From Candidatus Bilamarchaeaceae archaeon (lineage in GTDB: Archaea; Micrarchaeota; Micrarchaeia; Anstonellales; Bilamarchaeaceae), in the NCBI GenBank assembly GCA_038870635.1, contig JAVZJR010000002.1, positions 66,792 through 130,791 on the forward strand: a stretch of DNA of 64,000 nt. The letters run 5' to 3'. This document shows, in pieces, positions 1 through 64,000 of the stretch. The position numbers and the translations under genes are program-made. The notes beneath the pieces were generated by a model. The model did not search any database and had not been told where the DNA came from. It was given only the letters and a program-made list of their open reading frames with translations. Positions within the stretch are counted from its first letter, which is position 1, and every line of letters begins with the position of its first letter.

Positions 1-3000
1 GCAGCAGACGTGCAAAATATTTCTATTATAAATTGTATTATAGGAAATTTCTCTTCTTCTATTATTCTATCAAATGTAAATCATTCTCTATTCAGGAACA
101 ATACATTATATAAGTCTACACATGGTATGCTGATTGATCCATCCTATAACAATACGATAATAGAGAACACTATTTTCGGCAATTCGCAGTATGGTCTTTA
201 TCTTGATGATTCACACAATAATACGATAAGGTACAACATATTTGAAAATAACACAGATAGTGGTTTAAGACTTAATCGTTCAACTAGCAACTTAATTTCT
301 AACAACTCTTTCTATAATAATACAATTGCAATATATCTGGGGATGGGAAGCAATTCAAATAACATAACAGAAAATAATATATCGGTTGGTTCAGATTTAG
401 TTTTATCTTACGAATCCAACAACAACAGGATAATCTCTAATAGAATTTATAATACAGACAGAACCCTCGTGCGTTTAGAATATTCAAATAACACAATAGT
501 TGAAAATAACTCATTAAGCATTTCAAATATGAAATGTCTCTATTTGTATATAACTAATCAGATTACTATTAGGAACAATACTATTATGAATTGTAGCGAG
601 GAGGGCATCTACTTAAGTTTGCCTAATAATTCTGTTATAGATAATAACCATATATTTAATACATCAAATGGTATTTATACTTATTATGCTGAATGGAGCA
701 ATTTTACTAATAATGAAATACATAATAATTCAGTGACAGCAGTCTACTTTGATTTCTCAAAATACCTTATTGTTAGTAACTCAAAAATGTATTACAACAA
801 CTATGGCATTTATTCCTATAATACTTCAAATCTGTCTCTGTTTAATTCAAATCTTTCAAACAATGTTTATAGCGGAGTTGAATTAAGATACAACAATAAT
901 GTAAGTGTTTCAGATAATAATATTAATTCTTCAACAAATGGGATTTTCTTGTATTATACTTCATCTAGTTCTATATCAAACAATTCTATTAGTTCTTCAA
1001 CAGGTATACTCTCCCAGTATTCATATAATAACTTAGTTAAAGAAAATAATATAACCTCATCAAATAATGGTATATCAATCGTACTGTCTAATCATACTAA
1101 TTTTTCAAATAACATCGTATGTAACAACGGAGGTATAGGTTTGAGATTAGCGTATACTAATCAAGTTGTTTCATTTAATGATACTTTTTGTAACAGCGGT
1201 AGCGGCATAGAGGTATATAATTCAAACAATACTAATCTAAATAACACACATCTATACGGGAATGTTTACTTTGAATTACTTATAAGTAGCGATAGTTTTG
1301 CTGTTTATAATTTGACCACTACGAACTTAACCATAGATAACCCAGTAGGCAATTATGAAAACTATACAATATTAGATATTGAAGATATGTACGGTAATCT
1401 TACTTCAGAAGAATCTTATGGAATAAGATGGTCCTCTCAACCTGCTACTTTGCCTAATGATAGGATGAGTTTTAGAAACAAATACGTAAACATTACACAA
1501 GAAGGAGGGGCGGTAAATATTGATAAGATAAGTTGGAGATGGTTTGATAGTGAGTTAAATGGTTATAACGAGAACATGTTTGAACTTTGGAAATACAACA
1601 CATCCGGTTGGGTTAGATTAAATAATACGCCAGATACTGTTAATAATCGACTATCCTTTGTAAATATGAATCCGCTAAGTACGTACGCCATATTACAAAA
1701 TAATAATTGTCCTCTGATAACTTCTGCTGGTTTATACACACAAAACCAAAACTATAGCGGGGCCCCCAACAATGCAGCACCATTAAGCGGGTATGCTTGT
1801 GTAAAAATTACTTCTTCAAACGTTGTATTTGATTGTAATGGCTATTCCATATCAAATAATGGTACGGGTGGTACAACGTATGGTATATTAATTAACGGTT
1901 CTTTGAATAATATAACAATAAAAAATTGTGAAATATCTAGTTATAGATATGGTGTTTTTGTTTATAATTCTAATAATACAAATATCTTTAATAACACTGT
2001 TAAAAATAGTATTGATTACAACATATATATTTATATCGCTCAAGGGGGCTTATTAAATAATAACACATTATATAATAGTACTCGTGGCTTTTATCTATAT
2101 TCCGTTAATGCTTCTGAAATATACAACAATATTATATTTAATCATTCAGCTATTGGTTTTTATGGTAATTCTATAACAAACAATAAAATATATAATAATT
2201 CTATTTATTCAAACACAATCTCAAATTTAATGCTTGATTCAAACTCACAGAATAATTATGTGCTGGATAATTTAATTTATAATAGTAGTCTGAGTCTTTA
2301 TATTTACTCAAGTGATAATAATACTGTTCTAAACAATAGCGCTTACAATTCGGAATATGGCGGTTACATCTATACCTCTAATTACAACAATTTGACTAAT
2401 AACTATTTTTACAATAACGTAGCGGGTTTATTTTTAACTGATTCGCAAGGTACTTACATTTCAGATAATATAGTTTATAATAACTATTATGGTTTTGATT
2501 TTGAAGATTCTGGCAGTGCCTTCAATTATATAAATAACAACACAGTATATAACAATACGATTGGTTGTTTATTATATTCGGTAAGCGGCTTCAAATTTAC
2601 TGATAATGAATTTTATAAAAATACAATCGGCATAGAATTTTCTTCATCAATTTTTAATGATTTACTAAATAACAAGTTTTATAATAACTCACAATATGGG
2701 GTTGATATAAGCTATACTTCATACCTAAATCTAACACAATCTGAAGTGTATAATAATGCTGTTGGCATATTAGTTTATGTTTCAGCTTATGTTCTTATCA
2801 ATAACACCCATTCATATAACAACGAACAACTAGATCTTTTAGTCAGCGCTGACGATAATATATTTTATAATCTTAGCATCTCTAATTTTACTCTTGACAA
2901 TCCTTTAGGCAATTATGAAAACTACACAATATTAGATATCGAAGATATATACGGTAATCTTACTTCAGAAGAAGCTTATGGAATAAGATGGTCCTCTCAA

Positions 3001-6000
3001 CCTGCTACTTTGCCTAATGATAGGATGAGTTTTAGAAACAAATACGTAAACATTACACAAGAAGGAGGGGCGGTAAATATTGATAAGATAAGTTGGGTAT
3101 GGGTCGAGAGTGAATTATCAGGCTATAATGAGAGTAATTTTGAGTTATGGAAATATAACTCTTCCGGGTGGTCATTACTCAATAATACCCCAAACACTAT
3201 TACCAACCGTCTTTCGCTTACAAATCTTAATCCATTATCAACATATGCAATTCTACAAAATTTAGAAATGGAAAACTGTCCAGTGATAATTTCTCCAGGT
3301 ACATATATACAAAATAAAAACTATACCGGTGCACCCAACCCAGTATGGAGTTATGGTGGTTATGCTTGCGTTTACATACAGGCCGAGAATGTAACATTTG
3401 ATTGTAATGGCTATTCTATAATAAACAATGGCACGTCGAACTCGTACGGTATTTTTATAGATGAAACGTCAAGCAATATAACAATAAAGAATTGTAATGT
3501 ATCAAATTATACCTATGGGTTGCTTGGTTACAGTAACGTAAACATCGCTGCATTTAATAACACATTACATTCTAATGAAGTAAGTGGTTTTGCAGCTGAT
3601 GCTACATCAAACATAACTGTTATCAATAATACTATTTATAATAATACTTACTATGGCGTGTACATAATTTCTGGTGCAACAGCGAATTTTGAAAATACTC
3701 TTCTTTATAACAATTTAGAAGATGGAGTATTCGTTGATAACTTTAACAATGTATTTGTAAATAATGTTACATCAAAAGATACGTATGGTGATTGCTTTTT
3801 ATTTACGAACTCAGAAAATATATCTATACATAATATTTCTGCTTCTAATTGTAGTGATGCTGGTGCTTATGGCGGCGGAGTGAAAAATGTTACTATTTCT
3901 AATTCTTCGATAATGCTGTCATCTTACGGTGTATACCTATTCAGTTCACAGAAGATTAACACTAGCGGAAATCAAATTTATAATTTGTCCACGAATAGTT
4001 TTTATGCTATAAACTCTAAAGAAATTTTTATCTTAGATAATTCGATTGTAGATGCTTCCAATGGCATCTACTGGCAAAATGTAACCAACGGTAGTATAAA
4101 AAACAATTACGCGTTTAATTCTTCTTCTTTTTCTAATATTTATTACGCTACCTTTATAAACTTGAATAATAATACATTAAAAAACATTTCTAATAACATA
4201 ATATTTTTATATTCTAATCTATCGAACATCACTCTTAATAACATATATTGTAGAAATACTGCAGGAACTTACGGTCTGTCTGTATCAAACGGATTCGGCT
4301 TTAATGTTGTTGATAACTTTATTATTGGTTGTACTAGTTATGGCATATCATTTTCTGGTGTAGAAAACTCACAGATTAGAAGTAATAATATAAGTGGTGG
4401 CAGCTCTTTAGTATACTTGCAAAGTTCAAATAATAATCTATCTGTAGTAAACAACATTTTGCAAAATTCTATAAATAATGGTTTGATTACAGTTTCTTTA
4501 ACTAATTCTACAATAGAGAACAATACTATATATAATGTTAGTTATTATGCACTCTACTTAACTTCCTCCTCTAATTATAATTTGATTTCATCTAATAAGA
4601 TATATTCGAATAGAAGAGGAATATACAATATATATGTTGATTTCTGTAACTTCACCAATAATGAAATCTATAATAGTTCTGAATATTTGGTATATTCTTC
4701 GTCGTCAAACAACAATCGTTTTATTAATAATTCTATGTACAATAGCACTTCATACGGTGTTCATTTATACAATTCTCAATTCTTTAACTTTACCCATAAC
4801 ACAATCTATGGGACATCAAACCGTGCTTTTACTCTGCAATCTAGTTCAAATAATACGTTATCTAATAACGACATAAAAAGAATTTCTCAAGTGGCGGTTT
4901 ATTTGTACGCTAACTCTAGTGATAATCTATTTATCGATAATACCATTCACGATAACACTAACTACGCTTTTTACGTTTATCAAAATTCAGTTAACAACAC
5001 ATTTTACAATAACACATTATTCAACAATTCTTATGGATTTTTTATACTGAACTCAAACTTCCAGAACATAGATCATTGTAATATATATAATAATACTCAA
5101 ATAGGTGTTCAATTTTCTAATTCAAATTATAGCATTATTAGTAATTCTATGATTTATAACAATACAAATCATGGCGTATCAATTGGTAGTTCTAGTAACA
5201 TAATTATTACAAACACAACTATCCATAACCATAATTATCACGGAATAGTGTTGTCATCATCTGATTATAACAACATAACAAACAATACGGTGTACAACAA
5301 TAATTGGCATGGTATCTACGTGCAGTTTTCCAACAATACTGTTATTGTTAATAATACAATATACAAAAACTCGCAAAATGGTATATACTTAACAAGCAGT
5401 CACAATGCAATAATTTCTGATAACAATGTCACCAATAATAGTGTTTATGGTATATTCTTTTCTTCATCCAATTTAAACACAATGTCTGATAATTACGTAT
5501 GTTTCAACACCCTTGACATAAATAACTCCGGAAGCAGTAATATAGGTGCATATGACAGATGTGATAAATGGTATAATTGGTTTGAGAATAGTCATCCCGG
5601 TTGTACTTTCACATGCTCTAAGATATGGCACAGGTTCTTTGGCAATGTGAGCGGTAATATCCTTCTTGCTCCAAATGAAACATCGATTTTCTATAACTGG
5701 ACATGGAATACAAATAAGGGAAAAGTCTATGTTATAAACGGAGATGCTGTAATTGACTGGGCAGCTGTTTTTGCATTGGGCAGAAATATATCTGAACAAA
5801 ACTCAACAAACGATTTTGCAGAATTAAATAACTTACTTAATATGGGGGACGAATATGACAATCTCACTAATCTTTACTCTTATGATGGCAGTAATCCATT
5901 GATAACAAAGAATATTTCTGTTTATGGAAAAATGATTAATTTTATACCACTTGCAAATTCATCTTATCAAACCGCAGGGGTTCACTACACCGGCATAATG

Positions 6001-6174
6001 TGGGATTCATCGCAAGGAGGGCCTGAATTTAGTCAAGCCCAAAACCAAGATGTGATTTTTGTTAATGAGATCAACGGAAGTTATGACCCACAATATGATA
6101 TAAGAGTTCCAGCAGAGTTGGGTACGTACAAAGGAACAAGCGGTGTTGTTGAGTTTTGGTTAGAATTAGATTGA
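1..6174 (+). CDS. Giant secreted parallel beta-helix (PbH1/NosD-like) repeat surface protein; 5' end lies outside the window
   Basis: The frame is open from nt 1 (no stop upstream of the ORF-caller GTG at 10) to TGA 6172-6174. It encodes >2050 aa of ~22-residue N/S/T/Y/I-rich coils (e.g. NNTIYNNTYYGVYI) typical of right-handed beta-helix repeats. A recurring cap motif is present: CP.I.S.G.Y.QN.NY.GAPN..ACV.I...V.FDCNGYSI.NNG. Family call by eye. Confidence 0.8.
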   Translation, partial: AADVQNISIINCIIGNFSSSIILSNVNHSLFRNNTLYKSTHGMLIDPSYNNTIIENTIFGNSQYGLYLDDSHNNTIRYNIFENNTDSGLRLNRSTSNLISNNSFYNNTIAIYLGMGSNSNNITENNISVGSDLVLSYESNNNRIISNRIYNTDRTLVRLEYSNNTIVENNSLSISNMKCLYLYITNQITIRNNTIMNCSEEGIYLSLPNNSVIDNNHIFNTSNGIYTYYAEWSNFTNNEIHNNSVTAVYFDFSKYLIVSNSKMYYNNYGIYSYNTSNLSLFNSNLSNNVYSGVELRYNNNVSVSDNNINSSTNGIFLYYTSSSSISNNSISSSTGILSQYSYNNLVKENNITSSNNGISIVLSNHTNFSNNIVCNNGGIGLRLAYTNQVVSFNDTFCNSGSGIEVYNSNNTNLNNTHLYGNVYFELLISSDSFAVYNLTTTNLTIDNPVGNYENYTILDIEDMYGNLTSEESYGIRWSSQPATLPNDRMSFRNKYVNITQEGGAVNIDKISWRWFDSELNGYNENMFELWKYNTSGWVRLNNTPDTVNNRLSFVNMNPLSTYAILQNNNCPLITSAGLYTQNQNYSGAPNNAAPLSGYACVKITSSNVVFDCNGYSISNNGTGGTTYGILINGSLNNITIKNCEISSYRYGVFVYNSNNTNIFNNTVKNSIDYNIYIYIAQGGLLNNNTLYNSTRGFYLYSVNASEIYNNIIFNHSAIGFYGNSITNNKIYNNSIYSNTISNLMLDSNSQNNYVLDNLIYNSSLSLYIYSSDNNTVLNNSAYNSEYGGYIYTSNYNNLTNNYFYNNVAGLFLTDSQGTYISDNIVYNNYYGFDFEDSGSAFNYINNNTVYNNTIGCLLYSVSGFKFTDNEFYKNTIGIEFSSSIFNDLLNNKFYNNSQYGVDISYTSYLNLTQSEVYNNAVGILVYVSAYVLINNTHSYNNEQLDLLVSADDNIFYNLSISNFTLDNPLGNYENYTILDIEDIYGNLTSEEAYGIRWSSQPATLPNDRMSFRNKYVNITQEGGAVNIDKISWVWVESELSGYNESNFELWKYNSSGWSLLNNTPNTITNRLSLTNLNPLSTYAILQNLEMENCPVIISPGTYIQNKNYTGAPNPVWSYGGYACVYIQAENVTFDCNGYSIINNGTSNSYGIFIDETSSNITIKNCNVSNYTYGLLGYSNVNIAAFNNTLHSNEVSGFAADATSNITVINNTIYNNTYYGVYIISGATANFENTLLYNNLEDGVFVDNFNNVFVNNVTSKDTYGDCFLFTNSENISIHNISASNCSDAGAYGGGVKNVTISNSSIMLSSYGVYLFSSQKINTSGNQIYNLSTNSFYAINSKEIFILDNSIVDASNGIYWQNVTNGSIKNNYAFNSSSFSNIYYATFINLNNNTLKNISNNIIFLYSNLSNITLNNIYCRNTAGTYGLSVSNGFGFNVVDNFIIGCTSYGISFSGVENSQIRSNNISGGSSLVYLQSSNNNLSVVNNILQNSINNGLITVSLTNSTIENNTIYNVSYYALYLTSSSNYNLISSNKIYSNRRGIYNIYVDFCNFTNNEIYNSSEYLVYSSSSNNNRFINNSMYNSTSYGVHLYNSQFFNFTHNTIYGTSNRAFTLQSSSNNTLSNNDIKRISQVAVYLYANSSDNLFIDNTIHDNTNYAFYVYQNSVNNTFYNNTLFNNSYGFFILNSNFQNIDHCNIYNNTQIGVQFSNSNYSIISNSMIYNNTNHGVSIGSSSNIIITNTTIHNHNYHGIVLSSSDYNNITNNTVYNNNWHGIYVQFSNNTVIVNNTIYKNSQNGIYLTSSHNAIISDNNVTNNSVYGIFFSSSNLNTMSDNYVCFNTLDINNSGSSNIGAYDRCDKWYNWFENSHPGCTFTCSKIWHRFFGNVSGNILLAPNETSIFYNWTWNTNKGKVYVINGDAVIDWAAVFALGRNISEQNSTNDFAELNNLLNMGDEYDNLTNLYSYDGSNPLITKNISVYGKMINFIPLANSSYQTAGVHYTGIMWDSSQGGPEFSQAQNQDVIFVNEINGSYDPQYDIRVPAELGTYKGTSGVVEFWLELD
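1347..1536 (+). repeat. Intragenic repeat copy A (partner 2907-3096, offset 1560 bp)
   Basis: Hand alignment gives 190 bp with 4 mismatches (1365, 1380, 1389, 1414). This includes a 122-bp perfect run, 1415-1536 = 2975-3096. Flanking sequence is only loosely similar. Confidence 0.9.
2907..3096 (+). repeat. Intragenic repeat copy B (partner 1347-1536)
   Basis: Same alignment as copy A. Both copies encode ...GNYENYTILDIED.YGNLTSEE.YGIRWSSQPATLPNDRMSFRNKYVNITQEGGAVNIDKISW... Confidence 0.9.
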
Positions 6175-6227
6175 AGAGCGATACATAATTTTAGTTTTAC
6201 AAAAATAAAAAAATAAAAATTTTAGGT

Positions 6228-6887
6228 TTACGCCAATTCCAACCAGAAGTAGTATGTTTCTGTTGCGCCTAAGGCTGCATTTGTTGCAGTAAGTAATTCG
6301 TAATCGCCATTTTGGCCATTAAATAAGGGTACGTTGTTTTGTATTGTTGTACAGAACGCAACATCGCTTTTTGCAGCTGGTGTGTCACTATCTGCAATTG
6401 CACATGTTGTTAATGAACCACCAGTTGTTGTACCTACACTGTTTGTTACGGATTGATTATTGACTACTATGTTGCATGAAGTAGTGAGTGTGTTTGCTGC
6501 ATTATCTGTCGCTGTGCCAAAACCCCAAATAGTATCAACTGCAGTTGCTGTTATCGGCTTAAGATTTGTCCAATCAAAACCAGTTTGTGCAGCTACTGCG
6601 CACACTACTCCTCCGTTTGCAGGTGACCAAGACCACGAGTAAAATATAGCTGTGGTGTTTGGTGCAAGCACAATGTTTCCTGCCACATCACCCCAGAAAC
6701 CTGCCCACTTTTCTGTGGATACATTACCAGTTAGGTTTAACTGAGTGACATTACCGCCCTCTGTTGTGACGTTGGCATGTGTTAATGGTTCGTATCTACC
6801 GATTTGCCCAACTGTCCACGTTTCGGCCGGTTGAATGGCAAAAGCATAAGCCATTACCAACGACAAAATCAAAAAAATTTTTTTCAT
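6228..6887 (-). CDS. Small secreted protein consisting of the unassigned ~180-aa W-G-F-W-G domain (paralog of the C-terminus of the giant protein)
   Basis: N-terminal signal-like MKKIFLILSLVMAYAFA. KWAGFWGDVAGNIVLAPNTTAIFYSWSW aligns with IWHRFFGNVSGNILLAPNETSIFYNWTW of the 1-6174 protein. Both end in FWLEL[AD]. The gene is visibly more GC-rich and A/T/G-rich than its neighbours. Confidence 0.75.
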   Translation of the reverse strand: MKKIFLILSLVMAYAFAIQPAETWTVGQIGRYEPLTHANVTTEGGNVTQLNLTGNVSTEKWAGFWGDVAGNIVLAPNTTAIFYSWSWSPANGGVVCAVAAQTGFDWTNLKPITATAVDTIWGFGTATDNAANTLTTSCNIVVNNQSVTNSVGTTTGGSLTTCAIADSDTPAAKSDVAFCTTIQNNVPLFNGQNGDYELLTATNAALGATETYYFWLELA

Positions 6888-6986
6888 ACTATATCACCAC
6901 GTTTTTCGAAAAACCAAAAAAACATCTCCTGATAAATTTATAAATGTTGTTTTTGCTTATTAATGTTGTCTAAGTAGAGGGAGTTT

Positions 6987-8636
6987 ATGAAAAATGTGTT
7001 TTTGTTCTTATTACTTCTTATGGGGCAACTTTTTGCAGCAGTGATTGTTAATTCGCTTGATGGCCGTGATGTAATCTCTGCTACCTACTACGCTGCATTA
7101 ATTGGCGAAAAAATAGTGATTGCTTACCCAGATTCTGATTTACAAAATATTTTTTCTTCTGTAGGAGTTAATGAGAATGTTTTTTTAGTACAATCAGAGA
7201 AAAATCCTGTTTTTGTAGGTCTTGCGGATTCTCTCAAACAGAGAGAAAATAAAGTAACACTTTTTGTTTCTAAAGATCCATTTGAAACAAATCTAGAGCT
7301 TGCAAAGAAGAGTGGTGTTAAAAGATTAATCTTAATTGATCCGATATATGGGTATAACACAGTTTCAACCCTTGCATATGGAAAACAAAATAAGATGTTC
7401 TTGATATTTGTGAGTAAAGAGAATTTAGACAAAGCAACCGAAACAATTAATAGCATTAAACCAAACGAGGTTTTGATTTACGGATATGTCGATAAAGAAA
7501 TCAAGGACGCGCTCTCCAAAAATGCAATCGCATACAAAGAAATAAATAATGGCGATAAATTCGACGATAATATGGAAATTCTTAATTTATACTTTAGCAA
7601 AAATCCATCTAAAAAGCAAGTTATACTTGCAGATGGAAATGGTATAGAAGATACGATTGCAGGTGGCGATGACCCGGTTTTGTTTATTGGTCAAATAGTG
7701 CCTATAAGTGTTTACAATTATTTGAAAGAAAAGGTTGCAAAAGATCAAATAACTGTCGGTTTAGTTGTTGATAAAGATTATTTCCAAACCTCTTATAATC
7801 TTAAACAATCTATAAACCAAGATTTAGGCCAAAAGAAATTTACTGTTTTAGCAAAAATCGGTCAAAGCGCAGGTGGTCAGCAAGGTTCTCCTGCAGCTGT
7901 ACCGCTATTCCCTCTTCGTGGTCCTATAAGTGGTTTAAGTATAGAGAAGGTTGAATATAACACTGCGAAGAAAGCGATTGAAGTTATTTACAAAAACACC
8001 GGCAACGCACAGGAGTATGTAAAATCAACTATTGCAATTTACGTGAATGGTAACAAAGTATCGGTTGTTGGTGATGAAGAACCTTTTATTTTAGATAAAG
8101 GAGCTATTTTTGGTCGTGTTTATCCAATTGATATAGAAGAAGGTGGCATATCAGTAAATATTACTTCGTTTTTCGGTATATCCAAGAAGAACCTTGACAA
8201 TGGTATCATTGGTTATTTTGATGTTGGGAAAGTAGATTATGTAGACAACTCTCAGATAGAGATTACTTCAATAAATGTGGACAAATCGAGCGGAGATATC
8301 GTCGTAGTGTTTACAAATATTGGAAATATCCCAGCTTATTTTAGAGCAGATGTTTTAACGCAGATAAATAATCGCTCAACTAAAATAGAGGACAATGTTG
8401 TATACAGCTTAAAACCAAACGAGGGGAGGGCAGTTAAATTTATAGGAATTGGAAAAGATAGCAACAAGATAATTGCAGGCGCCAATTATGGTTCGCGCGA
8501 AGCTTTTCTTAACAAAAGAGTGGAGAAAGAATATGTAGAAAGTAGCACTGCCTTTAATGAAACTTTGCTTATTGGCTTAGTAATTCTCTTGATCATCATA
8601 GTCGCTGTTTATTTCTTGGTTGGGAAGAAGAAATAG
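6987..8636 (+). CDS. Secreted surface protein with C-terminal transmembrane anchor
   Basis: 549-aa ORF with signal-like MKNVFLFLLLLMGQLFA. The C-terminal tail is LLIGLVILLIIIVAVYFLVGKKK. The middle part resembles CARDB-like beta-sandwich repeats (weak, by eye). Confidence 0.65.
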   Translation: MKNVFLFLLLLMGQLFAAVIVNSLDGRDVISATYYAALIGEKIVIAYPDSDLQNIFSSVGVNENVFLVQSEKNPVFVGLADSLKQRENKVTLFVSKDPFETNLELAKKSGVKRLILIDPIYGYNTVSTLAYGKQNKMFLIFVSKENLDKATETINSIKPNEVLIYGYVDKEIKDALSKNAIAYKEINNGDKFDDNMEILNLYFSKNPSKKQVILADGNGIEDTIAGGDDPVLFIGQIVPISVYNYLKEKVAKDQITVGLVVDKDYFQTSYNLKQSINQDLGQKKFTVLAKIGQSAGGQQGSPAAVPLFPLRGPISGLSIEKVEYNTAKKAIEVIYKNTGNAQEYVKSTIAIYVNGNKVSVVGDEEPFILDKGAIFGRVYPIDIEEGGISVNITSFFGISKKNLDNGIIGYFDVGKVDYVDNSQIEITSINVDKSSGDIVVVFTNIGNIPAYFRADVLTQINNRSTKIEDNVVYSLKPNEGRAVKFIGIGKDSNKIIAGANYGSREAFLNKRVEKEYVESSTAFNETLLIGLVILLIIIVAVYFLVGKKK

Positions 8637-10683
8637 ATTTTTTATTTTCTTTATTTTTATTTCTGCTTTCTTTTAGAATTAGAATCACCAAGCTAAAGAT
8701 AAACTGTAAGATTGCGATATTCGACATTACGCAAATATTGAATACCCAGAAACTTGGTAGTGAAAGGATGATGGGTAAACTGTAATAGATTACACGTTTT
8801 AGTTTTCCCCATTCTAATCTCTTGCCTATAATAAATATTCCAAAAATAGCTAAGATTATAGTAATAACCCAAAGTACGTAATAACTTGGCGCTATCGCAA
8901 ACCAATTAAGCAACATAGGGAAATAGCACATCGCCTTTGCTTCTTCATTTATTTTTATACTTGTTTTTTTTATTATATAACCTGCTTTTGTCGCTATTAT
9001 TATTTTTTCACCAACAGTATCAGGTATATAGATGATCTCGCCGTTTTTATCTGTTTCATACTTTTTGCCATCTATGCTTACTACTGCGCCTTCTATTGGT
9101 TTTCCTTTCGTATCGACTAACTTTATTATGACTCTTTCCCCTATCCATGCTTCTTTTGCCGCGTCTATTCTTCCTAATCTTATAACTGGTAACATTACTC
9201 CACTTTGCGGGTATCCTTCTTTTGATGCTATTATCATTCCATCATATGGTGTTTTTATTCTAGTGAAACCATTTTCGTCGGCAATTGTTTGCATCTCTGA
9301 AGTGAATACATTAGCGTATGGTATAAATTCACCTTTATTATTTATGATTTGAATAAGCAGCTCATTTCCTTCTATTGTTTCGCCTTCAATCAACTTTATT
9401 TGGAGCTCTTTTTGTACACATTTGTTGGATACGCAGTTTTTATTTGATGGGCAATCACTATCCTTGCAACATTCATAAGTGTTGCAGCGATGGTTTTGGA
9501 TATATCCACATTCGCAGATTATTTTTTTACATTGAGCCATTTCGCAAACTTCGTTTTCTGCGCAATCGCTATCTTTTTTGCATAAAACACATTCTTCATT
9601 TTCGCATAAACCACTTTTACACTCCTCCCTTCTTTTACATTTTTCCTTAAAATCTTTTTTTGGCTTACAAAGTCCTTCTTCACAGTAAGAAAACTGGTTG
9701 CATTCTTCATCTTTAATGCATTCTGGTACTATTGTTATCTTAAATTCGTTATAACTTGACGCCACTGCATTTTTTGCATGTACTACCAATACGTATGTAC
9801 CAACTTTATGACCAATTAAAGTAAGATTGACATTTTCTGGTTGCCCTTTATAGAGTTTTGTTATTTTATAAGAAGTGCAATCAAAATAAGAAATACAATC
9901 AAGATAAACATCTACATCATTTTCAATGTAGTAGTCGCCGCTATTCTTTACTGTTACCGGTATCTTTATTTTTTGTCCTATAATCGCCGTAAAGTCAGGT
10001 AATGGTTCTATTTCTATTTTGTGCTTTTTGCCTTCTGTTGGTTTTGTGCCAGGTTGCTGGCAGGTGTAATTTACATCAGCTCGGATAGTGTAATTCATAG
10101 CCGCAGTACCTTTTGGTAGCATTATTTGATAATCATTAAGAGAACCGTTCCATCCTGGTTTATCATTTACTACCTCCGCCACGAAAACAATATTATTATT
10201 GGCGTCATTTAGGTATCCTATTCTGAAATTATCAGAAGAGGTATTATTTACATAGGTGTAGGTAGTTGGAACATTATTATAAGTGCCATAAGTGAGAGTG
10301 AAATTGGTTATGTTTTTGAATGTGTTTGTTCCGTTTTCTGTGCCCGAAATCAATGAATCAAGAATAGACAAATTACCTGCCTTGAGTGGTAAGAAAATAT
10401 TGCTTGAATTCACAGCAATTATATGTATTTTAATCGTATTGTAAATGCACGGCGGGTTTTGAGCGATTATATTTATTTCAGTTATGTTGTTTCCAGTTAC
10501 AGTATGATTGTATACCACTCCATTTCCTAGTAAGACATTTCCGTATACTCCATCCCAATAGGTAGAGTTAGAAAAGATAGTAAATGTTGTTTGAGTTGTG
10601 TTTCCGCCATCTATATTTAATTGAGAATAAACTAGTGAAATCATTAAAAGAAGCAGTAAGTTGGTTTTGATATTATTCATCAT
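8596..10683 (-). CDS. Multidomain surface protein: W-G-x-Y-G domain, CARDB-like domain, Cys-rich modules, CarboxypepD_reg-like domains, polytopic C-terminal membrane region
   Basis: The ORF-track start at 10719 is probably too long. ATG ATG at 10683/10680 precedes the signal-like NNIKTNLLLLLMISLVYSQ. Cys-rich block at aa 333-436. The motif VDTKGKPIEGAVVSIDGKKYETDKNGEI looks CarboxypepD_reg-like. Three hydrophobic segments lie at the C-terminus. Confidence 0.7.
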   Translation of the reverse strand: MMNNIKTNLLLLLMISLVYSQLNIDGGNTTQTTFTIFSNSTYWDGVYGNVLLGNGVVYNHTVTGNNITEINIIAQNPPCIYNTIKIHIIAVNSSNIFLPLKAGNLSILDSLISGTENGTNTFKNITNFTLTYGTYNNVPTTYTYVNNTSSDNFRIGYLNDANNNIVFVAEVVNDKPGWNGSLNDYQIMLPKGTAAMNYTIRADVNYTCQQPGTKPTEGKKHKIEIEPLPDFTAIIGQKIKIPVTVKNSGDYYIENDVDVYLDCISYFDCTSYKITKLYKGQPENVNLTLIGHKVGTYVLVVHAKNAVASSYNEFKITIVPECIKDEECNQFSYCEEGLCKPKKDFKEKCKRREECKSGLCENEECVLCKKDSDCAENEVCEMAQCKKIICECGYIQNHRCNTYECCKDSDCPSNKNCVSNKCVQKELQIKLIEGETIEGNELLIQIINNKGEFIPYANVFTSEMQTIADENGFTRIKTPYDGMIIASKEGYPQSGVMLPVIRLGRIDAAKEAWIGERVIIKLVDTKGKPIEGAVVSIDGKKYETDKNGEIIYIPDTVGEKIIIATKAGYIIKKTSIKINEEAKAMCYFPMLLNWFAIAPSYYVLWVITIILAIFGIFIIGKRLEWGKLKRVIYYSLPIILSLPSFWVFNICVMSNIAILQFIFSLVILILKESRNKNKENKKSISSSQPRNKQRL

Positions 10684-10733
10684 TTTTTTATCTGCCTTAT
10701 ATTTATTAATATTTCGCAATCCTAATCCTCTGG

Positions 10734-10797
10734 ATGATGACCAAGGTGATCGCTGAGAGCCATCTCATGGTTCGGTGATGATTGACGTGCGGTCTGA
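10734..10797 (+). ncRNA. C/D-box sRNA (2'-O-methylation guide), candidate 1
   Basis: C box ATGATGA 10734-10740. 12-nt guide CCAAGGTGATCG 10741-10752. D' box CTGA 10753-10756. 18-nt spacer with small hairpin (AGCCAT/ATGGTT). C' box GTGATGA 10775-10781. 12-nt guide TTGACGTGCGGT 10782-10793. D box CTGA 10794-10797. It sits in a GC-richer intergenic patch, with a TATA-like ATTTATTAAT at 10701-10710 about 25 nt upstream. Confidence 0.75.
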
Positions 10798-10830
10798 TTA
10801 ATTGTTTAGTCTAGTGCGGCAGTATATATT

Positions 10831-13800
10831 CTATCTAGGCGGTTTAACAAATTTATTCCAAAGGATGAAAGATATAGCTAAAATACCGCCAACTATAACA
10901 ATCCATATTATTGCATCGAGATAGTTACTTTGTTTCAACTTTTCTTGAGTAGTTGGTAATGATGTCTCTTCCTTCTCTTTCGCTAAACTCTTTATAGTGA
11001 GTGTGGACCTTATGGGCCCATTATTTATTATATAAGAAATTTTATATTCTTCTTTTTCTACCACAAACTGGCCTTCACCGTTTTCTGATGTTTGTAAAAT
11101 TTTCCTTTCCCCTGAAGAACTTTCTAATAAAACATCTCGTTTAGCTAGCGGTCCTAAGTGGCAAATATGGTTTTCACAATAAGGCCCAACTAATGTAAAT
11201 TTATAAATGTTACCTATAAACTCCTTTTCTTTACCTACTATTTTATATTCTCCTTTACAGTCGCTATCCTCACAACATTCATAATCTTTCCAAGAGTGAT
11301 TGGCAATATAGCCGCATTTTCCTTTTTCTATTAACTTACATTTATTTGTTGTAAGGTCGCAATACATGCTTTCACTACATTGTGTGTTATCTATGCATTC
11401 CTTTTTTTCTTTACAGATATGCTCTTTCGCATCACAGTAAAAATTACTTTCAATACAATCACTGTCAGTGCAGCATTGGTATTGTATACATTTATGATCA
11501 ACTATTTCACCGCAGCTACATTCGATTAATTTGCAAACGCCTTTTGTCTTTTCATTTTCTATATAACAATATTCTTTTTCATTACATTCTTGATTACTCT
11601 TACACCCATGACAAGATGTGTAATTGAATTCTTCTTTTGCGGGACAATAATAGCCCCTTCCTTCAAATTCTAAATTATATAAAATTGTATCTAATGTAGA
11701 TGGTAGTTTGTATAATATTTCACCACTATCATTACTCTTAAGACGCTCAATGTTATACTTACCATGGCTTATTAATATATACTCATTATCTATTAGTTTA
11801 TTGTTTGTTTCATCAATAAGTTTTATAATTAATATATCATTTAAACAATCAATGGTATAATTTATTTTAACTTTTCGAGAGCAGTATTCACTTTTACTTT
11901 TACTACTTTCGATAAGTTGTTTACGGCCCAATATTGTTAGGATACTTTCGTTAGCGAAATTGTTTATAGTGATTGATTTTGCTGTAGTATTTATTGTTTG
12001 ATTAGAGGCTTTTTCTATCCAATCGGTTTCATTATTTAACCATACTTCAAGACTGGAAGGATTATAGCCGCTTACCTCACTAGGATTCCAACTAAAAGTA
12101 ATTGAATCGATAATTAATAAATAGGCCGGGTAGTATTTACCTATTCTTATACTCTTACCGAAAAGTGCATAACCAGTAGGAGGCGTTCCAGAAGGGTTTT
12201 CAGACCAATTTATAAAAAACGAATATTTCTTTTTTAATGTAGTGTTTAATGATATATTTGCATAATTGCGAAGAGATAATTTACCATCAGGTGCATCAAA
12301 AATAACATTTTGTAAAGTAAGTATTAAAGAACCCACATTGTTTTTAACTATAAAGTCATAGCTGTTATTGTAGTAGTGGTCTTTCTGAATAAATAATACA
12401 CTCCCGTCTTCTAAAGTAACTCCGCTTATTTTATTTTTATAGATGGTATTGCTAGCGAATAGCGTAGTCGTTTTACCTAAGATTAGTACACCGCTCTCTT
12501 CGTTACTGTGTATTGTATTTTGGATTAGTGTATTATTATCTGCAGGTTCGTCTATTTGGATACCAATTCCATCGTTATTATAGATAGTATTATTAGAAAT
12601 AGTATTATTAGAAGAGTAGCCACTTATAACGAGGCCGTAATAATTTTTATAGATAATATTTTTATCTAATGTATTGTTAGATGAAGTATATAAAGAAAAT
12701 GCTATATCTGCTATATTATAGATGCTGTTATTTGAGAAAAAGCTATTGTTTGTCGAGATAAGAACAAAGCCTTCCGTAGCATTATATACGCTGTTATTTG
12801 AAAAAAAGTTGTTACTAGATGACTCACTTATTACAGCCGTGTCACTGTTATCATATATTTCATTATCTAATATGGAATTATTATTTGAAGCAATTAAGAC
12901 AATACTTACTTCGTTACTATATATTATATTTTGGCTGACTGTCGTATTTGTAATCCCTATCATTTCTAGACCAACAGTGTTATTATTTAGAGAATTTGTT
13001 TGGATGGTATGATTGTTAGAGAATTTTAATAATATACCAAAATTGGAGCCGTAGATGTTATTTTCTTTTATTTCCGTGTCATTTGATGAGGTTATGTCTA
13101 TGGCAGTTTGCAGAGCGTCATATATCGTATTGCTCAAAATAATATTTTGGTTTGACTCCTCATTTAATTTAATACCATAAAATATATTGTCGTATATTTG
13201 ATTATGAGTTAATAAATTGTTAGAAGATTTATATAACTCAAAACATTTATTATTTCTATATATTTTGTTATTTGAAAAATTATTTTCATTAGCATTATCT
13301 AAGTAAATGCCCCAATAATTATCATATATTTCGTTGAGTGTTATGTTATTTTTTGATGAAAATGAAACATGAATTCCTCTGCTTGTATTGTATATTAAAT
13401 TTTCTGATAAAGTGTTAGTATGTGTTGACCCTCCCAAAAAGAAACCATCTCCGTTATAGTAAACAAAATTTTTTGAGAAAGTGTTGTTAAAACCTCCAAT
13501 TGCACCAAAACCATAAGTGTTATTATGGACAGTGTTGTTTGTTATAATGTTGTCTGAAGATGATATTAAATATATCCCGTAAGTCGTGTTATATACAGTT
13601 GTATTTAAAATTTGATTGTATTGCGAGTTTTCAATACGAATACCATATGTATAATTTAAAATAGCTGCACAATTCTTAATAGTAACATTTGAAACAGAAA
13701 GCAAAGAAATACCATGTGTTGGAGTAGCGCCGTCCCCATTATAAGTTATGGTTTTGCCATTACAATCTAAAGTTATTTGAGAAGCTGTTATTTTTATACA

Positions 13801-13977
13801 TGCTTTATCATTGTCTGGAAAACCTGGTAGTTCATTTGGTGCTCCTACAAGATTGGAAGTAAGTATATAAGTTTCACCTTCTTGAGTAAGGTTAGAACAG
13901 CTATCAACGAGTATGTCCGCGAAACTTACACTGATCATTAACCCAATAAATAAGATATATTTACTATAGCTTGTCAT
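10831..13977 (-). CDS. Secreted beta-helix (PbH1/NosD-like) surface protein with beta-sandwich, Cys-rich modules and C-terminal TM anchor
   Basis: 1048 aa. Signal-like MTSYSKYILFIGLMISVSFA. Cap motif CIKITASQITLDCNGKTITYNG. About 20 coils of type NNTIYNN. Cys-rich block at aa ~778-940. C-terminal tail AIIWIVIVGGILAISFILWNKFVKPPR. Confidence 0.8.
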   Translation of the reverse strand: MTSYSKYILFIGLMISVSFADILVDSCSNLTQEGETYILTSNLVGAPNELPGFPDNDKACIKITASQITLDCNGKTITYNGDGATPTHGISLLSVSNVTIKNCAAILNYTYGIRIENSQYNQILNTTVYNTTYGIYLISSSDNIITNNTVHNNTYGFGAIGGFNNTFSKNFVYYNGDGFFLGGSTHTNTLSENLIYNTSRGIHVSFSSKNNITLNEIYDNYWGIYLDNANENNFSNNKIYRNNKCFELYKSSNNLLTHNQIYDNIFYGIKLNEESNQNIILSNTIYDALQTAIDITSSNDTEIKENNIYGSNFGILLKFSNNHTIQTNSLNNNTVGLEMIGITNTTVSQNIIYSNEVSIVLIASNNNSILDNEIYDNSDTAVISESSSNNFFSNNSVYNATEGFVLISTNNSFFSNNSIYNIADIAFSLYTSSNNTLDKNIIYKNYYGLVISGYSSNNTISNNTIYNNDGIGIQIDEPADNNTLIQNTIHSNEESGVLILGKTTTLFASNTIYKNKISGVTLEDGSVLFIQKDHYYNNSYDFIVKNNVGSLILTLQNVIFDAPDGKLSLRNYANISLNTTLKKKYSFFINWSENPSGTPPTGYALFGKSIRIGKYYPAYLLIIDSITFSWNPSEVSGYNPSSLEVWLNNETDWIEKASNQTINTTAKSITINNFANESILTILGRKQLIESSKSKSEYCSRKVKINYTIDCLNDILIIKLIDETNNKLIDNEYILISHGKYNIERLKSNDSGEILYKLPSTLDTILYNLEFEGRGYYCPAKEEFNYTSCHGCKSNQECNEKEYCYIENEKTKGVCKLIECSCGEIVDHKCIQYQCCTDSDCIESNFYCDAKEHICKEKKECIDNTQCSESMYCDLTTNKCKLIEKGKCGYIANHSWKDYECCEDSDCKGEYKIVGKEKEFIGNIYKFTLVGPYCENHICHLGPLAKRDVLLESSSGERKILQTSENGEGQFVVEKEEYKISYIINNGPIRSTLTIKSLAKEKEETSLPTTQEKLKQSNYLDAIIWIVIVGGILAISFILWNKFVKPPR

Positions 13978-14014
13978 AATACCATCTTTAGCAAAAAATT
14001 TAAATAGTTATTCT

Positions 14015-14863
14015 TTAACTCCATTTGCATTTTCCTTCGATACATCTGCAAACAACGCCATAAGTTGTTGGCCTATAGCAATCTTTCCATTCGCAGCTTG
14101 ACATAATTATGCCTTCTGATTTTGATTGGCATATCTGCGAGTTACAACCGCCGTGTGTGCAATCGCTATCAGTGGTGCACGGTCCTTCTGTTGACCATCC
14201 ACAAAAATCTTCCTTTGGTTTCTCTTCTTTATCTACACATTTAACTATTGTTGGGAATGATGTTGATAAGATACACTTTTTATCAGACGGACATAACTCG
14301 CATGGGTCGCCTGAATAGCATCTAGGTTTAGCATATCCGGGTAACCTATAACAATCCGCTCCTCTTGGGCAGTCTTTTATTGAATTGCATTCCGGGCCAA
14401 CTTTTGATTCGCTCTGAGCTTCTTTCTTTACAATTTTACATTGGTGGTTAACACACTTAGTTTCAAACATACCTCCTATGCCTGTACAGTAATCCGGGCA
14501 TTGTTTCTCTACATTTACAAAATTTTTCGAACCAACAAAACACTCACCTGTTTTTATGTGAGTGCCACAAGCACAATCTGCATCATTTGCGCAATAGTTT
14601 GGTTTTTCAGGTGAGCATTCCCCTCTTTGGTATGCCCATTCCTCACATTTAGCACCATTTGAGAATTCGCAAACTCCATACTCTCCGCTTGCTTCTTGGA
14701 CTATATTTAATCTTCCGCCATGGTTGATACAGAATTCCGAGGCAGGATTTGAGATAGTCGTGTCATTGCCTTTTTGGTCTTCGTTTTTAGAGTTTAGTTC
14801 TGGCATTATACATCCAAACATCAAGATAAAGCTTAAAATTAAAATTATTTTTATCATTTTCAT
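14015..14863 (-). CDS. Secreted Cys-rich protein with N-terminal DUF333-like domain (lipobox-like signal)
   Basis: MKMIKIILILSFILMFGC signal/lipobox-like. NPASEFCINHGGRLNIV..GVCEFSNGAKCEEWAYQRGEC matches the DUF333 pattern as I remember it. 31 Cys in 282 aa by my count. Confidence 0.65.
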   Translation of the reverse strand: MKMIKIILILSFILMFGCIMPELNSKNEDQKGNDTTISNPASEFCINHGGRLNIVQEASGEYGVCEFSNGAKCEEWAYQRGECSPEKPNYCANDADCACGTHIKTGECFVGSKNFVNVEKQCPDYCTGIGGMFETKCVNHQCKIVKKEAQSESKVGPECNSIKDCPRGADCYRLPGYAKPRCYSGDPCELCPSDKKCILSTSFPTIVKCVDKEEKPKEDFCGWSTEGPCTTDSDCTHGGCNSQICQSKSEGIIMSSCEWKDCYRPTTYGVVCRCIEGKCKWS

Positions 14864-14915
14864 GCCTTCTATATTTTTATTTAAGTTTTTAATGCTAATG
14901 GTGTAACTAAAAGAT

Positions 14916-15814
14916 ATGAAAATAGGTTATCCTTGCATAAACACCAGCATAGGTTGTACTGCAAATTCTACATTTAGACTAAAAAACTACTCAGAAGAAA
15001 ATATGGTAGAGAAAATAAATAACAACCTCGATTGTCTTGAAAAGATCCTCAATTATAATGTTGAAAAAGGATTTTTGTTTTTTAGAATTAGTTCAGATTT
15101 GGTTCCATTTGCAAGTCACCCCATCTGTACTTTTAATTGGAGAGGTTATTTCAAAAAAAGATTTAGGGAAATGGTAAATTCATAAAAGAAAACGAGATTA
15201 GGATATCAATGCACCTAGATCAATTCGTGCTTATAAATGCAACCAAAAAGGCCATTATAGATAGTAGTATCGCAGAATTAAAATGGCATTGTGATGTTTT
15301 GGATTTGATGAATTTAGATAACAGCGCAAAAGTTCAGATACATGTGGGTGGTGTTTACGGCGATAAAGAAAGTGCCATAAGCCGTTTTATACAAAACTAC
15401 AAAGCTTTGTCGCATAACATAAAGAAAAGACTTGTTATTGAAAATGACGATAGAAATTTCTCATTGAGGGATTGTCTAAAAATAAGTGAAAACGTAGGGG
15501 TACCAGTTCTTTTTGATTCTTTTCACCACGAATGCCTAAACAATGGAGAGAAAGTGTGCGACGCCATTAAACTTCCTAGCGAGACGTGGAAAAATGAAGA
15601 TGGCATACTTATGGTTGATTACAGTTCGCAGGAGCCAAATCAACGGGTAGGAAAACATGCTGAACACATAGATTTAAACCATTTTAAAAATTTCTTAAAC
15701 TCTACAAAAAGATTTGATTTTGATATAATGCTTGAAATTAAAGATAAAGAGACAAGTGCAATAGAAGCCATTCAAGTCTTAAAAAAACTAAATATCGACA
15801 AAAAAGCGAACTAA
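14916..15814 (+). pseudogene. uvdE: UV damage endonuclease UvdE, interrupted by a frameshift
   Basis: ORFs 14916-15185 and 15209-15814 together give a UvdE-like protein (RISSDLVPFASHP ... GGVYGDKESAISRF ... VIENDD ... FDSFHH). The second frame is already open from 15167 and reads GNGKFIKENEIRISMHLDQF. A 1-nt frame change must therefore lie between 15167 and 15185. Confidence 0.7.
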
Positions 15815-15844
15815 TTATTAATTTTTTTTGTTCTAATTGCTTTC

Positions 15845-16303
15845 ATGAAAATTAAATTGCTCTTTCTTATTGGATTGCTGCTCGTAGACGTTTTATTTGC
15901 TGGATGTGCCTATGATGGATATTCAACTGCATGTAAAGCTTGTAAATTCAGCGATAATGGGAAAATTGACCAAGCATGTATGAAAGATTTGAAGGAAAGA
16001 AGCCTGATTTGTATAAGCGGTAAATACCCTATAATGAGTGCAAAATATTCATTGGGTCAATGTCCTGGCGTTGACGCCTGTACCTCGCAATTGTCTGCGT
16101 GTATATCTAAAAGTTCAACAGGTAATGATGAAAAAGATTGCAAAAGTGGTGTGGTTGCTGACTGCTATTACGAAGCTGATGAGTGTATACACAAAGTTGC
16201 ATTAGAGTGCGGCGATCAGCCTGCGAGTTCATCTTGTGCGCTTCCCGTAATATTAATGACAGTTGTTTTATGCTTAGGTCTATACTTTGGTATTACAAGA
16301 TAA
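15845..16303 (+). CDS. Small secreted Cys-rich protein with C-terminal Cys-TM-basic tail
   Basis: Signal/lipobox-like MKIKLLFLIGLLLVDVLFAGC. Many Cys. Tail SSSCALPVILMTVVLCLGLYFGITR. Confidence 0.6.
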   Translation: MKIKLLFLIGLLLVDVLFAGCAYDGYSTACKACKFSDNGKIDQACMKDLKERSLICISGKYPIMSAKYSLGQCPGVDACTSQLSACISKSSTGNDEKDCKSGVVADCYYEADECIHKVALECGDQPASSSCALPVILMTVVLCLGLYFGITR

Positions 16304-16324
16304 ATGAATTTTTACAAAACATAG

Positions 16325-17845
16325 GTTTTTTGCATTGGTTCTCATCGTCAATACCTTTTTTCATACATAAACGAAGCGTATCAGTGTGGGGGTTTGCCAA
16401 AAGGCAGCCACGAACGAGAGTATGATTGCATAATGGTTGGTGGATGTCTTAGAAATGCAACTATCTCTATACGCTTGGAAACAAATGTTACGGCAAATAT
16501 GATGATTCTAACTTTTGCCCAAAAGTAGTTTGCAGCGGCACGACAATAAAGAAAAACTGTAGATGTGATTCTGTTACAGGAAATTGTGTTTATGATGAAG
16601 GTTATTGCAAGTTGGGTGTAACGCCGATGGCACAGACTGTGCATTAGAAAAACCAGTAAAACCAAAGCAAACCTATCAAAAAGGCGATGAGGTATTGTGG
16701 GGAAGGAGTATCATTACTGTGGTACTGCTGCGGGTGAGAATTGTGCAACTTGTAGTTTTGACTGCAAATGCGATGCGGGTTATGTATGCGACCCAACTTC
16801 TGCGAATGCAAATTATATGGGTTGTGTTAGAGTAGAAGAGAAAAAAGAAGAGAACGCGATGGTATGCGGTGGCAAAGTATGCAAAATGTTTTGCCTTAAG
16901 GATTATAGATATGATATAAAAACCGGCCAGTGGGTCCCTGCTGATTACTCTATGATTCCGGTGAGATGTAGCGAAGGTGTGCAGTGTACTTATGCACCAG
17001 CGATGTACTGCAAAACAGGGTGTAATAGCAACACGGGCAAATGCTTGCCTGATGATGCGAGCGCAGATGGATGCATAGAGGATGGCGAGTACATTATTCA
17101 GTCAGCTTCTGGAAAATTGCCAGTAAAACGCGCAATAAACAAGGACGGCTCTTCTGAAATTACAATATTGCAGCTAGTGAGTCATGCTAAGCACTGTGTT
17201 GGAGATTACATATCAACAGATGCAGAGACAAAGGTGTGGATAAAACACAAGAACGGTATGATCTCTTATATAGGTCCAGGTTCGCAGTACGTTGATGGAT
17301 CTCGGGGCAAGAATGTTGTTGAAGCAAAAGGAAAGATACAAATTAAAAATCCAGGTGCACCTACTGAGGAAGAAAAAGGTATCGTTACAGTAGTTCCTCT
17401 TCAAATTGCTGCTGAAATACAGGAAGGCGCTGATTATGGAACTGTTTCCCATATTCACCATGACTTGAGGGATTTCTATATAAAGAATACTCTAAAAGGC
17501 GGCCCCATTGATATATGGGTATACAACCAACACTCCAATGTGATATATGATATATACGATGATCATGAAATCGTGACCGTGCTTGAAGGAGAGGTAGTGG
17601 TAACTGACTCTAAGACAAAACAGCAATTTTCACTGACCGCAGGAAAGCAACTAACTCACGAGCTCGGACAAGAGATTCAGCCAAACATGCAACAAAACAT
17701 AGAGGATGTTGATTTAAGTAGGATGGAGGATAACTCAACACCTCCAGAAGGTAGTGTAAGCGCTAATGGGGGCGTTTGCACAATTGGGTTGTTTATGATT
17801 TTACTTCTAATCAGTCTTTATATAATAAAAGGAAGGGTTGATTAG
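16325..17845 (+). pseudogene. Cys-rich membrane-anchored protein with a frame-scrambled 5' region (intact part 16697-17845)
   Basis: Cys-rich coding-like signal runs in frame 2 (16325-16525). It continues in frame 1 (16453-16644, ..KCYGKYDDSNFCPKVVCSG..CRCDSVTGNCVYDEGYCK..) and then frame 0 (16605 onward, CNADGTDCALEKP..). It ends in frame 2 again (GTG 16697, GKEYHYCGTAAGENCATC...). No signal peptide was found. The C-terminal tail is GGVCTIGLFMILLLISLYIIKGRVD. Confidence 0.5.
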
Positions 17846-17856
17846 ACTAAATTTAT

Positions 17857-18144
17857 TTACTTTTTTATTAAAATGAGAAATAGCAAAGTTCCTAATATAA
17901 GAGCGCCTATCTTACAGACTATCGGATTTTTGATATCGCTCTTATCAATGTGCCCTGAGTATTTGTGAATGGTTTCAGCAGTGCAGTTTGATACGCATTC
18001 TTCATAACCTGCTTGCGGTTTCCAGCACCTGTCCCATTCCTTATCCCATTTGCCCTTGTAATCCTTGCAGCATTGCACCTCGCAATTTGTGCCTGCAAAA
18101 AGAAGGCCGCCAAGCGTCAAGAGCGTAAATATCATCTTAAGCAT
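17857..18144 (-). CDS. Small secreted Cys-rich protein with C-terminal Cys-TM-basic tail
   Basis: MLKMIFTLLTLGGLLFAG signal-like. Contains CEVQCCKDYKGKWDKEWDRCW. Tail NPIVCKIGALILGTLLFLILIKK. Confidence 0.6.
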   Translation of the reverse strand: MLKMIFTLLTLGGLLFAGTNCEVQCCKDYKGKWDKEWDRCWKPQAGYEECVSNCTAETIHKYSGHIDKSDIKNPIVCKIGALILGTLLFLILIKK

Positions 18145-18169
18145 CTAACCACCTTTCTTATCCAAAACT

Positions 18170-20890
18170 TCAACCATTACTTAAACTTAGCCCAAAAAGT
18201 TGCTTGGCCAAGTCAAACAAGTAATTGAAAACCCCTTTAAAGAAATTCAGCACCTGCTCGATAAATCCGGTTTTTTGGCCACTTCCTCCTGATATTGTTG
18301 ATGACTGTGATTCTACAATAGATGAAAGAGCATAAAAGTTAAGTTTCCCGCTTTTGTATTCTGCAACGTAAATGCCAGTTTCAGTTGCTTCCATCCCTAT
18401 GGGCATGAGCTGTGAAGTTTTATTTATATCTATCTTTGTGTAATTAACAACTTGGTACATCTCAATACCCATAGGATCCCGCCACTCAACTATATATTTA
18501 CTACCAGGGGAAAGCGAGACTCCATTTAAGTCTTTCTGTAAATATCCTCTTAATCTGCCATTTTCGTAAAAGAGGATTTTATTGTATTTCCATGCAACAA
18601 ACTTGTTTTCATCAGCATATGAACCAAGAACAATCTCGTCATTATATTGTATGCCATCATTATCCCGTTGGCCGATATACCGTAATATTTGATGGGCGGG
18701 AGAGTTTAGTGTATAAATACATGAAAATGTATTGCATTCGCCTATAACTCGATTTCTTGATACATCTAATCTTCTTATAATTGTGTTATGTGTTTCTCCG
18801 TTGCAATCGTTCTCAGAACTTAGGAGGCATTCGTCGATATAGCCGTAGCCGGGCGCATAAAATTTACCAGAAGATGTTATAATATCAAGCAACGGAGTTG
18901 CTGATGAATCAGTTAGGCTTTCAGCATATTCTGGCCATTCCCAAATCTCAATTACATTTCCGTTTTGATCAAAGAGATATCCTTTAGGTGTTGTATCTCC
19001 TCTTTTCGCATTTTTTCTCGCCGCGATACCTGCATACAATCGCGAACCATCATACGCAGGTATAAGAGTTGACGCTTGCTTACCCAAGCACATACTATTC
19101 GTCTTATAGGCGTATAATTGATTACCATTCGAGAGGTCATATGCATATATTTTACAGAATAAATCTGTGCTATCTACTGTTAAAACATATGCGTACTTTC
19201 CATTCTTGCTGAACTTAACAACATGTGGTATTTCATTCTGATAAGTTTTTGACCATAAAAGATTAGGCTGTGAAAGTGGCGTGTAATCATCTACAGAATC
19301 TGGTTGTAAGCATTTTATTTCATGTGGTGGTATTTTGATATCAAAAGCATTTTCACTTATCGTAAAATTCTTTATAAGCGCAGTGCAATTTGATGAGGTT
19401 ATTACAATTATACCGTTTGTACCTTTTATTGGTGCGCTTATTACTTCTTTAGCAGTTTCTTCACTGGTGCCGTTAATCTTGCCATACTCTCCTCGATACT
19501 GTCCTTTATCTGTTAGAATATTATACCATCCGCTCGATGGATACCCAACATAGATATTTTTAGGCTTTTCAACGAGTACAAAATCTACGTAGTTATATAT
19601 GTCATGGACATAAGTTATATCGCTATTATTGTAAACGAAATTGATGGTTGTTGAGTTATCAACATATCCATTTTTATGAGCAGTTAGTTTATACTTTCCC
19701 TCTGTCGTAAATGGCCGTAAGTGTCTGAAAGTATACGAACCATCTGCGCGTGTAAGTACTGGTGTTTTACCATTATCTATGTAAACACTTGCGTTTGGGA
19801 TTGGGTTGCCGACTTCATCAACAACTTTCCCTTCAACAATAAGGAATTGGGGATTTACATACACGACCACATAATCAATTAAATTATTATCTACGTCTGT
19901 TATTTCTATTCTAACGTAATCCGGATATGCATCTAAACAGTGAACTTCTGTACTGAAAGTTATAGTCTCGTTGGCGTTAATCGCGAAATCATTGTATGAA
20001 TATTTTTGGTTTCCCAAGTAATAATTTATATAGTAATTGCCTGGCAACTCGCCACGGTTTGTTACGTTGACTTTTATTTCGAATCTATTCGTATGCGGCT
20101 CAATGCGTTTCACTACTGTAGAGCCATCAAAAAATACATCTGGTGGTAGCGGCAAATCGTTAACAATTAATTTATAAGTGTTGTATGACGAATACTCGTC
20201 ATTGTCATCTGCTTCTACCACATTTGGATCTGAAGGCTGAACAACAACTTTTACAACATTAAACATGTCTTTCTCGTGCTCCCAGGGTATGCTGAAGCTC
20301 TTTTCATACCAACAATTTGGATACGGAACATAAGCAGGATTGTAGGGCGTTATGCACTTTAATTTTTCAGTATGTATTAGCTTCATATTGGGCGGGTCGA
20401 GGTTGATTCTATCATCATACCCTGCATAAATGTAAACATCAGCGCTATCTATATAAGCAAAACCTGCATTGATTACGCGGACATATAGTCTTTTTTCTTT
20501 CTCAATATATTTTACAGTGTCACTCGCAACAACCAAATCAGGTGCAAATGCTTTATCATCTCTTGCGCACTCTTCCTTACAACTTTTTATAATAGGTACA
20601 ATGTAAGCATTGATATCGTGTGCACATTGGAGTGATTTCATAACCGTCATAAAATCCGGTCCACGTGTTACATAGCTCGCCCACGCATTTATAATATCCA
20701 AAAACATATCTTTTGTACCGTACGAGCACCATTTAGTTATGAAGACATATGCTGGATTTTGTCTCCAAGCCAAAGTATACGCAGCGCATTGTGAAACACA
20801 AACCTCGGTTTGGTTTACTGCATTTTCAGCATAAAAAGACCCTAAAAACACGATCATTAACAAAAGAGTTTTCAAAACTTTGATTTCCAT
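18170..20890 (-). CDS. Large secreted protein with CarboxypepD_reg-like domain and probable C-terminal beta-propeller-like region
   Basis: 906 aa. Signal-like MEIKVLKTLLLMIVFLGSFYA. VEGKVVDEVGNPIPNASVYIDNGKTPVLTRADGSYTF..YKLTAHKNGY is the CarboxypepD_reg pattern. The propeller call is weak. Confidence 0.65.
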   Translation of the reverse strand: MEIKVLKTLLLMIVFLGSFYAENAVNQTEVCVSQCAAYTLAWRQNPAYVFITKWCSYGTKDMFLDIINAWASYVTRGPDFMTVMKSLQCAHDINAYIVPIIKSCKEECARDDKAFAPDLVVASDTVKYIEKEKRLYVRVINAGFAYIDSADVYIYAGYDDRINLDPPNMKLIHTEKLKCITPYNPAYVPYPNCWYEKSFSIPWEHEKDMFNVVKVVVQPSDPNVVEADDNDEYSSYNTYKLIVNDLPLPPDVFFDGSTVVKRIEPHTNRFEIKVNVTNRGELPGNYYINYYLGNQKYSYNDFAINANETITFSTEVHCLDAYPDYVRIEITDVDNNLIDYVVVYVNPQFLIVEGKVVDEVGNPIPNASVYIDNGKTPVLTRADGSYTFRHLRPFTTEGKYKLTAHKNGYVDNSTTINFVYNNSDITYVHDIYNYVDFVLVEKPKNIYVGYPSSGWYNILTDKGQYRGEYGKINGTSEETAKEVISAPIKGTNGIIVITSSNCTALIKNFTISENAFDIKIPPHEIKCLQPDSVDDYTPLSQPNLLWSKTYQNEIPHVVKFSKNGKYAYVLTVDSTDLFCKIYAYDLSNGNQLYAYKTNSMCLGKQASTLIPAYDGSRLYAGIAARKNAKRGDTTPKGYLFDQNGNVIEIWEWPEYAESLTDSSATPLLDIITSSGKFYAPGYGYIDECLLSSENDCNGETHNTIIRRLDVSRNRVIGECNTFSCIYTLNSPAHQILRYIGQRDNDGIQYNDEIVLGSYADENKFVAWKYNKILFYENGRLRGYLQKDLNGVSLSPGSKYIVEWRDPMGIEMYQVVNYTKIDINKTSQLMPIGMEATETGIYVAEYKSGKLNFYALSSIVESQSSTISGGSGQKTGFIEQVLNFFKGVFNYLFDLAKQLFGLSLSNG

Positions 20891-20971
20891 GCACTATATC
20901 TTTTTTCGAATATTTTAAGATTCTTTTCATATCTTATATATTTATAAACGTATTCATTTAAACTTATATTC

Positions 20972-21232
20972 GTGAAAACTAATATAAATTACAAGATTGT
21001 GCAAGCAATTTCTTCAGAAACAAGGATAAAAATTATGGAAGTGCTGGCAAAAGGCGAAGAATGTGCATGCAAACTTCCATCAGCGGTAAATAAGAGTCAG
21101 CCCGCGGTATCGCAGCATCTTGCTATTCTACGAAGCGCAGGGTTGGTAAGAGTAAGAAAAGAAGGTACTATGATGAAATATTCGCTCAGTGAAAAAGGAA
21201 AAAAAATAGTTCAAGACATGTGGAGGTGGTAG
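20972..21232 (+). CDS. arsR: ArsR/SmtB-family HTH transcriptional regulator
   Basis: 86 aa. ECACKL..SQPAVSQHLAILRSAGLVRVRKEG is the ArsR wHTH signature. GTG start. Confidence 0.8.
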   Translation: MKTNINYKIVQAISSETRIKIMEVLAKGEECACKLPSAVNKSQPAVSQHLAILRSAGLVRVRKEGTMMKYSLSEKGKKIVQDMWRW

Positions 21233-21233
21233 T

Positions 21234-21461
21234 ATGAAAATAGAGATATTGGGAAGCGGATGCTCAAGATGCAAAATGCTTGAATCAAATGTTGTAGACG
21301 CAGTCAAGCGCAGCGGAAAGAAAGCAGAGATTGTTAAAATAACGAAATATGAAGATATCGTGTCTTACGGTGTTATGTCCACTCCTGCACTGGTCATAGA
21401 TGGCAGGATAGTATCACAGGGAAGGATACCGAGCTCTGATGAAATCTTAAAAATGTTGTGA
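21234..21461 (+). CDS. Small thioredoxin-fold protein (redox-active disulfide protein 2 type)
   Basis: 75 aa. MKIEILGSGCSRCK (CxxC) ... STPALVIDGRIV, which matches the MTH895-like thioredoxin pattern. Confidence 0.75.
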   Translation: MKIEILGSGCSRCKMLESNVVDAVKRSGKKAEIVKITKYEDIVSYGVMSTPALVIDGRIVSQGRIPSSDEILKML

Positions 21462-21465
21462 TAAA

Positions 21466-22431
21466 ATGGGCGTATTGGAAGATTTTGGCGGATGGGTGGT
21501 GTATAATCTATTCGGAATGGTGCATGGCGACCCTTTAGCAGAAGCCCTCCATTTTTTTATCTACGACACAATAAAAATATTTCTTTTATTGTTTTTTATA
21601 ACGTTTATTGTTGGCATACTCAGAACATACATCACACCAGAAAGAATACGCGCATTCTTAGCGCATCGAAAATACGGAAGTGGAAACATAATGGCGGCGT
21701 TGTTAGGGATACCAACACCATTTTGCACCTGTTCTATTATACCTCTCTTCATTGGTTTTATACGTGCAGGTGTACCTTTGGGTATTACTTTTAGTTTACT
21801 TATAGCCAGTCCAGTTATCAACGAAGTTGCAATAGTTATGCTGCTTGGCTTAGTTGGCCCTTATATAACAGCATTGTATATAGGGATTGGTTTTGTCATA
21901 GCAGTAGTCGTTGGCTATATTTTGGGGTTAATGAACCTCGATGATCAGATAGAAGAATTTGTTACTAAGGGAAATGCAGGAAAGATTGCGGAAAATGAAA
22001 ATTCAAACTTAAAATTCAAAGAAAGGATTACGATTGCGTTAGAAGAAAGCAAAGATTTACTTTCACAAGTATGGTTTTATATTTTTATTGGGATAGGGGT
22101 AGGTAGTTTTATTCATGGTTATGTACCCGAGGATTTTTTTGTTAATTACGCTGGACCACAAAATCCATTTGCAGTGCCAATCGCCATTATAATAGGAATT
22201 CCTTTATATTCAAATGCCGCAGGAGCAATACCAATAATACAAGCACTTATGAATAAAGGAATGGCTACAGGAACAGCATTGGTGCTGATGATGAGTATAA
22301 CTGCGTTATCTTTTCCCCAGTTGCTTATACTGAGAAAAGTAGTAAAGACAAAACTTCTCTTGACGCTTGTGGCTATATTGGCGATTTCATTTATATTTAT
22401 CGGTTACTTGTTAAATTACTTGATTGGATAA
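21466..22431 (+). CDS. Permease of the ArsP/DUF318 family
   Basis: 321 aa, polytopic. TPFCTCSIIPLF contains a vicinal-Cys motif. It is coupled to arsR and the small thioredoxin gene with gaps of 1 and 4 nt. Confidence 0.7.
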   Translation: MGVLEDFGGWVVYNLFGMVHGDPLAEALHFFIYDTIKIFLLLFFITFIVGILRTYITPERIRAFLAHRKYGSGNIMAALLGIPTPFCTCSIIPLFIGFIRAGVPLGITFSLLIASPVINEVAIVMLLGLVGPYITALYIGIGFVIAVVVGYILGLMNLDDQIEEFVTKGNAGKIAENENSNLKFKERITIALEESKDLLSQVWFYIFIGIGVGSFIHGYVPEDFFVNYAGPQNPFAVPIAIIIGIPLYSNAAGAIPIIQALMNKGMATGTALVLMMSITALSFPQLLILRKVVKTKLLLTLVAILAISFIFIGYLLNYLIG

Positions 22432-23196
22432 TTAACTTTTCATATTTTCGAATGCCTTTGCGCCCACGATGTTTGCAACTATCACAAAAACCAGTGTTAT
22501 TACTAAATCAGTTGTTGTATCATACTGCCATATGTTAACTACGGTGCCTCGCATAAGATCAACAGTATATGTAAGCGGGTTAACTATTGTAAGCAAAGCC
22601 AAAATACCTGTAAGATTGGTAACTGGAAAGAGTGCACCAGAGAGGAAAAACAAAGGGAATAATATCAGTGAAGAAAGGAGTTGAAATCCTTCTGGTGATT
22701 CCATAAAAGCGCCAACTGTTAATCCGATAGCAGTTAAGCCTGCTGAGCTAAGTGCAACAAGACTAATTGCGTTAATTATCACACCAAATGAATAATTCAT
22801 GCCAATAAGATAGCCAAAGAGAAGTATTACAAGCGCCTCAATAATCGATGTTGTTACACCACCTAAAACTTTTCCAATAAAGATAGACGACCTACCCAGA
22901 GGAGAAACAAGCACTGCTTTTAGTACATCTATTTTTTTATCCCAAACAAGATATGCCCCGTAAAATAATGACGAAAAAAGGAATGTTTGAACAAGAACAC
23001 CTGGGAATATGAATTTTTGGTAATCCGCTCCTTCGATTATTACACTGCGGGATAACCCGGCCCCAAAAATAACTAGCCAAATTATAGGTCCAACAAGGAC
23101 CGAAACTAATCTTGGTTTTTCCCTGTAAAATACTTTTAATTCTCTCCACCATATAGCGTATACCCCTGCCAAAGTGCTTATTTTGTTTTCTTTCAT
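22432..23196 (-). CDS. ABC-2 type transporter permease
   Basis: 254 aa, about six hydrophobic segments. There is a 4-bp overlap with the upstream ATPase gene. Confidence 0.75.
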   Translation of the reverse strand: MKENKISTLAGVYAIWWRELKVFYREKPRLVSVLVGPIIWLVIFGAGLSRSVIIEGADYQKFIFPGVLVQTFLFSSLFYGAYLVWDKKIDVLKAVLVSPLGRSSIFIGKVLGGVTTSIIEALVILLFGYLIGMNYSFGVIINAISLVALSSAGLTAIGLTVGAFMESPEGFQLLSSLILFPLFFLSGALFPVTNLTGILALLTIVNPLTYTVDLMRGTVVNIWQYDTTTDLVITLVFVIVANIVGAKAFENMKS

Positions 23197-24155
23197 TTAT
23201 TTGTCACCTCATACTGTATGACCTTTTGAAACCAGCTGCTCTCTTCTTCTTCAAGTCCTTTTCCAGTAAATCTTAGAAAAACATCTCCTAATGTAGGTCT
23301 GTGTACCTCTACATATTCAGTATCAATATTTCTTAAGATGGTTTGTAGGTTTTGTGCCGCATTTTCAACAGTAACTAAAAAGCGGCCTTTCTTTTTTTCT
23401 ATTTTCTTAACGAAACTGAATTGCTTTAACTTTTTTATGTCGAGATTTTTTGCTGTTAACAATACAAGGTCGCCCCCCATCATTTGTTTTAATTTTTCAG
23501 GTTTGTCTGTTATTACTGCGTGACCATGATCTATTATACAAACGCGATCTGTAAGGCTATCCGCTTCCTCCATGTAGTGTGTTGTTAATAATATAGTCAT
23601 CTCCAACTCTTTAACTAAGCGTTTTATATACCTCCAAATAATCTCTCTGCCGCGGGGGTCAAGACCTAGCGTGGGTTCATCTAAAAAAAGTACTTTTGGC
23701 TTATGCAGAAGGCCACGTGCAATCTCCAATCTTCTTCTCATTCCACCAGAATATGTTTTTACAAGTGAATCTTTTCTATCGTATAACTCAACAAGATTTA
23801 GATTTTCCTCTATACGCTTTTCTATTTCATCCTTTGGTATACCATATATCAATGAATGCATTTTAAGATTCTCGTAACCTGTGAGTAGTTCATCAGAGCT
23901 TGGTTCTTGGAATACTATTCCTATACTCTCTCTTACTTTAGTTTGTTGCGTGCAGATATCGTATCCATTTACTTTTGCAGTCCCTTTGGTTGGAGCGATT
24001 AATGTAGAAAGCATCTTTATTGTAGTTGTTTTCCCAGCGCCATTTGGTCCAAGGAATCCAAAAACTTCTCCTTCTTCTATATTTATATTTAAATCTTTAA
24101 CTGCTTTTATTTTACCATAGTTCTTTGTTAAATTAATGGTTTTTATAATTGGCAT
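23193..24155 (-). CDS. ABC transporter ATP-binding protein (ABC-2/DrrA-like)
   Basis: Walker A GPNGAGKTT, signature YSGGMRRRL, Walker B VLFLDEPT. Confidence 0.9.
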   Translation of the reverse strand: MPIIKTINLTKNYGKIKAVKDLNINIEEGEVFGFLGPNGAGKTTTIKMLSTLIAPTKGTAKVNGYDICTQQTKVRESIGIVFQEPSSDELLTGYENLKMHSLIYGIPKDEIEKRIEENLNLVELYDRKDSLVKTYSGGMRRRLEIARGLLHKPKVLFLDEPTLGLDPRGREIIWRYIKRLVKELEMTILLTTHYMEEADSLTDRVCIIDHGHAVITDKPEKLKQMMGGDLVLLTAKNLDIKKLKQFSFVKKIEKKKGRFLVTVENAAQNLQTILRNIDTEYVEVHRPTLGDVFLRFTGKGLEEEESSWFQKVIQYEVTNK

Positions 24156-24180
24156 GCCTAAAATAATGCAAACAATTAAT

Positions 24181-24357
24181 TTAATACTTTCTTAAATTAA
24201 AATTTATTATAAACTCTTCATCGTCCTGTTTTTTTACGAAAGATATTCTATCATCATTAGCGTATACCATTTTGAAATCATTCCAGCCTAACGCTAACAT
24301 AAGAAAGCTCATCGCTTCCCATTTTTTTTCTTTGTCTTCATTTAAGATATATTTCAT
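24181..24357 (-). CDS. Possible small protein (58 aa), hypothetical
   Basis: An ATG..TAA ORF below the ORF-track cutoff (MKYILNEDKEKKWEAMSFLMLALGWNDFKMVYANDDRISFVKKQDDEEFIINFNLRKY). It fills an otherwise empty 305-bp gap between same-strand genes. No family was recognised. Confidence 0.25.
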   Translation of the reverse strand: MKYILNEDKEKKWEAMSFLMLALGWNDFKMVYANDDRISFVKKQDDEEFIINFNLRKY

Positions 24358-24460
24358 TATTTTTTCAATTTTTTCATATTTTTCAAACGCTGTCTTATTT
24401 TTGTTCAGTCCTCTTTTGTGTTCTTATTTTGCTATAATTGTTATAAGATGAAAAAACTAT

Positions 24461-27142
24461 TTATTTGTTTTGATTTTGATTAAATTCTGCCTCCTCATTG
24501 TTCTCGAAATTTTTTATATACCACATTTTTACTAATTGCGTAAGCACAAAATAAGACGCGATTATGATTGGGAGTACTATCCAATAAGTGAGTGGCAATT
24601 CAACAAAACCTAAAGCAGGAGCAAGAGGTGAAAAAACAAGAGCGATGGCTATCACAGATATTGCTACAGACGCAAATAACAATTGAGGGGAGGCCATGCT
24701 TTCTATAAAAGGTATCCTATTTGTTCTTATAATGTGTATGATTAAGCTTTGTGTTATGAGCGATTCTATAAACCAACCAGTATGGAATAATGCCGCTTTT
24801 TCTATTGTGTTCGCACCGATTACAAACCACATAAAACCATAAGTTATGTAATCAAAAATAGAACTTACCGGTCCTATGAATACAATGAAATTTTTTATTT
24901 TATCAAGGTTCCATTTTTTTGGTTTTGATAGCCATTCTTTATCAACGTTATCCGTAGGGATAGCAGTTTGAGAAAGATCATAAAGGAGATTATTTGTTAA
25001 TATCTGGAGAGGAAGCATTGGGAGGAATGGTAATAAAATCGATGCACCAACAACAGAAAACATATTCCCGAAGTTGGAGCTTGCAGCCATTCTGACATAT
25101 TTTACAATATTGCCAAAAACTCGTCTTCCTTCTATTATTCCATCTTCTAATACAAGAAGATTTTTTTCTAATAGTATTACATCAGATGTTTCTTTTGCTA
25201 TATCTACAGCAGAATCAACTGAAATGCCCACATCCGCTGCTTTTAGAGCCGGCGCATCATTTATACCATCCCCAAGATAACCTACTGTATGCTTATTTTT
25301 TTGGAGCGCTCTTATTATTCTTTCTTTGTGCATTGGCGAAAGTTTAACAAATATGTTATTATGTTCAACAGTTATCTTAAGCTCCTCATCATCCATCTTA
25401 TCTATATCATTTCCAAAAACTATTCCTTTTATTTCCATTCCTATATCACGTGCTATTTTTTTAGTGACTAAGTCATTGTCACCGGTCAATATTTTTACTT
25501 CGATACCATTGTCTTTCATTAGTTTTACTGCTTCACTTGCGCTTTCTTTTGGTGGGTCTAAAAATGCAACAAAACCTATTAGGGTCAAATCATTTTCGTC
25601 TTGTATTGAATATATTTTTTTCTCCATTGGTACTTCTTTATAGGCTATTGCTATCACTCTGAACCCATCTTCGCAAAGCGATCTTACTAAGTTTTTCATC
25701 TCTTCAAAGTCATTGGTGGTTGGTTTCCTTTTCTTACCATTGTACTCTACATTTTTTGTTACCTCAAATATTTCCTCCACCGACCCTTTGCATATCAGGA
25801 GCTGTTTTTCATTCTTTTGGTTTACGATAACTGACATTCTCTTTCTTTTAAAGTCCCACGGTATCTCATCTACTTTTGTGTAGTTCTTCATTTGGTGGGT
25901 GAGATTTTTTTGATTACCATATTCTACTACTGATATGTCCATCATATTCTTCAGGCCTGTTTGGTGATAGCTGTTGGTATACGCATAAAGTAATACTTCA
26001 TCGTTTTCATCTCCTCGTATGTCTATGTGTTTTTCCAATATAACGCGCCCTTGTGTTAAGGTGCCTGTTTTATCTGTGCAAAGTATGTCTATGGCACCAA
26101 AATTTTGAATTGAGTTGAGTCTTTTGACTATGACTTTTTTCTCCGCCATTTTTGTTGCTCCCTGTGCAAGGTTAACGCTTACTATCATCGGCAGCATCTC
26201 TGGAGTTAAACCAACTGCAACTGCTATTGCAAAAAGGAGCGCTTCTCCAAGGTCGTTCTTTGTTATTGCGTTTATAAGGAAAATAAGCGGCACCATAACG
26301 AGCATGAATTTTATCATCAAAATTGTGAATCCTTCTATTCCCTTATCGAATTCTGTTTTCACTTGTAGATGCTGAAGGCTTTCTGCTATTGCACCAAAGT
26401 AGGTGTGCTGGCCAGTGGCAATTATAACTGCAGTAGCAGTGCCGCTTTCTACGTTAGTGCCCATAAAACACATATTCTGCAGTTCAAATGGGCTATGCAC
26501 CTCCTTGTGGTCTCGCGGTATTGCGTGTTTCTCAACTGGCAATGCTTCTCCTGTGAGCGTGCATTGATTAACGAAAAGATCTTTTGATTCTATTAACCTG
26601 ACATCTGCTGGCACTATATCTCCTGCGGATAAATATATCACGTCGCCCGGCACAAGGTTAATTATTGGTATTTCTTGCTTTTGTCCATTTCTTATTACTG
26701 TTGCAGTTGTTCTTACCATTGCTTTTAGTTTTTCAGCAGCCTCATCTGCTTTTGTTTCTTGTAAAAATCGCAACAGCACTGCCACTAAAATCATAAATAA
26801 TATTATTATTGTGGATGGAATGTTTTCTGTAAGATATGAAACTATTGCCAACAAAGTGAGGAGGAGGTTCAATGGATTTTTATATGCTTCTATAAGATAG
26901 TCGAGCTTACTTTTTTTAACTATCTTAATCGCTCTGTTTTCGCCATACGCCCTAAGTCTTATCTTCGCTTCTCTGGTCGTTAATCCAGTTGGCGTAGTCT
27001 TAAGTTTTTCAAAAAGGGCGTTTATTTCCATTCCAGATGTTTCTATTATATTGCTTGAAAGTCGGATGTATTTCTCTATTCGTGGTTTGTATTTTTTTTT
27101 CTTTGGCTGTGTTAGAAAATCTAATACGCCCACGTTTCCCAC
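24461..27142 (-). CDS. mgtA: Magnesium-transporting P-type ATPase (MgtA-type)
   Basis: 893 aa. Contains ICTDKTGTLTQ (phosphorylation site), TGDN and GDGINDAPAL. The N-terminal GLTTREAKIRLRAYGEN and overall layout resemble MgtA/MgtB. The exact start is uncertain. Confidence 0.85.
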   Translation of the reverse strand: MGNVGVLDFLTQPKKKKYKPRIEKYIRLSSNIIETSGMEINALFEKLKTTPTGLTTREAKIRLRAYGENRAIKIVKKSKLDYLIEAYKNPLNLLLTLLAIVSYLTENIPSTIIILFMILVAVLLRFLQETKADEAAEKLKAMVRTTATVIRNGQKQEIPIINLVPGDVIYLSAGDIVPADVRLIESKDLFVNQCTLTGEALPVEKHAIPRDHKEVHSPFELQNMCFMGTNVESGTATAVIIATGQHTYFGAIAESLQHLQVKTEFDKGIEGFTILMIKFMLVMVPLIFLINAITKNDLGEALLFAIAVAVGLTPEMLPMIVSVNLAQGATKMAEKKVIVKRLNSIQNFGAIDILCTDKTGTLTQGRVILEKHIDIRGDENDEVLLYAYTNSYHQTGLKNMMDISVVEYGNQKNLTHQMKNYTKVDEIPWDFKRKRMSVIVNQKNEKQLLICKGSVEEIFEVTKNVEYNGKKRKPTTNDFEEMKNLVRSLCEDGFRVIAIAYKEVPMEKKIYSIQDENDLTLIGFVAFLDPPKESASEAVKLMKDNGIEVKILTGDNDLVTKKIARDIGMEIKGIVFGNDIDKMDDEELKITVEHNNIFVKLSPMHKERIIRALQKNKHTVGYLGDGINDAPALKAADVGISVDSAVDIAKETSDVILLEKNLLVLEDGIIEGRRVFGNIVKYVRMAASSNFGNMFSVVGASILLPFLPMLPLQILTNNLLYDLSQTAIPTDNVDKEWLSKPKKWNLDKIKNFIVFIGPVSSIFDYITYGFMWFVIGANTIEKAALFHTGWFIESLITQSLIIHIIRTNRIPFIESMASPQLLFASVAISVIAIALVFSPLAPALGFVELPLTYWIVLPIIIASYFVLTQLVKMWYIKNFENNEEAEFNQNQNK

Positions 27143-27438
27143 CTTGCAAAAATCTTTTGCAGCTAAGATATATATTCTTTTCTCAATTACATTTTTTGAT
27201 GAATACCATTACAAACAAAAAAATGCCTCAATCACTTGCCGTAGGTTTACTTAAAGATGATGAGCGTATTCTTTTTTTAATTTAGATGAAAAAGAAAAGA
27301 AACATTTGAAATCCCCATAGTTCCAGTTTTTGAAGGAGAAAATCATATTTTTTTGCTTAAGAATTTTTTTCTAAATGTTGCAAATTTGGATGTGGAGGGA
27401 GGTGATGTTCTATAAAATTACAGTTAGTTATTACCTTT

Positions 27439-27958
27439 ATGGCGGATGACAATATTCAAATTGGAAGTAAACGAAGTTTTCTTTTTGTATTACTAGTTAG
27501 TATCCTTACTTTGGGTTTGTATTGGTTGTATTGGTTTTACAAGACTAATGATGAGGTTAAGAACTATGCGCGCTTAAATTCTTCTCCCATTTTGCGCTTA
27601 CTTGGGCGAATATTTTTTAGTTGGCTTTTTGTTTCCGGCACCTATGTTATTTATGTTTAGCTCAAAGATGTAAAAGAGGTGGCGGAGAAACGCTCAATTG
27701 ACGCGCCAAGCCCTTTGCTTAATTCTTTGCTTTTTTCGTAGTTCCTTTTTGGGGCTTTATGTAACCTCTCGTGTGCAAGCGACCTTGAATAACTTGTGGG
27801 ATGCACCGCTAAATAAAAATATAACCATAAACCAAAATGATGCGCAAAAAGAGAAATCTAATAACGAAAGTGTTTTTGTTAAATGCCCGTGCTGCAAAAC
27901 CAAAAATCCGGAGAATAATAATTTTTGCTATAAATGTGGAGAACGTTTGGCAAACTAA
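27439..27958 (+). pseudogene. DUF4234-like membrane protein with C-terminal zinc ribbon, broken by stop/frameshifts
   Basis: 27439-27660 encodes TLGLYWLYWFYKTNDEV (DUF4234-like) and ends at TAG. Coding-like signal continues in the same frame (LKDVKEVAEKRSIDAPSP) and then in another frame (27698-27958: ..FLGLYVTSRVQATLNNLW..CPCCKTKNPENNNFCYKCGERL). These could instead be two genuine small genes. Confidence 0.4.
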
Positions 27959-28065
27959 TTTGTGGCGCATACCGTTCAACCGACCCGTCACGGCTTTTTG
28001 CTCTGGTGGCCATTAAGTATGCACCACGTAAAAATTATTAATTTTCTTTATTTAATTCTTTCGTG

Positions 28066-28482
28066 ATGCGTATGAAGACCTATACTGATTACTTAGTTTT
28101 TAATACAAGAAGTAGAATTGAGTTCGTTAGAATAACTGATCAAGTGAATGACGTAATAGAGCGTAGCGGCATTCGAGATGGAATCGTATTAGTAAATCCA
28201 ATGCACATAACTGCAGCAGTTATCGTAAACGATGATGAAAATGGGTTGAAAAGAGATTTTATTCGTGTTCTTCAAAAACTTATTCCATACGATGATAATT
28301 ACGAGCACAACGTAGGTGAAGACAATGCCGCAGCCCATATATGGCGGCAATTTATGGGCCATCAAGTTGTTATGCCTGTCCGAAATGGACGGCTTGAGCT
28401 TGGCAGATGGGAACAACTTTTCTATTGTGAATTCGATGGCCAGAGAACAAAAAGAGTTTTGGTGAAAGTGATTGGAGAATAA
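28066..28482 (+). CDS. YjbQ/UPF0047 family protein (secondary thiamine-phosphate synthase-like)
   Basis: 138 aa. [38 protein letters not shown]......P....[12 protein letters not shown] matches the UPF0047 pattern. Confidence 0.75.
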
Positions 28483-28484
28483 TT

Positions 28485-28922
28485 CTATACTTTTCTTGGT
28501 ATTAACCTGCCAAGAGCTCCAAATTCCTCTTTTTTTGGACCTATGCTTATCGAAGACGGCCATTTTATCTCTATGATACCATCCTCTGTGTTTATTTCAA
28601 GAGGTAGTTCATGAGGGGCGATCTTTGTATTTTCGAATTTTACAACCTCGTTATTTTTTGGTTTTTCTATTAAATTTAATTCTTTTTTCAATGAGAGTGT
28701 AAATTTTTCAGCTAATTCTTTGTCACCTACATTTAAAGTGTATGAAGTCATTGGTTCGCCATTAATAGAATTCATGATTATCTTTGTAATGCTTGCGACA
28801 AAATTGTCTTTTTCTTTTTTTAATCCATCTAAGATATTTTTATTGATTTGAATATTTGCAGTTACGGATATTTTTATTTTTCTTTCACTGCGTTCTTCTA
28901 TATCAGCTAAATCTTTTAACAT
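28485..28922 (-). CDS. Hypothetical protein (possibly the 3' part of a longer disrupted gene reaching 29232)
   Basis: 145-aa ORF. The same frame stays open upstream to 29020 without an ATG. See the finding on 27143-29232. Confidence 0.45.
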   Translation of the reverse strand: MLKDLADIEERSERKIKISVTANIQINKNILDGLKKEKDNFVASITKIIMNSINGEPMTSYTLNVGDKELAEKFTLSLKKELNLIEKPKNNEVVKFENTKIAPHELPLEINTEDGIIEIKWPSSISIGPKKEEFGALGRLIPRKV

Positions 28923-29218
28923 CTCTGCAGTATCTTTTTTTGATACATTTTCAATATCATTTTTATATTTTTGAATTTCTTCTTTATTTCCTCTATAATT
29001 GACCTTAACTGAAAAAGATAGATATTTTTTTCATTCATTTCATCAGCGAGTTTTCTGAGTTCATTAGCATTCATCTCTTTATTTTTGAAACTTTTGTTAC
29101 CTTTTTTTATTTATTCCGCAATATTATTTATTGTGCGCTCATATGCATTTGATAGCCTATCTCTAATTTTTTTTCATTTAATTCTGCAGCATACTCTTCA
29201 AGTGTAATCTTATTTTCT

Positions 29219-29782
29219 TTAGTTTTTTGCATTCCCTATCACCTTAGCAGGCACCATTTTATCACTGTTTACAATTATCATCACTTCATTATCTAATAAA
29301 AATACTACGTTTTCATCGACTATTTCAATATTTTTGATGTTCCCCATTTCTTTTAGCGGCTGAATTGAAATAAATACTGCGTTTTGGAAATATATTGTAC
29401 CATTTCTTTTACCTAATATTTCTTTTCCATTCCTAATTTCTTCACAGCCCAAAGTTCTTATAATATAATTTTCAGTTATGAGGATTGTTCTCTCGGCCTG
29501 ATAAGAAGTTTTAATTATATTTTCTTTGTTGAGGTCTATATTTGATGGAATGTCAAGTTCTAATTTTTTATTGTTAGTGCTACATATTATCTGTTCGTTA
29601 TTTAAAACACAATTCATTTTGCATTGGAGCCGAGTTTGTTCTATTTCTTTTTTGAAGGTTGCGCATGAAATTAAAGGTGGAAGAAGTGCAAAGCAAGTTG
29701 CCTTTAAGAAGTAATTTTTTATTTTTTTGAGTCTCTCCCTGAAGCATAACTTTTTTCCATTTTTTTCCTGTTTTTCTGTCAT
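29219..29782 (-). CDS. Hypothetical protein, possibly lipoprotein-like
   Basis: 187-aa ORF. Hydrophobic segment ATCFALLPPLISC. No family recognised. Confidence 0.5.
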   Translation of the reverse strand: MTEKQEKNGKKLCFRERLKKIKNYFLKATCFALLPPLISCATFKKEIEQTRLQCKMNCVLNNEQIICSTNNKKLELDIPSNIDLNKENIIKTSYQAERTILITENYIIRTLGCEEIRNGKEILGKRNGTIYFQNAVFISIQPLKEMGNIKNIEIVDENVVFLLDNEVMIIVNSDKMVPAKVIGNAKN

Positions 29783-29894
29783 ATGTTATAATAAGTGCAT
29801 AAATATAATTATAAATGTTTGCTTCTATTGTATATTTAAGATATTTGTATATTAAGATATAAATAAATAGATGGCCATTTTTATATTATAGTCG

Positions 29895-30488
29895 GTGAGT
29901 AGTTTGGTAACGAAAAAAGAGTGGTGTTTAAATAGTTTTTTGGCCAAAGCGCTAGAAACTCAAAAACAAAAAAAATTAGATGCGCCATTTCGCTTTCCTT
30001 TAGAAAGACCATTAAGTGAAGATTTAATGAAAAAAATCGAAACCTATCTTCCTTATCTTACAACAGAAACAAGAAGAAGGATTGCGGCAGACCTTCATGA
30101 AAGGCCAGCAGTGGAAGCTGCCAACCTTATGTTTTTTATGTGTAAAGAGGAAAAAGATGTCGAGATAAGACTTCTGCTTCTTCAAACATTAACTTGTGAT
30201 TTAAAATATAAGAGGGCCTCTGAAATAATTAGAGCGCGTTCTGTTTATTTAGCAGATTATCCTGGTCAAATCTCTCGTACGGAAGTTTCTTATTTTTTGA
30301 AATTTATCCGATATATAAGAGATGAGAATTGCCTTCATTCTTTAGCTCTTTTATTACATGGCTTGAAAGGTGTCGATAGAGATAATTACGAAGATTTAAT
30401 AAAAGAGGCCAACTCGCTTTTTCTTGAGATTTATGATAAATATCTAATTAGATTGTATGATAAAAAAGATGCTCCGACCGGGATTTGA
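29895..30488 (+). CDS. Hypothetical helical-repeat protein
   Basis: 197-aa ORF with GTG start. HEAT-like helical-repeat feel (..RRRIAADLHERPAVEAANLMFF..EIRLLLLQTL). The last 19 nt overlap the 3' end of the opposite-strand tRNA-Glu. Confidence 0.4.
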   Translation: MSSLVTKKEWCLNSFLAKALETQKQKKLDAPFRFPLERPLSEDLMKKIETYLPYLTTETRRRIAADLHERPAVEAANLMFFMCKEEKDVEIRLLLLQTLTCDLKYKRASEIIRARSVYLADYPGQISRTEVSYFLKFIRYIRDENCLHSLALLLHGLKGVDRDNYEDLIKEANSLFLEIYDKYLIRLYDKKDAPTGI

Positions 30489-30544
30489 ACCCGGGTCGCC
30501 GGATTGAAAGTCCGGTATCCTTGACCGGTCTAGACGATCGGAGC
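30470..30544 (-). tRNA. tRNA-Glu (anticodon UUC), no intron, CCA not encoded
   Basis: Minus-strand sequence is GCTCCGATCGTCTAGACCGGTCAAGGATACCGGACTTTCAATCCGGCGACCCGGGTTCAAATCCCGGTCGGAGCA. Acceptor stem GCTCCGA/TCGGAGC (7 bp). Anticodon stem CCGGA/TCCGG with loop CTTTCAA (anticodon TTC). T stem CCGGG/CCCGG with loop TTCAAAT. Discriminator A. Confidence 0.95.
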
Positions 30545-30667
30545 GTAAGCGAAGAGATGAAACCGAAACGTCGGTTTCACGATCGGAGCGTAAGCGAAGA
30601 GATGAAACCGAAACGTCGGTTTCACGATCGGAGCAACGCGAAGAAATATGAACGAATCGTCGTTCAC
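30536..30667 (-). repeat. Tandem repeat in the tRNA-Glu leader: two identical 45-bp units plus one diverged 42-bp unit
   Basis: Plus-strand units are 30536-30580 = 30581-30625 (gatcggagcgtaagcgaagagatgaaaccgaaacgtcggtttcac, identical). The third unit is 30626-30667 (gatcggagcaacgcgaagaaatatgaacgaatcgtcgttcac). The first unit overlaps tRNA positions 1-9. Each unit contains a hairpin. Confidence 0.9.
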
Positions 30668-30707
30668 TGGCCAAGTACAATATGTTTTAAGAACTTGTAA
30701 GAAAAGG

Positions 30708-30715
30708 TTTATAAG
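30708..30715 (-). promoter_or_regulatory. TATA-like box upstream of the tRNA-Glu leader repeats
   Basis: Minus strand reads CTTATAAA. A start ~25 nt downstream (~30685) would transcribe all three repeat units as a ~140-nt leader. AT-rich context makes the call tentative. Confidence 0.3.
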
Positions 30716-30762
30716 TGCAACTGAGGTATCGCCAATTTCATAAATAATAAAAAAATAAAAAA

Positions 30763-31179
30763 TTATTTAGATGCTAAATCGTATACTAGTTTTAATGATA
30801 CTACTAATGCAGCCGGTGCAACAAAAGCAGCAAGAGCTGATAAAACATTGGCCAACTTTGTTACTATTATTAGTCCAATTTCACTCATTCCTACTTGTGT
30901 TGCGATAGAAGTAATCATTTGTGCGAGGGGTGCCCAGGAGTTAAGAACGCTAAGCAAAGCAATTGTGGCCACTAAGAAAGAGACGGTTTCCTTTTCAGCT
31001 ATGTTCATGAAACCTACAATTAGACCAAGCAGCGCTAATACGCCCAAGATGTAAACTGCTGCAAAGCTTAATTCAGTGGAGAAAAGACCAACTATCAAAG
31101 CCAGTACTACCCCTAACAAAAACGCCCATTCACCATACTTCGGGACAAACTCCTCTGTTTTTACTTTTTTTTCTGGCAT
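30763..31179 (-). CDS. Small integral membrane protein, hypothetical
   Basis: 138 aa with four hydrophobic segments. No family recognised. Confidence 0.55.
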   Translation of the reverse strand: MPEKKVKTEEFVPKYGEWAFLLGVVLALIVGLFSTELSFAAVYILGVLALLGLIVGFMNIAEKETVSFLVATIALLSVLNSWAPLAQMITSIATQVGMSEIGLIIVTKLANVLSALAAFVAPAALVVSLKLVYDLASK

Positions 31180-31231
31180 ATTTTCACCTTTTTCTGTCTA
31201 AAAACCTCAGGTAAAGTTTTTAAAGCTATGC

Positions 31232-32077
31232 TTAAATTACGACAGAGGCGAGATATGCCAAAAGACCAAAAAAAAGTGCTATTAGACTTAACACGCGGGC
31301 TTTTTTGTATTGATTTTTTACAGCATAAAATATATTCGCAGCCACGAGAACGATTGCAACACTAAAAAGTACGGTGGAGAAGATGTTAATGTTAAGACCA
31401 AAGTAAAATGGCAAAAATGATAATGGAATAAACATCAGATAGAGTAAAAGCGCAAGAGCTAATGTTGGTTTTTCACCTATTAGAATTGGCAATGTCATGG
31501 CTTCTCTTGCTTCCTTATCCCCTTTCATATCCTCTATTGACTTTATAAGTTCGCGTGCGAGTCCAACTATGAAACCAAGCAAGAAAAGCACGAGATTTAT
31601 TATTTTTATTTCTTGAGAAACTATTAAATTTCCGAATATGAACGGAATACCCATCGTAAAGGCTATGTAAAAATTCCCAACAAGCGGTAAAAGTTTTAGT
31701 TTAAGATTGTAGAGTATAGCTAATGAATTTAGCGCAACTGTTAGCATAAAAATTTCTTGATTAACAAAAAACGATAGGGCTATCGCGATGGTTATGCATA
31801 TAGAGGAAAGCAAAAGAGCAAATGAAGGAGAGAGGGAAGCGGTCGCTAATGGTCGATCTTTTCTATTATTTTTTCTATCTGCTTCTATATCAAAATAATC
31901 GTTTAGTGCAAACGCTCCCATCTCGCTTAAAAGCGGAATCAATAACACAAAAAGAGGAAGATTTGATAAACCATCTGCAAAAACCACTGCTGCCAATACT
32001 GCCAATGAATACATAACGCCGTGTTCTATTCTTGTTAGTTTTGCAATCTCTAAAAGCATAACAATCTTTCGCAGCAT
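31232..32077 (-). CDS. UbiA-family prenyltransferase, probably digeranylgeranylglyceryl phosphate synthase
   Basis: 281 aa, polytopic. ALNDYFDIEADRKNNRKDRPLA is the UbiA Asp-rich motif. Size and pattern fit archaeal DGGGP synthase. Substrate is inferred. Confidence 0.7.
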   Translation of the reverse strand: MLRKIVMLLEIAKLTRIEHGVMYSLAVLAAVVFADGLSNLPLFVLLIPLLSEMGAFALNDYFDIEADRKNNRKDRPLATASLSPSFALLLSSICITIAIALSFFVNQEIFMLTVALNSLAILYNLKLKLLPLVGNFYIAFTMGIPFIFGNLIVSQEIKIINLVLFLLGFIVGLARELIKSIEDMKGDKEAREAMTLPILIGEKPTLALALLLYLMFIPLSFLPFYFGLNINIFSTVLFSVAIVLVAANIFYAVKNQYKKARVLSLIALFFGLLAYLASVVI

Positions 32078-32109
32078 TGGTTAAAAAATCATTATGCCTT
32101 ATTATTGTT

Positions 32110-32502
32110 ATGGAAATTTTACGCTTAAAAAATACCTCTGAACTTCTACTTCATAAAAGCAAGAAATCAGTTGCCATAGTTGAAGATTTAGTTTATGATG
32201 AGGGCGTATTGCGCGTAATAGGGGAAAAGAAATCTCTCATAGTTTTTGTTACTTTTGATTCTTTACTATCAACCAAAGGAATGGCTCGAAGTAGACTTCT
32301 TTATAGGATAAGGAATTTCCTAAATTTATGCACTCGTTTTGGTGTTTTATTTGTCATTGGATTTGAAAAAGACGCAGAAAATGGTACTTTTTTAACCAGA
32401 GAAAAGGATGAGGTAATTGCTTTAGGGGAATTACTTGGGCTAAACCGCGGTCAAGCTAAAATGGCTGTTGCTCGATTCGAAGATTTGTTTATAAAAAAAT
32501 AA
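32110..32502 (+). CDS. RNase P protein component 3 (Rpp30)-like, short form
   Basis: FDSLLSTKGMARSRLLYRIRNFLNLCTRFGV.....A.....R...D.IALGELLGL..GQAK parallels the C-terminal half of archaeal Rpp30 as I recall it. It is only ~130 aa (ATG 32110; the ORF track starts at TTG 32077). Confidence 0.45.
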   Translation: MEILRLKNTSELLLHKSKKSVAIVEDLVYDEGVLRVIGEKKSLIVFVTFDSLLSTKGMARSRLLYRIRNFLNLCTRFGVLFVIGFEKDAENGTFLTREKDEVIALGELLGLNRGQAKMAVARFEDLFIKK

Positions 32503-32518
32503 GAAAAAGTTAAAGAAA

Positions 32519-32836
32519 TTAACCAAATAAGCTTGCCAATCCTTCTGCTGCTTGCTCTTCTTTCTTGCTCTCATCCTCTTTTGGTGCTTCTTTCTTTGCC
32601 TCAGCTGCAGGAGCTGCTGCAGTAGGTGCTGCCGCTGGAGCGGCTGCAAGAGCTACGTTTTTGAGCAAGTCGTCAAAGTTCACTCCTTTGACAGCATCGG
32701 CAAGTACTTTGGCTTTAGCTTCATCAGCTTCCGCGCCACTTGCCTTTATAACTGCCATTATGCTTTCCTTCGTTATTTCCTTTCCTGCACCATGCAACAA
32801 AAGCACTGCATGCAAGTATGGATCTACTTTTGCCAT
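32519..32836 (-). CDS. rpl12: Ribosomal stalk protein P1 (archaeal L12)
   Basis: HAVLLLHGAGKEITKESIMAVIKASG..., then an Ala/Pro hinge, and an acidic C-terminal tail ending GLASLFG. Confidence 0.9.
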   Translation of the reverse strand: MAKVDPYLHAVLLLHGAGKEITKESIMAVIKASGAEADEAKAKVLADAVKGVNFDDLLKNVALAAAPAAAPTAAAPAAEAKKEAPKEDESKKEEQAAEGLASLFG

Positions 32837-32847
32837 TTTATCACCTT

Positions 32848-33759
32848 CTATTTATTAGCGTTTTCCGCTTTTGCCTCGGCCGCGGCTTCTGCCGTTTTTG
32901 TTGCCTCGGCTAATTTTTCTATCGCGCCACTCTGTCTTAGCGCATTTAGTATTTCTGCTTCTATTGTGACTGAATTATATGTCTTGCTGTTTACCGCAAA
33001 GTTTAGTCCTTGCCTATACGCTTCATCTAATATCACGTTTATGTTCTTTTCTGTTGGATAGCCTGCATTTACTGAGAGATTGAATGCATTTTGTTCTGCG
33101 TTAACCAAGTCCATAGGTAGCGTTTCATCGATATCGAGTAATGATTTTTCATATACATATTCGCCGTCATAAGCAAATATTAAGTTTGCTTTTATAGTGA
33201 ATGGTTTTATTCCGAGCGTCTGTAGCGCCTTTGCCTTTTGTGCATTTATTTTTTCTCCAGTTTTTGCGATTACGCTGTCTTTTGCAACAACTATTTTTCC
33301 TCCTTTTATTTGCGCGTTTATGCCAGCTGATTTTAATTCAGAAAGAGCAGGCCCTGGCGCTAAATCTGTTTCTCCTTCAGGCACAACAATATCAAAAGGG
33401 GCGATTTCGTCTATTTTTGCTGCCCTCTTTTTTGTATTCTGTTTAAATAGCTTGTTTAATTCATAAGGACTTTTGTTTGTAAGTATTATTGCAGTGGGTT
33501 TGTTTGCGTACTCAATTTTTGTTGCTAGTTTTTGGTTGCTCTGTAATATTCTCGTTAGCACTGCTTTTCTGAGCATTTTTACTTTTCCGCCTTCTTCTGT
33601 TACTTTTTTCCTAAGCATTTGGAAAAGCGAATCCGGTAATTTTTCAAGAGAGAGTAGAGCTGTTGTTTTATAATTTTTCATTTGTGCCAATACTTCTTCA
33701 ACTTCTTTTGCCTTTTTCTTAACATTTGGTCTATTAACATCAGCTGGAATTTTTGCCAT
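32848..33759 (-). CDS. rplP0: Ribosomal protein uL10 (P0)
   Basis: 303 aa. Sits in the position and order L1-P0-P1. The N-terminal uL10 pattern is present, with an Ala/Glu-rich C-terminus. Confidence 0.9.
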   Translation of the reverse strand: MAKIPADVNRPNVKKKAKEVEEVLAQMKNYKTTALLSLEKLPDSLFQMLRKKVTEEGGKVKMLRKAVLTRILQSNQKLATKIEYANKPTAIILTNKSPYELNKLFKQNTKKRAAKIDEIAPFDIVVPEGETDLAPGPALSELKSAGINAQIKGGKIVVAKDSVIAKTGEKINAQKAKALQTLGIKPFTIKANLIFAYDGEYVYEKSLLDIDETLPMDLVNAEQNAFNLSVNAGYPTEKNINVILDEAYRQGLNFAVNSKTYNSVTIEAEILNALRQSGAIEKLAEATKTAEAAAEAKAENANK

Positions 33760-33763
33760 TTTA

Positions 33764-34399
33764 TCACCCTACTTTAACTGGTTTTCCCATCGTGAGCTTT
33801 ACATATACTGATTTTATATTCCCGTCACCGCCTATCTTGTTTTTAACTGCTTCGTAAACCGCTTCAGCATTTTCAGCAAGCGCATCAACATCCATATTCT
33901 CTGTGCCTATCATTGCTTGTAACACTGGTAAATACTTTCCTTTTGTGGTTATCCTGACAGAACGTTTTGCAGCATCTATTAATTGTGCAGGATTCCCAAC
34001 TAATGGTTTTGGTAGTTTTCCTTTTTTGCCCAAAACCTGGCCAAGTGCTTTAGCAACTGCTGCCATTTGGTTTGGTTGCGCTAACAACGTATAGTCTCGT
34101 GCAAGTTCTTTAAGTTTTTTTGGCTCTTTGTAACTCTCTATTTCATTTGGGAGTATTGTGAGGTCTGCGCCTGCTTTCTTTGCTTGCACTGCCGTTGCCT
34201 CATCTCCTATAACTGCGACCTTTAATTCTTTTCCTCCTTTTCCTTTTGGTAAAGGTATATCTAGATTTATCCTGTTCTCAGTTTTTGAGAAATCAATTCC
34301 TTTGGTGTTGATTATTATCTCAACACTTTGGGTAAATTTTCTTTTTCCTTTATCTTCTAATGCTTTTTGTATTGCTGTTGCAAGTTGTTTTTTATCCAT
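33764..34399 (-). CDS. rpl1: Ribosomal protein uL1
   Basis: 211 aa. FTQSVEIIINTKGIDFSK..NRINLDIPLPKGKGKELKVAV is the uL1 pattern. GGAGGG Shine-Dalgarno 8 nt upstream. Confidence 0.9.
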   Translation of the reverse strand: MDKKQLATAIQKALEDKGKRKFTQSVEIIINTKGIDFSKTENRINLDIPLPKGKGGKELKVAVIGDEATAVQAKKAGADLTILPNEIESYKEPKKLKELARDYTLLAQPNQMAAVAKALGQVLGKKGKLPKPLVGNPAQLIDAAKRSVRITTKGKYLPVLQAMIGTENMDVDALAENAEAVYEAVKNKIGGDGNIKSVYVKLTMGKPVKVG

Positions 34400-34414
34400 A
34401 AGAAAACCCTCCTA

Positions 34415-34434
34415 CGCAACACGTAGTGCTTGCG
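34415..34434 (-). promoter_or_regulatory. Hairpin in the short 5' leader of the L1-P0-P1 operon (candidate L1 autoregulatory site)
   Basis: Minus strand CGCAAGCACTACGTGTTGCG folds as a 5-bp stem, a bulged G, a 3-bp stem and a triloop. It lies between a TATA-like ATTTATAAAT (34461-34470) and the Shine-Dalgarno. Function is inferred. Confidence 0.3.
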
Positions 34435-34561
34435 GGTGATTAGTGTCTTTGTATCGTTTTATTTATAAATCTGTTGTTTATCGGTTTTTACATGTTCTAC
34501 TTTTACCTTACAAAAACGCGAGTTTTTAAATAATAAACGTTGATTGCTTTATGGTGATTAT

Positions 34562-35392
34562 ATGGAAGGTGAACAACCTGTTTCTTGCGCATGTGTTGAA
34601 AGGCCAAATTGGTTTTTCTTTGTGCTTGTGCTGGTGGTTATGTTTGGCGGGTTTTACTTTTTATCTACAATAAAAACAATTTCGCCAACAAACATTTATG
34701 TTTCAACTAATGGGAGTGCAGTTGCAACAGAGCATAATACTATCTCGGTTTCTGGTAGTGCCAATGAGAAAGTGGAACCAAACATGCTTGTTGTAAATTA
34801 CTATGTGCAGACAAAAAGCGAAAGCGCAAAAGAAGCACAATCAAAAAATGCAGAAATTTCTAATGCGATAGTTTCTTCTCTTAAGGCTCTTGGTATTGGA
34901 GAAAAAGACATTAAAACAACTTCTTACAATGTTAATGTCAATCAAGAAAGCCATTATATATGCGATAACCAAAGTGGTAAATCTGACTGTTATTGGACTT
35001 ATGTTAACGTAGGCTACACTGCTACGCATACATTTACAGTAAATGTGTATGACTTGAATAAAGGCGGAGCTGTTGTTGATGCGATAGGTGCGGCAGGTGG
35101 AGAGGTCAGTGGCGTTTCTTTTGACTTAAAGCCTGAAACAAAAAAAGAAGTTTATGCGCGCTTGCTTTCATTGGCTGCAGCTGATGCAAAGAAAAAAGCA
35201 GATGCTATTGCGTCTGGTGCAGGAGTTTCTGTTGATAAACCGCTCTCTCTATCTGAATCATATTCCTATACTCCTATTTATTACCCGAAGGTTGCTTATG
35301 CTGATGCTCTATTAGAAGCTGCGCCTACACAACTATCCAGTGGGACAATAGATATTAGTGTTTCTGTTTCTGTTGTTTTTGAAATCAAATAA
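34562..35392 (+). CDS. SIMPL/DUF541-domain protein with N-terminal membrane anchor
   Basis: ISVSGSANEKVEPNMLVVNYYVQTKSESAKEAQSKNAEISNAIVSSLKALGIGEKDIKTTSYNV is the SIMPL pattern. A TM segment WFFFVLVLVVMFGGFYFL is present. The start is taken at ATG 34562. Confidence 0.7.
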   Translation: MEGEQPVSCACVERPNWFFFVLVLVVMFGGFYFLSTIKTISPTNIYVSTNGSAVATEHNTISVSGSANEKVEPNMLVVNYYVQTKSESAKEAQSKNAEISNAIVSSLKALGIGEKDIKTTSYNVNVNQESHYICDNQSGKSDCYWTYVNVGYTATHTFTVNVYDLNKGGAVVDAIGAAGGEVSGVSFDLKPETKKEVYARLLSLAAADAKKKADAIASGAGVSVDKPLSLSESYSYTPIYYPKVAYADALLEAAPTQLSSGTIDISVSVSVVFEIK

Positions 35393-35423
35393 TTTTTTAT
35401 TTTTTTATTTTTGTGATGATTTT

Positions 35424-35879
35424 ATGAAAGTTAAACCGATAATTATAGAAGATGAGAAAACAATTTTGAAATTGCGAAGTCTTGGTGGCGGCAATGAAGA
35501 AAACGGAAAGATTACTCTTCATCCATTAGAAGCAGCATTTTTTGCTAAATTGCGAGTTATAGAAGGAGATCCAAAGAAATTTCTTAAAATGAGCGGGAAG
35601 CTCGCAGATAAACTTTACGCGGTTCTTGAACTTCTTCGTGAGAATGGTTATATTGCAAAGCCTAGTTTTGATTCTGATATATTACGTGTTTATCGAAAGG
35701 GTTTTAGGCCAGGCGAGGATAGAACATTTTGTATTGTTAAGGTTGTGGATGGTAAATTGGATAAAAAGGAGATTTTAGATTTTGTTGAATTTGCAGGAAA
35801 ATTAAGAAAGGAAGCCGTTTTAGCTTTTGTTGAAAAAGAAATAACTTTCATAAAAATCTCAAAAACAACATTTTTATAA
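35424..35879 (+). CDS. tRNA-splicing endonuclease (EndA)-like protein
   Basis: 151 aa from ATG 35424. ITLHPLEAAFFAKLRVIEG is N-domain-like. ENGYIAKPSF..DILRVYRKG......FCIVKVV......L.FV.FAGKLRKEAVLAFV is catalytic-domain-like. The conserved His of the Y-H-K triad appears absent. Confidence 0.5.
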   Translation: MKVKPIIIEDEKTILKLRSLGGGNEENGKITLHPLEAAFFAKLRVIEGDPKKFLKMSGKLADKLYAVLELLRENGYIAKPSFDSDILRVYRKGFRPGEDRTFCIVKVVDGKLDKKEILDFVEFAGKLRKEAVLAFVEKEITFIKISKTTFL

Positions 35880-36054
35880 AAAGTTTTTATAATTTCTATA
35901 TTATATAATATATTGCGTAATTAGATAAAAATTCGATAAAAAGCGAATGTGTTTTTCGTTATCTGTCTTAAATTAAAATATTATTTATAAATTAGTTTTT
36001 ATATTTTTTAGAAATATTTTTAAATATTGCGCTTGACACTCTTTCAGAATATTT

Positions 36055-36184
36055 TTGAGAGAGATTGCGACATATCTCTCTCAAGCCCAAGAGAAAGATT
36101 TCTTTTGGGTTTATGGGGCCAAAAGCCCGAAAGGGCAAAAAAAGCCGCCGTTAATCATTATATATGGCCCTTATATAGGCGGCT
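36055..36184 (+). promoter_or_regulatory. GC-rich, hairpin-dense leader (or independent small RNA) upstream of the S-layer gene
   Basis: Four hairpins were found by hand. (1) 36055-36084, 11-bp stem TTGAGAGAGAT/ATCTCTCTCAA. (2) 36086-36109, 10-bp stem CCCAAGAGAA/TTCTTTTGGG with one G-T. (3) 36125-36136, GCCC-GAAA-GGGC. (4) 36143-36149 with 36178-36184, AGCCGCC/GGCGGCT, enclosing TATATA..TATATA. A GAGGTGA Shine-Dalgarno follows at 36189-36195. Confidence 0.5.
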
Positions 36185-36199
36185 ATTTGAGGTGAAAGA

Positions 36200-38974
36200 A
36201 TGAAAGTGAATTTGAAGAAAATCGGTGCCATTGTTGCAGGAGCAACAATTTTGGCAAGCACCGCGGCCTTCGGTGCACTTTGGTACGGAAACACCAAACT
36301 CGTTGACGAGAATGGTGTGCCAGTTGCCAAAGTAGTCGTCGGTGAAAAGGCAGCAGCATCAGATGGTGTGGGAGCTGCTTTGATAGCTTCCAGAATGATG
36401 GCTAGCGCCTATAAAACCGTCGAGTTAAAAGGCCAAGTTGTAGGAACAGCAACATGCACAGGTGGCGAGGGAAGCGGAAGCGGAACCTGCCCAATCTCTG
36501 ATGAGAAAGTAACATTAGAGATTAGCGTTCCAGGTGCAGTTGCAGAAGGAACATACACAATAAACACCTTGATCGGTGATTTCTTAAACAGAAGATTGCT
36601 TGACAGAAAAGCCAATAATGCTAGTGATACTGACGCAGCATATATAATAGGCGGAACAGATGTAAGTGAAAACGCAAACCCATTCACAAATGGTATAGGT
36701 GGGAATATTGGAGTTGGAGAAACTTTCCTTTATAGAGTAACTGGCTCTATGTTTTCACCATTGGCAACAGTTACAGTTAAAGATGACAACGCAGGAAAGA
36801 CCTACAAGGAAGAACAGAACATTTGGATAAAAGGAAAAGTCGAGTACTCTGACTCCGCAAACGAAGTTGTTGGCGAGCCATCATTTTTAGCTTACACACT
36901 TAAGTTCAGCGGCGCAGCAGATGACTTTGGTATTCCTGTATGTACTACTCCAAATGGACAAGACTATAATGCATGTTTGCCAGGTGGAAGCCAACCGAAC
37001 ATTGATTATGCAACGTCAACACACAAGGTTGCAGTTAAGTTTTTGGGTGAAGACTGGATAATAAGTGAAATGACTCCACCAGAAGGAGGGGGTAGTGAAA
37101 CTGAGATTTATTCAGGAGGTTCCATAAAATTAGCAAAAGAAGCAATATCTGGTTTAGTAAACCAAGGTGAATCACTTCCAGTGGACAATCTTAAGTTCCA
37201 CTTAGACGACTTGGAAGCACACGGCGATACAACCTCTGCTATTTTGTCTGTTCTTGATGCAAACGACAACATCTTAAAGAAAGACAAAGTAAACCCTGGT
37301 GAAACAAAAGAGTTTAACATAAATGGTAAACTCTACAGAGTGCACGTTTACAAAGTTGCTCCTGGTTATACTTTTGGTGCAAAATGGGCAGACATGGCAA
37401 TTTATGCAAAAGAATTGAAACTTGAAGACGGTCAAAAACTTGACCCAGACTATGACAACAACAAAGAATACCAAGTTATTCTTGGTTGGAAAGACAGAGG
37501 TGCAGATAATAGCACTGACCACTTAAGAACAATTATTCTATACGGTGATGACATTAGTGCTTTATCAAGCGGCGGAGACCAAAAAATGTCAAAAGGTGAC
37601 TACATACCAATTGTTCAAGACCCAGTTGCATGGAAACTTACCTATGCTGGTTTAGATATAACAAATGCTGACAGGAGTTCGCTTAAATTTACACTTGAAA
37701 GAACAACTGATTACGTAATATCCTCAACAAAAGGTCCATTGTCTGGCGGTGTAAGAGAACAATGTACTATATTCGCACCTTACGTTAAAGTAACAAGCGG
37801 AAAGAGTGGAAGCGTATTTGAATTGGATGGTATTGATGGTGACAACAATGCTACTTTGGCGGATAATGCCTTCTATGTTGCTACTAGTGGTGCCAACTGC
37901 ACCGACAGTGGTGATAAAACAGACGGTACTGTATTTATGAAATTGTCCCCAACAAGCCAATACTTCGGTTATTATCAATACGATGATGCTACACCTGAAT
38001 CTACTGTGGTTAGGTATAGCACAGCAGGTGATGGTGACACATCTTGGGATGTTGGTGGTGTAATAGAAATCGCTAAATACAATGATGCAATCACAGCTGG
38101 CCGATCATTTATGGGTGATAACCGTGGTGGTACTGGCCCGAGCTTTGGTACAGATAACTTAACCGAATCAGGTTCAGCAACAGACTTTTACTTTGCAATA
38201 TCTGAAAAAGCAGGTGTTGATACATCAAACAACTTTGCAGACTATATACTCTTTGGTCTTGACCTCAACGGTGCTTCATCAACATTCAACTATGATACCC
38301 AAACAAGTACAGGGAATTATATAACTAAGAAAGACTATGTGCTCTATAGGTATGCTGGTCCAGTAACCACAGGTATTAATACTGCTGAAGAAGGCTTTGT
38401 AACAGAAAGAGGCACTATATTCAATAGCATAGATGACACAACAGTAAGCTTCAGCATGGCAAACAAGCTTGCAAAGGCTCAATTCACATTGACCTCTAGC
38501 ACAGCAGGAGGCTCAACAGAAAGCACCTGCCAAGCAACATTGCCAGAGGGTGGTGAATACACCTGCAGCGGTGTTAAAGTTAAAGTAACCAAGATAGACG
38601 AAACAGTTGGTGCATGCTCTGCTTCTGGTGCATCAGCAACCTGCAAGCCAGACATGACTGGTGTAAGCGCAAAGGTTGTTGACGCAACTGGTGCAGAAGT
38701 AACAAAAGCATACATACCAGCTGCAAACGCATACAAGGGCTTGGTTATCCTTGACAGAGACGCAGCAGGCGTTAACACCTTGATATCCGTCGGTGGTGAC
38801 AAGGTCAACTCAGTTACTGCATCTCTTCTTGAGAGCTCTCCAGTTGAATGGACTCCTGGCACAAAGATAGTGAAGGAAGTCGTTCAAGGCTCCAAGATAG
38901 TTGTTGCTGGTACTGAGGCAGAAGACACCCTTGCAGCAGTCAGCGACTTCATTGCAGCAGTTAAAGAGGCGTAA
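36200..38974 (+). CDS. S-layer protein (Methanococcales-type S_layer_MJ family)
   Basis: 924 aa. LKKIGAIVAGATILASTAAFG is the signal typical of this family. The protein is T/G/A/D-rich and low in Cys. The C-terminus is ..KIVVAGTEAEDTLAAVSDFIAAVKEA. The gene is clearly GC-richer than its surroundings and is followed by strong T-tracts. Confidence 0.8.
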   Translation: MKVNLKKIGAIVAGATILASTAAFGALWYGNTKLVDENGVPVAKVVVGEKAAASDGVGAALIASRMMASAYKTVELKGQVVGTATCTGGEGSGSGTCPISDEKVTLEISVPGAVAEGTYTINTLIGDFLNRRLLDRKANNASDTDAAYIIGGTDVSENANPFTNGIGGNIGVGETFLYRVTGSMFSPLATVTVKDDNAGKTYKEEQNIWIKGKVEYSDSANEVVGEPSFLAYTLKFSGAADDFGIPVCTTPNGQDYNACLPGGSQPNIDYATSTHKVAVKFLGEDWIISEMTPPEGGGSETEIYSGGSIKLAKEAISGLVNQGESLPVDNLKFHLDDLEAHGDTTSAILSVLDANDNILKKDKVNPGETKEFNINGKLYRVHVYKVAPGYTFGAKWADMAIYAKELKLEDGQKLDPDYDNNKEYQVILGWKDRGADNSTDHLRTIILYGDDISALSSGGDQKMSKGDYIPIVQDPVAWKLTYAGLDITNADRSSLKFTLERTTDYVISSTKGPLSGGVREQCTIFAPYVKVTSGKSGSVFELDGIDGDNNATLADNAFYVATSGANCTDSGDKTDGTVFMKLSPTSQYFGYYQYDDATPESTVVRYSTAGDGDTSWDVGGVIEIAKYNDAITAGRSFMGDNRGGTGPSFGTDNLTESGSATDFYFAISEKAGVDTSNNFADYILFGLDLNGASSTFNYDTQTSTGNYITKKDYVLYRYAGPVTTGINTAEEGFVTERGTIFNSIDDTTVSFSMANKLAKAQFTLTSSTAGGSTESTCQATLPEGGEYTCSGVKVKVTKIDETVGACSASGASATCKPDMTGVSAKVVDATGAEVTKAYIPAANAYKGLVILDRDAAGVNTLISVGGDKVNSVTASLLESSPVEWTPGTKIVKEVVQGSKIVVAGTEAEDTLAAVSDFIAAVKEA

Positions 38975-38978
38975 TTGC

Positions 38979-39010
38979 CTTCTTTTCTTTTTTTCTTTTT
39001 TTATTTTTGT
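38979..39010 (+). terminator. Oligo-T archaeal terminator after the S-layer gene
   Basis: cttcttttctttttttctttttttatttttg: several T5-T7 runs directly after the TAA stop. Confidence 0.6.
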
Positions 39011-39147
39011 TCTAATTCTGTGTTTTTATAAATCCCTAAATTCGAATTAGTTTTTTAGATGGAGTCTCGAACTATTTTTGTGCAATAAAAAAAGGAGTTT
39101 GTTTTATTTTGCTTACTAAATATAAAAACTAAAAAAAGAAAAGTTAG

Positions 39148-39747
39148 TTATTTTTGTAGAGTAGGTTCTTCTGCACGCGCTTTTGCTGCAGCTTTTCCGT
39201 GCTCTTTTGCAAGTTTCTTTCTTAATGCTTCTCTTCTTCTCTTTTTATTCATTCTGTCTGTTTTTGATGGTCTGCCTTTTTTGCCTGCTGATGTTAGGCC
39301 TCTAAAAGCACGCCCGCGATTGTTAAGGGCGCTTATCTTTACTATTGTTGGGTCTGCGAGTATAACTTCGTAATAACTATGATTACCATCATCGCCAACC
39401 CAATAGCTGTTTAAAACTTCCATATTTTTATAAACGCGAGCAACTCTTTGCTCTGCTATTCTTTGATAGGAAATGCCAGGAGAAGTATATCGATAGTAAT
39501 TCTTCGGTTTTCTTCCGCCCATTGGTTTTGGCCTTTTTCTTGAACCTCTTTTCACCTTTGCCCTTACTACTGCATAACCTTTTTTTGCCTTGTACCCAAG
39601 CGTTCTTGCTCTGCTTATATTAGTTGGTCTTTCTATTCTTTCAATAGGCGGGCTTCTTCGCCATTTTATCAAGCGATTTCTATATTCTTCATCTCTTTCT
39701 TTATACTCCTTTTGAAAAGTTTCACTGATGTATTTGTATGCTCCCAT
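39148..39747 (-). CDS. rpl15e: Ribosomal protein eL15
   Basis: MGAYKYISETFQKEY...WRRSPPIERIERPTNISRARTLGYKAKKGYAVVRAKVKRG is the L15e signature. Confidence 0.9.
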   Translation of the reverse strand: MGAYKYISETFQKEYKERDEEYRNRLIKWRRSPPIERIERPTNISRARTLGYKAKKGYAVVRAKVKRGSRKRPKPMGGRKPKNYYRYTSPGISYQRIAEQRVARVYKNMEVLNSYWVGDDGNHSYYEVILADPTIVKISALNNRGRAFRGLTSAGKKGRPSKTDRMNKKRRREALRKKLAKEHGKAAAKARAEEPTLQK

Positions 39748-39872
39748 AAAAACACCATAAATCGTGTTAGTTATTTTTGTCTTACATCTTTTTAAATGTT
39801 TTTAATCTTGCAGAAGAAACATTTTTAAATTATTTTGTTTTTTATATGCACACAGCTTGTTTTGGTGTTCTT

Positions 39873-40202
39873 ATGGAGAAACATTCTGATCAGTTAGCAT
39901 TAATGAAGAGCATTAAAGAAATAAGAGAAGTAGAAGAAAAACGTGAAAGGCTGATTTTATCTGCAAAAGAAGAAGGGGAAAAAATACTGCGTGAAGCAAA
40001 AGAAAAAATAGCTACGGAAAGGGCCAAAATGGAAGAGGAATTAGTTAATTATAAAAATGAAGAGTTAAAGAAGGGGAGAGCAGATATAGAACGGCAAGTA
40101 GAAGAAGTTTTAGCAAAGGCTAAAAAAGAAGCAGAGGTACTCAAAAAGAAAAAAGTTGATAAGAACAAGTTAGAGAAAATCGCACTTTCAGTTTTTGAGT
40201 GA
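39873..40202 (+). CDS. atpH: A-type ATP synthase subunit H
   Basis: 109-aa E/K-rich coiled-coil protein from ATG 39873, first gene of the atp operon. The ORF-track start at 39777 adds an implausible extension. Confidence 0.75.
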   Translation: MEKHSDQLALMKSIKEIREVEEKRERLILSAKEEGEKILREAKEKIATERAKMEEELVNYKNEELKKGRADIERQVEEVLAKAKKEAEVLKKKKVDKNKLEKIALSVFE

Positions 40203-40210
40203 GGGGTTTA

Positions 40211-42106
40211 ATGTTAAAGCCTGCAAAGATGCGAAAAATTAGAATATTCGCACTTTCGTCTAGTATAGAGAATATAATAAAGAGACTGCATGAACTTGGT
40301 GTTGTTGAGATAAGAAAGTTTAAGGCAGAAGGGCTTGAAGAAGGAAGACCGCTCGAATCTTTTGACCAAATATCAGAAAAATTGCTTAAGGTTCGTTCGC
40401 TTGCCAATGCGCTTAAACTTTCTGGCGATGGAGAAAACCAAGAAAGAAGTTTGTCTTCTCTTTTTGATGAAGCAGAATTTTTGGTTAAGACAATAGGAAA
40501 TAAAGTTGATTCACTGATTGCGAAAAAATCAAATAACGACGAGGAAATCCGACGTATTAAAACAGATATCCAAACAGTGGAAAAACTTTTACCATTTGAG
40601 ATTGATTTCCAAAAGATAAGCACAAATGCTATTTCTTATGTTGTTGGTGAAATCGACCGATCAAAAATAGAAAAATTGCGCGCAGTAATATCGCAAGTTT
40701 GCGATTCTTTTGAAATTTTAGAAGGAAAATCCACAAAAGGTTTGGTTCCTCTTTTAGTTGTATTTAAAAAAGGCGCACCTGTTGAAGCTGCTCTTGCTTC
40801 CGTAAACTTCAATACAATAGAAGTGCCAAAAGACACAACCGTTCCGGCAACCACCCTTAAAATACTTAAAGAAAAGTTAGAAAATATAATAAGCGAAAAC
40901 AAGATGGTAGAAAAAGAACTTGTCGAAATTTCAAAAAATGAAGGAAAAAGAATACTCAACTTACTTACCGAACTCTCAATACACGCAGACCGCGCAGTTA
41001 TTGCTTCTAAATTCGCAAAATCAAAAACAGTTTTTGTAATAGAAGGTTTTATCAAGGAAGCAGATTATCCATTTTTAGTTAAGGAAATAGAAAAAATGAA
41101 AGAACAAGCAGTACTTCAAGAAGCATCAATTGGTCATGATGAGAAAGTGCCAACTGTTTTAGAAAATCCCTCTTATGCTTCTCCTTTTGAGTTTGTTACA
41201 AAAGAGTATTCCTTGCCAAATTATTTTGAATTTGACCCAACGATGCTTTACCTTATAACATTGCCAATTTTGTACGCCATGATAGTTGGTGATGTTGTTT
41301 ATGGCGTTTTGTCTATATTCATAGCAAAATTCTTTTTAGATAAATTTAAAAACAGCTATATAATGCAGAATGTTTGCAAGCTTTGGCTTTATTCATCTAT
41401 ACCTACAATAATATTTGGTATTATTTTTAATGAATGGGGCGGGATGACGCTTGCGCAACTTGCGGCCTATCTTGCTAGTTGGGGTTTGCCTGATTTGTCT
41501 AGACAGTTAACATATGCTGGTTTGAGCCGTCTTCACGGTTTCTCACTCTTCTTAGGAGTTACCCTTCTTGCTGGTTTCTTGCATCTAGCGCTTGGTTTTA
41601 TACTTGGCGCATTAAAGAATTGGGAGCATCACAGAAAGCACGCTTATGCTAAAATCTCATGGCTTGGCGTAGAGATTGCAGGTACTATTCTTGTGTGTTC
41701 TTCTTTTCTTGGCTTGCTTCCCCAATCATTCGTCTTGCCTGCAGGCATAGTTTTTGCAATATCAGTAATAGGCCTATTTTGGACAGAAGGCATAGTTGGA
41801 ATATTTGAATTACCTGGTCTCGCAGGAAATATCCTTTCCTATGCACGAATTGCAGCTGTAGGTGTCGTAGGTGTTGTTCTCGCCGAGATTATAAATGAGT
41901 TTTTCTTACCTAGCACAGCTAATGGAATTATGGCATTAATTTTCTTTCCGATATTGATCGCCTTGCACGCAATTAACGCATTTATAGCAATGTTTGAAGC
42001 CTTGATACAAGGCGGCAGGCTTAATGTTATAGAATTTAAATCAAAGTTTGTTGATGGTGGCGGGGTTTTGTTCTCGCCTTTTAGTTTACGCTCAAAAAAG
42101 AGGTGA
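40211..42106 (+). CDS. atpI: A-type ATP synthase subunit I (membrane stator, a-subunit homolog)
   Basis: About 630 aa. Soluble N-terminal half, then a polytopic C-terminal half with LSYARIAAVGVV. Confidence 0.9.
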   Translation: MLKPAKMRKIRIFALSSSIENIIKRLHELGVVEIRKFKAEGLEEGRPLESFDQISEKLLKVRSLANALKLSGDGENQERSLSSLFDEAEFLVKTIGNKVDSLIAKKSNNDEEIRRIKTDIQTVEKLLPFEIDFQKISTNAISYVVGEIDRSKIEKLRAVISQVCDSFEILEGKSTKGLVPLLVVFKKGAPVEAALASVNFNTIEVPKDTTVPATTLKILKEKLENIISENKMVEKELVEISKNEGKRILNLLTELSIHADRAVIASKFAKSKTVFVIEGFIKEADYPFLVKEIEKMKEQAVLQEASIGHDEKVPTVLENPSYASPFEFVTKEYSLPNYFEFDPTMLYLITLPILYAMIVGDVVYGVLSIFIAKFFLDKFKNSYIMQNVCKLWLYSSIPTIIFGIIFNEWGGMTLAQLAAYLASWGLPDLSRQLTYAGLSRLHGFSLFLGVTLLAGFLHLALGFILGALKNWEHHRKHAYAKISWLGVEIAGTILVCSSFLGLLPQSFVLPAGIVFAISVIGLFWTEGIVGIFELPGLAGNILSYARIAAVGVVGVVLAEIINEFFLPSTANGIMALIFFPILIALHAINAFIAMFEALIQGGRLNVIEFKSKFVDGGGVLFSPFSLRSKKR

Positions 42107-42110
42107 AAAT

Positions 42111-42362
42111 ATGGTAGAAACAGCAGTTGCAGGTGGATTGACAACCGGTGCTGCAGCAGCACTTGGTGCAGGAATTGCTATGGGCGTGAGTGCTTTGGCG
42201 GCAGCTTGGTCCCAAGGTACTCTCGGTGCAGCAGCACTTGGTGTTGTGGCTGAAAGGCCAGAGTTTGAGAGCAAGGTCTTAATTTACGTTGTATTGCCTG
42301 AACTCTTGGCGCTCTTCGGTTTTGTCATAGCGTTCTTGCTTATAGGCTCTCTTGGTCATTAG
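42111..42362 (+). CDS. atpK: A-type ATP synthase subunit K (proteolipid c)
   Basis: 83 aa from ATG 42111 with AGGTGA Shine-Dalgarno. Two G/A-rich TM helices. Carboxylate in VVLPELLALFGF. Confidence 0.9.
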   Translation: MVETAVAGGLTTGAAAALGAGIAMGVSALAAAWSQGTLGAAALGVVAERPEFESKVLIYVVLPELLALFGFVIAFLLIGSLGH

Positions 42363-42385
42363 ATTTGCCCTTAATGGGTGGACTA

Positions 42386-42943
42386 ATGGGGTTGGAGAAG
42401 ATTACCTCCTCCCTTCTTAAAGAAGGAGAGGATGAAGCCCAGAAAATTCTAGAGAGCGCCAAATGGCACGTAAGCAAGATGATTGAGGAAGAGCGAGCAA
42501 AAGGAGAGCAACTTAAGGCAGGAGTGCAGAATGAAGTAAAGAAGTTGCTGGAAGAGCAGAGAAACGAACGATTGGCGTGGGCACGTTTAGAGGCAAAAAG
42601 AATAGCAGCAGAAGCTCGAGAAGATGCTATAAAAAAAGCATTAGATGAAATATACGAGCTTGCACCTTCTTTGCGCAAGACTGAAAAATATTCTTCTTAC
42701 TTATCCAAGAAAGTCAGTGCTGCAGTTGAAGAAGTTGGAGGCAAAGCAGTAGTTCATGTTGTTAAAGGAGATAAAAAATTACTGACAAAAATAAAGGTGC
42801 CTGTGGAAGAAGACCTAAATGCACTTGGCGGTGCAATAGTTGAAAGCGCTGATGGAAAGATGCGAGTGGACCTTCGCTTAGAGACTCTTTTTGAGATGCG
42901 CTCTGATGATATAAGGCGAAAGTTGGCAGAAGAGCTTTTTTAG
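42386..42943 (+). CDS. atpE: A-type ATP synthase subunit E
   Basis: MGLEKITSSLLKEGEDEAQKIL.. is a typical subunit E N-terminus. ATG 42374 or TTG 42365 are alternative starts. Confidence 0.85.
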   Translation: MGLEKITSSLLKEGEDEAQKILESAKWHVSKMIEEERAKGEQLKAGVQNEVKKLLEEQRNERLAWARLEAKRIAAEAREDAIKKALDEIYELAPSLRKTEKYSSYLSKKVSAAVEEVGGKAVVHVVKGDKKLLTKIKVPVEEDLNALGGAIVESADGKMRVDLRLETLFEMRSDDIRRKLAEELF

Positions 42944-42956
42944 GAAGTTGGTGTAA

Positions 42957-44048
42957 ATGAAATTTCCACAAATGAAGCTTGAGTCCAGAGCGTTAAAATA
43001 CGGCTATTCAAATGCCCGCGTAAGGGCAATGAAAGGTTTGCTTATTCGTGAGCAAGACCTGGATGAAATGGTGCATTTGAATAGCGTCTCTGCTATGCTT
43101 GAGCTTCTCCGTCGCACTCCTTACAAACAAGATGTAGAAAGTGCAGCGGCTTACTCTGGTTCAGATGCAGTAGAGATTGCAGCAGCTAAAAACTTTTCTC
43201 GTGTTGTATCAAAAATACTATCCTTTGCGCCAAAGGAAGACTTGCCAGTCATACGTGCTTTACTTAAGAAGTGGGATTTGCTGAGTATAAAAACAATAAT
43301 ACACGCAAAGCAGGCTGGTGTGCCATCAGAGAGAATACGTCCTTACTTATTTTCAGTTGGCGGGCTGAGCCAAGAAGACTTTGAACGACTTATACGTGCT
43401 AATGGAGATGAGCTTTTTGCAGAATTAAAAAAGACAGATATTGGAAAAGAAATGCTCTCTATTGGGACCGCGGCGTTTAGCGGCCATATGCGCGCTGTAT
43501 TTAATAACGCGCTAAAGAATATGAACTCTTTCTTGCAGGTTGAAAGCATATTGGATGCTTACATCTATCTCTTTATGGACAGTGGTCTCTCTTCTGTTCG
43601 CTCTAAAGAAGTTGAAGGAATAAGATTACTTTTGAAAAAAGAAATAGATGCTAAAAATATTATGATAATAGAGAGATTAAAGGCAAGAGGGTTCCAAAAA
43701 AACGAGATAGAAAAATATTTAATCAAAGGAGGAACGCTAAAACCCAGCGTAATAGAAAAGCTGTGTGAGTCTAAAGAAAAGCAAACAGTGCTTGCTTTCA
43801 TAAAGTCAAAATTCAGAGGAATAGAGATAAGCGACGATTATTCTTTATCGCAGCTAGAAATCGCTTTAGAGAAACAGCTCGCAGCTGAGAAACACGCACT
43901 TTTTGGTAAAAGTATGCTTTCTATAGGTGTGATATTGGGATTTCTTTTAGTAAAAGAGGAGGAGATGAACAATCTCAGAAAAATAGCAAAAGCAAAAGAA
44001 TTTGGCATAAGCGCGGATGAAGTGAAAAAAATGCTCGTGGTTGTTTAG
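42957..44048 (+). CDS. atpC: A-type ATP synthase subunit C
   Basis: 363 aa. YGYSNARVRAMKGLL is the N-terminus typical of subunit C (V-type d homolog). Confidence 0.85.
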   Translation: MKFPQMKLESRALKYGYSNARVRAMKGLLIREQDLDEMVHLNSVSAMLELLRRTPYKQDVESAAAYSGSDAVEIAAAKNFSRVVSKILSFAPKEDLPVIRALLKKWDLLSIKTIIHAKQAGVPSERIRPYLFSVGGLSQEDFERLIRANGDELFAELKKTDIGKEMLSIGTAAFSGHMRAVFNNALKNMNSFLQVESILDAYIYLFMDSGLSSVRSKEVEGIRLLLKKEIDAKNIMIIERLKARGFQKNEIEKYLIKGGTLKPSVIEKLCESKEKQTVLAFIKSKFRGIEISDDYSLSQLEIALEKQLAAEKHALFGKSMLSIGVILGFLLVKEEEMNNLRKIAKAKEFGISADEVKKMLVVV

Positions 44049-44061
44049 GTGATGTTTTTTT

Positions 44062-44382
44062 ATGAAAGCTAAAATTGTTGTTATCGGAGATATGCCTCTT
44101 GTCTCAGGTATGCGTCTTGCCGGTGTGGAAAACTGCTGGCTTGCAGATGAAAAAAATGTACAACAACTTATAGAAGAGGCTTTGCAGAAAAGAGAGTTTG
44201 GAGTAGTAGTAATTAATGAATATCTCTTAAACAAGATTGATTGGAGGTTGAAAAAGAAACTTGATAGTATTGCTTATCCGGTTATAATACCAATGCCGGA
44301 TTACTCTGGCGTGAGCGCAGAAGGAGAGGAAATAAGAAATATGATAAAACGCGCTCTTGGTTTTGATCTTGGAAAGAAATAA
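44062..44382 (+). CDS. atpF: A-type ATP synthase subunit F
   Basis: 106 aa. [19 protein letters not shown] pattern, in the expected operon position. Confidence 0.85.
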
Positions 44383-44401
44383 TTTTTATGAGGTGTTAAT
44401 A

Positions 44402-46168
44402 ATGGTTGAGAAAAAAGAAATTTCAGGAAAGATAAAAAGAATTTCTGGTCCTGTTGTAGAGGCTTTTCTACCTGGTGCAAGATTATACGACCTTGTGCGA
44501 GTTGGTGAAGAAGGTTTGATGGGCGAAATCATTAAGATAGTTGGCGATGTTTCAGTTATTCAGGTTTATGAAGATACTTCTGGTTTAAGACCAGGTGAAA
44601 AAGTTGTTTCCACAGGCAAGCCTCTTTCTGTTGAGCTTGGGCCAGGCATACTAAAGAACATTTATGATGGGATTCAACGACCGCTTAAATTAATAGAAGA
44701 GAAATCAAAAGGTGTTTTTATTCAGCGTGGTATCGTCGCCGAACCGCTTGATAGAAAAAAGAAATGGGAATTTAAACCAAAAATGAAAAAAGGCGCGCGC
44801 GTTAAAAAAGGAGATATTATAGGCGTAGTTCAAGAAACTGAAGCAATAGAACATCGTATACTATCACTATATGATGGCACTTTAGATTCAATAGACGAAG
44901 GGGCTTTTACGTTAAATGATGAAATTGGATTTATATCTTCAGAAGGAAAAAAATATCCTGTAACGCTTTCTCATTATTGGCCAGTGCGAAAAGCAAGACC
45001 AGTTATAGAAAAATTTCCGCCAGTAATTCCATTAGTTACGGGGCAAAGGGTAATTGACACTTTCTTCCCAATAGCAAAAGGAGGAACAGCATGCGTACCT
45101 GGTCCTTTTGGTTCTGGAAAAACAGTTACCCAGCACAGCCTTGCGAAATATTCTGATACGCAAGTAGTGGTTTATATTGGTTGCGGTGAGAGAGGAAATG
45201 AGATGACTGAGGTATTGAAGGAGTTCCCACACTTAATTGATCCAAACACAGGCAAGCCTCTTATGGAAAGAACAGTTTTGCTTGCAAATACTTCTAACAT
45301 GCCTGTTGCTGCACGTGAAGCCAGTGTTTATACCGGTGTTACTATGGCTGAGTATTTTAGAGACATGGGCTATGACGTTGCTTTGATGGCTGATTCCACA
45401 AGTAGATGGGCGGAGGCAATGCGTGAAATTGGCGGCAGATTAGAGGAAATGCCTGGTGAAGAAGGTTATCCTGCTTACTTGGCAAGAAAACTCGCTGAAT
45501 TCTATGAGAGAGCTGGCCGTGTGCGCTGTCTCGGAAGCGATGAGCGATACGGAAGTGTGTCTATTATTGGAGCAGTTTCTCCACCTGGTGGTGATATTTC
45601 AGAACCTGTTTCTCAAAACACCCTTCGTGTCACTAAGGTATTTCTTGCGCTTGATGCTTCTTTGGCTTACAGAAGACACTTCCCTGCATTTAATTGGTTG
45701 AAGAGTTATTCGCTATACACAGACACATTGGAGCAATGGTTTATGGAAAACATATCTTCTGATTTCCCAAAACTCGCTAAAAAAGCAATGGCTCTTTTGC
45801 AAAAAGAAGCTGAACTTCAGGAAGTCGTACAGCTTGTTGGTCCTGATGCATTACCAGAAAAAGAGCAAGCAGTTCTTATGATTACAAAGATGTTAAGAGA
45901 AGATTATCTCCAGCAGAATGCTTTCAGCGATGTTGATGCGCGTTGCTCTTTGCAGAAGCAATACAAAATGCTTAAAACGATACTACGCTTTGAGGAGAAA
46001 ACAATGGGGGCTCTTGATTTTGGTGTACAATTAAAGAAAATACAGGAATTGCCTTCAAAGGCAAAGATAGGGAGAATGAAAGAGATACCAGAGAGTAATC
46101 TTGCAGAATTTGATAAATTGATGAAAGAGATAGACGAGCAGTTTGATATGCTCATAAAATCAAGGTGA
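44402..46168 (+). CDS. atpA: A-type ATP synthase catalytic subunit A
   Basis: 588 aa from ATG 44402. [13 protein letters not shown], Walker [10 protein letters not shown], then ..SRWAEALREI-like [17 protein letters not shown]. No intein. Confidence 0.95.
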
Positions 46169-46173
46169 TTGTT

Positions 46174-47553
46174 ATGAAAGAATATAAGACTATTACCGAG
46201 ATTGCAGGACCGCTTGTTTTCGTTTCTGATGTTAGCGGAGTTGCTTACAACGAGATAGTTGAAATAATGCTTCCTGATGGGGAGAGAAGAAAAGGCCAAG
46301 TTCTTGATGTTAGTGAAAATGTGGCTGTTGTTCAGGTTTTTGGTCAAACAACAGGCATAAACACAAAAGACACTTCAGTTAGATTTCTTGGAGAAACTAT
46401 GAGAATAGGGCTAAGCAGCGATATGCTTGGCAGGGCATTTACAGGTTTGGGCGAACCAAGGGATAAAGGACCGAAAATAATTCCAAAAGAAAAAGTTGAC
46501 ATCAATGGTCTTCCTATAAATCCTTATTCTCGTGAAACCCCGTCTGAGTTCATCCAAACTGGTGTTTCAACAATAGATGCTATGAACACGCTTGTCAGAG
46601 GCCAAAAACTTCCAATTTTTTCAGGTGCTGGTCTTCCGCATAACCAACTTGCAGTCCAAATAGCGCGACAGGCAAAAGTGCGAGGAAGCGGAGAAAAATT
46701 CGCTGTTGTTTTTGCAGCAGTAGGCATTACACACGAGGAAGCATCTTTCTTCATTCGTGATTTTGAAAAGACCGGGGCACTTGAAAATGCCGTTCTTTTC
46801 CTTAATTTGGCTGATGACCCATCAGTGGAGCGTTTGATTACACCAAGACTTGCTTTGACAACTGCAGAATATCTTGCTTATGAGCAGGATATGCACGTTC
46901 TCGTCATCATCACGGATATGACAAACTACGCAGAAGCACTTCGTGAAATATCATCTGCTAGAAACGAAGTTCCGGGTAGAAGAGGTTATCCTGGTTATAT
47001 GTATACTGACCTATCTACAATTTATGAAAGAGCAGGAAGAGTAAAAGGAGCAAAGGGAAGTGTGACTCAATTGCCTATTTTGACAATGCCTGGCGATGAT
47101 AAAACCCACCCAATTCCTGACCTCACAGGTTATATTACAGAAGGGCAGATAATTTTAAGCAGAGATCTTCATAGAAAGAATATCTATCCTCCTGTTGACG
47201 TGCTTCCTTCACTTTCACGATTGATGAATAACGGAATAGGGCAAGGAAAGACGCGAGAGGACCACAAGGGCGTCTCTGACCAACTCTACGCAAGTTATGC
47301 TACTGGTCGTGATTTAAGAAGCCTTAGCGCAGTTGTCGGTGAAGAAGCATTGAGTGCTATCGATAGAAAGTACTTGAGACTTGCAGATGAATTTGAAAAA
47401 CGTTTTGTTCAGCAAGGGCCCTACGAAGACCGTGATATAGAAACAACATTATCAATTGCATGGGACTTGCTTTCTATATTGCCAGAGGAAGAATTAAAGA
47501 GAGTGAAGAAAGAGCACATTGCAAAATATCTTCCAAAGAAAAAGGAAGAGTAA
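46174..47553 (+). CDS. atpB: A-type ATP synthase subunit B
   Basis: 459 aa from ATG 46174 with AGGTGA Shine-Dalgarno. [15 protein letters not shown] ... [14 protein letters not shown]. Confidence 0.95.
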
Positions 47554-47571
47554 TTTTGGCAGTTGATCATT

Positions 47572-48207
47572 ATGGCTGGCGCAACTGATGTAAATCCAAC
47601 GAGAATGGAGCTGATAAAGACAAAGGAAAGGATAGCGCTAGCGAAAAAAGGCCACAAACTTTTAAAGCAAAAAAGAGACGCGCTCATACTTGAATTTTTT
47701 AAAATTCTTAAGAATGCGCAGAATTTGCGCGGTGAGCTTGCTAAAAAAATAGCAGTCGCATCAAAATCTTTAGCAGTCGCACAACTTTACCATTCTATAC
47801 AGGAACTTGAAAAAGTTTCACTTGATATAAGAAAGGACATCGTGTTAGATGTTGAAGTAAAAAATGTGATGGGAGTGAAAGTTCCAACCATCCAAACTAA
47901 CATTGAGAAAAGGGACTTTATGAGGATGCCTTCTTATTCTATCCCAGCAACAAGCGCAAAGATTGACCAAGCAGTGGCTGATTTTGATGAAGTTCTTTAT
48001 ATGGTTTTAAAATTGGCCGAAACTGAAACTGCTATAAAGCGTCTTATATTGGAAATAGAAAAAACAAAGAGACGTGTTAATGCACTTGAGTATGTGCTCA
48101 TCCCACGATTGGAAGAGCAAAAAAATACTATATCTTTCCGTCTGGACGAAATGGAAAGGGATAGCTTTGTTTCTCTTAAATCAATAAAGAGAAAGCTTGA
48201 AGGCTGA
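47572..48207 (+). CDS. atpD: A-type ATP synthase subunit D
   Basis: 211 aa from ATG 47572. VNPTRMELIKTKERIALAKKGHKLLKQKRDAL is the subunit D N-terminus. Confidence 0.9.
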   Translation: MAGATDVNPTRMELIKTKERIALAKKGHKLLKQKRDALILEFFKILKNAQNLRGELAKKIAVASKSLAVAQLYHSIQELEKVSLDIRKDIVLDVEVKNVMGVKVPTIQTNIEKRDFMRMPSYSIPATSAKIDQAVADFDEVLYMVLKLAETETAIKRLILEIEKTKRRVNALEYVLIPRLEEQKNTISFRLDEMERDSFVSLKSIKRKLEG

Positions 48208-48248
48208 TTTTTAGTAACTTTTTTAAATTTCTTTTTTCTATTCCGATT

Positions 48249-48905
48249 ATGCAATTCTTTATTGAAGATATTTCTACGATTTCATTTTTAGATTGGGCAG
48301 CATTGCTTATTTTTATTATATGTATCATTTTATCAATATATCTTAGAGATAGGGCTCGTAAGATGGGCCGCATGACAGGAAAGAAAATTCGTTCGGTATA
48401 CCGTAGAAGTTGGGTAAAAGAAATGGTTGCACAAAATAGTTCAAAGATTCTAACTGATGTTGTAAGAAACCAGATTATGGTATCTACTGCCCTTTTGTCC
48501 GCCCTCGTTATTTCTTTTGGTTTTGTAATCTCTCTTTCAAACCTTCTTGGTTTATATGGGTCTTTATTGCTGATGATTAAAATTGCTTTAGTCTTAATTT
48601 TAATTACCTACGCTTTTTTTATGATTTTGCTTGAAACACGCACTCTTGTTTATGTGCCGGTAGCTTTTAACGTCGATCCTGTTTTAATAAAAAAATATGA
48701 AAAAATGGAAAAAGAGGATTATGTTGCAAAACTTTTGCATGAATCTTTCGATCATTTCTCAAACGCCATCAGAGCAATTTTTTTTGCAATTGCCGTAATC
48801 GCATGGTTGTATAATACATACTTTTTTATTTTCATTGTTTTAGCCTTTACTTTAGTTATGGTTAGAGAGGATTATGGTGAGCGCAGCGAGATTACACTTT
48901 TTTAG
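48249..48905 (+). CDS. DUF599-like integral membrane protein
   Basis: 218 aa. RRSWVKEMV....SKILTDVVRNQIMVSTALLS resembles the DUF599 pattern as I recall it. Confidence 0.5.
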   Translation: MQFFIEDISTISFLDWAALLIFIICIILSIYLRDRARKMGRMTGKKIRSVYRRSWVKEMVAQNSSKILTDVVRNQIMVSTALLSALVISFGFVISLSNLLGLYGSLLLMIKIALVLILITYAFFMILLETRTLVYVPVAFNVDPVLIKKYEKMEKEDYVAKLLHESFDHFSNAIRAIFFAIAVIAWLYNTYFFIFIVLAFTLVMVREDYGERSEITLF

Positions 48906-48907
48906 TA

Positions 48908-48965
48908 TCAGCACTCAAGATCTTCTTCATAGAGCAGAGCCCTCAGACTGTCGAACATTCATCAC
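48908..48965 (-). ncRNA. C/D-box sRNA (2'-O-methylation guide), candidate 2
   Basis: Minus strand reads as follows. C box GTGATGA (48965-48959). 12-nt guide ATGTTCGACAGT (48958-48947). D' box CTGA (48946-48943). 12-nt spacer. C' box ATGAAGA (48930-48924, degenerate). 12-nt guide AGATCTTGAGTG (48923-48912). D box CTGA (48911-48908). The 58-nt core sits in an intergenic gap. Confidence 0.75.
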
Positions 48966-49016
48966 ATCATTATTGTGGTAAGCAAACATTTTAACGCTTT
49001 TCTGAGAATGTTTTAC

Positions 49017-50057
49017 ATGAAAGAAGGAATGCTTTGGAAAAATACAAGTGGTAAGAACATTCTTTGTTATCTATGCTATCGTTTATGTAATATTAAACCA
49101 AACGAAATTGGTTTTTGCAGAGTAAGAAAGAACATAGATGGTAAACTTTACTCTCTTGTTTACGGTAAGGCTATAGCCGCTAATGTTGACCCAATTGAGA
49201 AAAAGCCATTTTATCATTTTATGCCCGGCGCTAATGTTTTTTCTATTGCTACTGTTGGCTGTAATTTTAGATGCAAATATTGCCAAAATTGGGAGATATC
49301 CCAAGTTGCAAGCGGAAAAATAGAAGGAGAAAATCTACCACCAGAACAAATAAGAAAAATATGTGCTCTGCACAATTTGCCCGGCTGCTCCTACACGTAT
49401 ACCGAGCCTACGGTGTTTATGGAATACGCTCTTGATACTGCAAAATTGTTGCGTGGAGATGGAAGGTTTAATGTTTTTGTAACAAATGGTTATATGACAA
49501 TGGCTGCAATAAGAGAAATGGACAAGTACATAGATGCTTCTCGTATAGATTTGAAAGGATTTGATGATAGGATTTACGCTGATGTTTCAGGTGGTGTCAA
49601 ATTGGAGTATGTCTTGCAGAATATAAAGGAACTTTATAAGAGACAGCACATCGAGATAATAACACTTCTTGTGCCAGGTTATAATACTGATGATGATAAC
49701 ATAAGACAGCTATCTCAATGGGTTTATGATCTTTCACCAGAAATACCACTTCATTTTATTGGTTTTTATCCATCTTACAAAATGATGGATACGCCGCCGA
49801 CCTCTCTTGAAACACTTATACGAGCAAGAAAAATCGCATTAGATGTAGGTTTACATTATGTTTATACAGGTAACAGACAGGATACAGAGACAGAAAGTAG
49901 CTATTGCCCTCATTGCAATACAATGGTAATAAAACGTTGGGGTTTTGAGGTTTTAGAGAACAAGCTTATGCCTGGTGCAAGATGTCCAGAATGCGGAAAA
50001 AAACTTAATTTTGTATTGGATATAGAAGAATATTGGAAAAAAAGAAAAGAAAAATAA
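49017..50057 (+). CDS. Radical SAM enzyme of the AmmeMemoRadiSam / pyruvate-formate-lyase-activase-like type
   Basis: CNFRCKYCQNWEISQ cluster motif preceded by C.LC...C.....GFC.VR.N..GKLY.LVYG...A.NVDPIEKKPF.HF.PG. C-terminal CPHC..(x)..CPECG. The start is taken at ATG 49017. Confidence 0.8.
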   Translation: MKEGMLWKNTSGKNILCYLCYRLCNIKPNEIGFCRVRKNIDGKLYSLVYGKAIAANVDPIEKKPFYHFMPGANVFSIATVGCNFRCKYCQNWEISQVASGKIEGENLPPEQIRKICALHNLPGCSYTYTEPTVFMEYALDTAKLLRGDGRFNVFVTNGYMTMAAIREMDKYIDASRIDLKGFDDRIYADVSGGVKLEYVLQNIKELYKRQHIEIITLLVPGYNTDDDNIRQLSQWVYDLSPEIPLHFIGFYPSYKMMDTPPTSLETLIRARKIALDVGLHYVYTGNRQDTETESSYCPHCNTMVIKRWGFEVLENKLMPGARCPECGKKLNFVLDIEEYWKKRKEK

Positions 50058-50726
50058 TTATCTTTTTTGTATGAATCTTGCTATATACGAAGCCAACCCG
50101 CGCGGACTTTCTGTTTGATAAAACACAGTGGCAGGTCCGCTTATCTTGAACATTATCCCTTCTCCACCAACAATTTTACTCAATAAATTCTTGCCGGCAA
50201 CCATTTTTTCTATTTTTGCGTTTGAATTAGCACCAACAAAGCAGCTATTATCAACATAAAAAGTTTCTCCAGCCTTTAGTTCTTTTTTGTGCAGACTTTC
50301 TGCACCTGCTATATAGAGTTTTCCTTTTCCCTCAACATAAAGAAACATCAGGCCAGAACCTGCTGTTAAAGAAGTTAAGCCGCCGAATTTTGATGTTATT
50401 TTTATATCGCCTGTATGCGCTAAATATACGCCATCGCCGAGTATTAAACTGCCATCAAGGTCAATTTCCATTATTTCACTCGGTAGGATACAACCAACTT
50501 CTACTTCTGCTTTTTCTTTTGCGGTTACTTTGTTTATGAAAAGGCTTTCGCCGCCACCTATCATTCTTAAAGCGCTTGTGGCTAAACCTCCTTGTATCTC
50601 GCTGCTTATTTCTATTTCACCAGTTGAAGATATTATAGCACCTGGTTCAATATTGACAGTTTCGCCAGCTGCCATCGAAAAGACTAATAATTCTCCAACT
50701 GTTGTTTTCTTTATTGTTGCTTTCAT
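50058..50726 (-). CDS. AIM24/DUF124 family protein
   Basis: 222 aa. GE.V.IEPGAIIS..G.I.I....QGG... then GEGIMFKISGPATVFYQT resembles the TIGR00266/AIM24 pattern. Confidence 0.65.
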   Translation of the reverse strand: MKATIKKTTVGELLVFSMAAGETVNIEPGAIISSTGEIEISSEIQGGLATSALRMIGGGESLFINKVTAKEKAEVEVGCILPSEIMEIDLDGSLILGDGVYLAHTGDIKITSKFGGLTSLTAGSGLMFLYVEGKGKLYIAGAESLHKKELKAGETFYVDNSCFVGANSNAKIEKMVAGKNLLSKIVGGEGIMFKISGPATVFYQTESPRGLASYIARFIQKR

Positions 50727-50758
50727 TCAATCACCTTATTTTAATATAAACTCATTAT

Positions 50759-51640
50759 TTAAAAATTTGTTATTTCTGTTCCGCCTTTTCCTTGCATAGC
50801 ATCTTCTGCATTCTCTAGTCCGCATATTATTGCTTTTTTACCGCCGTATTTAACAAAGTCTATTGCTGCTTCTATCTTAGGCTTCATACTTCCCTCTCCA
50901 AATTCTCCATTTTCTAAAAGTTTTTTTGCTTCGCTTATGGTTAACTTTCTTATTTCTTTTTGCTCTTTTCTACCATAAGACTGATAAACGGCAGGAACTG
51001 CTGTAACTATCAGTAAAAGATCCGCCTCTATTTCTTTCGCTATTAAAGCAGCGCACTTATCTTTATCTATGACCGCTTCTACGCCTAATCCTGCGGCTGT
51101 GAGCGGTATTCCGCCACCGCCACCTGCAACGACCACGAGGCCTTCTCTTAATAAAGGTATGATAGCTTTTCGTTCTACAACTTTTATTGGTTGGGGCGAC
51201 GGTACAACTTTTCTGTAACCTCTGCCTGCATCCATCTTCATATCTGGTGAAATTTTTTTCTCGTAAAATGGTCCTATAGGTTTTGTCGGATTTTTGAAAG
51301 CAGGATCGTCTTCATCTACAATAACTCTTGTTATCAGAGTAACTGACTTTCTATTTGTTTTTCGCATTAGCGCTCGTTGAATAAAGTATCCTATTTCTCC
51401 TTGCGTCATAGCGTCGCAGACATCTAATGGCATCGCAGGCACTTCGTTGGTTGCATTTTGCTGTATTAAAAGAGCGCCGACTTGTGGCCCATTTCCATGT
51501 GTTATTACTACTTCATTATTTTCTATAATTTCTTTCAGTGCCTCGATGGCTTCTTCTGCAGTCTTAAACTGCTCTTCTGCAGTTCCTTTTTGACCTTTTT
51601 TTATAAGTGCATTTCCACCGAGCGCGATGACTATTCTCAT
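50759..51640 (-). CDS. arcC: Carbamate kinase
   Basis: MRIVIALGGNALIKKGQKGTAEEQ...VVITHGNGPQVGALLIQ is the carbamate kinase N-terminus. 293 aa. Confidence 0.85.
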   Translation of the reverse strand: MRIVIALGGNALIKKGQKGTAEEQFKTAEEAIEALKEIIENNEVVITHGNGPQVGALLIQQNATNEVPAMPLDVCDAMTQGEIGYFIQRALMRKTNRKSVTLITRVIVDEDDPAFKNPTKPIGPFYEKKISPDMKMDAGRGYRKVVPSPQPIKVVERKAIIPLLREGLVVVAGGGGGIPLTAAGLGVEAVIDKDKCAALIAKEIEADLLLIVTAVPAVYQSYGRKEQKEIRKLTISEAKKLLENGEFGEGSMKPKIEAAIDFVKYGGKKAIICGLENAEDAMQGKGGTEITNF

Positions 51641-52917
51641 CTAACTACCTCCCCGAAAAGACTACCATGATTTGCGTTTTTTATTTTTACCTTTATGTAA
51701 CTGCCTAATGGCCATAACCCCTTTATAACTATTTGTTTGTAGTTATTGCTTCTTCCTTTTGTGCTTTTGTTAGCGCCTTTTTCTAATGTAAGAACATCTA
51801 TTTCCTTACCTATGTATTTTTTGTTTTTCTCAGCTGCGATTTTTTTTATTAATCTAGCTGTTTCTTCGCTTCTTCTTTTTATAATCTCTGTCGGAAGCTG
51901 CTTCATCGCTGCAGCTTTTGTTTTTGGCCTTGGAGTGAATTTTGACAAATTTACTATATCCGGTTTTATCTTTTTGATAAGAGCTAATGTTTTCTTGAAA
52001 TCGTCTTCTGTTTCTGTTGGATAACCAACAATAATATCTGTTGCTATTGTTACGCCTCTTATTGCTTTTCTAAATGCCTTTGTCCATTTTATGAAATCTT
52101 TTACCGTGTGCGGTCTATTCATTTCTTTACATACTTTTTCGCTTCCTGTCTGCACTGGTATATGAATAAACTTATAGAATTTTTTACTTTTCATTACATC
52201 TATTAACTCTTTTCCAAAACGGTTGAGATGTTGAGGATTTATCATTCCAAGTCGTATCTTAAAATCACCCTCTATTTTTACTAACTCTTTTATGAGAGAG
52301 ATTAGATTTGTTCCTATATCAATTCCATAAACTCCGCTATCCATTCCAGTAAGTTGTATTTCTTTTGCACCTCTTTCTATGCCTTTTTCTATCCACCACC
52401 TTATCGTTTTTGGCAAGTAGCTTTTGATGTAGGGCCGTGCCAATTTTGTTTGGCAGAAAAAGCAACTTCCCATGCAACCTTCTTGTATTGGAATTCTTAA
52501 TATAGGCGCTGTGTATTCTCTCTCTACACCTATTTTTTCTTCTTTTTGCACCAACCACAATTCTTTTTTCTTTAAGGCCGCATCTATACCCTCATTTATT
52601 TTTTCTATGGCGTACGGTCCGATGACAACCGGGTTTTTTATCTCGCGTTTTATTCTATCTTTATTGACATAGAGACAACCAGCAATTACTTTTGGTTTTT
52701 TTGTTCTTTTCATTTTTTCCATTATCTTGTTTTCTGTCGCTCCCTTAACAGTACATGTGACAAAAACAACTACATCTGCCTCTTTCTCATTTTCGACTAT
52801 TCTGTGCTCTTTTTTTATTATTGCCCTCATTATATCTGCATCTGCTTGATTAAGTGTGCAGCCATACACCTCAACATAAACCTTTTTTGTGCTTGTCATT
52901 GATTTTTTTTGCAACAA
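51637..52917 (-). CDS. MiaB-like tRNA methylthiotransferase, archaeal/CDKAL1 type
   Basis: 426 aa. N-terminal VYVEVYGCTLNQADA (UPF0004 domain). Radical SAM motif GCMGSCFFCQT. C-terminal TRAM-like domain. 4-bp overlap with arcC. Confidence 0.85.
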   Translation of the reverse strand: MLQKKSMTSTKKVYVEVYGCTLNQADADIMRAIIKKEHRIVENEKEADVVVFVTCTVKGATENKIMEKMKRTKKPKVIAGCLYVNKDRIKREIKNPVVIGPYAIEKINEGIDAALKKKELWLVQKEEKIGVEREYTAPILRIPIQEGCMGSCFFCQTKLARPYIKSYLPKTIRWWIEKGIERGAKEIQLTGMDSGVYGIDIGTNLISLIKELVKIEGDFKIRLGMINPQHLNRFGKELIDVMKSKKFYKFIHIPVQTGSEKVCKEMNRPHTVKDFIKWTKAFRKAIRGVTIATDIIVGYPTETEDDFKKTLALIKKIKPDIVNLSKFTPRPKTKAAAMKQLPTEIIKRRSEETARLIKKIAAEKNKKYIGKEIDVLTLEKGANKSTKGRSNNYKQIVIKGLWPLGSYIKVKIKNANHGSLFGEVVR

Positions 52918-52950
52918 TATTGTTTTTAATTACATAGTAGATTTTTCTTT

Positions 52951-53418
52951 ATGTCTCGTATTAAGTTTATTTCAATTGCAGGAAAAGAGGCACTTATTGG
53001 AATGAGAAAAAACGACGGCGGACCTTTTGGTGCAGTTATAGTAAGAAAAGGTAAAATAATTGCGCGCGGCCACAATATGGTTTTAAAAACAAATGATCCG
53101 ACTGCACACGCAGAAATAGTTGTGATAAGAAAGGCAACTAAACGCCTTAAGCGTTTTGATCTATCTGATTGTGTTCTCTACACAAGCGCGGAACCTTGTC
53201 CAATGTGTTTTGCAGCCATCCATTGGGCGCGAATAAAAAGAGTTTACTACGGGTGTACTGCAGCTGATGCAGCTAAAATAGGCTTTGATGATAAACTCAT
53301 TTACGATATACTAAAAGGAAAAGAAAAAAAGAAAGTGGATTATGTTAATATCCCTTGCGAAGAATGCAAACAAGCCTTTGAGGAATGGCAAAAAAAGAAA
53401 GACCGTATACAGTATTAG
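52951..53418 (+). CDS. CDA-fold nucleoside deaminase (guanine deaminase / TadA-like)
   Basis: HAEIVVIRKA ... PCPMCFAAIHWARIKRVYYG zinc motifs. The tail FDDKLIYDIL resembles GuaD-type enzymes. Confidence 0.8.
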   Translation: MSRIKFISIAGKEALIGMRKNDGGPFGAVIVRKGKIIARGHNMVLKTNDPTAHAEIVVIRKATKRLKRFDLSDCVLYTSAEPCPMCFAAIHWARIKRVYYGCTAADAAKIGFDDKLIYDILKGKEKKKVDYVNIPCEECKQAFEEWQKKKDRIQY

Positions 53419-53753
53419 CTTTTTTTACCTTTTTTAATTTTTTCATATTCCTCTATTGCCAATGCTAAATCATCCGTGACTGGTTCTAGTAGTTTTTCTG
53501 GATAAGGTTCTAGTGATGGATTTTCTATAGCTTGCTTTAATCTTCTTTCGCATTGTCTAATCTCAGCTAAGTAAAGCACTTTCAGAGTATCATTATCTGT
53601 CTTTTTGTATGCTTCTTTAGCTTCTTTCAGCTCTTCTTGTAGCGGCTCGATAACTAATTTTTCAAACCATTCTGGTCTTTCTAAATTATTTTTAGTTTGT
53701 TCTTGTTTTTTTGTTTTTATCACCTTTTTTCTTCTCACAATCTCACACTCCAA
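53415..53753 (-). CDS. Hypothetical coiled-coil protein
   Basis: 112-aa E/K-rich ORF. No family recognised. Confidence 0.4.
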   Translation of the reverse strand: MECEIVRRKKVIKTKKQEQTKNNLERPEWFEKLVIEPLQEELKEAKEAYKKTDNDTLKVLYLAEIRQCERRLKQAIENPSLEPYPEKLLEPVTDDLALAIEEYEKIKKGKKS

Positions 53754-53883
53754 TAAATCTCTTTTTTATTTTTTAAAACATTTAAGTAAAAAGGTTAGTT
53801 ATTTGTAGGGAATATTTAGTTAGGCTGTTAGCAAATGTTTTTAAAATACATTGTAATTATTTAAGATAAAAAAGTGATGTCTC

Positions 53884-55332
53884 ATGGTTGATACTAAAGG
53901 GGAGTACTTAATAAAAAAAACTGAAAAAGGCCCTCTGCAGAGGTTTAAAAATCAAAATCTCCTCCTTAAAAAATTTGGTGAAGTTGGCCTAAAGATTTAT
54001 CGTGCTATAACTGGTAAGCGCACTATTGAGGAATTGAAAAAAGATCTTAACTTAGAAGACCAAATGTTTTATCCAGTTATAGAATATATGAAAGAGACAG
54101 AGATGGTAGAGCTTATTCCAGTTGGCGGTGCAACTGAAGAAAGAGCTGCCGAAGTAAAAGAAAAACCAAAAGCAGTTGAGAAAGTTGAGAAGCCGAAAAA
54201 GGAAATAGAAGAGGAAGCGCCGCGCGAGGTTGAAGTTCCAGAATTTGAGGAAGAGGCAGAGATAGCTGAAGAAAAGGAAAAAGAAGAGGTCCTCTCTACT
54301 GAAGAAGAAAAAGCAGAGACAGAGGAAGAATCATTTTTTGAAGAAATCGAGCCAATAAAACCAGAAAAAGTAGAAAAAGAGGAAAAAGAAGAGGTTTTAG
54401 AAATAGAAAAAGAAGAAACTGAAGAAAAGTTAGAAGAGGAAAGTGTAGAAGAATCTAAAGAAGAAAGGGAGGAAGCGCCTTCTGAAGAAGAGTACGAAGA
54501 AGAAGCTTTTGAAATAGAAAGAGAAAAAGAGGAGGAGTTCTCTTTTGAAGAAGAGCCAGAAGAAAGTTCAGTAGAAAAAACAATACGTGATAAATACGGT
54601 GATGTTGGTATTCAAGTTTACAACCTCATTGATGGTAAAAGAACAGCAGAAGAGATAATGAATGAAGTTGGTATAAGCGAAGCAAAACTAATAGAAATAC
54701 TTGATTTTTTAGATAAGGAAGGAATAATAAAACTTGAATACCCTGGCGGCAAGAAGGCAAAAGAGGAGCCTAAGGTGCCGCCAAAAGAAGAAATAGAGGA
54801 GACTGGTTTTGCTCCTATCGTAGAAATGGAGAAAGAAGAGGCCGCAAAGGAAGTGACCATTCCTAACCCAATCGAAATACCTATGAAGCTGCCCATTGAC
54901 ATCGTTAAATCAATACAAATAAATGCAAATCTTTTATTGAAGTTTAAAGATGATGGTAAAAAGGTTTTTTCTTTAGTAAACGGGCAAAACGATGTCATAG
55001 ATATTGCATTGAAAACTGACCTACCGTTGCAAAAAGTTTATGAAATTCTTAATTATTTAGGAGAGAACGCCATGGTTATTTTAAAGCCTATGACCCGAGA
55101 CTTAGTTAAAAAGAAATACGGAGATGACGCCTTCACAATATACAAAAGATATGGCCGAGAAGGAGTTATGCTTTATGAATTAATAGGCAAAGACCTTTCT
55201 TTTAAGGAGATGGTCTCAAGAACAACTAATGATAAGCAGCGTGCCTTGGATATTTTTGTCTTTATTCACGAAGTTTTAGGAATAGAACTCCCACTCGATA
55301 AAGAGATATTGGCAAAACAGATTGGGCTGTGA
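53884..55332 (+). CDS. Acidic protein with three winged-helix-like modules separated by E/K low-complexity linkers
   Basis: 482 aa. Repeated pattern (V/I)Y.LI.GKRT.EE(I/L).......E.....I(L/E).......(I/V).L at aa ~35-80, ~240-285 and ~350-400. A long EEEKE linker spans aa ~95-230. Confidence 0.5.
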   Translation: MVDTKGEYLIKKTEKGPLQRFKNQNLLLKKFGEVGLKIYRAITGKRTIEELKKDLNLEDQMFYPVIEYMKETEMVELIPVGGATEERAAEVKEKPKAVEKVEKPKKEIEEEAPREVEVPEFEEEAEIAEEKEKEEVLSTEEEKAETEEESFFEEIEPIKPEKVEKEEKEEVLEIEKEETEEKLEEESVEESKEEREEAPSEEEYEEEAFEIEREKEEEFSFEEEPEESSVEKTIRDKYGDVGIQVYNLIDGKRTAEEIMNEVGISEAKLIEILDFLDKEGIIKLEYPGGKKAKEEPKVPPKEEIEETGFAPIVEMEKEEAAKEVTIPNPIEIPMKLPIDIVKSIQINANLLLKFKDDGKKVFSLVNGQNDVIDIALKTDLPLQKVYEILNYLGENAMVILKPMTRDLVKKKYGDDAFTIYKRYGREGVMLYELIGKDLSFKEMVSRTTNDKQRALDIFVFIHEVLGIELPLDKEILAKQIGL

Positions 55333-55716
55333 TTAGTTTTTAACTCTGCTAAGTGATATTCTCTCTAAATCAAGAGGATTACCTTCTTTTTTTATTTTTG
55401 CTTTTTTTTCTCCATCTATTTTCTCTTCCCCAAAAACAATTACCAACGCGCTTTTGCCTTTTTGCGGCGCAGTTGCTTCTAATGCTGATTTTATATCTGT
55501 TTTGCCTGCTAACCAAAGTAAAAATTCTAACTTGAATTTTTTTGCAATATTGTACCCTCTATCAAAAGCTCTTTTTGCTAACTCATAAGCGAGCAGAATC
55601 TCTTCTTCTGACTTTGCAACATTGGGCGATATCGCGATGGCGCTTTCTGGAATTTTTTCTTCGTTATATTTTCTTACTAATATTATTTTCACACTATTCC
55701 ATTGAAATGCCAACAA
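55333..55716 (-). CDS. Possible KEOPS subunit Cgi121-like protein
   Basis: 127 aa. ...SEEEILLAYELAKRAFDRGYNIAKKFKLEFLLWLAGKTDIKSALE is reminiscent of Cgi121. The start is uncertain (TTG 55716 or GTG 55692). Confidence 0.4.
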   Translation of the reverse strand: MLAFQWNSVKIILVRKYNEEKIPESAIAISPNVAKSEEEILLAYELAKRAFDRGYNIAKKFKLEFLLWLAGKTDIKSALEATAPQKGKSALVIVFGEEKIDGEKKAKIKKEGNPLDLERISLSRVKN

Positions 55717-55769
55717 TTTAAAAGTTGTCGTTATAAATATTTTTCACTACTTACTTAGAGGTGTAAATA

Positions 55770-56150
55770 ATGAAGCAGTATCATAAACCACAGACAAAAA
55801 AAGTAAGTCGTGGCACAGGTGCTAAGCGCGTAAAGTTCAGTGATAAGAAGCTTGCGCACATTGGCGGTGTTTTCTCAGCAACAAAAGTGAGCGAAGAAGA
55901 TGTTCGAACGATGCGAAGAAAAAGGGGAGGAGCGAGAGTTCCAAAGCTCAAAAAAGCAGCGTCCATAAATGTAGCTACTAAAGAAGGTGTTAAAAAAGCA
56001 AAAATAATACGTGTTTTGGAGAGCCACAATCCAGAATACGTGCGTATGAATATAATAACAAAAGGAGCAGTAGTTGAAACGAATATTGGTAAAGTGCGTG
56101 TTACTAATCGTGTAGGACAAGACGGAATAGTTAACGGAGTTTTAATCTAA
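55770..56150 (+). CDS. rps8e: Ribosomal protein eS8
   Basis: 126 aa. HKPQTKKVSRGTGAKR ... RRKRGGA ... pattern of S8e. AGAGGTG Shine-Dalgarno. Confidence 0.85.
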   Translation: MKQYHKPQTKKVSRGTGAKRVKFSDKKLAHIGGVFSATKVSEEDVRTMRRKRGGARVPKLKKAASINVATKEGVKKAKIIRVLESHNPEYVRMNIITKGAVVETNIGKVRVTNRVGQDGIVNGVLI

Positions 56151-58177
56151 CAAATTTTTCCTTTTTTTAATTTTGTTTTTAGTGGCAACCCACTAACAAA
56201 TATTGTTTTTCCATCAGCAACTGCGGTGTGGTCTATAACTTCGAGCTTCAATGATGAAAATTCTTTTATATTTATCTCTTTTTTTTGCTTTTCCATACTT
56301 CCTTCTGTTTTTGCTTTGTCTCCGACTTTCCACTCATCGCTTGATAGCACTTCCACTTCATTTTCGTCTTCAACCGCTAAGACCATTCCTTGTGATTGTA
56401 CCCCCCTAATGTTGGCGGGTGCAAGATTTTTAAGCACAAGTACTTTTTTCCCTATCAATTGATCTTCTGTATAATGTCCTACAAGACCAGAAACTATTTG
56501 TCTTTCTCCATCACTTAACACTATCTTTTCTATGAATAGTTTTTCTGCATTTGGATGTTTTTTTACTTCTTTTATCTTACCAACTTCTATATCTAAATCT
56601 TCAAATGTTATTTTCTGTTTTTGCTCTTTTTCTTTTGGCACAGTATCTTTAATCTCTATTTTTTTGAATAGTAGTTCTGGCTTTCCTATTTTATGCCCCT
56701 CTAAAAGTGAGAGTTTTCCTATTTCTTCCCATTTTTGTGGCTCAATATTCAGTTGTTTAAAGATTGAGGCGCCCGTTTGTGGAAGGTATGGTTGAAGCAT
56801 TATAGCTAAATCTTTTACCTGGTGCGCTAAAACATACATTACTGTTGCTGCCCGTGTTTTGTCTTCTTTTATTTTCTTCCATGGTTCGTTGTCTTGGAAG
56901 TACTTGTTTGCATTTTTTGAATATGTCATTATTGCGTCTATCCCTTCTTTTATTCTGAGGGAATTAATCAGTTCGGTTATTTTTTCTGTTTGCTTTTTTT
57001 GCTTATCTAAGAAATCTTTGTCCTCATTGCTTAAAGTTGCGTATGGTATCTCGCCGTTAAAGTTGTTTGCTATGAAAACCATAGTCCTATTGACAAGATT
57101 TCCTATGTTCGCAACTAATTCGTTGTTGTTTTTTTCTATCATAACTCGCTCTGAAAAATCCCCATCATCAAAAGTTGGTACTTCGCTTAAAAGGGCATAT
57201 CTTATAGGATCAACGCCGTATTTTTCAATTAGTGAAAATGGATCTACTATGTTTCCAAGCGTTTTGCTCATTTTTTGTCCATTTACAGTTATGTATCCAT
57301 GCACAAGAATTGTTTTTGGCAATTCTAAACCAGCAGACAGTAATATTGCTGGCCAATAAACCGCGTGGAACCTTAGTATTCCTTTTCCTATTACATGGAC
57401 ATCTGCTGGCCAATATCTTTTGAATTTTTTGTCATCTATCCCATAGCCAATTCCTGTTATGTAAGTGCCAAGTGCATCAAACCACACGTACATTATTTGG
57501 CTTTCATCGCCTGGCACTGGTACGCCCCACCCCTTTGCTCTTTTTACTGAGCGGGATACGCTAAAATCTTGTAATCCGCTTTTTATAAACGCAAGCACTT
57601 CGTTTTTACGAGTTTCTGGTAGTATTCTTAATTCATCACTTTCTATTAGTTGAAGAAGTTTGTCTTGATACTTTGAAAGTCTGAAGAAATAATTTTCCTC
57701 TTCTACTATCTCTGGTTTTGTGTTGTGTTCTGGGCAAACACCATCTGGTAATTCGCTTTCTTCATAAAATGATTCGCAGCCAACGCAGTAAAGGCCGCGG
57801 TACTTTTTTTTGTATATATCACCTGCCTCATCGCATAACTTCCATAGTTTTTGTACCCCTGGCCAGTGGCTTTCTTTTAAAGAAGTTCTCTGAAAGTTTG
57901 TAAAACTAAGACCTATATCTTCTGCCATTTTTTTAAAAACTGCAGCGTTTCTTTCGCATAATTCAGCAGGTGTTATTCCCTTTGCTTCTGCTGCATGAAC
58001 ATTCTTAAGGCTGTTCTCGTCTGCTCCAGTTATCAATTGTACATCTTTTCCCAGCGTCTTTTGATATCTTGCAATAACGTCTGTTTGCACAAACTCTAAG
58101 GCATGACCAAGATGGGGCGCAGCGTTCACATATGGAATCGCTGTTGTAAGATAATATTTTTGAACGATTTCAACCAC
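56147..58177 (-). CDS. metG: Methionyl-tRNA synthetase with C-terminal tRNA-binding (Trbp111/EMAP-like) domain
   Basis: YVNAAPHLGHALE (HIGH-type), KMSKTLGN (KMSKS), zinc knuckle CVGCESF..CPEH, and C-terminal DLDIEVGKIKEVKKHPNAEKLFIEKI. Confidence 0.95.
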   Translation of the reverse strand: MVEIVQKYYLTTAIPYVNAAPHLGHALEFVQTDVIARYQKTLGKDVQLITGADENSLKNVHAAEAKGITPAELCERNAAVFKKMAEDIGLSFTNFQRTSLKESHWPGVQKLWKLCDEAGDIYKKKYRGLYCVGCESFYEESELPDGVCPEHNTKPEIVEEENYFFRLSKYQDKLLQLIESDELRILPETRKNEVLAFIKSGLQDFSVSRSVKRAKGWGVPVPGDESQIMYVWFDALGTYITGIGYGIDDKKFKRYWPADVHVIGKGILRFHAVYWPAILLSAGLELPKTILVHGYITVNGQKMSKTLGNIVDPFSLIEKYGVDPIRYALLSEVPTFDDGDFSERVMIEKNNNELVANIGNLVNRTMVFIANNFNGEIPYATLSNEDKDFLDKQKKQTEKITELINSLRIKEGIDAIMTYSKNANKYFQDNEPWKKIKEDKTRAATVMYVLAHQVKDLAIMLQPYLPQTGASIFKQLNIEPQKWEEIGKLSLLEGHKIGKPELLFKKIEIKDTVPKEKEQKQKITFEDLDIEVGKIKEVKKHPNAEKLFIEKIVLSDGERQIVSGLVGHYTEDQLIGKKVLVLKNLAPANIRGVQSQGMVLAVEDENEVEVLSSDEWKVGDKAKTEGSMEKQKKEINIKEFSSLKLEVIDHTAVADGKTIFVSGLPLKTKLKKGKIC

Positions 58178-58257
58178 CCGCTTTTGTTGTTGATTTTTAG
58201 GCTTACGTTTTGTTTTTAAAGTTTGTGTTTTTTATTCTACTTTAAAAAAGGGGTAAT

Positions 58258-59367
58258 ATGTTAAAAAAAGTTTTTTTATTGTTGGCTCTTTTCTCGTTTA
58301 CATTTGCTTTAAATTTCACAATAGTTTTTTATTATGGCGATGGCTGTCCCCATTGCGCAAGAATGGAACCACTTGTCAAGGAGTCCATCAACTCCACCTT
58401 TTCTTCTTACAACATAAATCTTGTTGAAAAAGAGGTTTATAAAAACGCCTATAATAGACAGGAAATGCTAAACCTTTTTGTAAAGTTCGGGGTCGATCCT
58501 TCAGAAGGGGGAGTACCAACGACATTGGTGGATGGTCGTTCTATTATAATAGGGGAAGTAGATAAAAAAAGGTTTGAGGAAATTGTTTTTGCTCATATTC
58601 AAAATAAGTCTCTTAATGGTGTTTTTACACAAAAATCTTTCAGTCCTATAAAAACACTTAATCCAGAGGTAACGTTGACTATTCCTGTGTTGATTGGTGC
58701 TGCAGTAATAGATTCCATAAATCCATGCACAATTGCCATAATGGTTATGCTACTCAGTGTTGTCTTAGCAGAACAAGGAAGAAAAAAGATGCTTATATCA
58801 GCAGCAGTTTTCATATCTACTATTTTTGTATGTTATTTGGCTTTTGGTTTAGGCTTGCATAGCCTTTTGTCATCATTAGCAAATCCCGTAATAACTAACG
58901 CATTTTATATTATTATGACCATAGCGGCATTTATTTTGGCTTTGATGGAAATAAACGCTTATTTCAATTATTCACCTGGTTTTATTTCAGTAGAAATACC
59001 GATGTTTCTAAGGCCCTATGTAAAGGAAGTTATATCGAAAGCAACATCATTGCCTGCGATTGCAGTCGCAGCATTTTTTTGTTCCTTCTTTTTACTTCCT
59101 TGTTCTTCCGGTCCTTACCTTATGGTTTTGAGTATGCTTGCGAAAGCAGTTACCCTTAATGCTCTTTTATATCTTATAATATACAACATTGTGTTTGTTT
59201 TGCCTATGGTGATAATAGCCGGAGCAATATTGATTGGAAAAACAACAGTGGAACGCGTTGGTGCTGCTCGAGAAAAATACATAAGAGAACTTCATCTCTT
59301 CTCTGGTCTCCTTCTTCTTGTGCTGTTCTTTATAATGCTGTCTCAAGTTATAGGAATTCATCTCTAA
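58258..59367 (+). CDS. Exported thioredoxin-fold domain (CPHC) fused to a DsbD/CcdA-type membrane thiol-disulfide transporter
   Basis: Signal-like MLKKVFLLLALFSFTFA. FYYGDGCPHCARMEP. Membrane part with DSINPCTIAIMVMLL and FFLLPCSSGPYLMVL (paired PC motifs of CcdA/DsbD). Confidence 0.75.
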   Translation: MLKKVFLLLALFSFTFALNFTIVFYYGDGCPHCARMEPLVKESINSTFSSYNINLVEKEVYKNAYNRQEMLNLFVKFGVDPSEGGVPTTLVDGRSIIIGEVDKKRFEEIVFAHIQNKSLNGVFTQKSFSPIKTLNPEVTLTIPVLIGAAVIDSINPCTIAIMVMLLSVVLAEQGRKKMLISAAVFISTIFVCYLAFGLGLHSLLSSLANPVITNAFYIIMTIAAFILALMEINAYFNYSPGFISVEIPMFLRPYVKEVISKATSLPAIAVAAFFCSFFLLPCSSGPYLMVLSMLAKAVTLNALLYLIIYNIVFVLPMVIIAGAILIGKTTVERVGAAREKYIRELHLFSGLLLLVLFFIMLSQVIGIHL

Positions 59368-59468
59368 ATAATCGTTGGAAGAAAACAAAGATTTAAATAT
59401 TAAACGCAGAATAATTGAAGATGCTAAAAATGCGCCATTTTAATGGCTGCGATTTTTGAGGTGTATGA

Positions 59469-59882
59469 ATGGTAACTGCACTTGATGTAGATGCAAATGC
59501 ACTTATAGGAAAGGTAGCAGAAAAGCTTAAAGGGATGAACATAAAGAAACCTGAATTCGTAGGAATCGTTAAGAGTGGGGCCCATGCCGAGCGACCGCCA
59601 GAACAATCAGACTTTTGGTATATTCGTTGTGCCTCTATTTTAAGACAGGCTTATGTTCGTGGGGTTATAGGTACAAATAGGCTTAGAACTCACTACGGAG
59701 GAAGAAAAAACAGAGGGGTTAAACCACAAGCACACAGAAAAGCAGGTGGTTCTACAATAAGAAAGGCAATGCAAGAGCTTGAGAAGGCGGGGTTACTAAA
59801 AAAGGAAAAATTTGGTCGTTCACTTTCACCAGCCGGAAGAAAACTTTTAGATAACGCAGCAAAAGAGGTTGCTAAAAATTGA
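59469..59882 (+). CDS. rps19e: Ribosomal protein eS19
   Basis: 137 aa. ...ERPPEQSDFWYIRCASILRQAY..G.IG..RLRTHYGGRKNRG..P.H..KAGGSTIRKA.QELEKAGL. Confidence 0.9.
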   Translation: MVTALDVDANALIGKVAEKLKGMNIKKPEFVGIVKSGAHAERPPEQSDFWYIRCASILRQAYVRGVIGTNRLRTHYGGRKNRGVKPQAHRKAGGSTIRKAMQELEKAGLLKKEKFGRSLSPAGRKLLDNAAKEVAKN

Positions 59883-59895
59883 AAGTGTGAGGGCA

Positions 59896-60219
59896 ATGTC
59901 CTACGAGGGCGACATTAAGGAGGAAGAAGAAATAAAAAAAAAGAAGATGGCAGAATACAAAAAAAAGCTCGAGGCACAACAAAAAGCTAACGAAGAACTG
60001 AAAAAGATGTTAAGACAAGTGCTCGATGACAAAGGCTACGAACGTTTGAATAATGTTTCTTTCTCTAACCAACAACTCTATATGATGGCTGCGCAACAGG
60101 TTTTGCTTTTTGCGAAACGTGCTGGAAGAAAAATAACAGAAGAGGAGGTTTTGTATATATTAAATGCAATAAAAAAGCAAACAGAAAAGGAATCTAAAAT
60201 AACATTCATCAAAAAATAG
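59896..60219 (+). CDS. PDCD5/TFAR19-like double-stranded DNA-binding protein
   Basis: 107 aa from ATG 59896. ...LRQVLDDKGYERLNNVSFSNQQLYMMAAQQVLLFAKRAGRKITEEEV matches the archaeal PDCD5-homolog pattern. Confidence 0.75.
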   Translation: MSYEGDIKEEEEIKKKKMAEYKKKLEAQQKANEELKKMLRQVLDDKGYERLNNVSFSNQQLYMMAAQQVLLFAKRAGRKITEEEVLYILNAIKKQTEKESKITFIKK

Positions 60220-60233
60220 TTTTAGGTGATAAA

Positions 60234-60395
60234 ATGAGTAAAAAATCATTGCAAAAGAAGAAAAGGCTTGCAAAAGCCGCGAGAAAGAGCAGGGCGTTAC
60301 CGTCATTCGTTATCTTGAAAACTGCTAGAAAAGTTTCTTATAATCCCAACAGAAGGGATTGGAGAACGCAAAAATTGAGAATAAAAGAGGAGTGA
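60234..60395 (+). CDS. rpl39e: Ribosomal protein eL39
   Basis: 53-aa ORF absent from the ORF track: MSKKSLQKKKRLAKAARKSRALPSFVILKTARKVSYNPNRRDWRTQKLRIKEE. AGGTGA Shine-Dalgarno at 60224-60229. Confidence 0.85.
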   Translation: MSKKSLQKKKRLAKAARKSRALPSFVILKTARKVSYNPNRRDWRTQKLRIKEE

Positions 60396-60399
60396 TATT

Positions 60400-60831
60400 A
60401 TGGACAAGTTTGAACGTGTATATAATGTTCCATTAGGGGATGCTTATTTAACAACGCGCGTAAAAGCAACCCGAAGAGCAGTGAAAATTCTTAAGGAATT
60501 TATAAAGAGACACGCTAAAGTAGATGTTGAAAGCGTGAAGCTAAGTAACAAGCTAAATGCATTTGTTTGGTCACGTGGAAGAAAGAAACCACCTAGACAT
60601 GTTAAGATAAAGGTTATAAAAGATGGCGGAGTTGCTCGTGCTTATCTCCATGATGAAAAAATAGAAGAGAAAAAGAAAGAAGAGAAGAAAGCGGAAGAAA
60701 AGAAACCAGAAGAAACCAAACAGACAGAAAAAGAAATGGTTGAGGGCGAAGTAAAAGAAGAAGTTGCAAAAAAAGAAGTTAAGAAGACTGGTAAGAAGCC
60801 AAAGAAGGATGAAAAGAAGAGCGGAGAGTAA
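60400..60831 (+). CDS. rpl31e: Ribosomal protein eL31 with K/E-rich C-terminal extension
   Basis: ERVYNVPLGDAYLTTRVKATRRAVKILKEFIKRHAK...VWSRGRKKPPRHVKIKV is L31e. About 55 extra K/E-rich residues follow. Confidence 0.85.
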   Translation: MDKFERVYNVPLGDAYLTTRVKATRRAVKILKEFIKRHAKVDVESVKLSNKLNAFVWSRGRKKPPRHVKIKVIKDGGVARAYLHDEKIEEKKKEEKKAEEKKPEETKQTEKEMVEGEVKEEVAKKEVKKTGKKPKKDEKKSGE

Positions 60832-60832
60832 A

Positions 60833-61507
60833 ATGTCAATAAGGCAATTTACCTATTATGGCAACAGTTGGATCGGTATGTTCATTAAAGCTAATGATTT
60901 ATTTACTTTTATTCCTGTGGATTCTTTGGATGTAGTAGAAAGAACAGTTGCGAAATACTTAAAAACAAAAGTTGTCCGCACCACTGTGGCACAGAGTAAT
61001 CTTCTTGGTCTCTATATCGCTATAAACAACAATGGTGTTGTTCTCCCTAATGTTGTAGATGATGCTGAACTTAAGGCTTTTCGTGCAACAGGTCTAAACG
61101 TTTATATTTCTGAAGACAAGCATAATGCTCACGGTAATAATATAGCAGTTAACAACAAAATAGGGATTATAAATCCAGAAATAAGCCAAGCAGAAAGAAA
61201 AAAAATTTCTGATACGCTCGGGGTCGAGCTTATTCCTATGTCCATAGCAGGTTATAAAACCGTTGGTAGTAGCTGTATTGTAACTGATCGTGGTTTCTTA
61301 GTTCATTATAACACAAGCAACGATGAGTTTAAGCTTTTAGAAAGTATATTTAAGGTGAAGGGAGCAAAAGGAACCGTGAATACTGGTTCTGGTTTTGTTT
61401 CTTATGGTGTAATCACAAACAATAAAGGTTTTGTAGCAGGTGAAGATACAACTGCTTTTGAACTTGGCCAGCTCGTGAGCGCGATGGATTTTATTGATAA
61501 TGCTTAG
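60833..61507 (+). CDS. eif6: Translation initiation factor 6 (aIF6)
   Basis: 224 aa from ATG 60833. Five-fold pseudo-repeat with NLLGLYIAINNNGVVLP, GNNIAVNNKIGIINP and VGSSCIVTDRGFLVH. Confidence 0.9.
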   Translation: MSIRQFTYYGNSWIGMFIKANDLFTFIPVDSLDVVERTVAKYLKTKVVRTTVAQSNLLGLYIAINNNGVVLPNVVDDAELKAFRATGLNVYISEDKHNAHGNNIAVNNKIGIINPEISQAERKKISDTLGVELIPMSIAGYKTVGSSCIVTDRGFLVHYNTSNDEFKLLESIFKVKGAKGTVNTGSGFVSYGVITNNKGFVAGEDTTAFELGQLVSAMDFIDNA

Positions 61508-61515
61508 GTGGTTTT

Positions 61516-61692
61516 ATGATATTTAGGGTTGAAGGAAATTTAAAAATGGGCAAAGAAGAAAGGCCTTTTACTAAAGAAGTAGAGGCTAAAAGTGAAAACG
61601 ATGCACTAAATAAGGTTTTTGCAGAGTTTGGTTCTAAAAACGGTTTATTAAGAAGTGCTATTAAGGTAAATAAAGTTACAAAGGTAGGTTAA
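61516..61692 (+). CDS. rplX: Ribosomal protein LX (eL20/L18Ae family)
   Basis: 58-aa ORF absent from the ORF track: MIFRVEGNLKMGKEERPFTKEVEAKSENDALNKVFAEFGSKNGLLRSAIKVNKVTKVG. It sits in the conserved position between aIF6 and prefoldin alpha. Confidence 0.75.
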   Translation: MIFRVEGNLKMGKEERPFTKEVEAKSENDALNKVFAEFGSKNGLLRSAIKVNKVTKVG

Positions 61693-61693
61693 A

Positions 61694-62140
61694 ATGGAAA
61701 AGACAGAAGAATTATACGCTCGCTTGGCTTATGAAGTTCGTATGTATAAAAATCAGTTAAATCTTCTACAGAAGGAAATTGAGAAGCTTACGCTAACTGC
61801 AATAGATGCAAACAACGCTGCCCGTACGATAGAGTCATTAGAGCAAGGAGACACCATCATACCTATCGGCGGAAATGCTTTTGCAAAAGGTATCATATCT
61901 AGTACAAATATTTTGCTTGGTATTGGAAGCGGCTATTTAATTGAAGTAGATAAAGAGACCGCTACAAAGAAGATGAAACAAAGGGAAGAAGCTACAAAAG
62001 AAGCGATGAGTAAGTTATCGCAAGAGTATTCAAGAATATCTGCTAAGTTTGAAGCAGCAAGCCGGCAATTGCAGGAAATAGAGATGCAATTAATGGTAAA
62101 GCGTCGTGGAGAAGAAACTACTAGAGAAGACTATCTCTGA
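61694..62140 (+). CDS. pfdA: Prefoldin alpha subunit
   Basis: 148 aa. Coiled coil, then central beta hairpins (IIPIGGNAFAKG...LGIGSGYLIE), then coiled coil. Confidence 0.85.
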   Translation: MEKTEELYARLAYEVRMYKNQLNLLQKEIEKLTLTAIDANNAARTIESLEQGDTIIPIGGNAFAKGIISSTNILLGIGSGYLIEVDKETATKKMKQREEATKEAMSKLSQEYSRISAKFEAASRQLQEIEMQLMVKRRGEETTREDYL

Positions 62141-62179
62141 TTTTTTGCGTGTTTTCTTTTTTGAGGCACGCGTGGTGTT

Positions 62180-63346
62180 ATGTTTGATTTTTTAAAGAAA
62201 AAAATATCCAATTTTGTTAATAAGATAACCGGTAAAGAAGATGATGTAGAGAGCGCACCTCCCTCACAACCTTCCACATCACATCCAACTGAAAAACCTG
62301 CTCCTGATTTAGTAAAAGAAAAACCACAAGAAGAAAAAAAATCTGTTGAACATTTTCAAGAATTTTTAGAAGAGAAAAAAGTTCCTAAAGAAGAAGTCAC
62401 TAAACCACAAGAGAAAAAAGAAGTTAAAAAAACAGAGCAAAAAAAGGATAAGATCGCTCCTTCGTTAAGCATGGGCACTGTCATAAAAAGCATAATCAGC
62501 AAAGACATCGAGATAAAGAAAGAAGATATCAAGACGATGCTTGACTCTTTAGAGCTTGACTTAATAGAAGCAGATGTTGATATTGAAACATCATCAAGAA
62601 TAATAGCAGATATAGAAAAAAGACTTGTTGGAAAAAAAGTTGAGAAATCTGTTCTTAATGATTTTATAAAAAAAGAGATAAAGGATGCTTTGGCAGACGC
62701 AATGATTACTGGTAAGGAATTTTCTATTCTTGATGAAGTGAGAAAGGGGCCGCGACCTTTTGTTATTATATTTCTTGGTACGAATGGCTCTGGAAAAACT
62801 ACCACTATAGCGAAGATTGCAAACCTTTTTCTATCTAATAAAATCTCTGTTGTTTTGGCTGCGGCGGATACATTTAGAGCAGCGGCTATAGAACAACTTA
62901 AATTCCATGCTGAAAAACTCAACGTGAAATTAATAAGCAAAGACTATGGGAGTGATCCTGCTTCAGTTGCTTTTGATGCAATAAACTATGCTAAGGCGCA
63001 CAACATAGATGTTGTTCTTGTTGATACAGCTGGTAGACAGGAGACAAATACTAACCTAATGAATGAATTAAAAAAGATAAATCGAGTTATAAAACCAAAT
63101 TTAAAGATTTATATCGCCGAGAGCATCGGTGGTAGCGCGATCTTAGAACAGATAAAATCATTTAACAGCGAGGTAGGCATAGACGGTATAATATTAACAA
63201 AACTTGATTGCGATGCAAAAGGCGGCACAATACTTTCAGCAGCAAATGTAACAGGGGTGCCAGTTATTATGATCGGGGATGGGCAAAAATATGAGAACAT
63301 CAAGAGTTTTAATGCGTATGAAATAGCCAATAGAATAATGGAGTAG
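62180..63346 (+). CDS. ftsY: Signal recognition particle receptor FtsY
   Basis: NG domain with GTNGSGKTTTIAKIA, DTAGRQ and TKLDCDAKGG. Charged N-terminal A-domain. Confidence 0.95.
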   Translation: MFDFLKKKISNFVNKITGKEDDVESAPPSQPSTSHPTEKPAPDLVKEKPQEEKKSVEHFQEFLEEKKVPKEEVTKPQEKKEVKKTEQKKDKIAPSLSMGTVIKSIISKDIEIKKEDIKTMLDSLELDLIEADVDIETSSRIIADIEKRLVGKKVEKSVLNDFIKKEIKDALADAMITGKEFSILDEVRKGPRPFVIIFLGTNGSGKTTTIAKIANLFLSNKISVVLAAADTFRAAAIEQLKFHAEKLNVKLISKDYGSDPASVAFDAINYAKAHNIDVVLVDTAGRQETNTNLMNELKKINRVIKPNLKIYIAESIGGSAILEQIKSFNSEVGIDGIILTKLDCDAKGGTILSAANVTGVPVIMIGDGQKYENIKSFNAYEIANRIME

Positions 63347-63353
63347 TGAGTAA

Positions 63354-64000
63354 ATGCTTATTTTGGTTGGTGTTGGAGTAGCAAATGATATAACTATTAA
63401 AGGTTTAGAAGAACTCAAAAAATGTGATGTTGTTTATGCTGAGACATATACAAATCCCCTTCTAAAAGATTTTATCACGCTTCTTGAAAAAAGAATTGGT
63501 AAAAAAATAATTGAACTCAAGCGCGAGCAAGTCGAAAGTAGTTTTCTTATTTTAGAATCTATAGATAAAAATGTTGCTCTTGTTGTAAGTGGCGACCCGC
63601 TTATTGCCACTACGCATGTTATTTTTGTGGATGAATGCCGAAAAAGGAATATTCCATTTAAAGTTATTCATAACTCATCTATCTACTCTGTTGCCCCCGC
63701 GCGCGCTGGTTTGCAAATTTATCGTTTCGGGAAGAGTGCGACTCTTGTGAATCCTCGCCCTAATTATAAGCCGACTTCTTCTCTTGATGTTATTCGTGAT
63801 AATTTAAAACGAGACCTCCATACCTTAGTTCTTCTTGATACTGAACCATCTCCTATGAGTGCCAAAGTTGCATTAGAAATGTTATCGGAATTTGAATACG
63901 CAGTTGTGCTTTCTAGAGTTTGTTGCGAAGATGAAAAAATATCTTATGGAAAAATAAAAGATTTGCTCAACAAAATTAGTGATTTAGGTGTTCCACCTTT
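63354..64000 (+). CDS. dph5: Diphthine synthase, 3'-truncated by window edge
   Basis: MLILVGVGVANDITIKGLEELKKCDVVYAETYTN...VALVVSGDPLIATTH...GLQIYRFGKSATL. The frame is open to the window end. Confidence 0.85.
   Translation, partial: MLILVGVGVANDITIKGLEELKKCDVVYAETYTNPLLKDFITLLEKRIGKKIIELKREQVESSFLILESIDKNVALVVSGDPLIATTHVIFVDECRKRNIPFKVIHNSSIYSVAPARAGLQIYRFGKSATLVNPRPNYKPTSSLDVIRDNLKRDLHTLVLLDTEPSPMSAKVALEMLSEFEYAVVLSRVCCEDEKISYGKIKDLLNKISDLGVPP

Follow-up and report, generated by a model that had tools for sequence, protein, structure and literature searches.

The first 20,890 nucleotides of a 64,000-nucleotide stretch of DNA (hereafter the window) from the Micrarchaeota (DPANN) genome of a tiny symbiotic archaeon, near-identical proteins of which carry the name Candidatus Bilamarchaeaceae, encode almost only surface proteins. 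This region is not a single unit: it combines a conserved cassette, made of a giant gene (g1) and the triad g2-g3-g4, with the lineage-specific genes g6-g10. We favor, with moderate confidence for the whole, docking explanation included, a view of it as a chromosomal neighborhood of cell-envelope genes in two layers, where the triad probably holds giant adhesins at the cell surface. A preliminary description had proposed an adhesion toolkit in a small-genome archaeon; the DPANN organism and the adhesin-type content agree with this, but the genes do not form one unit, g6-g10 being separate.

Gene content of the region

The ten open reading frames of the preliminary description were all present where it had placed them. 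Signal peptides and transmembrane (TM) segments were judged by hydropathy heuristics only. By this measure, N-terminal signal-like segments are found in g2, g3, g4, g5, g6, g7, g9, and g10, and C-terminal TM anchors in g3, g4 (three TMs), g5, g7, g8, and g9. Since only 2 of the 38 ORFs in the rest of the window encode non-polytopic secreted proteins, the claimed extracytoplasmic enrichment is real, even if g1 is cut by the window and g8 lacks a signal peptide. The content is overwhelmingly cell-surface and this, together with domains of adhesin type, namely the beta-helix within the window and, among relatives, Laminin_G_3 and F5/8-C, makes surface adhesion the most reasonable role. The sole exception, as first described, is uvdE (14916..15814, forward strand), a cytoplasmic DNA-repair pseudogene outside the surface set. 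What remains are two fragments, of 89 aa and 201 aa, that both match PF03851 (L003); frame analysis indicates that the reading frame must change twice close to an A7 run for them to be joined.

Four modules are shared with statistical support: the beta-helix, a ~125-aa post-helix module, the WGFWG domain, and CarboxypepD_reg. The idea that all ten proteins draw on common building blocks held for only five of them (g1, g2, g4, g5, and g10). Cys-rich knots, previously listed as shared by six proteins, turned out to be a compositional class: compared with shuffled sequences, the only homology is between g4 and g5 (z = 8.5), g6 is marginal (z about 3), and g7, g8, and g9 give none.

The giant protein g1 and the beta-helix protein g5

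The part of g1 present in the window (1..6174, forward strand) encodes the final 2057 residues of a giant surface protein of 3211 aa; the window start cuts the gene, leaving its N-terminus outside. The complete protein is found in sister MAGs (full-length gene at L001:10714-20349, Peptidase_S8 3e-32), where an N-terminal hydrophobic anchor, an acidic linker, and a Peptidase_S8 (subtilase) domain, with the motifs D-T-G, H-G-T, and G-T-S readable in the translation, precede the portion seen here. That portion contains three right-handed beta-helix blocks (Pfam Beta_helix 2.5e-133, NosD 5.4e-114). Two copies of the ~125-aa module were confirmed in g1 and one in g5 (jackhmmer E 1e-34 to 1e-55). 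The g1 copies, both also supported by alignment, lie at aa 441-567 (1321..1701, forward strand; jackhmmer 3e-55) and aa 962-1087 (2884..3261, forward strand), and overlap a 300-nt DNA repeat (1304-1603 and 2864-3163, 86 % identity, spacing 1560 nt). At its extreme C-terminus g1 carries a g2-like (WGFWG) domain (5617..6171, forward strand; 45 % identity to g2 by BLASTP, 3.6e-10; g2-family HMM E 1.2e-13). This copy begins at profile position ~58, lacking the first ~55 positions and the TEGGN segment, and, being truncated, may behave differently from the full domain.

The 1048-aa adhesin-like protein g5 (10831..13977, reverse strand) is the second beta-helix protein, again as anticipated (Pfam Beta_helix 3.7e-54). 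It consists of a signal peptide, the beta-helix (nt 12343-13890), the post-helix module (nt 11938-12309; module match 4e-34), a Cys-rich block (nt 11158-11646) with homology to the one in g4 (BLASTP 4e-11), and a C-terminal TM, all encoded on the reverse strand.

The g2-g3-g4 triad

g2 (6228..6887, reverse strand) is a stand-alone secreted 219-aa WGFWG-domain protein, and its 78 homologues share 50-64 % identity with it. The signal peptide is of the AXA type, the N-terminus of the mature protein is conserved (IQPAE..W), and the motif TEGGNxT is invariant. Judged by sequence, it is the founding member of a domain family common to g1, g2, and g4, in line with the three occurrences noted earlier, and this family numbers 1284 cluster representatives. 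The AF2 monomer model is a beta-sandwich (pLDDT 80). No relatives of the family were found in Pfam, NCBIfam, PDB, or BFVD; the fold has no solved or viral structural neighbor, so that known families offer no mechanism to carry over to it. TEGGNxT, the most conserved motif, falls in the only low-confidence part of the model, which would suit a surface that contacts a partner or a glycan.

Three forms of the g2-like domain exist: it may stand alone, sit at the very C-terminus of beta-helix/lectin proteins of 400-5600 aa, or form the mature N-terminus of membrane-anchored stalks. Among the best 150 matches listed, the matched stretch in proteins >300 aa always ends a few residues from the C-terminus. 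In the scanned loci the domain is at the extreme C-terminus of 29 proteins and at the N-terminus of 27, and in these 27 it starts at TEGGN, immediately behind the point where the signal peptide is cleaved; 13 of the 16 N-class proteins inspected also have a TM at or close to the C-terminus. Proteins with the C-terminal form have adhesin- or lectin-type heads (Beta_helix, Laminin_G_3, F5/8-C, Sialidase-N). We infer that the g2-like domain serves all of these proteins as a common docking or assembly unit, tethering exchangeable giant adhesins.

The conserved partner of g2 is g3 (6987..8636, forward strand), a 549-aa protein with 49 homologues and a confident AF2 model (pLDDT 89). A signal peptide is followed by three alpha/beta units, two Ig-like beta-sandwiches, and a C-terminal TM, with no Cys at all. 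Weak Pfam matches in the family are to CW_binding_2 (7/49) and CARDB (4/49). Its invariant columns are Asp, Asn, Ser, Tyr, Gly, Phe, Ile, Gln, and Pro, without His, Cys, Lys, or Glu, which argues for a binding or scaffold role over catalysis.

g4 (8596..10683, reverse strand) is a 695-aa membrane-anchored stalk, delineated by hhalign, by Pfam on 14 orthologues, and by hydropathy for its TMs. The order is signal peptide, g2-like domain, beta-sandwich, Cys-rich block, CarboxypepD_reg region, and three C-terminal TMs. The g2-like domain (nt 10084-10626, reverse strand; HMM E 4.5e-6; hhalign probability 98.4 %, E 6e-15) lacks a ~21-aa N-terminal segment, a deletion visible in the hhalign alignment with the g2 domain. 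The Cys-rich block (nt 9409-9726, reverse strand) is DUF7107/Dickkopf-like according to Pfam on the orthologues. CarboxypepD_reg had been proposed for two proteins and is clear in g10; in g4 (nt 8944-9396, reverse strand) the sequence alone falls below the Pfam cut-off, but all 14 orthologues match (best 1.6e-9).

Conservation of the cassette

The cassette (giant gene plus g2-g3-g4) recurs in other genomes with differing housekeeping flanks. The synteny comparison suggested in the preliminary description, run as a GTDB genome scan, placed a stand-alone g2 at most 600 nt from g3 in 46 of 64 loci, with this adjacency found in Micrarchaeota, Woesearchaeota, Iainarchaeota, Nanohaloarchaea, and Methanosarcinales. 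Just 3 of the 38 g2 loci having at least 2.5 kb on both sides lack g3, and 28 loci also contain a third protein, which belongs to the N-terminal class. The triad genes form a co-directional operon in distant lineages, and on a Methanosarcinaceae chromosome the three stand alone amid unrelated genes. Because the free-living Methanosarcinales also carry the triad, the system cannot be symbiosis-specific. Genomes have one or two triads but several cargo genes (isolates co334_50 and USDE_metabat.57). The cultured Micrarchaeota A_DKE and ARM-1 are absent among the matches listed (80 of 81 confirmed in the genome scan).

Lineage-specific genes g6-g10

In relatives, g6-g10 are found in the Anstonellales clade only, either elsewhere in the genome or split off by RadA and SOD genes. 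g6 (14015..14863, reverse strand) encodes a Cys-rich protein of 282 aa (11 % Cys) that is either secreted or lipobox-like, and the suspected DUF333 was recovered by Pfam (3.3e-19); its C-terminal eight-cysteine-cluster domain scores 51.3 bits against TIGR04289 heavy_Cys (cut-off 50). The 152-aa Cys-rich g7 (15845..16303, forward strand) combines a signal resembling a lipobox (LFAGC) with a C-terminus made of Cys, a TM, and a basic end, without any family match in Pfam or NCBIfam. g8 (16697..17845, forward strand; 382 aa) has a Cys-rich N-terminal third and a C-terminal TM, the only hints of export as no signal peptide was found. Its frame opens just 2 codons upstream of the start, and g8 is either a tail-anchored protein or the product of a 5'-truncated gene. 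The 95-aa Cys-rich g9 (17857..18144, reverse strand) has, by hydropathy, a signal peptide and the same type of C-terminus as g7. The 906-aa secreted CarboxypepD_reg protein g10 (18170..20890, reverse strand; Pfam 5e-11) has only 4 homologues (43-100 % identity), confined to the Anstonellales clade. In relatives, a 95-aa gene (L094) or a 100-aa gene (L093), close to g9 in size, adjoins the g10 homologue.

Proposed model and alternatives

In the proposed model, layer 1 (window 1-13977 plus 3.5 kb upstream) is a conserved three-gene archaeal cassette with adjoining giant adhesin-like proteins, of which every part would be exported via Sec. Its genes encode a beta-sandwich protein of ~220 aa that is secreted and free (g2), a membrane-anchored scaffold of ~550 aa comprising three alpha/beta units and two Ig-like domains (g3), and a stalk anchored by C-terminal TM helices that presents a g2-like domain at its mature N-terminus (g4). 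This domain is the common currency, fused also to the extreme C-terminus of many large variable beta-helix/lectin/protease proteins (the cargo). The g2-like domains may associate with one another, as an oligomer or a short g2 polymer on the g4 stalk, and so hold giant adhesins or enzymes, g1 among them, on the cell surface in such a way that one can replace another. g3 might act as a non-enzymatic membrane scaffold or a glycan-binding partner, and the beta-helix heads and subtilase domain could contact, and possibly process, the partner-cell surface. Layer 2 (g6-g10) comprises small Cys-rich anchored proteins and a CarboxypepD_reg protein accreted beside the cassette in this lineage only. We give this two-layer view, with association of g2-like domains as the inferred surface tether, a slightly better than even chance. 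The cultured Micrarchaeon ARM-1 bears fibrous connections and thin filaments of unknown composition (PMC8784108; PMC11329633).

The g2-like domain could instead be a lectin or ligand-binding module for a partner-cell glycan or the cell's own S-layer, with neither self-association nor assembly; g2 would then be a secreted lectin, g4 a receptor-like stalk, and the cargo would have an extra binding domain added. We regard this as unlikely. The beta-sandwich fold of g2 fits, as do the non-significant top structural matches (viral lectin/knob domains and ConA-like proteins) and the several carbohydrate-binding domains already combined in cargo proteins. It leaves unexplained, however, the strict position of the domain (only the cargo extreme C-terminus or the anchor mature N-terminus) and the dedicated adjacent partner g3, and a domain that spans envelopes as unrelated as those of Micrarchaeota and Methanosarcinales argues against one external ligand.

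The genes might also have no joint function, being unrelated secreted proteins clustered by chance or regulation, with modules spread by ordinary domain shuffling. For g6-g10 the lack of synteny with the cassette in other lineages agrees with this, as do the absence of any detectable common module in g7, g8, and g9 and the use of both strands in convergent and divergent arrangements. The g2, g3, and g4 adjacency, kept across archaeal phyla and as an operon in distant lineages, speaks against it, and we consider it quite improbable. Horizontal acquisition as a genomic island is highly improbable and contradicted by the data. The region is AT- and Asn-richer, as had been claimed, with lower GC in 1-6000 and 10000-14000, but this is due to its Asn-rich proteins: the deficit sits at first codon positions (Asn, Ile, Tyr, and Ser codons), and without the two beta-helix genes GC is 0.370 versus 0.373 for the rest. 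GC3 is equal inside and outside (0.287 versus 0.295), so the region is not foreign; no integrase was found in it, the one tRNA of the window lies outside it (30470-30544), and the cassette is vertically conserved within the phylum (44-64 % identity).

Comparison with known systems

CGP-CTERM sorting signals consist of Cys, a TM helix, and a basic tail. The g6 C-terminus reaches the cut-off of the Thermococcales heavy-Cys model (TIGR04289; see also TIGR04292) and those of g7, g8, and g9 have the same layout, but the Cys-Gly-Pro motif is missing, NCBIfam sorting-signal models do not match g7, g8, or g9, and the organism is a DPANN archaeon, not a member of the Thermococcales. In the CWB2-anchored Cwp proteins of Clostridioides difficile and in cohesin-dockerin scaffolds, one terminal module fixes many proteins to a cell-bound partner. 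The common terminal module seen here, with CW_binding_2 in some g3 members, is an analogy only: no homology in sequence or structure was found, the CWB2 matches staying under the threshold and the g2 fold lacking any neighbor in PDB. The partner proposed here would also not be a wall polymer but a protein domain from the same family. Fibres built by donor-strand or subunit exchange include chaperone-usher pili, archaeal threads, bundling pili, and cannulae, and the tip adhesin FimH carries a pilin domain. By analogy only, the small secreted beta-sandwich g2 lies beside proteins with the same terminal domain, one domain class of which lacks the ~21-residue N-terminal segment. However, no pilin fold was matched in PDB, no chaperone, usher, sortase, or dedicated peptidase gene was found near the examined cassette loci, and polymerization is only putative.

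Closer relatives of the giant proteins are known. SPEARE proteins of Nanohaloarchaeota are giant DPANN surface proteins with serine protease and adhesion domains, proposed to act in host contact, and their defining conserved part is a type III restriction-enzyme domain that lies in the cytoplasm, following a TM helix close to the C-terminus (PMC6642349). Full-length g1 resembles them in combining Peptidase_S8 and beta-helix, and its relatives carry Laminin_G_3, but it has neither the restriction-enzyme domain nor its TM; g1 is anchored at its N-terminus and ends in a g2-like domain. The adhesin-like proteins (ALPs) of the methanogens Methanobrevibacter smithii and Methanosphaera stadtmanae are very long, Asn/Thr-rich, multicopy proteins with an N-terminal anchor and a right-handed beta-helix, some with CarboxypepD_reg; g1 and g5 fit this description (PMC11532034). 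The claim that no such system had been described thus fails for the giants, which are ordinary archaeal adhesin-like proteins, and stands for the triad, which appears undescribed: full-text literature searches and the Pfam, NCBIfam, and PDB libraries yielded neither it nor its domain family. ALPs are built with archaeal Big-domain repeats (PMC11532034), and neither a common docking domain at one terminus nor a conserved operon of partner genes has been reported for them. Unlike them, the cassette described here has the ~125-aa post-helix module, the C-terminal g2-like domain, and the g2-g3-g4 triad.

Gene content and composition of the surface block

An ORF check of the window located the ten surface-type genes and the split uvdE (14916-15814, +) where the preliminary description had placed them: g1 at 1-6174 (+), g2 at 6228-6887 (-), g3 at 6987-8636 (+), g4 at 8596-10683 (-), g5 at 10831-13977 (-), g6 at 14015-14863 (-), g7 at 15845-16303 (+), g8 at 16697-17845 (+), g9 at 17857-18144 (-) and g10 at 18170-20890 (-). 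The window outside this block is ordinary archaeal core genome, with an A-type ATPase operon, genes for the ribosomal proteins L10P and L15e, MetRS, FtsY, a UbiA prenyltransferase and one tRNA-Glu, the only RNA gene found in the window. The block region is matched exactly in several NCBI MAGs and Logan assemblies, and proteins almost identical to those encoded here carry the names Candidatus Bilamarchaeaceae, Anstonellales and Micrarchaeota. The lineage (Archaea; Nanobdellati (DPANN); Microcaldota; Micrarchaeia; Anstonellales) bears out the suggestion of a small-genome archaeon. Sister contigs carry g1, cut at the window edge, as a complete gene of 3211 aa with the gene for ribosomal protein L3 next upstream, so the surface block spans ~24.4 kb and is bounded by L3 and an ArsR/ArsP pair. 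A small cluster for transport or metal handling adjoins it at 20972-27142, with genes for an ArsR regulator, an ArsP-type permease, a pair of ABC-2 transporters and a P-type cation ATPase.

The block had been called an AT-rich island. GC is indeed low over 1-6000 and 10000-14000, yet the difference vanishes at synonymous sites, with a GC3 of 0.287 in the block and 0.295 outside (GC1 0.369 vs 0.482), and the block without its two beta-helix genes has a GC of 0.370 against 0.373 outside. The skew is therefore caused by Asn (11.8 vs 4.4%), Tyr and Ser codons, with no sign of foreign DNA. With GC3 alike inside and outside, no integrase found and a cassette (g2-g3-g4 plus a giant gene) conserved through the phylum, a horizontally acquired genomic island was rejected: the AT-richness stands as low GC in the two intervals but not as compositional foreignness, and codon-position GC leaves the island label unsupported.

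Export features

All ten proteins had been proposed to be extracytoplasmic. Signal peptides and TM segments were called from hydropathy alone, and on this basis nine of the ten have a signal-like N-terminal segment (seen for g1 only in the full-length gene) and six have C-terminal TM anchors. The exception is g8, which has no signal peptide: its open frame reaches only two codons upstream of the GTG start, no signal-like ORF was found in the 393-nt upstream gap, and the protein is either tail-anchored or 5'-truncated. The concentration of exported proteins in the block is real, since only 2 of the 38 ORFs in the other 43 kb encode non-polytopic exported proteins (SIMPL and an S-layer protein). 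The signals of g6 and g7 end in lipobox-like sequences (...FGC and ...AGC, respectively), NxS/T sequons in g1 reach 5-6 per 100 aa, and the Cys content of g4-g9 is 3-11% vs 0.8% in the remaining window. A 369-aa protein encoded at 58258-59367 (+) has a signal-like N-terminus, ~7 TM segments and a region weakly resembling thioredoxin that contains a CPHC motif (Pfam E 0.007-0.045, under the cut-offs), making it a possible candidate for an extracytoplasmic disulfide-forming enzyme. Such an enzyme, if confirmed, would suit the many Cys-rich exported proteins nearby.

Conservation and gene order of the triad

We regard as the main new result the conserved triad of g2 (219 aa, a stand-alone copy of the unassigned WGFWG domain), g3 (549 aa) and g4 (695 aa, a membrane-anchored stalk), together with the terminal domain family to which g2 belongs. 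The conservation of the triad, its architecture rules and its domain homologies are direct observations. The 78 word-indexed homologues of g2 are nearly all ~220 aa long (outliers 182 and 294 aa), most being 50-64% identical, and the 49 homologues of g3 are nearly all ~550 aa, mostly with 46-57% identity. Distant Micrarchaeota keep the order g2, g3, g4 and giant beta-helix protein (2400-4700 aa), while the cassette flanks vary (EF-1a with ribosomal proteins, IF2, or a Mur ligase), and the triad genes are co-directional in distant lineages. In the window, g3 and g4 are convergent and their 3' ends share 41 nt (8596-8636), an arrangement also present in near-identical sister MAGs.

A scan of one genome per GTDB species gave 81 confirmed matches, with 80 loci listed. 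The listed loci are mostly from Micrarchaeota, the others belonging to Woesearchaeota/Nanoarchaeota, Iainarchaeota, Nanohaloarchaea, one Nitrosotalea MAG and six Methanosarcinales contigs; the cultured Micrarchaeota ARM-1 and A_DKE are missing from the 81 confirmed matches. Stand-alone g2 lies within 600 nt of g3 in 46 of 64 loci, g3 is absent from only 3 of the 38 loci with sufficient flank on both sides, and 28 loci include a third gene whose product carries a g2-like domain at its N-terminus. The g2-g3 pair and a third protein with the domain were seen in Methanosarcinaceae, Methanosarcinales and Methanoperedens MAGs (L054:9764-13331; L046, L070, L075, L080, L090), the domain of the third protein being at the C-terminus, not the N-terminus, in L054 and L046. 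On a 1.1-Mb Methanosarcinaceae contig, the triad is a lone operon flanked by histidine-kinase genes. The triad neighborhoods examined contain no gene for an assembly ATPase, a chaperone/usher, a sortase or a dedicated peptidase. Full-text literature searches on Micrarchaeota and their S-layer, Anstonellales, SPEARE, DPANN surface and beta-helix proteins and archaeal adhesin-like proteins turned up neither the triad nor the g2 family.

Forms and predicted structures of the triad proteins

An exhaustive HMM search with the g2 profile returned 1284 cluster representatives, and the best 150 of these show two architectures only: stand-alone (181-282 aa, mostly 215-260) or at the extreme C-terminus of proteins of 350-5626 aa. 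The heads of ten such large proteins sampled contain Beta_helix/NosD, Laminin_G_3, F5/8-C or Sialidase-N domains, and those bearing names are all from Micrarchaeota. The stand-alone form has an AXA signal peptide and a conserved mature N-terminus (IQPAE.W.VG..GKY), followed by an invariant T-E-G-G-N-x-T. The anchor form, the g4 class, begins at TEGGN immediately after the signal cleavage, so that ~21 residues of the N-terminal segment are missing; 13 of the 16 inspected have a TM helix and basic tail at the end. The form carried by large proteins keeps an equivalent of this segment (..ANVTN.T...R[YFW]) and runs to the last residue of the protein; giants adjoining the triad, including g1, have a shortened domain starting from about profile position 58.

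The AF2 model of g2 is an all-beta sandwich (pLDDT 80, pTM 0.76) whose sole low-confidence part, residues 33-55, contains the invariant motif. The fold has no significant neighbor (best Foldseek E 2.2 in PDB and 0.12 in BFVD), and no significant sequence relative was found in PDB with the profile or in Pfam with all 49 members. At g2 aa 42-58 (window ~6714-6764, minus strand), the invariant T-E-G-G-N-x-T and a nearly invariant N55-x-S form two conserved N-glycosylation sequons; as these lie in the low-confidence segment of the model, this is a plausible, putative site of glycosylation or partner binding.

In the AF2 model of g3 (pLDDT 89), three alpha/beta units and then two beta-sandwiches lie between the signal peptide and a TM helix. 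Foldseek retrieved only Ig-like barrels in tandem, of a generic kind and belonging to transglutaminases (E 4e-9, TM ~0.13), and the g3 profile had no match among PDB sequences. CWB2 cell-wall-binding repeats (PF04122), sought as three tandem copies, matched 7 of the 49 family members weakly (best 0.0017), and some members gave weak CARDB matches. Only Asp, Asn, Ser, Tyr, Gly, Phe, Ile, Gln and Pro occur at invariant positions of g3; His, Cys, Lys and Glu are absent from this set, which suggests a role in binding rather than catalysis.

Architecture of the giant proteins

The complete g1 starts with an N-terminal hydrophobic anchor (aa 8-26 by hydropathy) and an acidic low-complexity stretch, followed by a Peptidase_S8 domain (3e-32; T7SS-mycosin-like in NCBIfam, 7e-28) with readable D-T-G, H-G-T and G-T-S motifs, ~600 aa with no domain assignment, and the 2057 aa inside the window. 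Both g1 and g5 pass the cut-offs for a right-handed parallel beta-helix (PF13229/PF05048/TIGR03804), with 440 and 379 bits for Beta_helix and NosD in g1, 183 and 152 bits in g5, and 128 and 132 bits, respectively, for TIGR03804 (Pfam Beta_helix E 2.5e-133 for g1 and 3.7e-54 for g5). The NosD copper-protein maturation factor model TIGR04247 gave 138 (g1) and 91 (g5) bits against a cut-off of 300, and the two proteins have only the repeat fold in common with that factor. The ~125-aa unit that follows the helix is present twice in g1 and once in g5, and a 300-nt direct repeat in g1 (1304-1603 and 2864-3163, 86% identity, spacing 1560 nt) marks an internal duplication of 1560 nt comprising one beta-helix block and one such module. 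The post-helix module recurs one to three times in ~20 further giants of Micrarchaeota and Iainarchaeota; it has no Pfam or PDB relative and, by hhalign, no relation to g3.

Module sharing and Cys-rich blocks

The preliminary description saw one shuffled set of modules throughout the ten proteins, including Cys-rich knots in six; shared modules could be demonstrated in five of the ten, and a single set for all ten is not supported. The WGFWG domain makes up the whole of g2 and is found at the C-terminus of g1 (45% identity to g2 over 49 aa; HMM E 1e-13) and at the N-terminus of g4 (HMM E 4.5e-6; profile-profile probability 98.4%, E 6e-15 over 184 columns). CarboxypepD_reg (PF13620) passes its cut-off in g10 (43.2 bits, cut-off 32.3); g4 by itself gives a sub-threshold 19 bits and its orthologues match in 14 of 14 cases (best 1.6e-9). 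Homology of the Cys-rich blocks is clear between g4 and g5 (BLASTP 4e-11; z = 8.5 against shuffles), whose blocks match DUF7107/Dickkopf_N in 12 and 10 of 14 orthologues. In the same shuffle test, the Cys-rich block of g6 is marginal (z ~3) and those of g7, g8 and g9 match nothing, ruling out a single Cys-knot family across six proteins, g4 and g5 excepted. Sharing thus holds under alignment statistics for the beta-helix, the post-helix module, the WGFWG domain, CarboxypepD_reg and the g4-g5 Cys block, while the "Cys knots in six proteins" are a compositional class and not a family.

The g6-g10 genes and uvdE

DUF333 (PF03891) is found in g6 with 69.3 bits (cut-off 25), and aa 229-281 match the eight-cysteine cluster TIGR04289 at a borderline 51.3 bits (cut-off 50). 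The C-termini of g7 (SSSC-ALPVILM.., 16250-16303), g8 (GGVC-TIGLFMI.., 17770-17845) and g9 (PIVC-KIGALIL.., 17857-17930) consist of a Cys, a TM segment and a basic tail, and may represent a lineage-specific C-terminal sorting or lipidation signal. They look similar to the CGP-CTERM signal but differ from it in having neither the Cys-Gly-Pro motif, absent from all three, nor any NCBIfam sorting-signal match at E <= 0.1.

The 906-aa g10 has four homologues only, all in the Anstonellales clade, and in two of the three relatives examined a gene of 95-100 aa, like g9 in size and position, adjoins the g10 homologue. In one relative, ~3 kb containing RadA, an ankyrin protein, SOD and an unannotated gene separates the triad from this pair and from a g6-like gene; another has them on a different contig from the triad. 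No synteny of g6-g10 with the triad was found outside the Anstonellales clade, and none of these five genes is homologous to anything within 10 kb of g2 in other lineages. The block is thus a composite and its 21-kb contiguity lineage-specific.

The uvdE gene consists of ORFs of 89 and 201 aa, and joining them takes two frame changes that lie within ~40 nt of each other at an A7 run (15153-15159). The split recurs in a Logan assembly made independently (L003), so this is probably a real pseudogene and not an assembly error.

A possible display role for the triad

The observation in the preliminary description was largely right overall. Given the exported proteins and the adhesin-like giants, it was reasonable to read the region as a toolkit with which a DPANN archaeon equips its surface or adheres. 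Our hypothesis for docking and display, drawn from genomic architecture, is that the triad core could serve as a surface-display or fiber module, in which g4 would be a membrane-anchored stalk presenting its g2-like domain, g2 a free partner or subunit, g3 a membrane scaffold, and the large proteins ending in the domain the cargo. Three points suggest association between g2-like domains: they sit strictly at protein termini, the partnership of the genes is constant, and a genome has one or two triads vs several cargo genes; the resulting assembly might be a polymer, as in donor-strand fibers, or a small oligomer. As no ATPase, chaperone/usher, sortase or peptidase gene accompanies the triad, any assembly would be spontaneous after Sec export. 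We propose, tentatively and as somewhat short of an even chance, that the triad represents an undescribed archaeal surface organelle: a Sec-dependent, ATPase-free fiber or docking platform with a new beta-sandwich fold, distributed from DPANN to Methanosarcinales, that displays exchangeable giant adhesins and enzymes via a common terminal domain and serves host contact in DPANN.

For the recognition and attachment of DPANN archaea to their hosts, the region supplies a concrete cross-phylum candidate set: a ~220-aa secreted family (1284 cluster representatives) that lacks both annotation and structural relatives, the 550-aa protein that constantly accompanies it, a membrane stalk and the giants that end in the g2-like domain. 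Electron microscopy shows fibers and filaments on cultured Micrarchaeota; fibrous connections and thin filaments are reported for ARM-1 (PMC8784108; PMC11329633), whose absence from the confirmed matches of the scan leaves no link between them and the triad. If the g2-like domain docks or polymerizes, genomes of uncultured archaea could reveal their surface repertoires through the proteins that end in it. The Methanosarcinales MAGs with the triad would make an experimental test possible if a cultivable, genetically tractable carrier is found.

Comparison with known systems

Two known kinds of surface structure were considered for the block. For donor-strand pili (chaperone-usher, threads, bundling pili and cannulae), the g2 model gave no Foldseek PDB match at E < 2, and no chaperone, usher or sortase gene was found in the neighborhoods examined. 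The block is not an S-layer locus: S_layer_N and S_layer_C (PF05123/PF05124) have no Pfam match in g1-g10, and the S-layer gene is a separate ORF at 36200-38974 (+). Its 924-aa product has a signal peptide and S_layer_C (PF05124, 4.6e-10), has no module in common with the surface block, and by size and domain family appears to correspond to the Micrarchaeota S-layer protein SLP_Mh (bioRxiv 10.1101/2021.04.28.441871).

In the SPEARE proteins of Nanohaloarchaeota, the most conserved part is a type III restriction-endonuclease domain that lies in the cytoplasm, beyond a TM helix near the C-terminus (PMC6642349). Full-length g1 follows the same protease-plus-adhesin logic, with Peptidase_S8 (3e-32) and beta-helix in one giant, but has neither a restriction-enzyme domain in Pfam or NCBIfam nor a C-terminal TM segment. 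Archaeal adhesin-like proteins (ALPs) are long, Asn/Thr-rich and N-terminally anchored, with a right-handed beta-helix and Big-domain repeats (PMC11532034). These archaeal Big-domain (ABD) repeats set them apart from g1 and g5, which have no Big-type Pfam match at E <= 0.01. In the other features, g1 (3211 aa, 15% Asn, hydrophobic segment at aa 8-26, beta-helix) and g5 (12.5% Asn, signal peptide, beta-helix) agree with ALPs, and, judged by their sequences, the giants themselves are ordinary archaeal adhesin-like proteins.

Follow-up and report, generated by a model that had tools for sequence, protein, structure and literature searches.

A large, so far unannotated domain family in Micrarchaeota surface proteins, with a fixed partner gene and a possible role in envelope anchoring

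The CWB2 triad is a known scaffold for anchoring proteins at the cell surface, and in the Cwp/SlpA H/L system of Clostridioides difficile one constant anchoring module is common to the main surface protein and its variable paralogues. The tiny, symbiotic DPANN archaea rely on touching the cells of their hosts, and their genomes encode many giant, unannotated surface proteins. Here we describe a beta-rich domain of ~165-200 residues, previously without annotation, that occurs three times in a surface-protein island of a Micrarchaeota (DPANN) MAG. It represents a large family with clear rules of usage and a fixed partner gene.

In the window (the whole 64,000-nucleotide stretch of DNA that was analysed), the domain forms the C terminus of a giant secreted protein (D1), the whole of a small secreted protein (D2), and the segment directly behind the signal peptide of a membrane-anchored stalk protein (D3; Table 1). 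One unassigned domain in three architectural contexts is what a sequence-only reading of this DNA had proposed, and its positions need little correction: D1 had been placed at 5632-6171 and D3 at 10066-10623, while D2 does occupy the entire 219-aa ORF and 53 bp do separate the convergent stop codons. The giant opens with a hydrophobic segment of about 22 aa, followed by Peptidase_S8 (residues 294-514), many beta-helix/NosD repeats, the Cys-rich linker and D1, and has no C-terminal TM helix. In the stalk protein, D3 (residues 33-217 of the 707-aa ORF) is followed by a CARDB-like domain, Cys-rich modules, CarboxypepD_reg-like domains and the 2-3 C-terminal TM helices typical of D3 carriers; the adjacent 1048-aa beta-helix protein has no copy of the domain. 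D2 begins with a Sec-type signal peptide (residues 1-17), and the remainder, residues 18-219, is the domain itself, which has a conserved sequon cluster (N39/N46/N51/N55), four Cys, conserved aromatics (W61, W85, W87, W106, W121, F123, F214 and W215) and the C-terminal sequence YYFWLELA. The spacer between D1 and D2 may act as a bidirectional terminator, and the TATA-like element on the other side of D2 as a promoter.

Table 1. Features of the surface-protein island, numbered from the first position of the window.
Feature	Position	Strand	Basis or remark
3' part of giant secreted protein	1..6174	+	3211-aa full gene, G000 C2:63330-72965
Cys-rich linker ahead of D1 (NYVCFN...DRCDKWYNW.EN.H.GC.F.CS)	5467..5607	+	alignment of 11 D1-type C-termini; hhalign boundaries
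D1, last 188 aa of giant, ending ...VEFWLELD-stop	5608..6171	+	BLASTP; HMM E=1.5e-11; hhalign
53-bp A/T-rich spacer, convergent stop codons either side, T-runs on both strands	6175..6227	.	sequence
D2, stand-alone 219-aa secreted protein	6228..6887	-	Sec-type signal peptide, residues 1-17
99-bp divergent intergenic region between D2 gene and 549-aa anchor gene	6888..6986	.	palindromic TATA-like TTTATAAA near 6937-6944
549-aa partner of stand-alone gene	6987..8636	+	signal peptide, triad, TM; AF2 model and Foldseek
Stalk protein	8596..10683	-	ATG at 10683 gives 695 aa (database cluster representative); 707-aa ORF from TTG at 10719
D3, behind stalk signal peptide (QLNIDGGNTTQ...NDYQIMLP...YTIRADVNY)	10069..10623	-	BLASTP 2e-6; hhalign 98.2%
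1048-aa beta-helix protein with Cys-rich modules and own C-terminal TM	10831..13977	-	neighbour in surface-protein island

Pairwise comparison links D2 to each of the other copies. By BLASTP, D2 matches D1 with E=3e-12 over just 49 aa and D3 with E=2e-6 over 186 aa, and D1 against D3 is not significant. When Smith-Waterman scores were compared with those of 500 shuffles per pair, D1-D2 (z=15.5, 0/500) and D2-D3 (z=6.0, 0/500) stood well clear of the shuffled sequences, so that the proposed similarity holds for these two pairs, but not for D1-D3 taken directly (z=1.2, 59/500). Profile-profile comparison with hhalign, from which signal peptides were taken off first, aligned the stand-alone family with the D1 family over 158 columns reaching the last residue (99.0%, E=2.5e-18) and with the D3 family over 163 columns (98.2%, E=5e-14), against 53% and E=1.3e-4 for D1 with D3. 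On these alignments D1, D2 and D3 are homologues, the relationship of D1 to D3 being linked solely via the stand-alone family; together, the shuffles and the profile-profile comparison rule out chance similarity of the three copies. Relatives of D1 (P0103-P0111) share 48-58% identity. The D3 family has the same consensus motif, ANVTTEGGNVT, as the stand-alone family, and D1 lacks this N-terminal 'TTEGGNVT...NxST' block of ~40 residues, the place of which is occupied by the Cys-rich linker.

The domain family comprises at least 1,259 clusters at 50% identity and is centred on Micrarchaeota. That it is unassigned was confirmed: the domain query (P0002) matched no Pfam or NCBIfam family at E<=0.1, and 79 family members searched against profile models at E<=10 gave scattered chance matches only. 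A PDB sequence search returned nothing significant, with AbpX chains at the top, and no relevant equivalent was found in the literature on Micrarchaeota S-layers and on DPANN giant, adhesin and beta-helix proteins. A confident AF2 monomer model (pLDDT 89) is all-beta and has no significant Foldseek match in the PDB (best E=0.79) or among the viral models of BFVD. If the fold is truly without relatives, as the comparison with the PDB and viral models suggests, the domain would be a new structural family as well.

The AbpX chains are a reason to consider a fibre built by donor-strand complementation, like those of TasA, AbpX, threads or chaperone-usher pili, in which the stand-alone protein would form the shaft, giants with C-terminal copies the tip adhesins, and the 707-aa protein the membrane-proximal base. 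The three contexts map onto tip, shaft and base, the missing N-terminal segment of D1 is as expected for a tip subunit, residues 19-60 of the stand-alone model lack regular secondary structure, and stand-alone genes occur in tandem in several genomes (L019, L020 and L021); archaeal TasA-superfamily loci have been reported with tip proteins and membrane anchors (bioRxiv 10.64898/2026.01.04.697558). We nevertheless regard a fibre as distinctly improbable. The AbpX match (E=0.07 over 80 aa) is not significant and leaves the TasA core motif unaligned, Foldseek against the PDB lists no TasA, AbpA, thread or cannula protein, and Peptidase_M73 matches 0 of the 79 members, so that TasA/AbpX kinship, supported by neither structure nor profiles, was rejected. 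Full-type fused copies keep the N-terminal segment internally, where it would not be a free donor strand, the mature N-terminus of the stand-alone protein is just moderately conserved in the wider family, and no signal peptidase stood out beside the stand-alone gene among the Pfam-labelled ORFs (part of all) in the fetched clusters.

Usage of the domain follows strict rules. Among the best 150 of the 1,259 cluster representatives, 91 are of stand-alone size and 59 are fused, and in every one of the 59 no more than 4 aa lie between the end of the domain and the C-terminus, with conserved last residues YYF[WY].EL-stop. The same extreme C-terminal position is seen in 12 fused proteins from fetched loci and in all D1-type matches; otherwise, the domain belongs to TM-anchored proteins, where it immediately follows the signal peptide. 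Fused carriers reach 5,626 aa, and open frames extend to 7,664 aa; the carriers have only an N-terminal hydrophobic segment, without a C-terminal TM helix. Their passengers are mutually unrelated (beta-helix, LamG and F5/8-C lectin domains, Peptidase_S8), yet the domain itself remains conserved (E=1e-45 to 1e-62); an anchoring tag would be expected to look like this, with one constant section attached to functional sections that vary. A conserved C-terminal end is also what a secretion or sorting domain would show, recognised and perhaps cleaved by a dedicated machine in the manner of T9SS CTDs or sortase/archaeosortase substrates. It seems very improbable that the domain is such a signal, as this would give no reason for almost every genome to encode a presumably abundant stand-alone protein or for the mature stalk to have an N-terminal copy (the domain is not exclusively C-terminal, being stand-alone and N-terminal as well), all carriers already have N-terminal Sec-type signals, and 190-200 aa is large for a signal.

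The constant neighbour of the stand-alone gene is not the giant but the 549-aa protein, which was absent from the sequence-only reading. Convergence of the stand-alone gene with the 3' end of a giant turned out to be a feature of this genome alone: elsewhere in Micrarchaeota, a CTP-transferase, IF-2 or rpS12 gene occupies the far flank of the stand-alone gene, which rules out a constant convergent pairing. A gene of the 549-aa family, on the other hand, almost always lies beside the stand-alone gene (53 pairs in 45 genomes, median gap 107 bp), all 61 anchor-bearing genomes also have the domain, and stand-alone paralogues each have their own anchor paralogue (e.g. G000 C3:5-508 and C3:710-1441). 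A second system consists of a co-directional trio of stand-alone, anchor and D3-like genes. Many genomes encode a D1 giant at the same locus, and the 707-aa family and D1-bearing giant are usually found elsewhere within the same cluster; 36 of 49 D1-positive genomes are also positive for the 707-aa family, in a search that scored 3 candidates per genome and whose negatives are unreliable. Some genomes (G291 and G064) have fused copies and no detected stand-alone gene, which could be due to MAG incompleteness. It is important to note that all positive genomes belong to one class, and adjacency and co-occurrence are therefore confounded by shared ancestry.

In the 549-aa protein, three alpha/beta repeats (residues ~18-290) precede two Ig-like beta-sandwiches, and one TM helix with KKK behind it lies at the C-terminus. 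In a mediocre AF2 model (pLDDT 72.7, built from 4 sequences), residues 18-290 form three beta-alpha repeat units that resemble the pseudo-threefold CWB2 triad. Foldseek matched this triad to 9f8e_B (E=5e-7, TM 0.47, 295 columns), 5j72_A (E=2e-6) and 7acz_D (E=2e-5), the matches at 5e-7 and 2e-6 being to the CWB2 triads of C. difficile SlpA-HMW and Cwp6. The resemblance, judged on this model, is structural alone, the protein having no match in Pfam or NCBIfam, PF04122 included, and no PDB sequence match.

The stand-alone protein is among the best-kept surface elements, with an unusually high 45-64% identity across families. Its gene has a GC content of 0.428, where the genome averages 0.352 (sd 0.034), and ranks 10th of 751 ORFs; mature D2 has the highest Ala+Thr+Gly content of the 751 proteins (0.381), and its Lys content is 1.5%, against 9.6% genome-wide. 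The GC-rich, S-layer-like composition noted earlier from the sequence is therefore real (the S-layer gene has a GC content of 0.427), and together with the paucity of Lys it points to the composition of a structural surface protein.

We hypothesize, with a probability of roughly 0.45, that the domain is a shared, extracellular module for envelope assembly and anchoring in use throughout the Micrarchaeota, a reading that builds on the observed homology, architectural rules, gene linkage and predicted folds. The stand-alone protein would be a core subunit, presumably abundant, held at the membrane by its gene neighbour through the CWB2-like triad, two Ig-like domains and C-terminal TM helix of the latter, while D3 would be a homologous copy borne by a second stalk with a TM anchor, that of the 707-aa family, at the tip facing away from the membrane. 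Anchorless secreted proteins may then join the same complex through their last ~190-200 residues, by homotypic association between domains, by binding the CWB2-like anchor, or both. Besides the S8-protease/beta-helix giant of this locus, the cargoes would include LamG/discoidin proteins and chains of up to 5,626 aa found elsewhere, with the variable N-terminal regions as functional ends in adhesion or hydrolysis and the constant domain as the attachment end. Physical contact, its stoichiometry and high expression of the stand-alone gene belong to the proposed part of this picture. A docking, capping or competing role of the stand-alone protein towards the adhesin-borne copies, as proposed earlier, would fit these data as a putative mechanism, but the likely partners must include the CWB2-like anchor. 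Should anchoring be the role, the locus offers a testable four-protein module for surface display in these archaea, and annotators gain a way to tell, for hundreds of giant proteins, which end is attached to the cell.

The same topology can be read in the opposite direction, with the domain as a distal-tip lectin or host-receptor binder displayed far from the membrane. This would require that the giant's N-terminal hydrophobic segment be an uncleaved signal anchor, and that the stand-alone form be carried non-covalently on the CWB2-like anchor. The hydrophobic stretch is long, and topology follows from the positions of TM helices; D3 is already at the distal N-terminus of the stalk, and if giants are N-terminally signal-anchored while the stalk is anchored C-terminally, the domain would be membrane-distal in both and a binding tip fits equally well. 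An all-beta model with many conserved aromatics, a location at termini, where carbohydrate-binding modules often sit, and weak, non-significant Foldseek neighbours among fibre knobs and phage receptor-binding proteins are all in keeping with this. However, host-binding tips usually evolve fast, unlike this domain, the passengers already hold classic binding modules (LamG, discoidin), neither CBM and lectin profiles nor Foldseek against PDB and BFVD gave a carbohydrate-binding or lectin match, and the near-obligate pairing with the anchor gene would be left unexplained. We consider a binding tip unlikely, and retain anchoring as the working interpretation.

Among known systems, the T9SS CTD, PGF-CTERM and LPXTG signals, like the domain in fused carriers, are obligatorily located at the very C-terminus of surface proteins of many kinds, but the Micrarchaeota domain is much larger, is also used stand-alone and N-terminally, and comes with no processing enzyme identified here. 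TasA and chaperone-usher fibres similarly employ one fold on its own, as the C-terminal part of large adhesin-like proteins and within an anchored protein, the genes sharing one locus, but they have no significant sequence or structural similarity to the present domain. The Cwp/SlpA system resembles this locus in having a constant module shared by a main protein and variable ones, in encoding a small and a large partner side by side, and in the structural match of the triad; here, however, the shared module is a new beta-rich domain rather than CWB2, and the triad, with no sequence-level match, belongs to a TM-anchored archaeal protein that has no wall polymer to bind. Although the domain has no sequence or fold similarity to either cohesin or dockerin, the cellulosome offers a similar logic, in which a module at the terminus of secreted proteins that lack an anchor would dock them onto a scaffold on the cell, with the difference that the cargo and scaffold modules are homologous here, so that contact would putatively be homotypic. 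It is tempting, if rather doubtful, to go further and picture the paralogous D1, D2 and D3 as one hetero-oligomeric knob of a new beta fold, encoded with its CWB2-like anchor: an archaeal, homotypic counterpart of cohesin-dockerin display, by which DPANN cells would fit their membrane-anchored stalks with giant adhesins and enzymes that can be exchanged for one another, for use in host contact.

The sequence-only reading had placed one domain in three contexts: at the C-terminus of the giant protein (D1), as the free-standing 219-aa protein P0002 (D2) and at the N-terminus of the 707-aa stalk protein P0003 (D3). Its coordinates, and the 53-bp gap between the convergent stops of the giant and stand-alone genes, are correct. 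In pairwise BLASTP, P0002 matches the giant's C-terminus (E=3e-12, over 49 residues only) and the 707-aa N-terminus (E=2e-6 over 186 residues), and the giant and the 707-aa protein have no direct match; the corresponding z scores against 500 shuffles are 15.5, 6.0 and 1.2, so that alignment bears out the first two pairings clearly and not the direct D1-D3 link. Profile-profile comparison, run with signal peptides removed, drew on three family alignments: 78 stand-alone homologues (A1), 19 of the 707-aa N-terminal region, and a D1 set in which 9 homologues of the giant's C-terminal part are joined by a second copy from the giant's own genome. Stand-alone and D1 profiles align at 99.0% (E=2.5e-18; 158 columns, extending to the last residue), stand-alone and D3 at 98.2% (E=5e-14, 163 columns), and D1 and D3, end to end, at 53% (E=1.3e-4). 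Taken together, pairwise matches, shuffle scores and profile scores indicate that the three copies are homologous, with the stand-alone family as the central link, and the proposal of a single domain is confirmed. In the numbering of the stand-alone protein, D1 starts at approximately position 55. A conserved block ('ANVTTEGGNVT..N.ST') is replaced in D1 by a Cys-rich linker, and over this block the D3 family consensus is identical, letter by letter, to that of the stand-alone family.

Features of the surface-protein region and of related loci in the source genome (C1-C3, its contigs)
Feature	Location	Strand
Giant ORF, 3' end	window 1-6174	+
219-aa ORF (P0002), convergent with giant	window 6228-6887	-
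Palindromic TATA-like element	window 6933-6946	
549-aa ORF (P0005), divergent from P0002	window 6987-8636	+
707-aa ORF (P0003)	window 8596-10719	-
1048-aa beta-helix ORF	window 10831-13977	-
Mg2+-translocating P-type ATPase	window 24461-27142	-
924-aa probable S-layer protein	window 36200-38974	+
Giant, Peptidase_S8 portion (L022)	C2:63330-66791	
Second beta-helix giant (L025)	C2:1-1764	
Second stand-alone copy and anchor N-terminus (L023)	C3:5-508 and C3:710-1441	
539-aa secreted protein (L024)	C1:81024-82643	-
562-aa CARDB protein (L024)	C1:79339-81027	-

The source genome is assembled in 8 contigs (859 kb), and the names that its protein homologues bear assign it to Micrarchaeota (Bilamarchaeaceae/Anstonellales), within DPANN. 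The full giant, whose protease portion is encoded upstream of the window, is 3211 aa long; residues 294-514 form a Peptidase_S8 (subtilase) domain, and beta-helix repeats come after it, which makes the giant a protease carried on a beta-helix stalk and more than an adhesin. A second beta-helix giant, cut by a contig start, has the same Cys-rich linker before a D1-type end (...TVTIYLEIE-stop). The 707-aa frame opens with TTG at 10719, and an identical database protein (P0084, 695 aa) begins 12 codons downstream at the ATG at 10683, the likelier of the two starts. The 924-aa protein, the probable S-layer protein by its matches above cut-offs to S_layer_C (PF05124, E=4.6e-10) and TIGR01564 S_layer_MJ, is encoded by a gene of GC 0.427, among the genome's highest. 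The same surface-protein island also holds an otherwise ordinary, clear P-type ATPase (TIGR01524, score 1130).

The composition remarks made earlier about the stand-alone gene were accurate: its GC matches that of the S-layer gene, and its product is poor in Lys and ranks first in the genome for Ala+Thr+Gly fraction. The protein's composition is that of a major structural surface protein. Four conserved N-glycosylation sequons (N39, N46, N51 and N55) lie within 20 residues (residues 39-57), in the nearly invariant block ANVTTEGGNVT.LN...N.ST, suggesting a conserved glycan cluster.

A profile search against 1.84 billion cluster representatives matched the domain in 1,259 proteins at E<=1e-3; of these, 938 pass E<=1e-10 and 201 pass E<=1e-30. 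The best 150 of the 1,259 comprise 91 proteins no longer than 300 aa, the size of a stand-alone copy, and 59 longer ones, which have a median length of 1064 aa and reach 5626 aa; in every one of the 59 the domain ends <=4 residues from the C-terminus. It is present in 66 of 301 genomes sampled across the phylum (66/66 in the window's class), with D1-type copies in 49 of the 301, in every case closing an open frame, which can be as long as 7,664 aa. Two proteins (P0110 and P0111) of Woesearchaeota, a different DPANN lineage, have a D1-type C-terminus (33% identity) after CARDB and MG2 (alpha-2-macroglobulin) domains, so the domain's range extends beyond Micrarchaeota. Within the fetched loci, the fused carriers include beta-helix proteins, one protein with LamG plus F5/8-type-C lectin modules, one with only a weak Mal s 1-like match and one without any Pfam match; they have an N-terminal hydrophobic segment and lack a C-terminal TM helix. 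D3-type copies there always directly follow the signal peptide, in proteins ending in 2-3 TM helices. A sorting signal is a very improbable role, as it would leave the stand-alone and N-terminal forms unexplained. Chief among the alternatives is a distal binding tip, which the topology permits; we consider it unlikely, since strong conservation of the domain speaks against it and the passengers already contain lectin modules. A further, more diverged context may be represented by a pair of genes overlapping by 4 nt: a 539-aa secreted protein that lacks a TM helix and whose N-terminus weakly resembles D3 (SSGGNIT...YWAG, HMM E=0.012), and downstream of it a 562-aa CARDB protein.

It had been asked whether the stand-alone gene always lies beside a giant gene. 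It does not: the far flank can be a CTP-transferase, IF-2 or rpS12 gene, and the constant neighbour is the 549-aa anchor gene, with 53 adjacent pairs in 45 genomes (median gap 107 bp). Each of the 61 genomes that encode the 549-aa family also has the domain, and in genomes with two stand-alone paralogues, the source genome included, each copy is accompanied by its own anchor paralogue. In the source genome this second pair lies at a contig end: the stand-alone copy, 244 aa long, matches the family at E=2e-56, and the N-terminus of its 549-aa-type anchor is present beside it. Type-1 clusters, the window's kind, also contain the D3 protein of ~700 aa and, in most cases, a D1 giant, and type-2 clusters are a co-directional trio of stand-alone protein, anchor and shorter D3-like protein, in that order. 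These associations are strong, but given common ancestry they are not independent events. A palindromic TATA-like element (AAATTTATAAATG) lies in the middle of the 99-bp divergent spacer and could be a promoter element shared by the stand-alone and anchor genes.

As the first reading had it, the domain goes unrecognised: it matches no model in Pfam or NCBIfam, a negative that extends to a scan of all 79 family members at E<=10, and Foldseek returns nothing significant from PDB (best E=0.79) or BFVD (best E=0.24). It is a large, so far unannotated DPANN surface-domain family. Built on the alignment of 79 sequences, the AF2 model has high confidence (pLDDT 89.3, pTM 0.84) and predicts roughly eleven strands along with two short helices, with residues 19-60 ordered but without regular secondary structure; the fold is possibly new. 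The best PDB sequence matches, two chains of the TasA-superfamily fibre protein AbpX (E=0.07-0.14 over 80 residues), are weak and leave the TasA-superfamily core motif unaligned, and we regard this kinship as an unsupported lead. A donor-strand fibre would account elegantly for the three contexts, but it failed every similarity test run here and seems quite improbable.

A constant domain that sits on unrelated, variable, anchorless passengers and on a TM-anchored stalk, and that is tightly linked to a TM-anchored partner, is most simply an assembly and anchoring module, to which we give a probability of about 0.45. The earlier interpretation is supported in part and redirected from pairing with the giant towards the anchor gene; its idea of a free small subunit that would dock to, cap or compete with the adhesin copies is compatible with these data. 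By function the domain would stand closest to anchoring modules already known. For the 549-aa family, searches of Pfam, NCBIfam and PDB give no annotation at sequence level; an AF2 model of moderate quality (pLDDT 72.7, 4 sequences) predicts three beta-alpha repeats, two beta-sandwiches (Ig-like domains) and a C-terminal TM helix. With this model, Foldseek aligned the first ~290 residues with CWB2 triads, a known surface-anchoring scaffold, namely those of the HMW subunit of C. difficile SlpA (9f8e_B, E=5e-7, TM 0.47; also 7acz_D) and Cwp6 (5j72_A, E=2e-6), a likeness of fold that does not in itself establish membership. The putative glycan cluster of the stand-alone protein is a possible ligand of this triad, and the occurrence of a CWB2-like triad in an archaeon that lacks a wall merits separate attention.

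Follow-up and report, generated by a model that had tools for sequence, protein, structure and literature searches.

A box C/D sRNA gene of Micrarchaeota with candidate guides to 16S rRNA C1402 and C1533

A 64-base element on the forward strand at positions 10734-10797 is, in our judgement, almost certainly a genuine archaeal box C/D sRNA gene: it carries the four boxes in order with 12-nt guides, its host encodes the three RNP proteins, and boxes, guides and an upstream TATA signal are conserved across the family. We further consider it probable, from the complementarity of the two guides, that the RNA directs ribose methylation of 16S rRNA at C1402 and C1533. The element is an ordinary kind of gene, yet it belongs to an undescribed family with some unusual relatives, and the unusual features, an unpaired guide position and a C'/D' K-turn stem grown into a domain with a tetraloop-receptor motif, are found mostly in those relatives. 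Catalogues of box C/D sRNAs draw mostly on cultured thermophiles and on Nanoarchaeum, and no description of one from Micrarchaeota was found in the literature that we searched.

Direct reading of the sequence gave ATGATGA-12-CTGA-18-GTGATGA-12-CTGA, the box order and 12/18/12 spacing that an earlier, sequence-only reading of this DNA had proposed together with the assignment to the archaeal C/D class. Box C (AUGAUGA, DNA ATGATGA) occupies 10734-10740 and is followed by the D' guide CCAAGGTGATCG (RNA CCAAGGUGAUCG; 10741-10752), box D' (CUGA; 10753-10756), an 18-nt D'-C' spacer GAGCCATCTCATGGTTCG (10757-10774), box C' (GUGAUGA, DNA GTGATGA; 10775-10781), the D guide TTGACGTGCGGT (RNA UUGACGUGCGGU; 10782-10793) and box D (CUGA; 10794-10797), all on the + strand. 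With a GC content of 51.6% the element forms, as had been noticed before, a GC-richer patch between flanks of 27.6% and 31.6%; the window, by which we mean the whole 64,000-nucleotide stretch of DNA analysed, has 35.7%. Two minus-strand open reading frames, 8596-10719 (probable ATG at 10683) and 10831-13977, border the gap that contains the element. Its description as antisense to both neighbours stands for the orientation, which is opposite to theirs, but not for any overlap, as neither coding sequence is touched. The neighbouring genes encode a beta-helix/NosD-type protein in one case and, in the other, a Cys-rich protein that gave only weak domain hits, and the label "adhesin" given to them could not be confirmed. 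No neighbouring gene was common to more than 6 of 32 homolog loci and none was shared with the focal locus, so conserved synteny or an island-specific role was dropped. Since the genomic context of archaeal C/D sRNA genes is normally variable (PMC7994747), the location inside an island, previously held to be unusual, carries no special meaning.

A TATA-like box had been placed ~25 nt upstream of the element, and an A/T run that may act as its promoter is indeed found there (TTATATTTATTAATATTT; 10697-10714, + strand, 20-37 nt upstream of box C). When 71 homologs were aligned on box C, their A+T fraction rose to 0.83-0.94 at -30 to -26 against a background of ~0.55, with the TATA box 25-31 nt upstream of box C; from the position of this peak, transcription would start a few nucleotides before box C. 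Terminal stems of at least three contiguous pairs can be formed in 34 of 70 homologs, against ~12 expected, and comprise 3-6 pairs whose sequence differs between loci; that of the focal element is weak, being limited to G:U, G:U and U-A. Seven relatives (L018, L020, L021, L028, L033, L045 and L123) have a hairpin directly upstream of box C in place of the TATA box, in which a repeat of box C plus CCAAGG (RTGATGACCAAGG...) is paired with ...TTTGGCCATCAY. This hairpin may be a partial inverted duplication of the 5' end of the sRNA, or a processing element.

To place the motif in its genomic background, both strands of the whole 859-kb genome were scanned with the strict pattern RTGATGA-N10-13-CTGA-N2-25-RTGATGA-N10-13-CTGA. 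Two occurrences were found, against none in 40 genome-sized first-order Markov random genomes and an analytic chance estimate of ~2e-4 per genome, and the four-box motif is therefore not a product of chance. The assembly (35% GC, 8 contigs) contains archaeal 16S and 23S rRNA genes and encodes fibrillarin (277 bits), Nop5 (207 bits) and L7Ae (99 bits), all above Pfam cut-offs and in open frames. A relaxed scan returned three additional C/D candidates, at C1:385378-385426 (+), C1:280157-280205 (-) and window positions 48908-48965 (-). Each of them can form 9-10 contiguous Watson-Crick pairs with 23S rRNA, which argues that the guide system is in use and that the scan method works; the focal genome carries only a handful of C/D guides. 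The candidate inside the window reads GTGATGA-ATGTTCGACAGT-CTGA-GGGCTCTGCTCT-ATGAAGA-AGATCTTGAGTG-CTGA; its D' guide makes 10 contiguous Watson-Crick pairs with 23S rRNA (LSU 858), a TTAAAATG motif lies ~30 nt upstream, and its 12-nt spacer can form a small hairpin. The two candidates outside the window have 3-nt spacers, and both guides of C1:280157-280205 (-) fall on 23S rRNA only 20 nt apart (LSU 1953 and 1973), with 9-10 contiguous pairs each.

No Rfam family, C/D families such as sR2, sR23 and sR3 included, matched the element at threshold, the best being sR2 with 20.2 bits against a gathering score of 42, and at gathering thresholds the whole window yielded nothing besides one tRNA. Across the genome, ARAGORN called 19 tRNAs, some with odd anticodons, and the Rfam tRNA model found 30; many of the latter measure 90-170 nt, a length suggesting that many of the tRNA genes contain introns.

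Conservation was first assessed by BLAST of an 81-nt region, which matched 87 of 99 family genomes. Many matches cover a short stretch only, and the weaker of them may have arisen by chance. BLAST loci and a contig scan were then combined into a homolog set of 109 full-length copies, 72 of them unique; the BLAST-only set showed the same pattern, with 88-100% identity across the two halves. In the GTDB species set (185,579 species) the D half was found on 70 contigs, 68 of which came from Micrarchaeota-type MAGs. Nearly all of these contigs are labelled Candidatus Micrarchaeota, Bilamarchaeaceae or Anstonellales, which places the focal organism in this DPANN group. Of 76 sampled family genomes, 56 contain the exact 15-mer of D guide plus D box, as do a few genomes from sister families within the order; in the ~270 genomes drawn from the other orders of the class it turned up in just one. 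Two full-length homologs sit on MAGs labelled Pirellulales bacterium (L100, CAZAYB010000075.1) and Aenigmatarchaeota (L146, JAWCDI010000202.1), and these contigs are probably mis-binned Micrarchaeota. Seven genomes (G042, G044, G046, G047, G067, G092 and G009) hold 2-3 copies of the D half, in some cases 1-3 kb apart on one contig; in G009 the second copy, L157, is a complete paralog whose guide position 6 is A.

Within the 72 unique homologs, box C is RUGAUGA in 71 and box D is CUGA in all, box D having been part of the search pattern. Box D' is CUGA in 39, CCGA in 26 and CAGA in 4, and box C' is mostly AUGACGA or AUGAAGA (AUGAMGA). The D guide measures 12 nt in 72/72 and the D' guide 12 nt in 70/72 and, as read by the extraction pattern, 13 nt in the remaining 2; the invariance of the guides is in part a matter of ascertainment because the collecting patterns demanded most of these bases. 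A fortuitous grouping of short motifs, or a relic that is dead and not expressed, would agree with the fold energy of the element, which is no better than that of shuffled sequences (z = -0.28). This value is uninformative; C/D sRNAs usually show no fold-energy excess over shuffles. Set against the empty random genomes, the conservation of boxes, guides and promoter across the family and the compensatory changes in the spacer hairpin, such an explanation is scarcely credible.

We next turned to the targets of the two guides, for which the sequence-only reading had given the correct reverse complements and had proposed a search of rRNAs and tRNAs. In the focal 16S rRNA, ACCGCCCGUCAA at position 1442 is matched by the D guide with Watson-Crick pairs at 11 of 12 positions. 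This site corresponds to E. coli 1398-1409 when the numbering is set by the universal GYACACACCGCCCGU block (1392-1406), and the nucleotide facing position 5 from box D (N+5) is C1402. Only 16 of 2000 shuffled guides reached 11 matches anywhere in 16S plus 23S rRNA (p ~0.008). A perfect 12-mer target was found nowhere in the genome except on the antisense strand of the element gene itself; near matches occurred genome-wide at chance level, none of them in a tRNA, and no tRNA target scored well. The best results of the proposed search are thus this 11/12 match and, for the D' guide, 8 contiguous pairs at 16S 1530-1537. Read strictly as an uninterrupted run, the complement of at least 9 nt that had been named as a threshold is not reached, and the lack of conservation that had been coupled to it as a ground for doubt is clearly contradicted by the homologs. 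Neither 16S site varies among 18 family genomes.

The sole mismatch of the D guide is at position 6, where U faces C1403, the nucleotide adjoining the one to be methylated. Guide positions 1-11 (UGACGUGCGGU) are essentially invariant in the homologs, again partly through ascertainment, and position 6 is U, rarely A and never G; A is found in two true homologs, L157 from the same family and L158 from a sister family. A G6 version with perfect complementarity to 16S rRNA was sought in sister lineages and rejected, as a pattern with A, C or G at position 6 matched 7 of 401 genomes, about as many as its reversed control, and the lone G6 match among these genomes (L159) has no boxes upstream. Since G is found at position 6 in no homolog, this position looks deliberately unpaired. 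Our guess is that the gap weakens a very GC-rich duplex and so favours release. In vitro work on Sulfolobus C/D RNPs has reportedly shown that mismatches beside the target can lower activity, a point against the methylation reading.

The conserved mismatch speaks against simple optimisation for 16S rRNA and lends some weight to a second explanation, in which a genuine C/D sRNA has other or additional targets, such as 23S ACCGUACGU (LSU 1058, with U at N+5) for the D guide or a non-rRNA substrate for one or both guides, or acts as a pairing chaperone that, owing to the neighbouring mismatch, does not methylate C1402. The 23S site (ACCGUACGUUGG) can form 12/12 pairs with the D guide once four G:U pairs are admitted. 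Conservation of its first 9 nt extends over 43 family genomes, two of which have the perfect ACCGCACGU, and with A opposite guide position 6 the site would account for the U there. Against this, in 4.5 kb of rRNA we would expect, from pairing probabilities, roughly one chance match over 9 nt when G:U counts as a pair, and the pairing puts a G:U wobble at the methylation position. Moreover, the 23S positions facing guide nucleotides 10-11 vary freely, whereas these guide nucleotides are invariant and pair with 16S C1407 and A1408, and the A6 homologs L157 and L158 would break the 23S pairing as well. The 23S site was set aside as a target on these grounds, and no tRNA came forward in its place; this whole class of explanation, the main rival to our reading, deserves consideration, although we think it somewhat unlikely. 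Methylation of C1402 under the D guide remains the preferred reading.

The D' guide pairs through its positions 2-9 with GAUCACCU in the 3' tail of 16S rRNA (...GCGGAUAGAUCACCUCCA), giving 8 contiguous pairs at 1530-1537 (numbering of PMC5389701) and placing C1533 at N+5. An 8-bp run was also obtained with 339 of 2000 shuffled guides (p ~0.17), so this match taken alone is not significant. The pattern of conservation nevertheless follows the pairing: GGUGAUC at positions 2-8 is unchanged in 69-70 of 70 homologs and A stands at position 9 in 55 of 70, positions 1, 11 and 12 vary, and the conserved core (positions 2-9) coincides exactly with the paired part. Against the match, position 10 is a conserved A that faces C1538. 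GAUCACC occurs once in the focal rRNAs, and the D' and D target sites lie ~130 nt apart in the same 16S domain. In the focal genome AAGGUGAUC serves as a ribosome-binding motif upstream of start codons, and pairing with the 16S tail is therefore physiological. As a separate observation, AAGGTGATC followed by ATG within a few nucleotides recurs, for instance at C3:34782, C1:385150 and C3:25796, which suggests that the Shine-Dalgarno motif of this genome is centred on GGUGAUC and identical to the core of the D' guide.

The identity of AAGGUGAUC with the ribosome-binding motif could equally be expected of a Shine-Dalgarno mimic that titrates 30S subunits, and the opposite orientation of the element to both neighbours could be expected of an antisense RNA that regulates the flanking surface-protein genes. 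Elsewhere in the genome, several copies of GATCACCTT represent AAGGTGATC read from the opposite strand and placed directly before an ATG, C3:34782 being one of them. A regulatory RNA of either kind is very improbable in our view, as the four-box architecture with 12-nt guides is kept in 72 homologs whatever their neighbours, and the element overlaps neither adjoining coding sequence. A Shine-Dalgarno motif with its own small ORF was also considered and dropped, since no conserved ORF follows the motif and the focal copy offers only ATG-GTT-CGG-TGA, 16 nt downstream.

The small hairpin previously noticed in the D'-C' spacer was reproduced: the spacer folds into a 7-bp stem, GAGCCAU/AUGGUUC, with the 3-nt loop CUC, followed by one unpaired G. 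This G joins the R and U of box C' in a three-nucleotide bulge, and the C'/D' motif is therefore predicted to be a full K-turn rather than a K-loop. Among the 72 homologs the spacer measures 3 nt in 2, forms a plain hairpin of 9-32 nt in 14, including the focal element, and contains a larger domain of 33-46, 74-87 or 108-139 nt in 56. The stems of the plain hairpins have unrelated sequences in the focal element and the 13 others, with compensatory changes. For the 74-87 nt class, the RNAalifold consensus comprises helices with many compensatory changes (one helix appears as GCC/GGC, UCC/GGA, GCU/AGC and ACU/AGU), a hairpin whose GUCA loop is conserved, and a second, short hairpin capped in most cases by a GNRA loop. 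An internal loop of CCUAAG opposite CACGG, between two covarying helices, is present in 53 of the 56 long spacers (53/72 homologs). Examples of relatives with long spacers are L012 1506-1627, L015 300-423 and L037 301-381. The long domain had no match in Rfam at E values up to 1, and the focal copy carries the plain hairpin only, with no expanded domain.

Taken together, we propose that this Micrarchaeota (DPANN) archaeon would transcribe the element independently as an RNA of ~65-70 nt. L7Ae would bind both K-turns, C/D and C'/D', the latter receiving its canonical stem from the spacer hairpin, and Nop5 and fibrillarin would then be recruited. The D guide would pair with 16S 1398-1409, the decoding-centre strand that tops helix 44, placing C1402 at N+5 for 2'-O-methylation, and the D' guide would pair with the 3' tail at 1530-1537, in the anti-Shine-Dalgarno region, with C1533 at N+5. 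With helices 44 and 45 lying between its two sites, the RNP could in addition keep the 3' minor domain in place while the 30S subunit is assembled. A bolder version of this idea makes the particle a Micrarchaeota-specific assembly RNP that clamps the C1402 strand and the C1533 tail of nascent 16S rRNA, with position 6 unpaired on purpose, a C'/D' stem expanded in most genera and a stripped-down focal copy. In such an RNP the CCUAAG/CACGG receptor and the GNRA hairpin could dock in cis, across the sRNA pair of a dimeric RNP, or with the GGAA loop of helix 45. We regard this version as unlikely, and keep to the simpler reading of a methylation guide.

On that reading, the element family provides a candidate guide for Cm1402 and Cm1533 of archaeal 16S rRNA, known archaeal modifications for which no guide is assigned in some of the species where they have been mapped (PMC5389701). 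It also offers a natural series of one guide RNA with internal spacers of 3-139 nt, which could serve to test how much extra RNA a C/D RNP tolerates at the C'/D' K-turn and whether it exploits tertiary-contact motifs at this point. Genome annotation gains a small set of RNA genes of a kind that is overlooked in these genomes.

In comparison with archaeal box C/D sRNAs at large, the element shares the box order C, D', C', D, the 12-nt guides, the predicted N+5 geometry, the intergenic position with a TATA box of its own, the presence of genes for L7Ae, Nop5 and fibrillarin, and a double guide whose predicted targets are two nearby sites in one rRNA domain. It differs in its 18-nt hairpin spacer and internal K-turn, where a K-loop of 3-9 nt is usual, in the conserved mismatch beside one target nucleotide and in having no Rfam family above threshold. 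To our knowledge, no tetraloop receptor is known inside a C/D sRNA. A likeness to the 11-nt GNRA tetraloop receptor (CCUAAG/UAUGG) is found in the long-spacer relatives only, as CCUAAG/CACGG, usually with a GNRA-capped hairpin in the same domain. PMC11381326 lists CCUAAG_CACGG among 98 measured receptor variants and tabulates its dG as -9.71 kcal/mol; for the set, the main text gives values from -11.77 to -8.35 kcal/mol. This variant binds GAAA more weakly than the canonical 11-nt receptor.

A counterpart from another DPANN archaeon is sR13 of Nanoarchaeum equitans, a C/D sRNA that pairs with 16S 1405-1415 and 1531-1540, spanning helices 44 and 45 (PMC5389701). Both RNAs direct one guide to the top of helix 44 and the other to the 3' tail, at 1398-1409 and 1530-1537 in the focal case, a likeness in the paired sites. 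The predicted methylation sites of sR13 are A1408 and A1534, whereas those of the focal element are C1402 and C1533, and the order of the guides is swapped, as helix 44 is paired by the 5'-region guide of sR13 and by the D guide here. Neither Cm1402 in N. equitans nor Cm1533 in Ignicoccus hospitalis has a known guide, and sR13 has been proposed to hold the 3' minor domain and to replace the checkpoint of RsmA/Dim1, which is absent in N. equitans (PMC5389701). The focal genome encodes an RsmA/Dim1 homolog (RrnaAD, 169 bits, at C1:294597-295211); replacement of this checkpoint is therefore not implied, and the idea was dropped. For the position equivalent to Cm1402, the guides are snR70 in yeast (18S Cm1639) and U43 in human (Cm1703). 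These RNAs and Iho sR11, which has been proposed as a Cm1402 guide (PMC5389701), have at N+5 the same universally conserved decoding-centre cytidine as is predicted for the focal family, again a comparison of sites, and the focal family differs from them in a guide position 6 that is never complementary to C1403.

Follow-up and report, generated by a model that had tools for sequence, protein, structure and literature searches.

The tRNA-Glu(UUC) gene in the 64 kb stretch of DNA analysed here (the window), from a Bilamarchaeaceae archaeon (Micrarchaeota, DPANN), is preceded by a tandem array of hairpin modules that include copies of the tRNA's own first nucleotides. The reading preferred here, with a probability of about 0.5, is that this array is a copy-number-variable minisatellite of hairpin modules in the transcribed leader of pre-tRNA-Glu, that RNase P removes it, and that selection keeps its modules folded upon themselves. 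A leader array of this kind is a real and undescribed oddity; a search of the literature for such tRNA leaders found none. The locus is laid out as follows.

30470 to 30544, minus strand: tRNA-Glu(UUC), 75 nt, with no encoded CCA, found by ARAGORN and by Rfam (RF00005).
30545 to 30589, minus strand: proximal 45-nt unit, with the 11-mer R (GCTCCGATCGT) at 30579-30589, hairpin A at 30558-30579 and the tail TCTCTTCGCTTAC at 30545-30557.
30590 to 30634, minus strand: second full 45-nt unit, distal to the first and of the same sequence, with R at 30624-30634, hairpin A at 30603-30624 and the tail at 30590-30602.
30635 to 30667, minus strand: diverged partial unit S', with the hairpin GTGAACGA-cgat-TCGTTCAT and the tail TATTTCTTCGCGTT, and no R in front.
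30668 to 30707, minus strand: short leader of the ancestral kind, where transcription is predicted to start; it can be aligned to the leader of L020, a relative without the array.
30708 to 30714, minus strand: TATA box TTATAAA, homologous to TTTTAAAT 5' of tRNA-Glu in L011, L014, L017 and L020.
30741 to 30762, minus strand: T-rich terminator region belonging to the gene for a 138-aa membrane protein upstream (30763-31179).

The tRNA gene scores 63.1 bits against RF00005 (gathering score 29) and thus belongs to the tRNA family; its sequence is the same in L011, L010 and L020, and a run of T (30459-30469) follows it directly. Upstream of it, tandem-repeat analysis (TRF) returns a perfect 45-bp repeat at 30534-30634 with 2.2 copies, a 100% match and a score of 202, which bears out the identity of the two proximal units recognised by the sequence-only reading. 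The 11-mer R occurs exactly three times, and because one of these (30534-30544) is the tRNA's own start, two leader units carry R and not three. The earlier proposal of three leader units, each bearing the tRNA's initial 11 nt, therefore holds for the two full units and fails for the distal one, where the position in front of the hairpin reads ACTTGGCCAGT; likewise, the acceptor 5' strand has two extra copies where three had been proposed. With at most one mismatch allowed, R matches four times in the window against 0.21 matches expected by chance, the fourth (one mismatch) being at 54811. The hairpins of the two full units are identical 9-bp stems, TGAAACCGA-cgtt-TCGGTTTCA, and in the proximal unit the first base of hairpin A is also the last T of R. 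S' holds a diverged 7-bp hairpin, TGAACGA-cgat-TCGTTCA, at 30649-30666, so that the hairpin is, as first noted, preserved with a different sequence; its stem consists of seven Watson-Crick pairs and a closing G.U. The covariance model CM R1 gives 34.5 bits for the proximal unit, 64.8 bits for 30579-30634 and 23.2 bits for S'. The window has only eight perfect hairpins that reach a GC content of 0.4 and a stem length of 7 bp or more, and three of these lie in the tRNA-Glu leader; searches with CM R1 and with patterns found no other copy of the module in the 64 kb. A second hairpin, B, is degenerate in the window units, its loop and 3' arm being gone.

Several other identities for the units were considered and rejected. 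Unit interiors compared with the tRNA on both strands do no better than shuffles (P 0.13-0.80), which speaks against decayed tRNA copies or a tRNA pseudogene. An E-value-mode cmscan of 30400-30800 in the window and of 850-1450 in L011 returns tRNA as the only Rfam family, all else falling far below the gathering score. A CRISPR array, in which conserved repeats of 23-50 nt alternate with unique spacers of 25-50 nt, is at odds with variable parts that are perfect palindromes of 15-22 nt and conserved parts that are the tRNA start and the linker, and the Rfam search returned no CRISPR families. By eye, the RUGAUGA/CUGA pair of C/D-box sRNAs is absent, the hairpins are too short for H/ACA and have no pocket, the G-string of origin-recognition boxes is absent, and the half-site spacing ranges from 7 to 12, unlike a CRP-like TGTGA..TCACA protein site. 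Open reading frames that span the repeats (30444-30680 on the minus strand and 30485-30700 on the plus strand) cross the tRNA and are regarded as spurious.

Comparison with syntenic relatives places the array between the promoter and the tRNA. The TATA-like box reported earlier is seen at 30708-30714, and the promoter TTWTAAAYCTTTT to which it belongs is shared with array-free relatives. In these (L020, L014 and L017) the distance from TATA to tRNA is 42-48 nt, whereas with the array it is 125 or 170 nt in the species of the window (170 nt in the window) and 330 nt in L011. This longer distance indicates that the array was inserted between promoter and tRNA, as the earlier placement of the repeats in the leader had it. 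Judged from the promoter regions compared, transcription probably starts within 30668-30707 and, since closer to the tRNA there is no further promoter-like box, the whole array would be transcribed as a pre-tRNA leader of 95-300 nt. Ordinary archaeal pre-tRNA 5' leaders also lie between TATA and +1 and are presumably cut at the mature 5' end; the array leader differs from them in its distance from TATA to +1 (125-330 nt against ~42-48 nt in relatives), in being GC-rich and in its hairpin modules and copies of 11 nt of the tRNA. The terminator region at 30741-30762 separates the 138-aa membrane-protein gene from the tRNA promoter. For the downstream 197-aa ORF no homologues outside the species were found, and ~2.4 kb of the same genome beyond the window holds no further tRNAs.

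The number of units varies between strains. One unit is present in L001, L002 and L005 and two in the window and in L003, these being independent assemblies whose 3-kb flanks carry 0-2 mismatches; the one-unit alleles lack one of the two identical 45-bp units. In the k=31 contigs of Logan, those from SRR27170999 and SRR27730018 end at the exact last unique 31-mer expected for at least two units, and the graph in SRR27730023 is linear through one unit. L077 and L078, in which a neighbouring protein is 99% identical, have two non-identical units with swapped or different tails and a 45/44 spacing, and because their tails differ these units cannot be made by assembly collapse or expansion. In L011, which is syntenic, the units number about six and measure 47 and 52 nt, one 47-nt unit recurring (TRF period 47/99, 4.8 copies). 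The feature is not an assembly artefact: identical flanks around one- and two-unit versions could reflect assembler behaviour, but that an assembler duplicated or collapsed a short repeat is scarcely credible given the linear and the broken Logan contigs, the two distinguishable units of L077 and L078 and the six units of L011.

A head-to-tail unit of 10-100 bp with strain-variable copy number is a tandem repeat of the VNTR minisatellite kind. The array resembles prokaryotic minisatellites (e.g. MIRU-type) in its head-to-tail unit of 45-52 bp and in a copy number that varies between otherwise identical genomes, and is unlike them in lying inside a tRNA leader, in having a unit boundary that enters the tRNA gene and in two hairpins that are compensatorily kept. 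As these comparisons show, modules are gained, lost and reordered in the array through slipped-strand mispairing or through unequal recombination of one module with another. Replication-slippage duplication, one of the origins suggested from the sequence, fits the perfectly identical proximal pair, a pair that varies between genomes whose flanks are the same. A homologous arrangement in relatives, the lack of which would have counted against the sequence-only reading, is present in L011, L015 and L077. L020 is the nearest neighbour on a small protein tree yet is array-free, so the history of the array needs loss, or else lateral or independent gain.

The pairing of both hairpins is preserved by compensatory changes. 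Across eight units from three lineages (two hairpins, 18 pairs), pairing holds in 97.7% of cells, compared with 83% for shuffles; none of 500 shuffles did as well, and slid registers give 27-41%. Changes on both sides have occurred in 10 of the 18 pairs. Hairpin A counts 82 Watson-Crick pairs, three G.U and no A.C, and hairpin B 36 Watson-Crick pairs. Nucleotides 1-2 and 5-7 of the following R, or of the tRNA itself, form the 3' side of hairpin B, and the linker G/T covaries with C/A at position 5 of R. Stem sequences differ between adjacent units, and the copies of R are near-identical while the stems turn over. The view that structure rather than sequence is maintained, at which the one comparison within the window only hinted, is thus backed by covariation. 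Compensatorily kept hairpins inside a fast-evolving minisatellite are an unusual pairing of traits, and the array offers a small, clean system in which to separate selection on RNA structure from maintenance of palindromes at the DNA level. Stems that are almost always perfect could instead reflect palindrome correction by template switching at the DNA level and not RNA selection.

Under the minisatellite reading, a module is made up of R (a copy of the first 9-11 nt of the tRNA), the perfect hairpin A, a pyrimidine-rich linker and, in relatives, hairpin B. The array may have originated when tandem duplication of a leader hairpin module took in the tRNA's initial 11 nt as well; later modules would then all carry R, and the oldest would have none before it. 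S' is the oldest unit of the window array. Cleavage by RNase P at the proximal R would discard the array. The pairing is probably preserved so that a long leader with extra copies of the acceptor strand folds upon itself and does not compete with the folding of the tRNA, and a dedicated regulatory function is not required to explain it. If the array is transcribed, it constitutes a natural pre-tRNA leader in which the acceptor 5' strand has 2-5 additional copies, and a ready-made test of site choice, and of the tolerance of long structured leaders, by archaeal RNase P or another 5' maturase of Micrarchaeota. If it is merely a tolerated product of slippage, the lesson is a modest one, namely that tRNA leaders in reduced genomes absorb repeat expansions.

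Alternatively, the leader may act in cis as a regulator, the copies of R and the hairpin that pairs with R or the tRNA setting the fraction of precursor competent for RNase P, with an output dependent on temperature or unit number. This would be a rather unlikely role. Alternative acceptor pairings, anticipated from the sequence, are predicted: in partition-function folding of the window alleles the 3' acceptor strand prefers the distal R, with a probability of 0.41-0.80, and pairs with the true 5' end with a probability of 0.007-0.16 at 37 C and 0.12-0.27 at 65 C. The true acceptor pairing is predicted at 0.99 in array-free L020 and at 0.005 at 37 C rising to 0.50 at 65 C in L011. These values come from RNAfold, a thermodynamic model that leaves out tertiary structure and modification of the tRNA as well as folding during transcription, and this weakens the argument drawn from them. 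Also in favour of regulation are the covariation of hairpin B, including its pairing with positions 5-7 of R, the near-identity of R despite the turnover of stems, and the GC content of the array (~50% in a genome of ~35%). Nevertheless, hairpin B is degenerate in the species of the window, the array is dispensable, being missing in the close relative L020 with its identical tRNA, and gene conversion or concerted evolution alone can hold R identical. A dedicated RNA device is distinctly unlikely; in it, decoy acceptor strands and masking hairpins would let the module number (1, 2, 6 and so on) set the fraction of pre-tRNA-Glu in an RNase P-competent fold, as a VNTR-type, possibly temperature-sensitive, phase-variable control over the supply of a single-copy essential tRNA in a reduced DPANN genome. 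Since hairpin B is missing in the window units, no role given to it can be general. Decoy copies predicted to compete with the true 5' strand also sit uneasily with a harmless array.

The hairpins might instead be recognition structures for a transposase, left by small mobile palindromic elements (REP/MITE-like) that inserted repeatedly at the 5' boundary of the tRNA, an unlikely origin for which some signs of mobility nonetheless speak. In L011, a hairpin of the hairpin A type, AGTGAACGG-tacg-CCGTTCACT followed by ATCT, stands right after the stop codon of an S-layer-like gene; it is missing at the homologous site in the window and is the only extra hairpin outside the array in 11.5 kb of L011. 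L015 holds one complete unit in another, repeat-rich spacer, and the same place in L013 is without it. The hairpin of L011 and the ectopic unit of L015 show that the module is not bound strictly to the tRNA and hint at mobility, and the spread among relatives is patchy. REPs are 20-40-bp palindromes that are often found 3' of genes and often clustered, and the REP/BIME repeats of bacteria are tagged by GTAG or CGTC (PMC3733652); REP-like elements have been reported in archaea (PMC12306157). Like these, the units are small, GC-rich, clustered and probably transcribed intergenic hairpins (15-22 nt), one module copy of L011 lies 3' of a highly expressed gene, and the L011 linker reads CGTC by hairpin B. 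Unlike these, the stems are unconserved between units and the flanks conserved, which is the reverse of REP families, and all units run head-to-tail. Very few copies lie outside the array, with none further in the 64 kb window, so that the many dispersed copies of a conserved palindrome that mark REPs are found neither there nor in the 11.5 kb of L011. CGTC adjoins hairpin B in the L011 units only, where its G covaries as a paired base and is not an unpaired tag, and the six neighbouring ORFs scanned revealed no transposase or RAYT. The recent change between one and two perfect units with identical flanks is what slippage predicts.

Excision at the RNA level, in which two copies of R join into a symmetric bulge-helix-bulge (BHB) motif by way of the GATC palindrome they contain and the broad-specificity splicing endonuclease removes single units, restoring one R, is very improbable. 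In the window, a BHB scan pairs the distal R with the middle R as GC[TCC]GATC-GT, the tRNA genes of Micrarchaeota are rich in non-canonical insertions (L014, L017, L009), and the endonuclease of ARMAN is described as having broad specificity (PMC3239211). A BHB intron has the hBHBh' motif (two 3-nt bulges with 4 bp between them, and flanking helices) at both boundaries, but the outer helices here are 2-3 bp with wobble pairs, and at the thresholds used the motif appears only for the distal and middle R in the window and for no R:R pair in L011. Such excision also conflicts with the covarying hairpin B on the same R nucleotides and is unneeded, the proximal copy being already contiguous with the tRNA. 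The array and archaeal BHB introns or disrupted tRNA genes share a lineage with many non-canonical tRNA insertions, extra sequence at a tRNA exon boundary and a weak BHB that can be drawn between copies of R. Unlike BHB introns and split or permuted tRNAs, this tRNA-Glu is contiguous and intact, the extra sequence is 5' of +1 and the covarying structure is not a BHB.

Integration often targets tRNA genes, and the hallmark of att sites is that part of the tRNA is found as direct repeats beside the gene, as is seen here. The array as att-core scars of repeated site-specific integration and excision at the 5' end of the tRNA is nevertheless extremely unlikely, since the repeats are just 34 nt apart, the repeated part is the tRNA's 5' end, over 11 nt only, and conservative recombination leaves no scars. 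The recombination scars offered by the sequence-only reading also find no counterpart among genes or viruses: Pfam and PHROGs gave no matches and no integrase or mobile-element gene in the six flanking ORFs, and the hairpin 20-mer and the 5' 20-mer of the tRNA have no match in IMG/VR, where 15-mers match 12 and 40 times, in every case in an unrelated context and compatible with chance.

The differences in unit number between identical flanks provide a hypervariable marker for strain tracking of hot-spring Bilamarchaeaceae. At the level of single pairs, the closing pair of the S' hairpin is G.U in the window and G-C in strain L077. The G.U pairs are restricted to the tRNA-sense strand, and one of them stands where another strain has G-C.

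A real tandem array occupies the promoter-to-tRNA interval upstream of tRNA-Glu in the window, and its unit boundary takes in 9-11 nt of the tRNA's 5' end (this copied tRNA start is termed R).

Features of the tRNA-Glu locus, listed in tRNA sense
30741-62, minus strand: T-rich end of the 138-aa membrane-protein gene (sequence)
30708-14, minus strand: TTATAAA, TATA box (sequence)
Between TTATAAA and the distal hairpin, minus strand: AT-rich stretch, ~40 nt (sequence)
30648-67, minus strand: distal hairpin GTGAACGA-cgat-TCGTTCAT, then tail TATTTCTTCGCGTT (sequence)
30590-634, minus strand: distal full unit, GCTCCGATCGT + TGAAACCGA-cgtt-TCGGTTTCA + TCTCTTCGCTTAC (sequence, TRF)
30545-589, minus strand: proximal unit, same as the distal full unit (sequence, TRF)
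30470-544, minus strand: tRNA-Glu(UUC), starting with GCTCCGATCGT, T-run after it (ARAGORN, Rfam)

Both ARAGORN and Rfam (63.1 bits) support the tRNA identity, and the tandem repeat has a period of 45 bp (2.2 copies, 100% identity, TRF score 202). The 11-mer GCTCCGATCGT has exactly three exact copies, and 4 matches at no more than one mismatch against 0.21 expected. The sequence-only reading had claimed three leader units each beginning with this 11-mer; the fourth copy, before the distal hairpin, was mis-transcribed, the true letters at that point being ACTTGGCCAGT. Perfect hairpins that contain GC and have a stem of 7 bp or more are rare (8 in the 64 kb, 3 of them in this leader), and array GC is ~50% vs ~35% for the window. 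Around the locus lie archaeal genes (rpl1, rpl10, P1, a UbiA-type prenyltransferase and an S-layer-like protein), whose nearest named proteins belong to Candidatus Bilamarchaeaceae or Micrarchaeota MAGs. An orphan ORF (29895-30488, plus strand) converges on the tRNA and shares 19 nt with its 3' end; this ORF is without a homologue outside the species, is called as 182, 194 or 197 aa depending on the assembly and, like the next three small ORFs (28485-29782), has no match in Pfam or PHROGs.

Compensatory change, as read from aligned units, preserves two hairpins, A and B. Among eight units from three lineages scored on the two-hairpin structure, standard pairs filled 97.7% of 129 cells vs 83.0 +/- 2.4% when shuffled (0/500), 10 of 18 pairs had changed on both sides vs 4.5 expected (0/500), and the covariation score was 0.335 vs 0.125; the suggestion that structure rather than sequence is kept is thus upheld. 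Pairing fell to 27-41% once the 3' partners were shifted by 1-3 columns. Hairpin B continues via a 2x2 internal loop into a 3-bp helix of linker TCG with R positions 5-7 (CGA), where linker G/T covaries with R5 C/A in unit 1 of L011 and in L015, two relatives' loci. This position is mismatched in the window, where hairpin B is without loop and 3' arm (TCTCTTCGCTTAC followed by GC, vs TCTCTTC-GCTTAC-ttc-GTAAGC in L015). All distinct hairpins together give 82 Watson-Crick, 3 G.U and 0 A.C pairs for hairpin A and 36 Watson-Crick pairs for hairpin B. The G.U pairs occur in the tRNA-sense strand only, which, at n=3, mildly favours RNA-level constraint over DNA-level palindrome correction.

Homologous arrays exist in relatives, the sought counterpart being found in L011 (metagenome contig Ga0078972_1002682; about six units, same synteny) and, as one unit, in L015. 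Gene order in L011 is that of the window (UbiA, 138-aa homologue), with a TTTTAAAT box, then an array of ~300 nt and finally a tRNA-Glu of exactly the same sequence as in the window. Its units, 47 or 52 nt each, comprise R (GCTCCGATCGT, GCTCCGATTGA or decayed GCTCAGATTCT), hairpin A (TGTGATCGG-caat-CCGATCACA, [T/A]GTGAAC-ttc-GTTCAC[A/T] or TGTGATCGA-cgtt-TCGATTACA), the linker (A)TCTCGTC and hairpin B (GCAAAC-ttc-GTTTGC, GCTTAT-ttc-ATAAGC or GCTACC-N10-GGTAGC), whose final GC doubles as bases 1-2 of the R or tRNA that follows. In three array-free syntenic relatives (L020, L014 and L017, with neighbour-protein identities of 77%, 66% and 63%; the L020 tRNA is identical) the same promoter motif stands 42-48 nt from tRNA +1; the interval is longer in the window (170 nt), in the 1-unit allele (125 nt) and in L011 (330 nt). 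A small and weak neighbour-protein tree places the window with array-free L020, not with the L011/L015 clade, and the array distribution is therefore patchy.

Relatives L012-L016 differ in gene order from the window locus (28063-32077): they have YjbQ upstream of UbiA, whereas the window has it past the tRNA, with the rpl1-rpl10-P1 operon bordering UbiA, an arrangement consistent with inversion of the UbiA / 138-aa / tRNA-Glu block. In more distant Micrarchaeota the syntenic tRNA-Glu (L014 3020-3130; L017 3010-3290; L009 6860-6960, minus strand) is interrupted by between one and three insertions outside the canonical sites, in the D-loop, anticodon loop and T-arm, and ARAGORN missed these genes. 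An 8-bp hairpin, CGAACCGC-N7-GCGGTTCG, in the L009 tRNA-tRNA spacer stops 1 nt short of tRNA-Glu.

Independent assemblies of the window's population, found via exact-protein look-ups, carry one 45-bp unit (GCA_038873475.1, GCA_038890955.1 and a Logan contig of SRR27730023) or two (the window and GCA_038894175.1), and 1.5-kb flanks on either side show 0 mismatches, or 2 for GCA_038894175.1. Logan (k=31) contigs of SRR27170999 and SRR27730018 end at ...GTTGCTCCGATCGTGAAACCGACGTTTCGGTTT and the downstream contig begins GTTTCATCTCTTCGCTTACGCTCCGATCGTC, the last and first unique 31-mers predicted for at least two units, whereas the contig of the 1-unit allele is linear. Two further assemblies (GCA_038886115.1 and GCA_038885415.1; neighbour protein 99% identical) have two units with differing tails, TCTCTACGCTTAC and then TCTCTTCGCGTT, at a spacing of 45/44; their distal hairpin closes with G-C, that of the window with G.U. 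On this evidence the locus behaves like a VNTR, with a copy number that changes on a very short evolutionary scale.

The favoured reading, at a probability of about 0.5, is a tolerated structured-leader minisatellite, a variant on structured leaders and hairpin minisatellites, both already known kinds; no tRNA leader made of repeated tRNA 5'-end copies and covarying hairpins came up in our literature search. Since no TATA-like box lies closer to the tRNA, the array would be transcribed as a leader, which RNase P would remove at the proximal R copy. It may have originated by tandem duplication of the leader hairpin module plus tRNA start, with later slippage or unequal exchange and with selection for self-contained folding. 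Rfam holds no match to the array; a decayed tRNA copy or pseudogene was rejected, the unit interior not deriving from the tRNA body, and the locus was judged not to be a CRISPR array and probably not an intron.

A regulatory decoy or anti-acceptor leader is a tentative, rather unlikely alternative. Partition functions of precursors starting 27 nt past the TATA box, an assumed start, place the 3' acceptor strand on distal R at 37 C with probability 0.41 (2-unit allele) or 0.80 (1-unit), and on the genuine 5' end with 0.16 or 0.007; genuine acceptor pairing reaches 0.99 in array-free L020. In L011 hairpin B masks every R at 37 C, the real one included, with real acceptor pairing up to 0.50 at 65 C. 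Competition from decoy copies is thermodynamically possible in this model, which leaves tertiary structure, modifications and folding during transcription out of account and therefore indicates possibility, not occurrence. Were unit number to tune tRNA-Glu maturation, the locus would be considerably more interesting.

Doubtful to a slightly greater degree is a mobile module of REP or MITE type. The array resembles REP-type hairpin clusters in appearance (PMC3733652, PMC12306157) but departs from them on the REP tests applied, its stems not being conserved nor its units dispersed in the sequence searched. No further copy was seen on scanning the window's 64 kb with a covariance model of the unit; the model does match one hairpin A-type hairpin with ATCT directly after the L011 S-layer-like gene, which suggests that the hairpin module can turn up at other transcript ends. 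This perfect 9-bp hairpin (AGTGAACGG-tacg-CCGTTCACT, L011 11101-11122, leader-hairpin type) lies after the 923-aa gene's stop codon and before its T-run; the homologous window site (38975-38990) has no hairpin.

The complete L015 unit is ectopic (3175-3240), lying within another repeat-rich spacer, and is missing in 99%-identical L013, where 6 nt take its place. That spacer, from 138-aa gene to tRNA promoter (L015 2940-3440, L013 2940-3250), is full of repeated CGCCCTTTTTTGGCTTACTG modules 50-170 bp apart (L011 1, L013 at least 3, L015 ~5) and of GGGC-AAAAAA-GCCC hairpins.

Excision at a bulge-helix-bulge is very improbable. Between two R copies (window 30579-30634) a weak symmetric motif of this kind is possible, GC[TCC]GATC-GT twice, because R contains the palindrome GATC, and cuts at equivalent bulge positions would take out exactly one unit and restore R; however, the flanking helices are only 2-3 bp and the pairing needs bases already used by covarying hairpin B. 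Scars of repeated site-specific recombination, also proposed earlier, are scarcely credible, and att duplication was rejected: none of six flanking ORFs scanned is an integrase or matches Pfam or PHROGs, and a search of 2.9 million viral contigs turned up no genuine match. Least probable of all, an assembly artefact is ruled out by the Logan break pattern and by the strains with two distinguishable units.

An 8-bp perfect hairpin, ATTGTTGC-agga-GCAACAAT, lies ~30 nt inside the S-layer-like gene and is conserved in three lineages (by sequence: window 36230-36249; L011 8349-8368; L010, a further relative, 981-1000); it may act in translation or mRNA stability, or be a by-product of conserved signal-peptide coding sequence.
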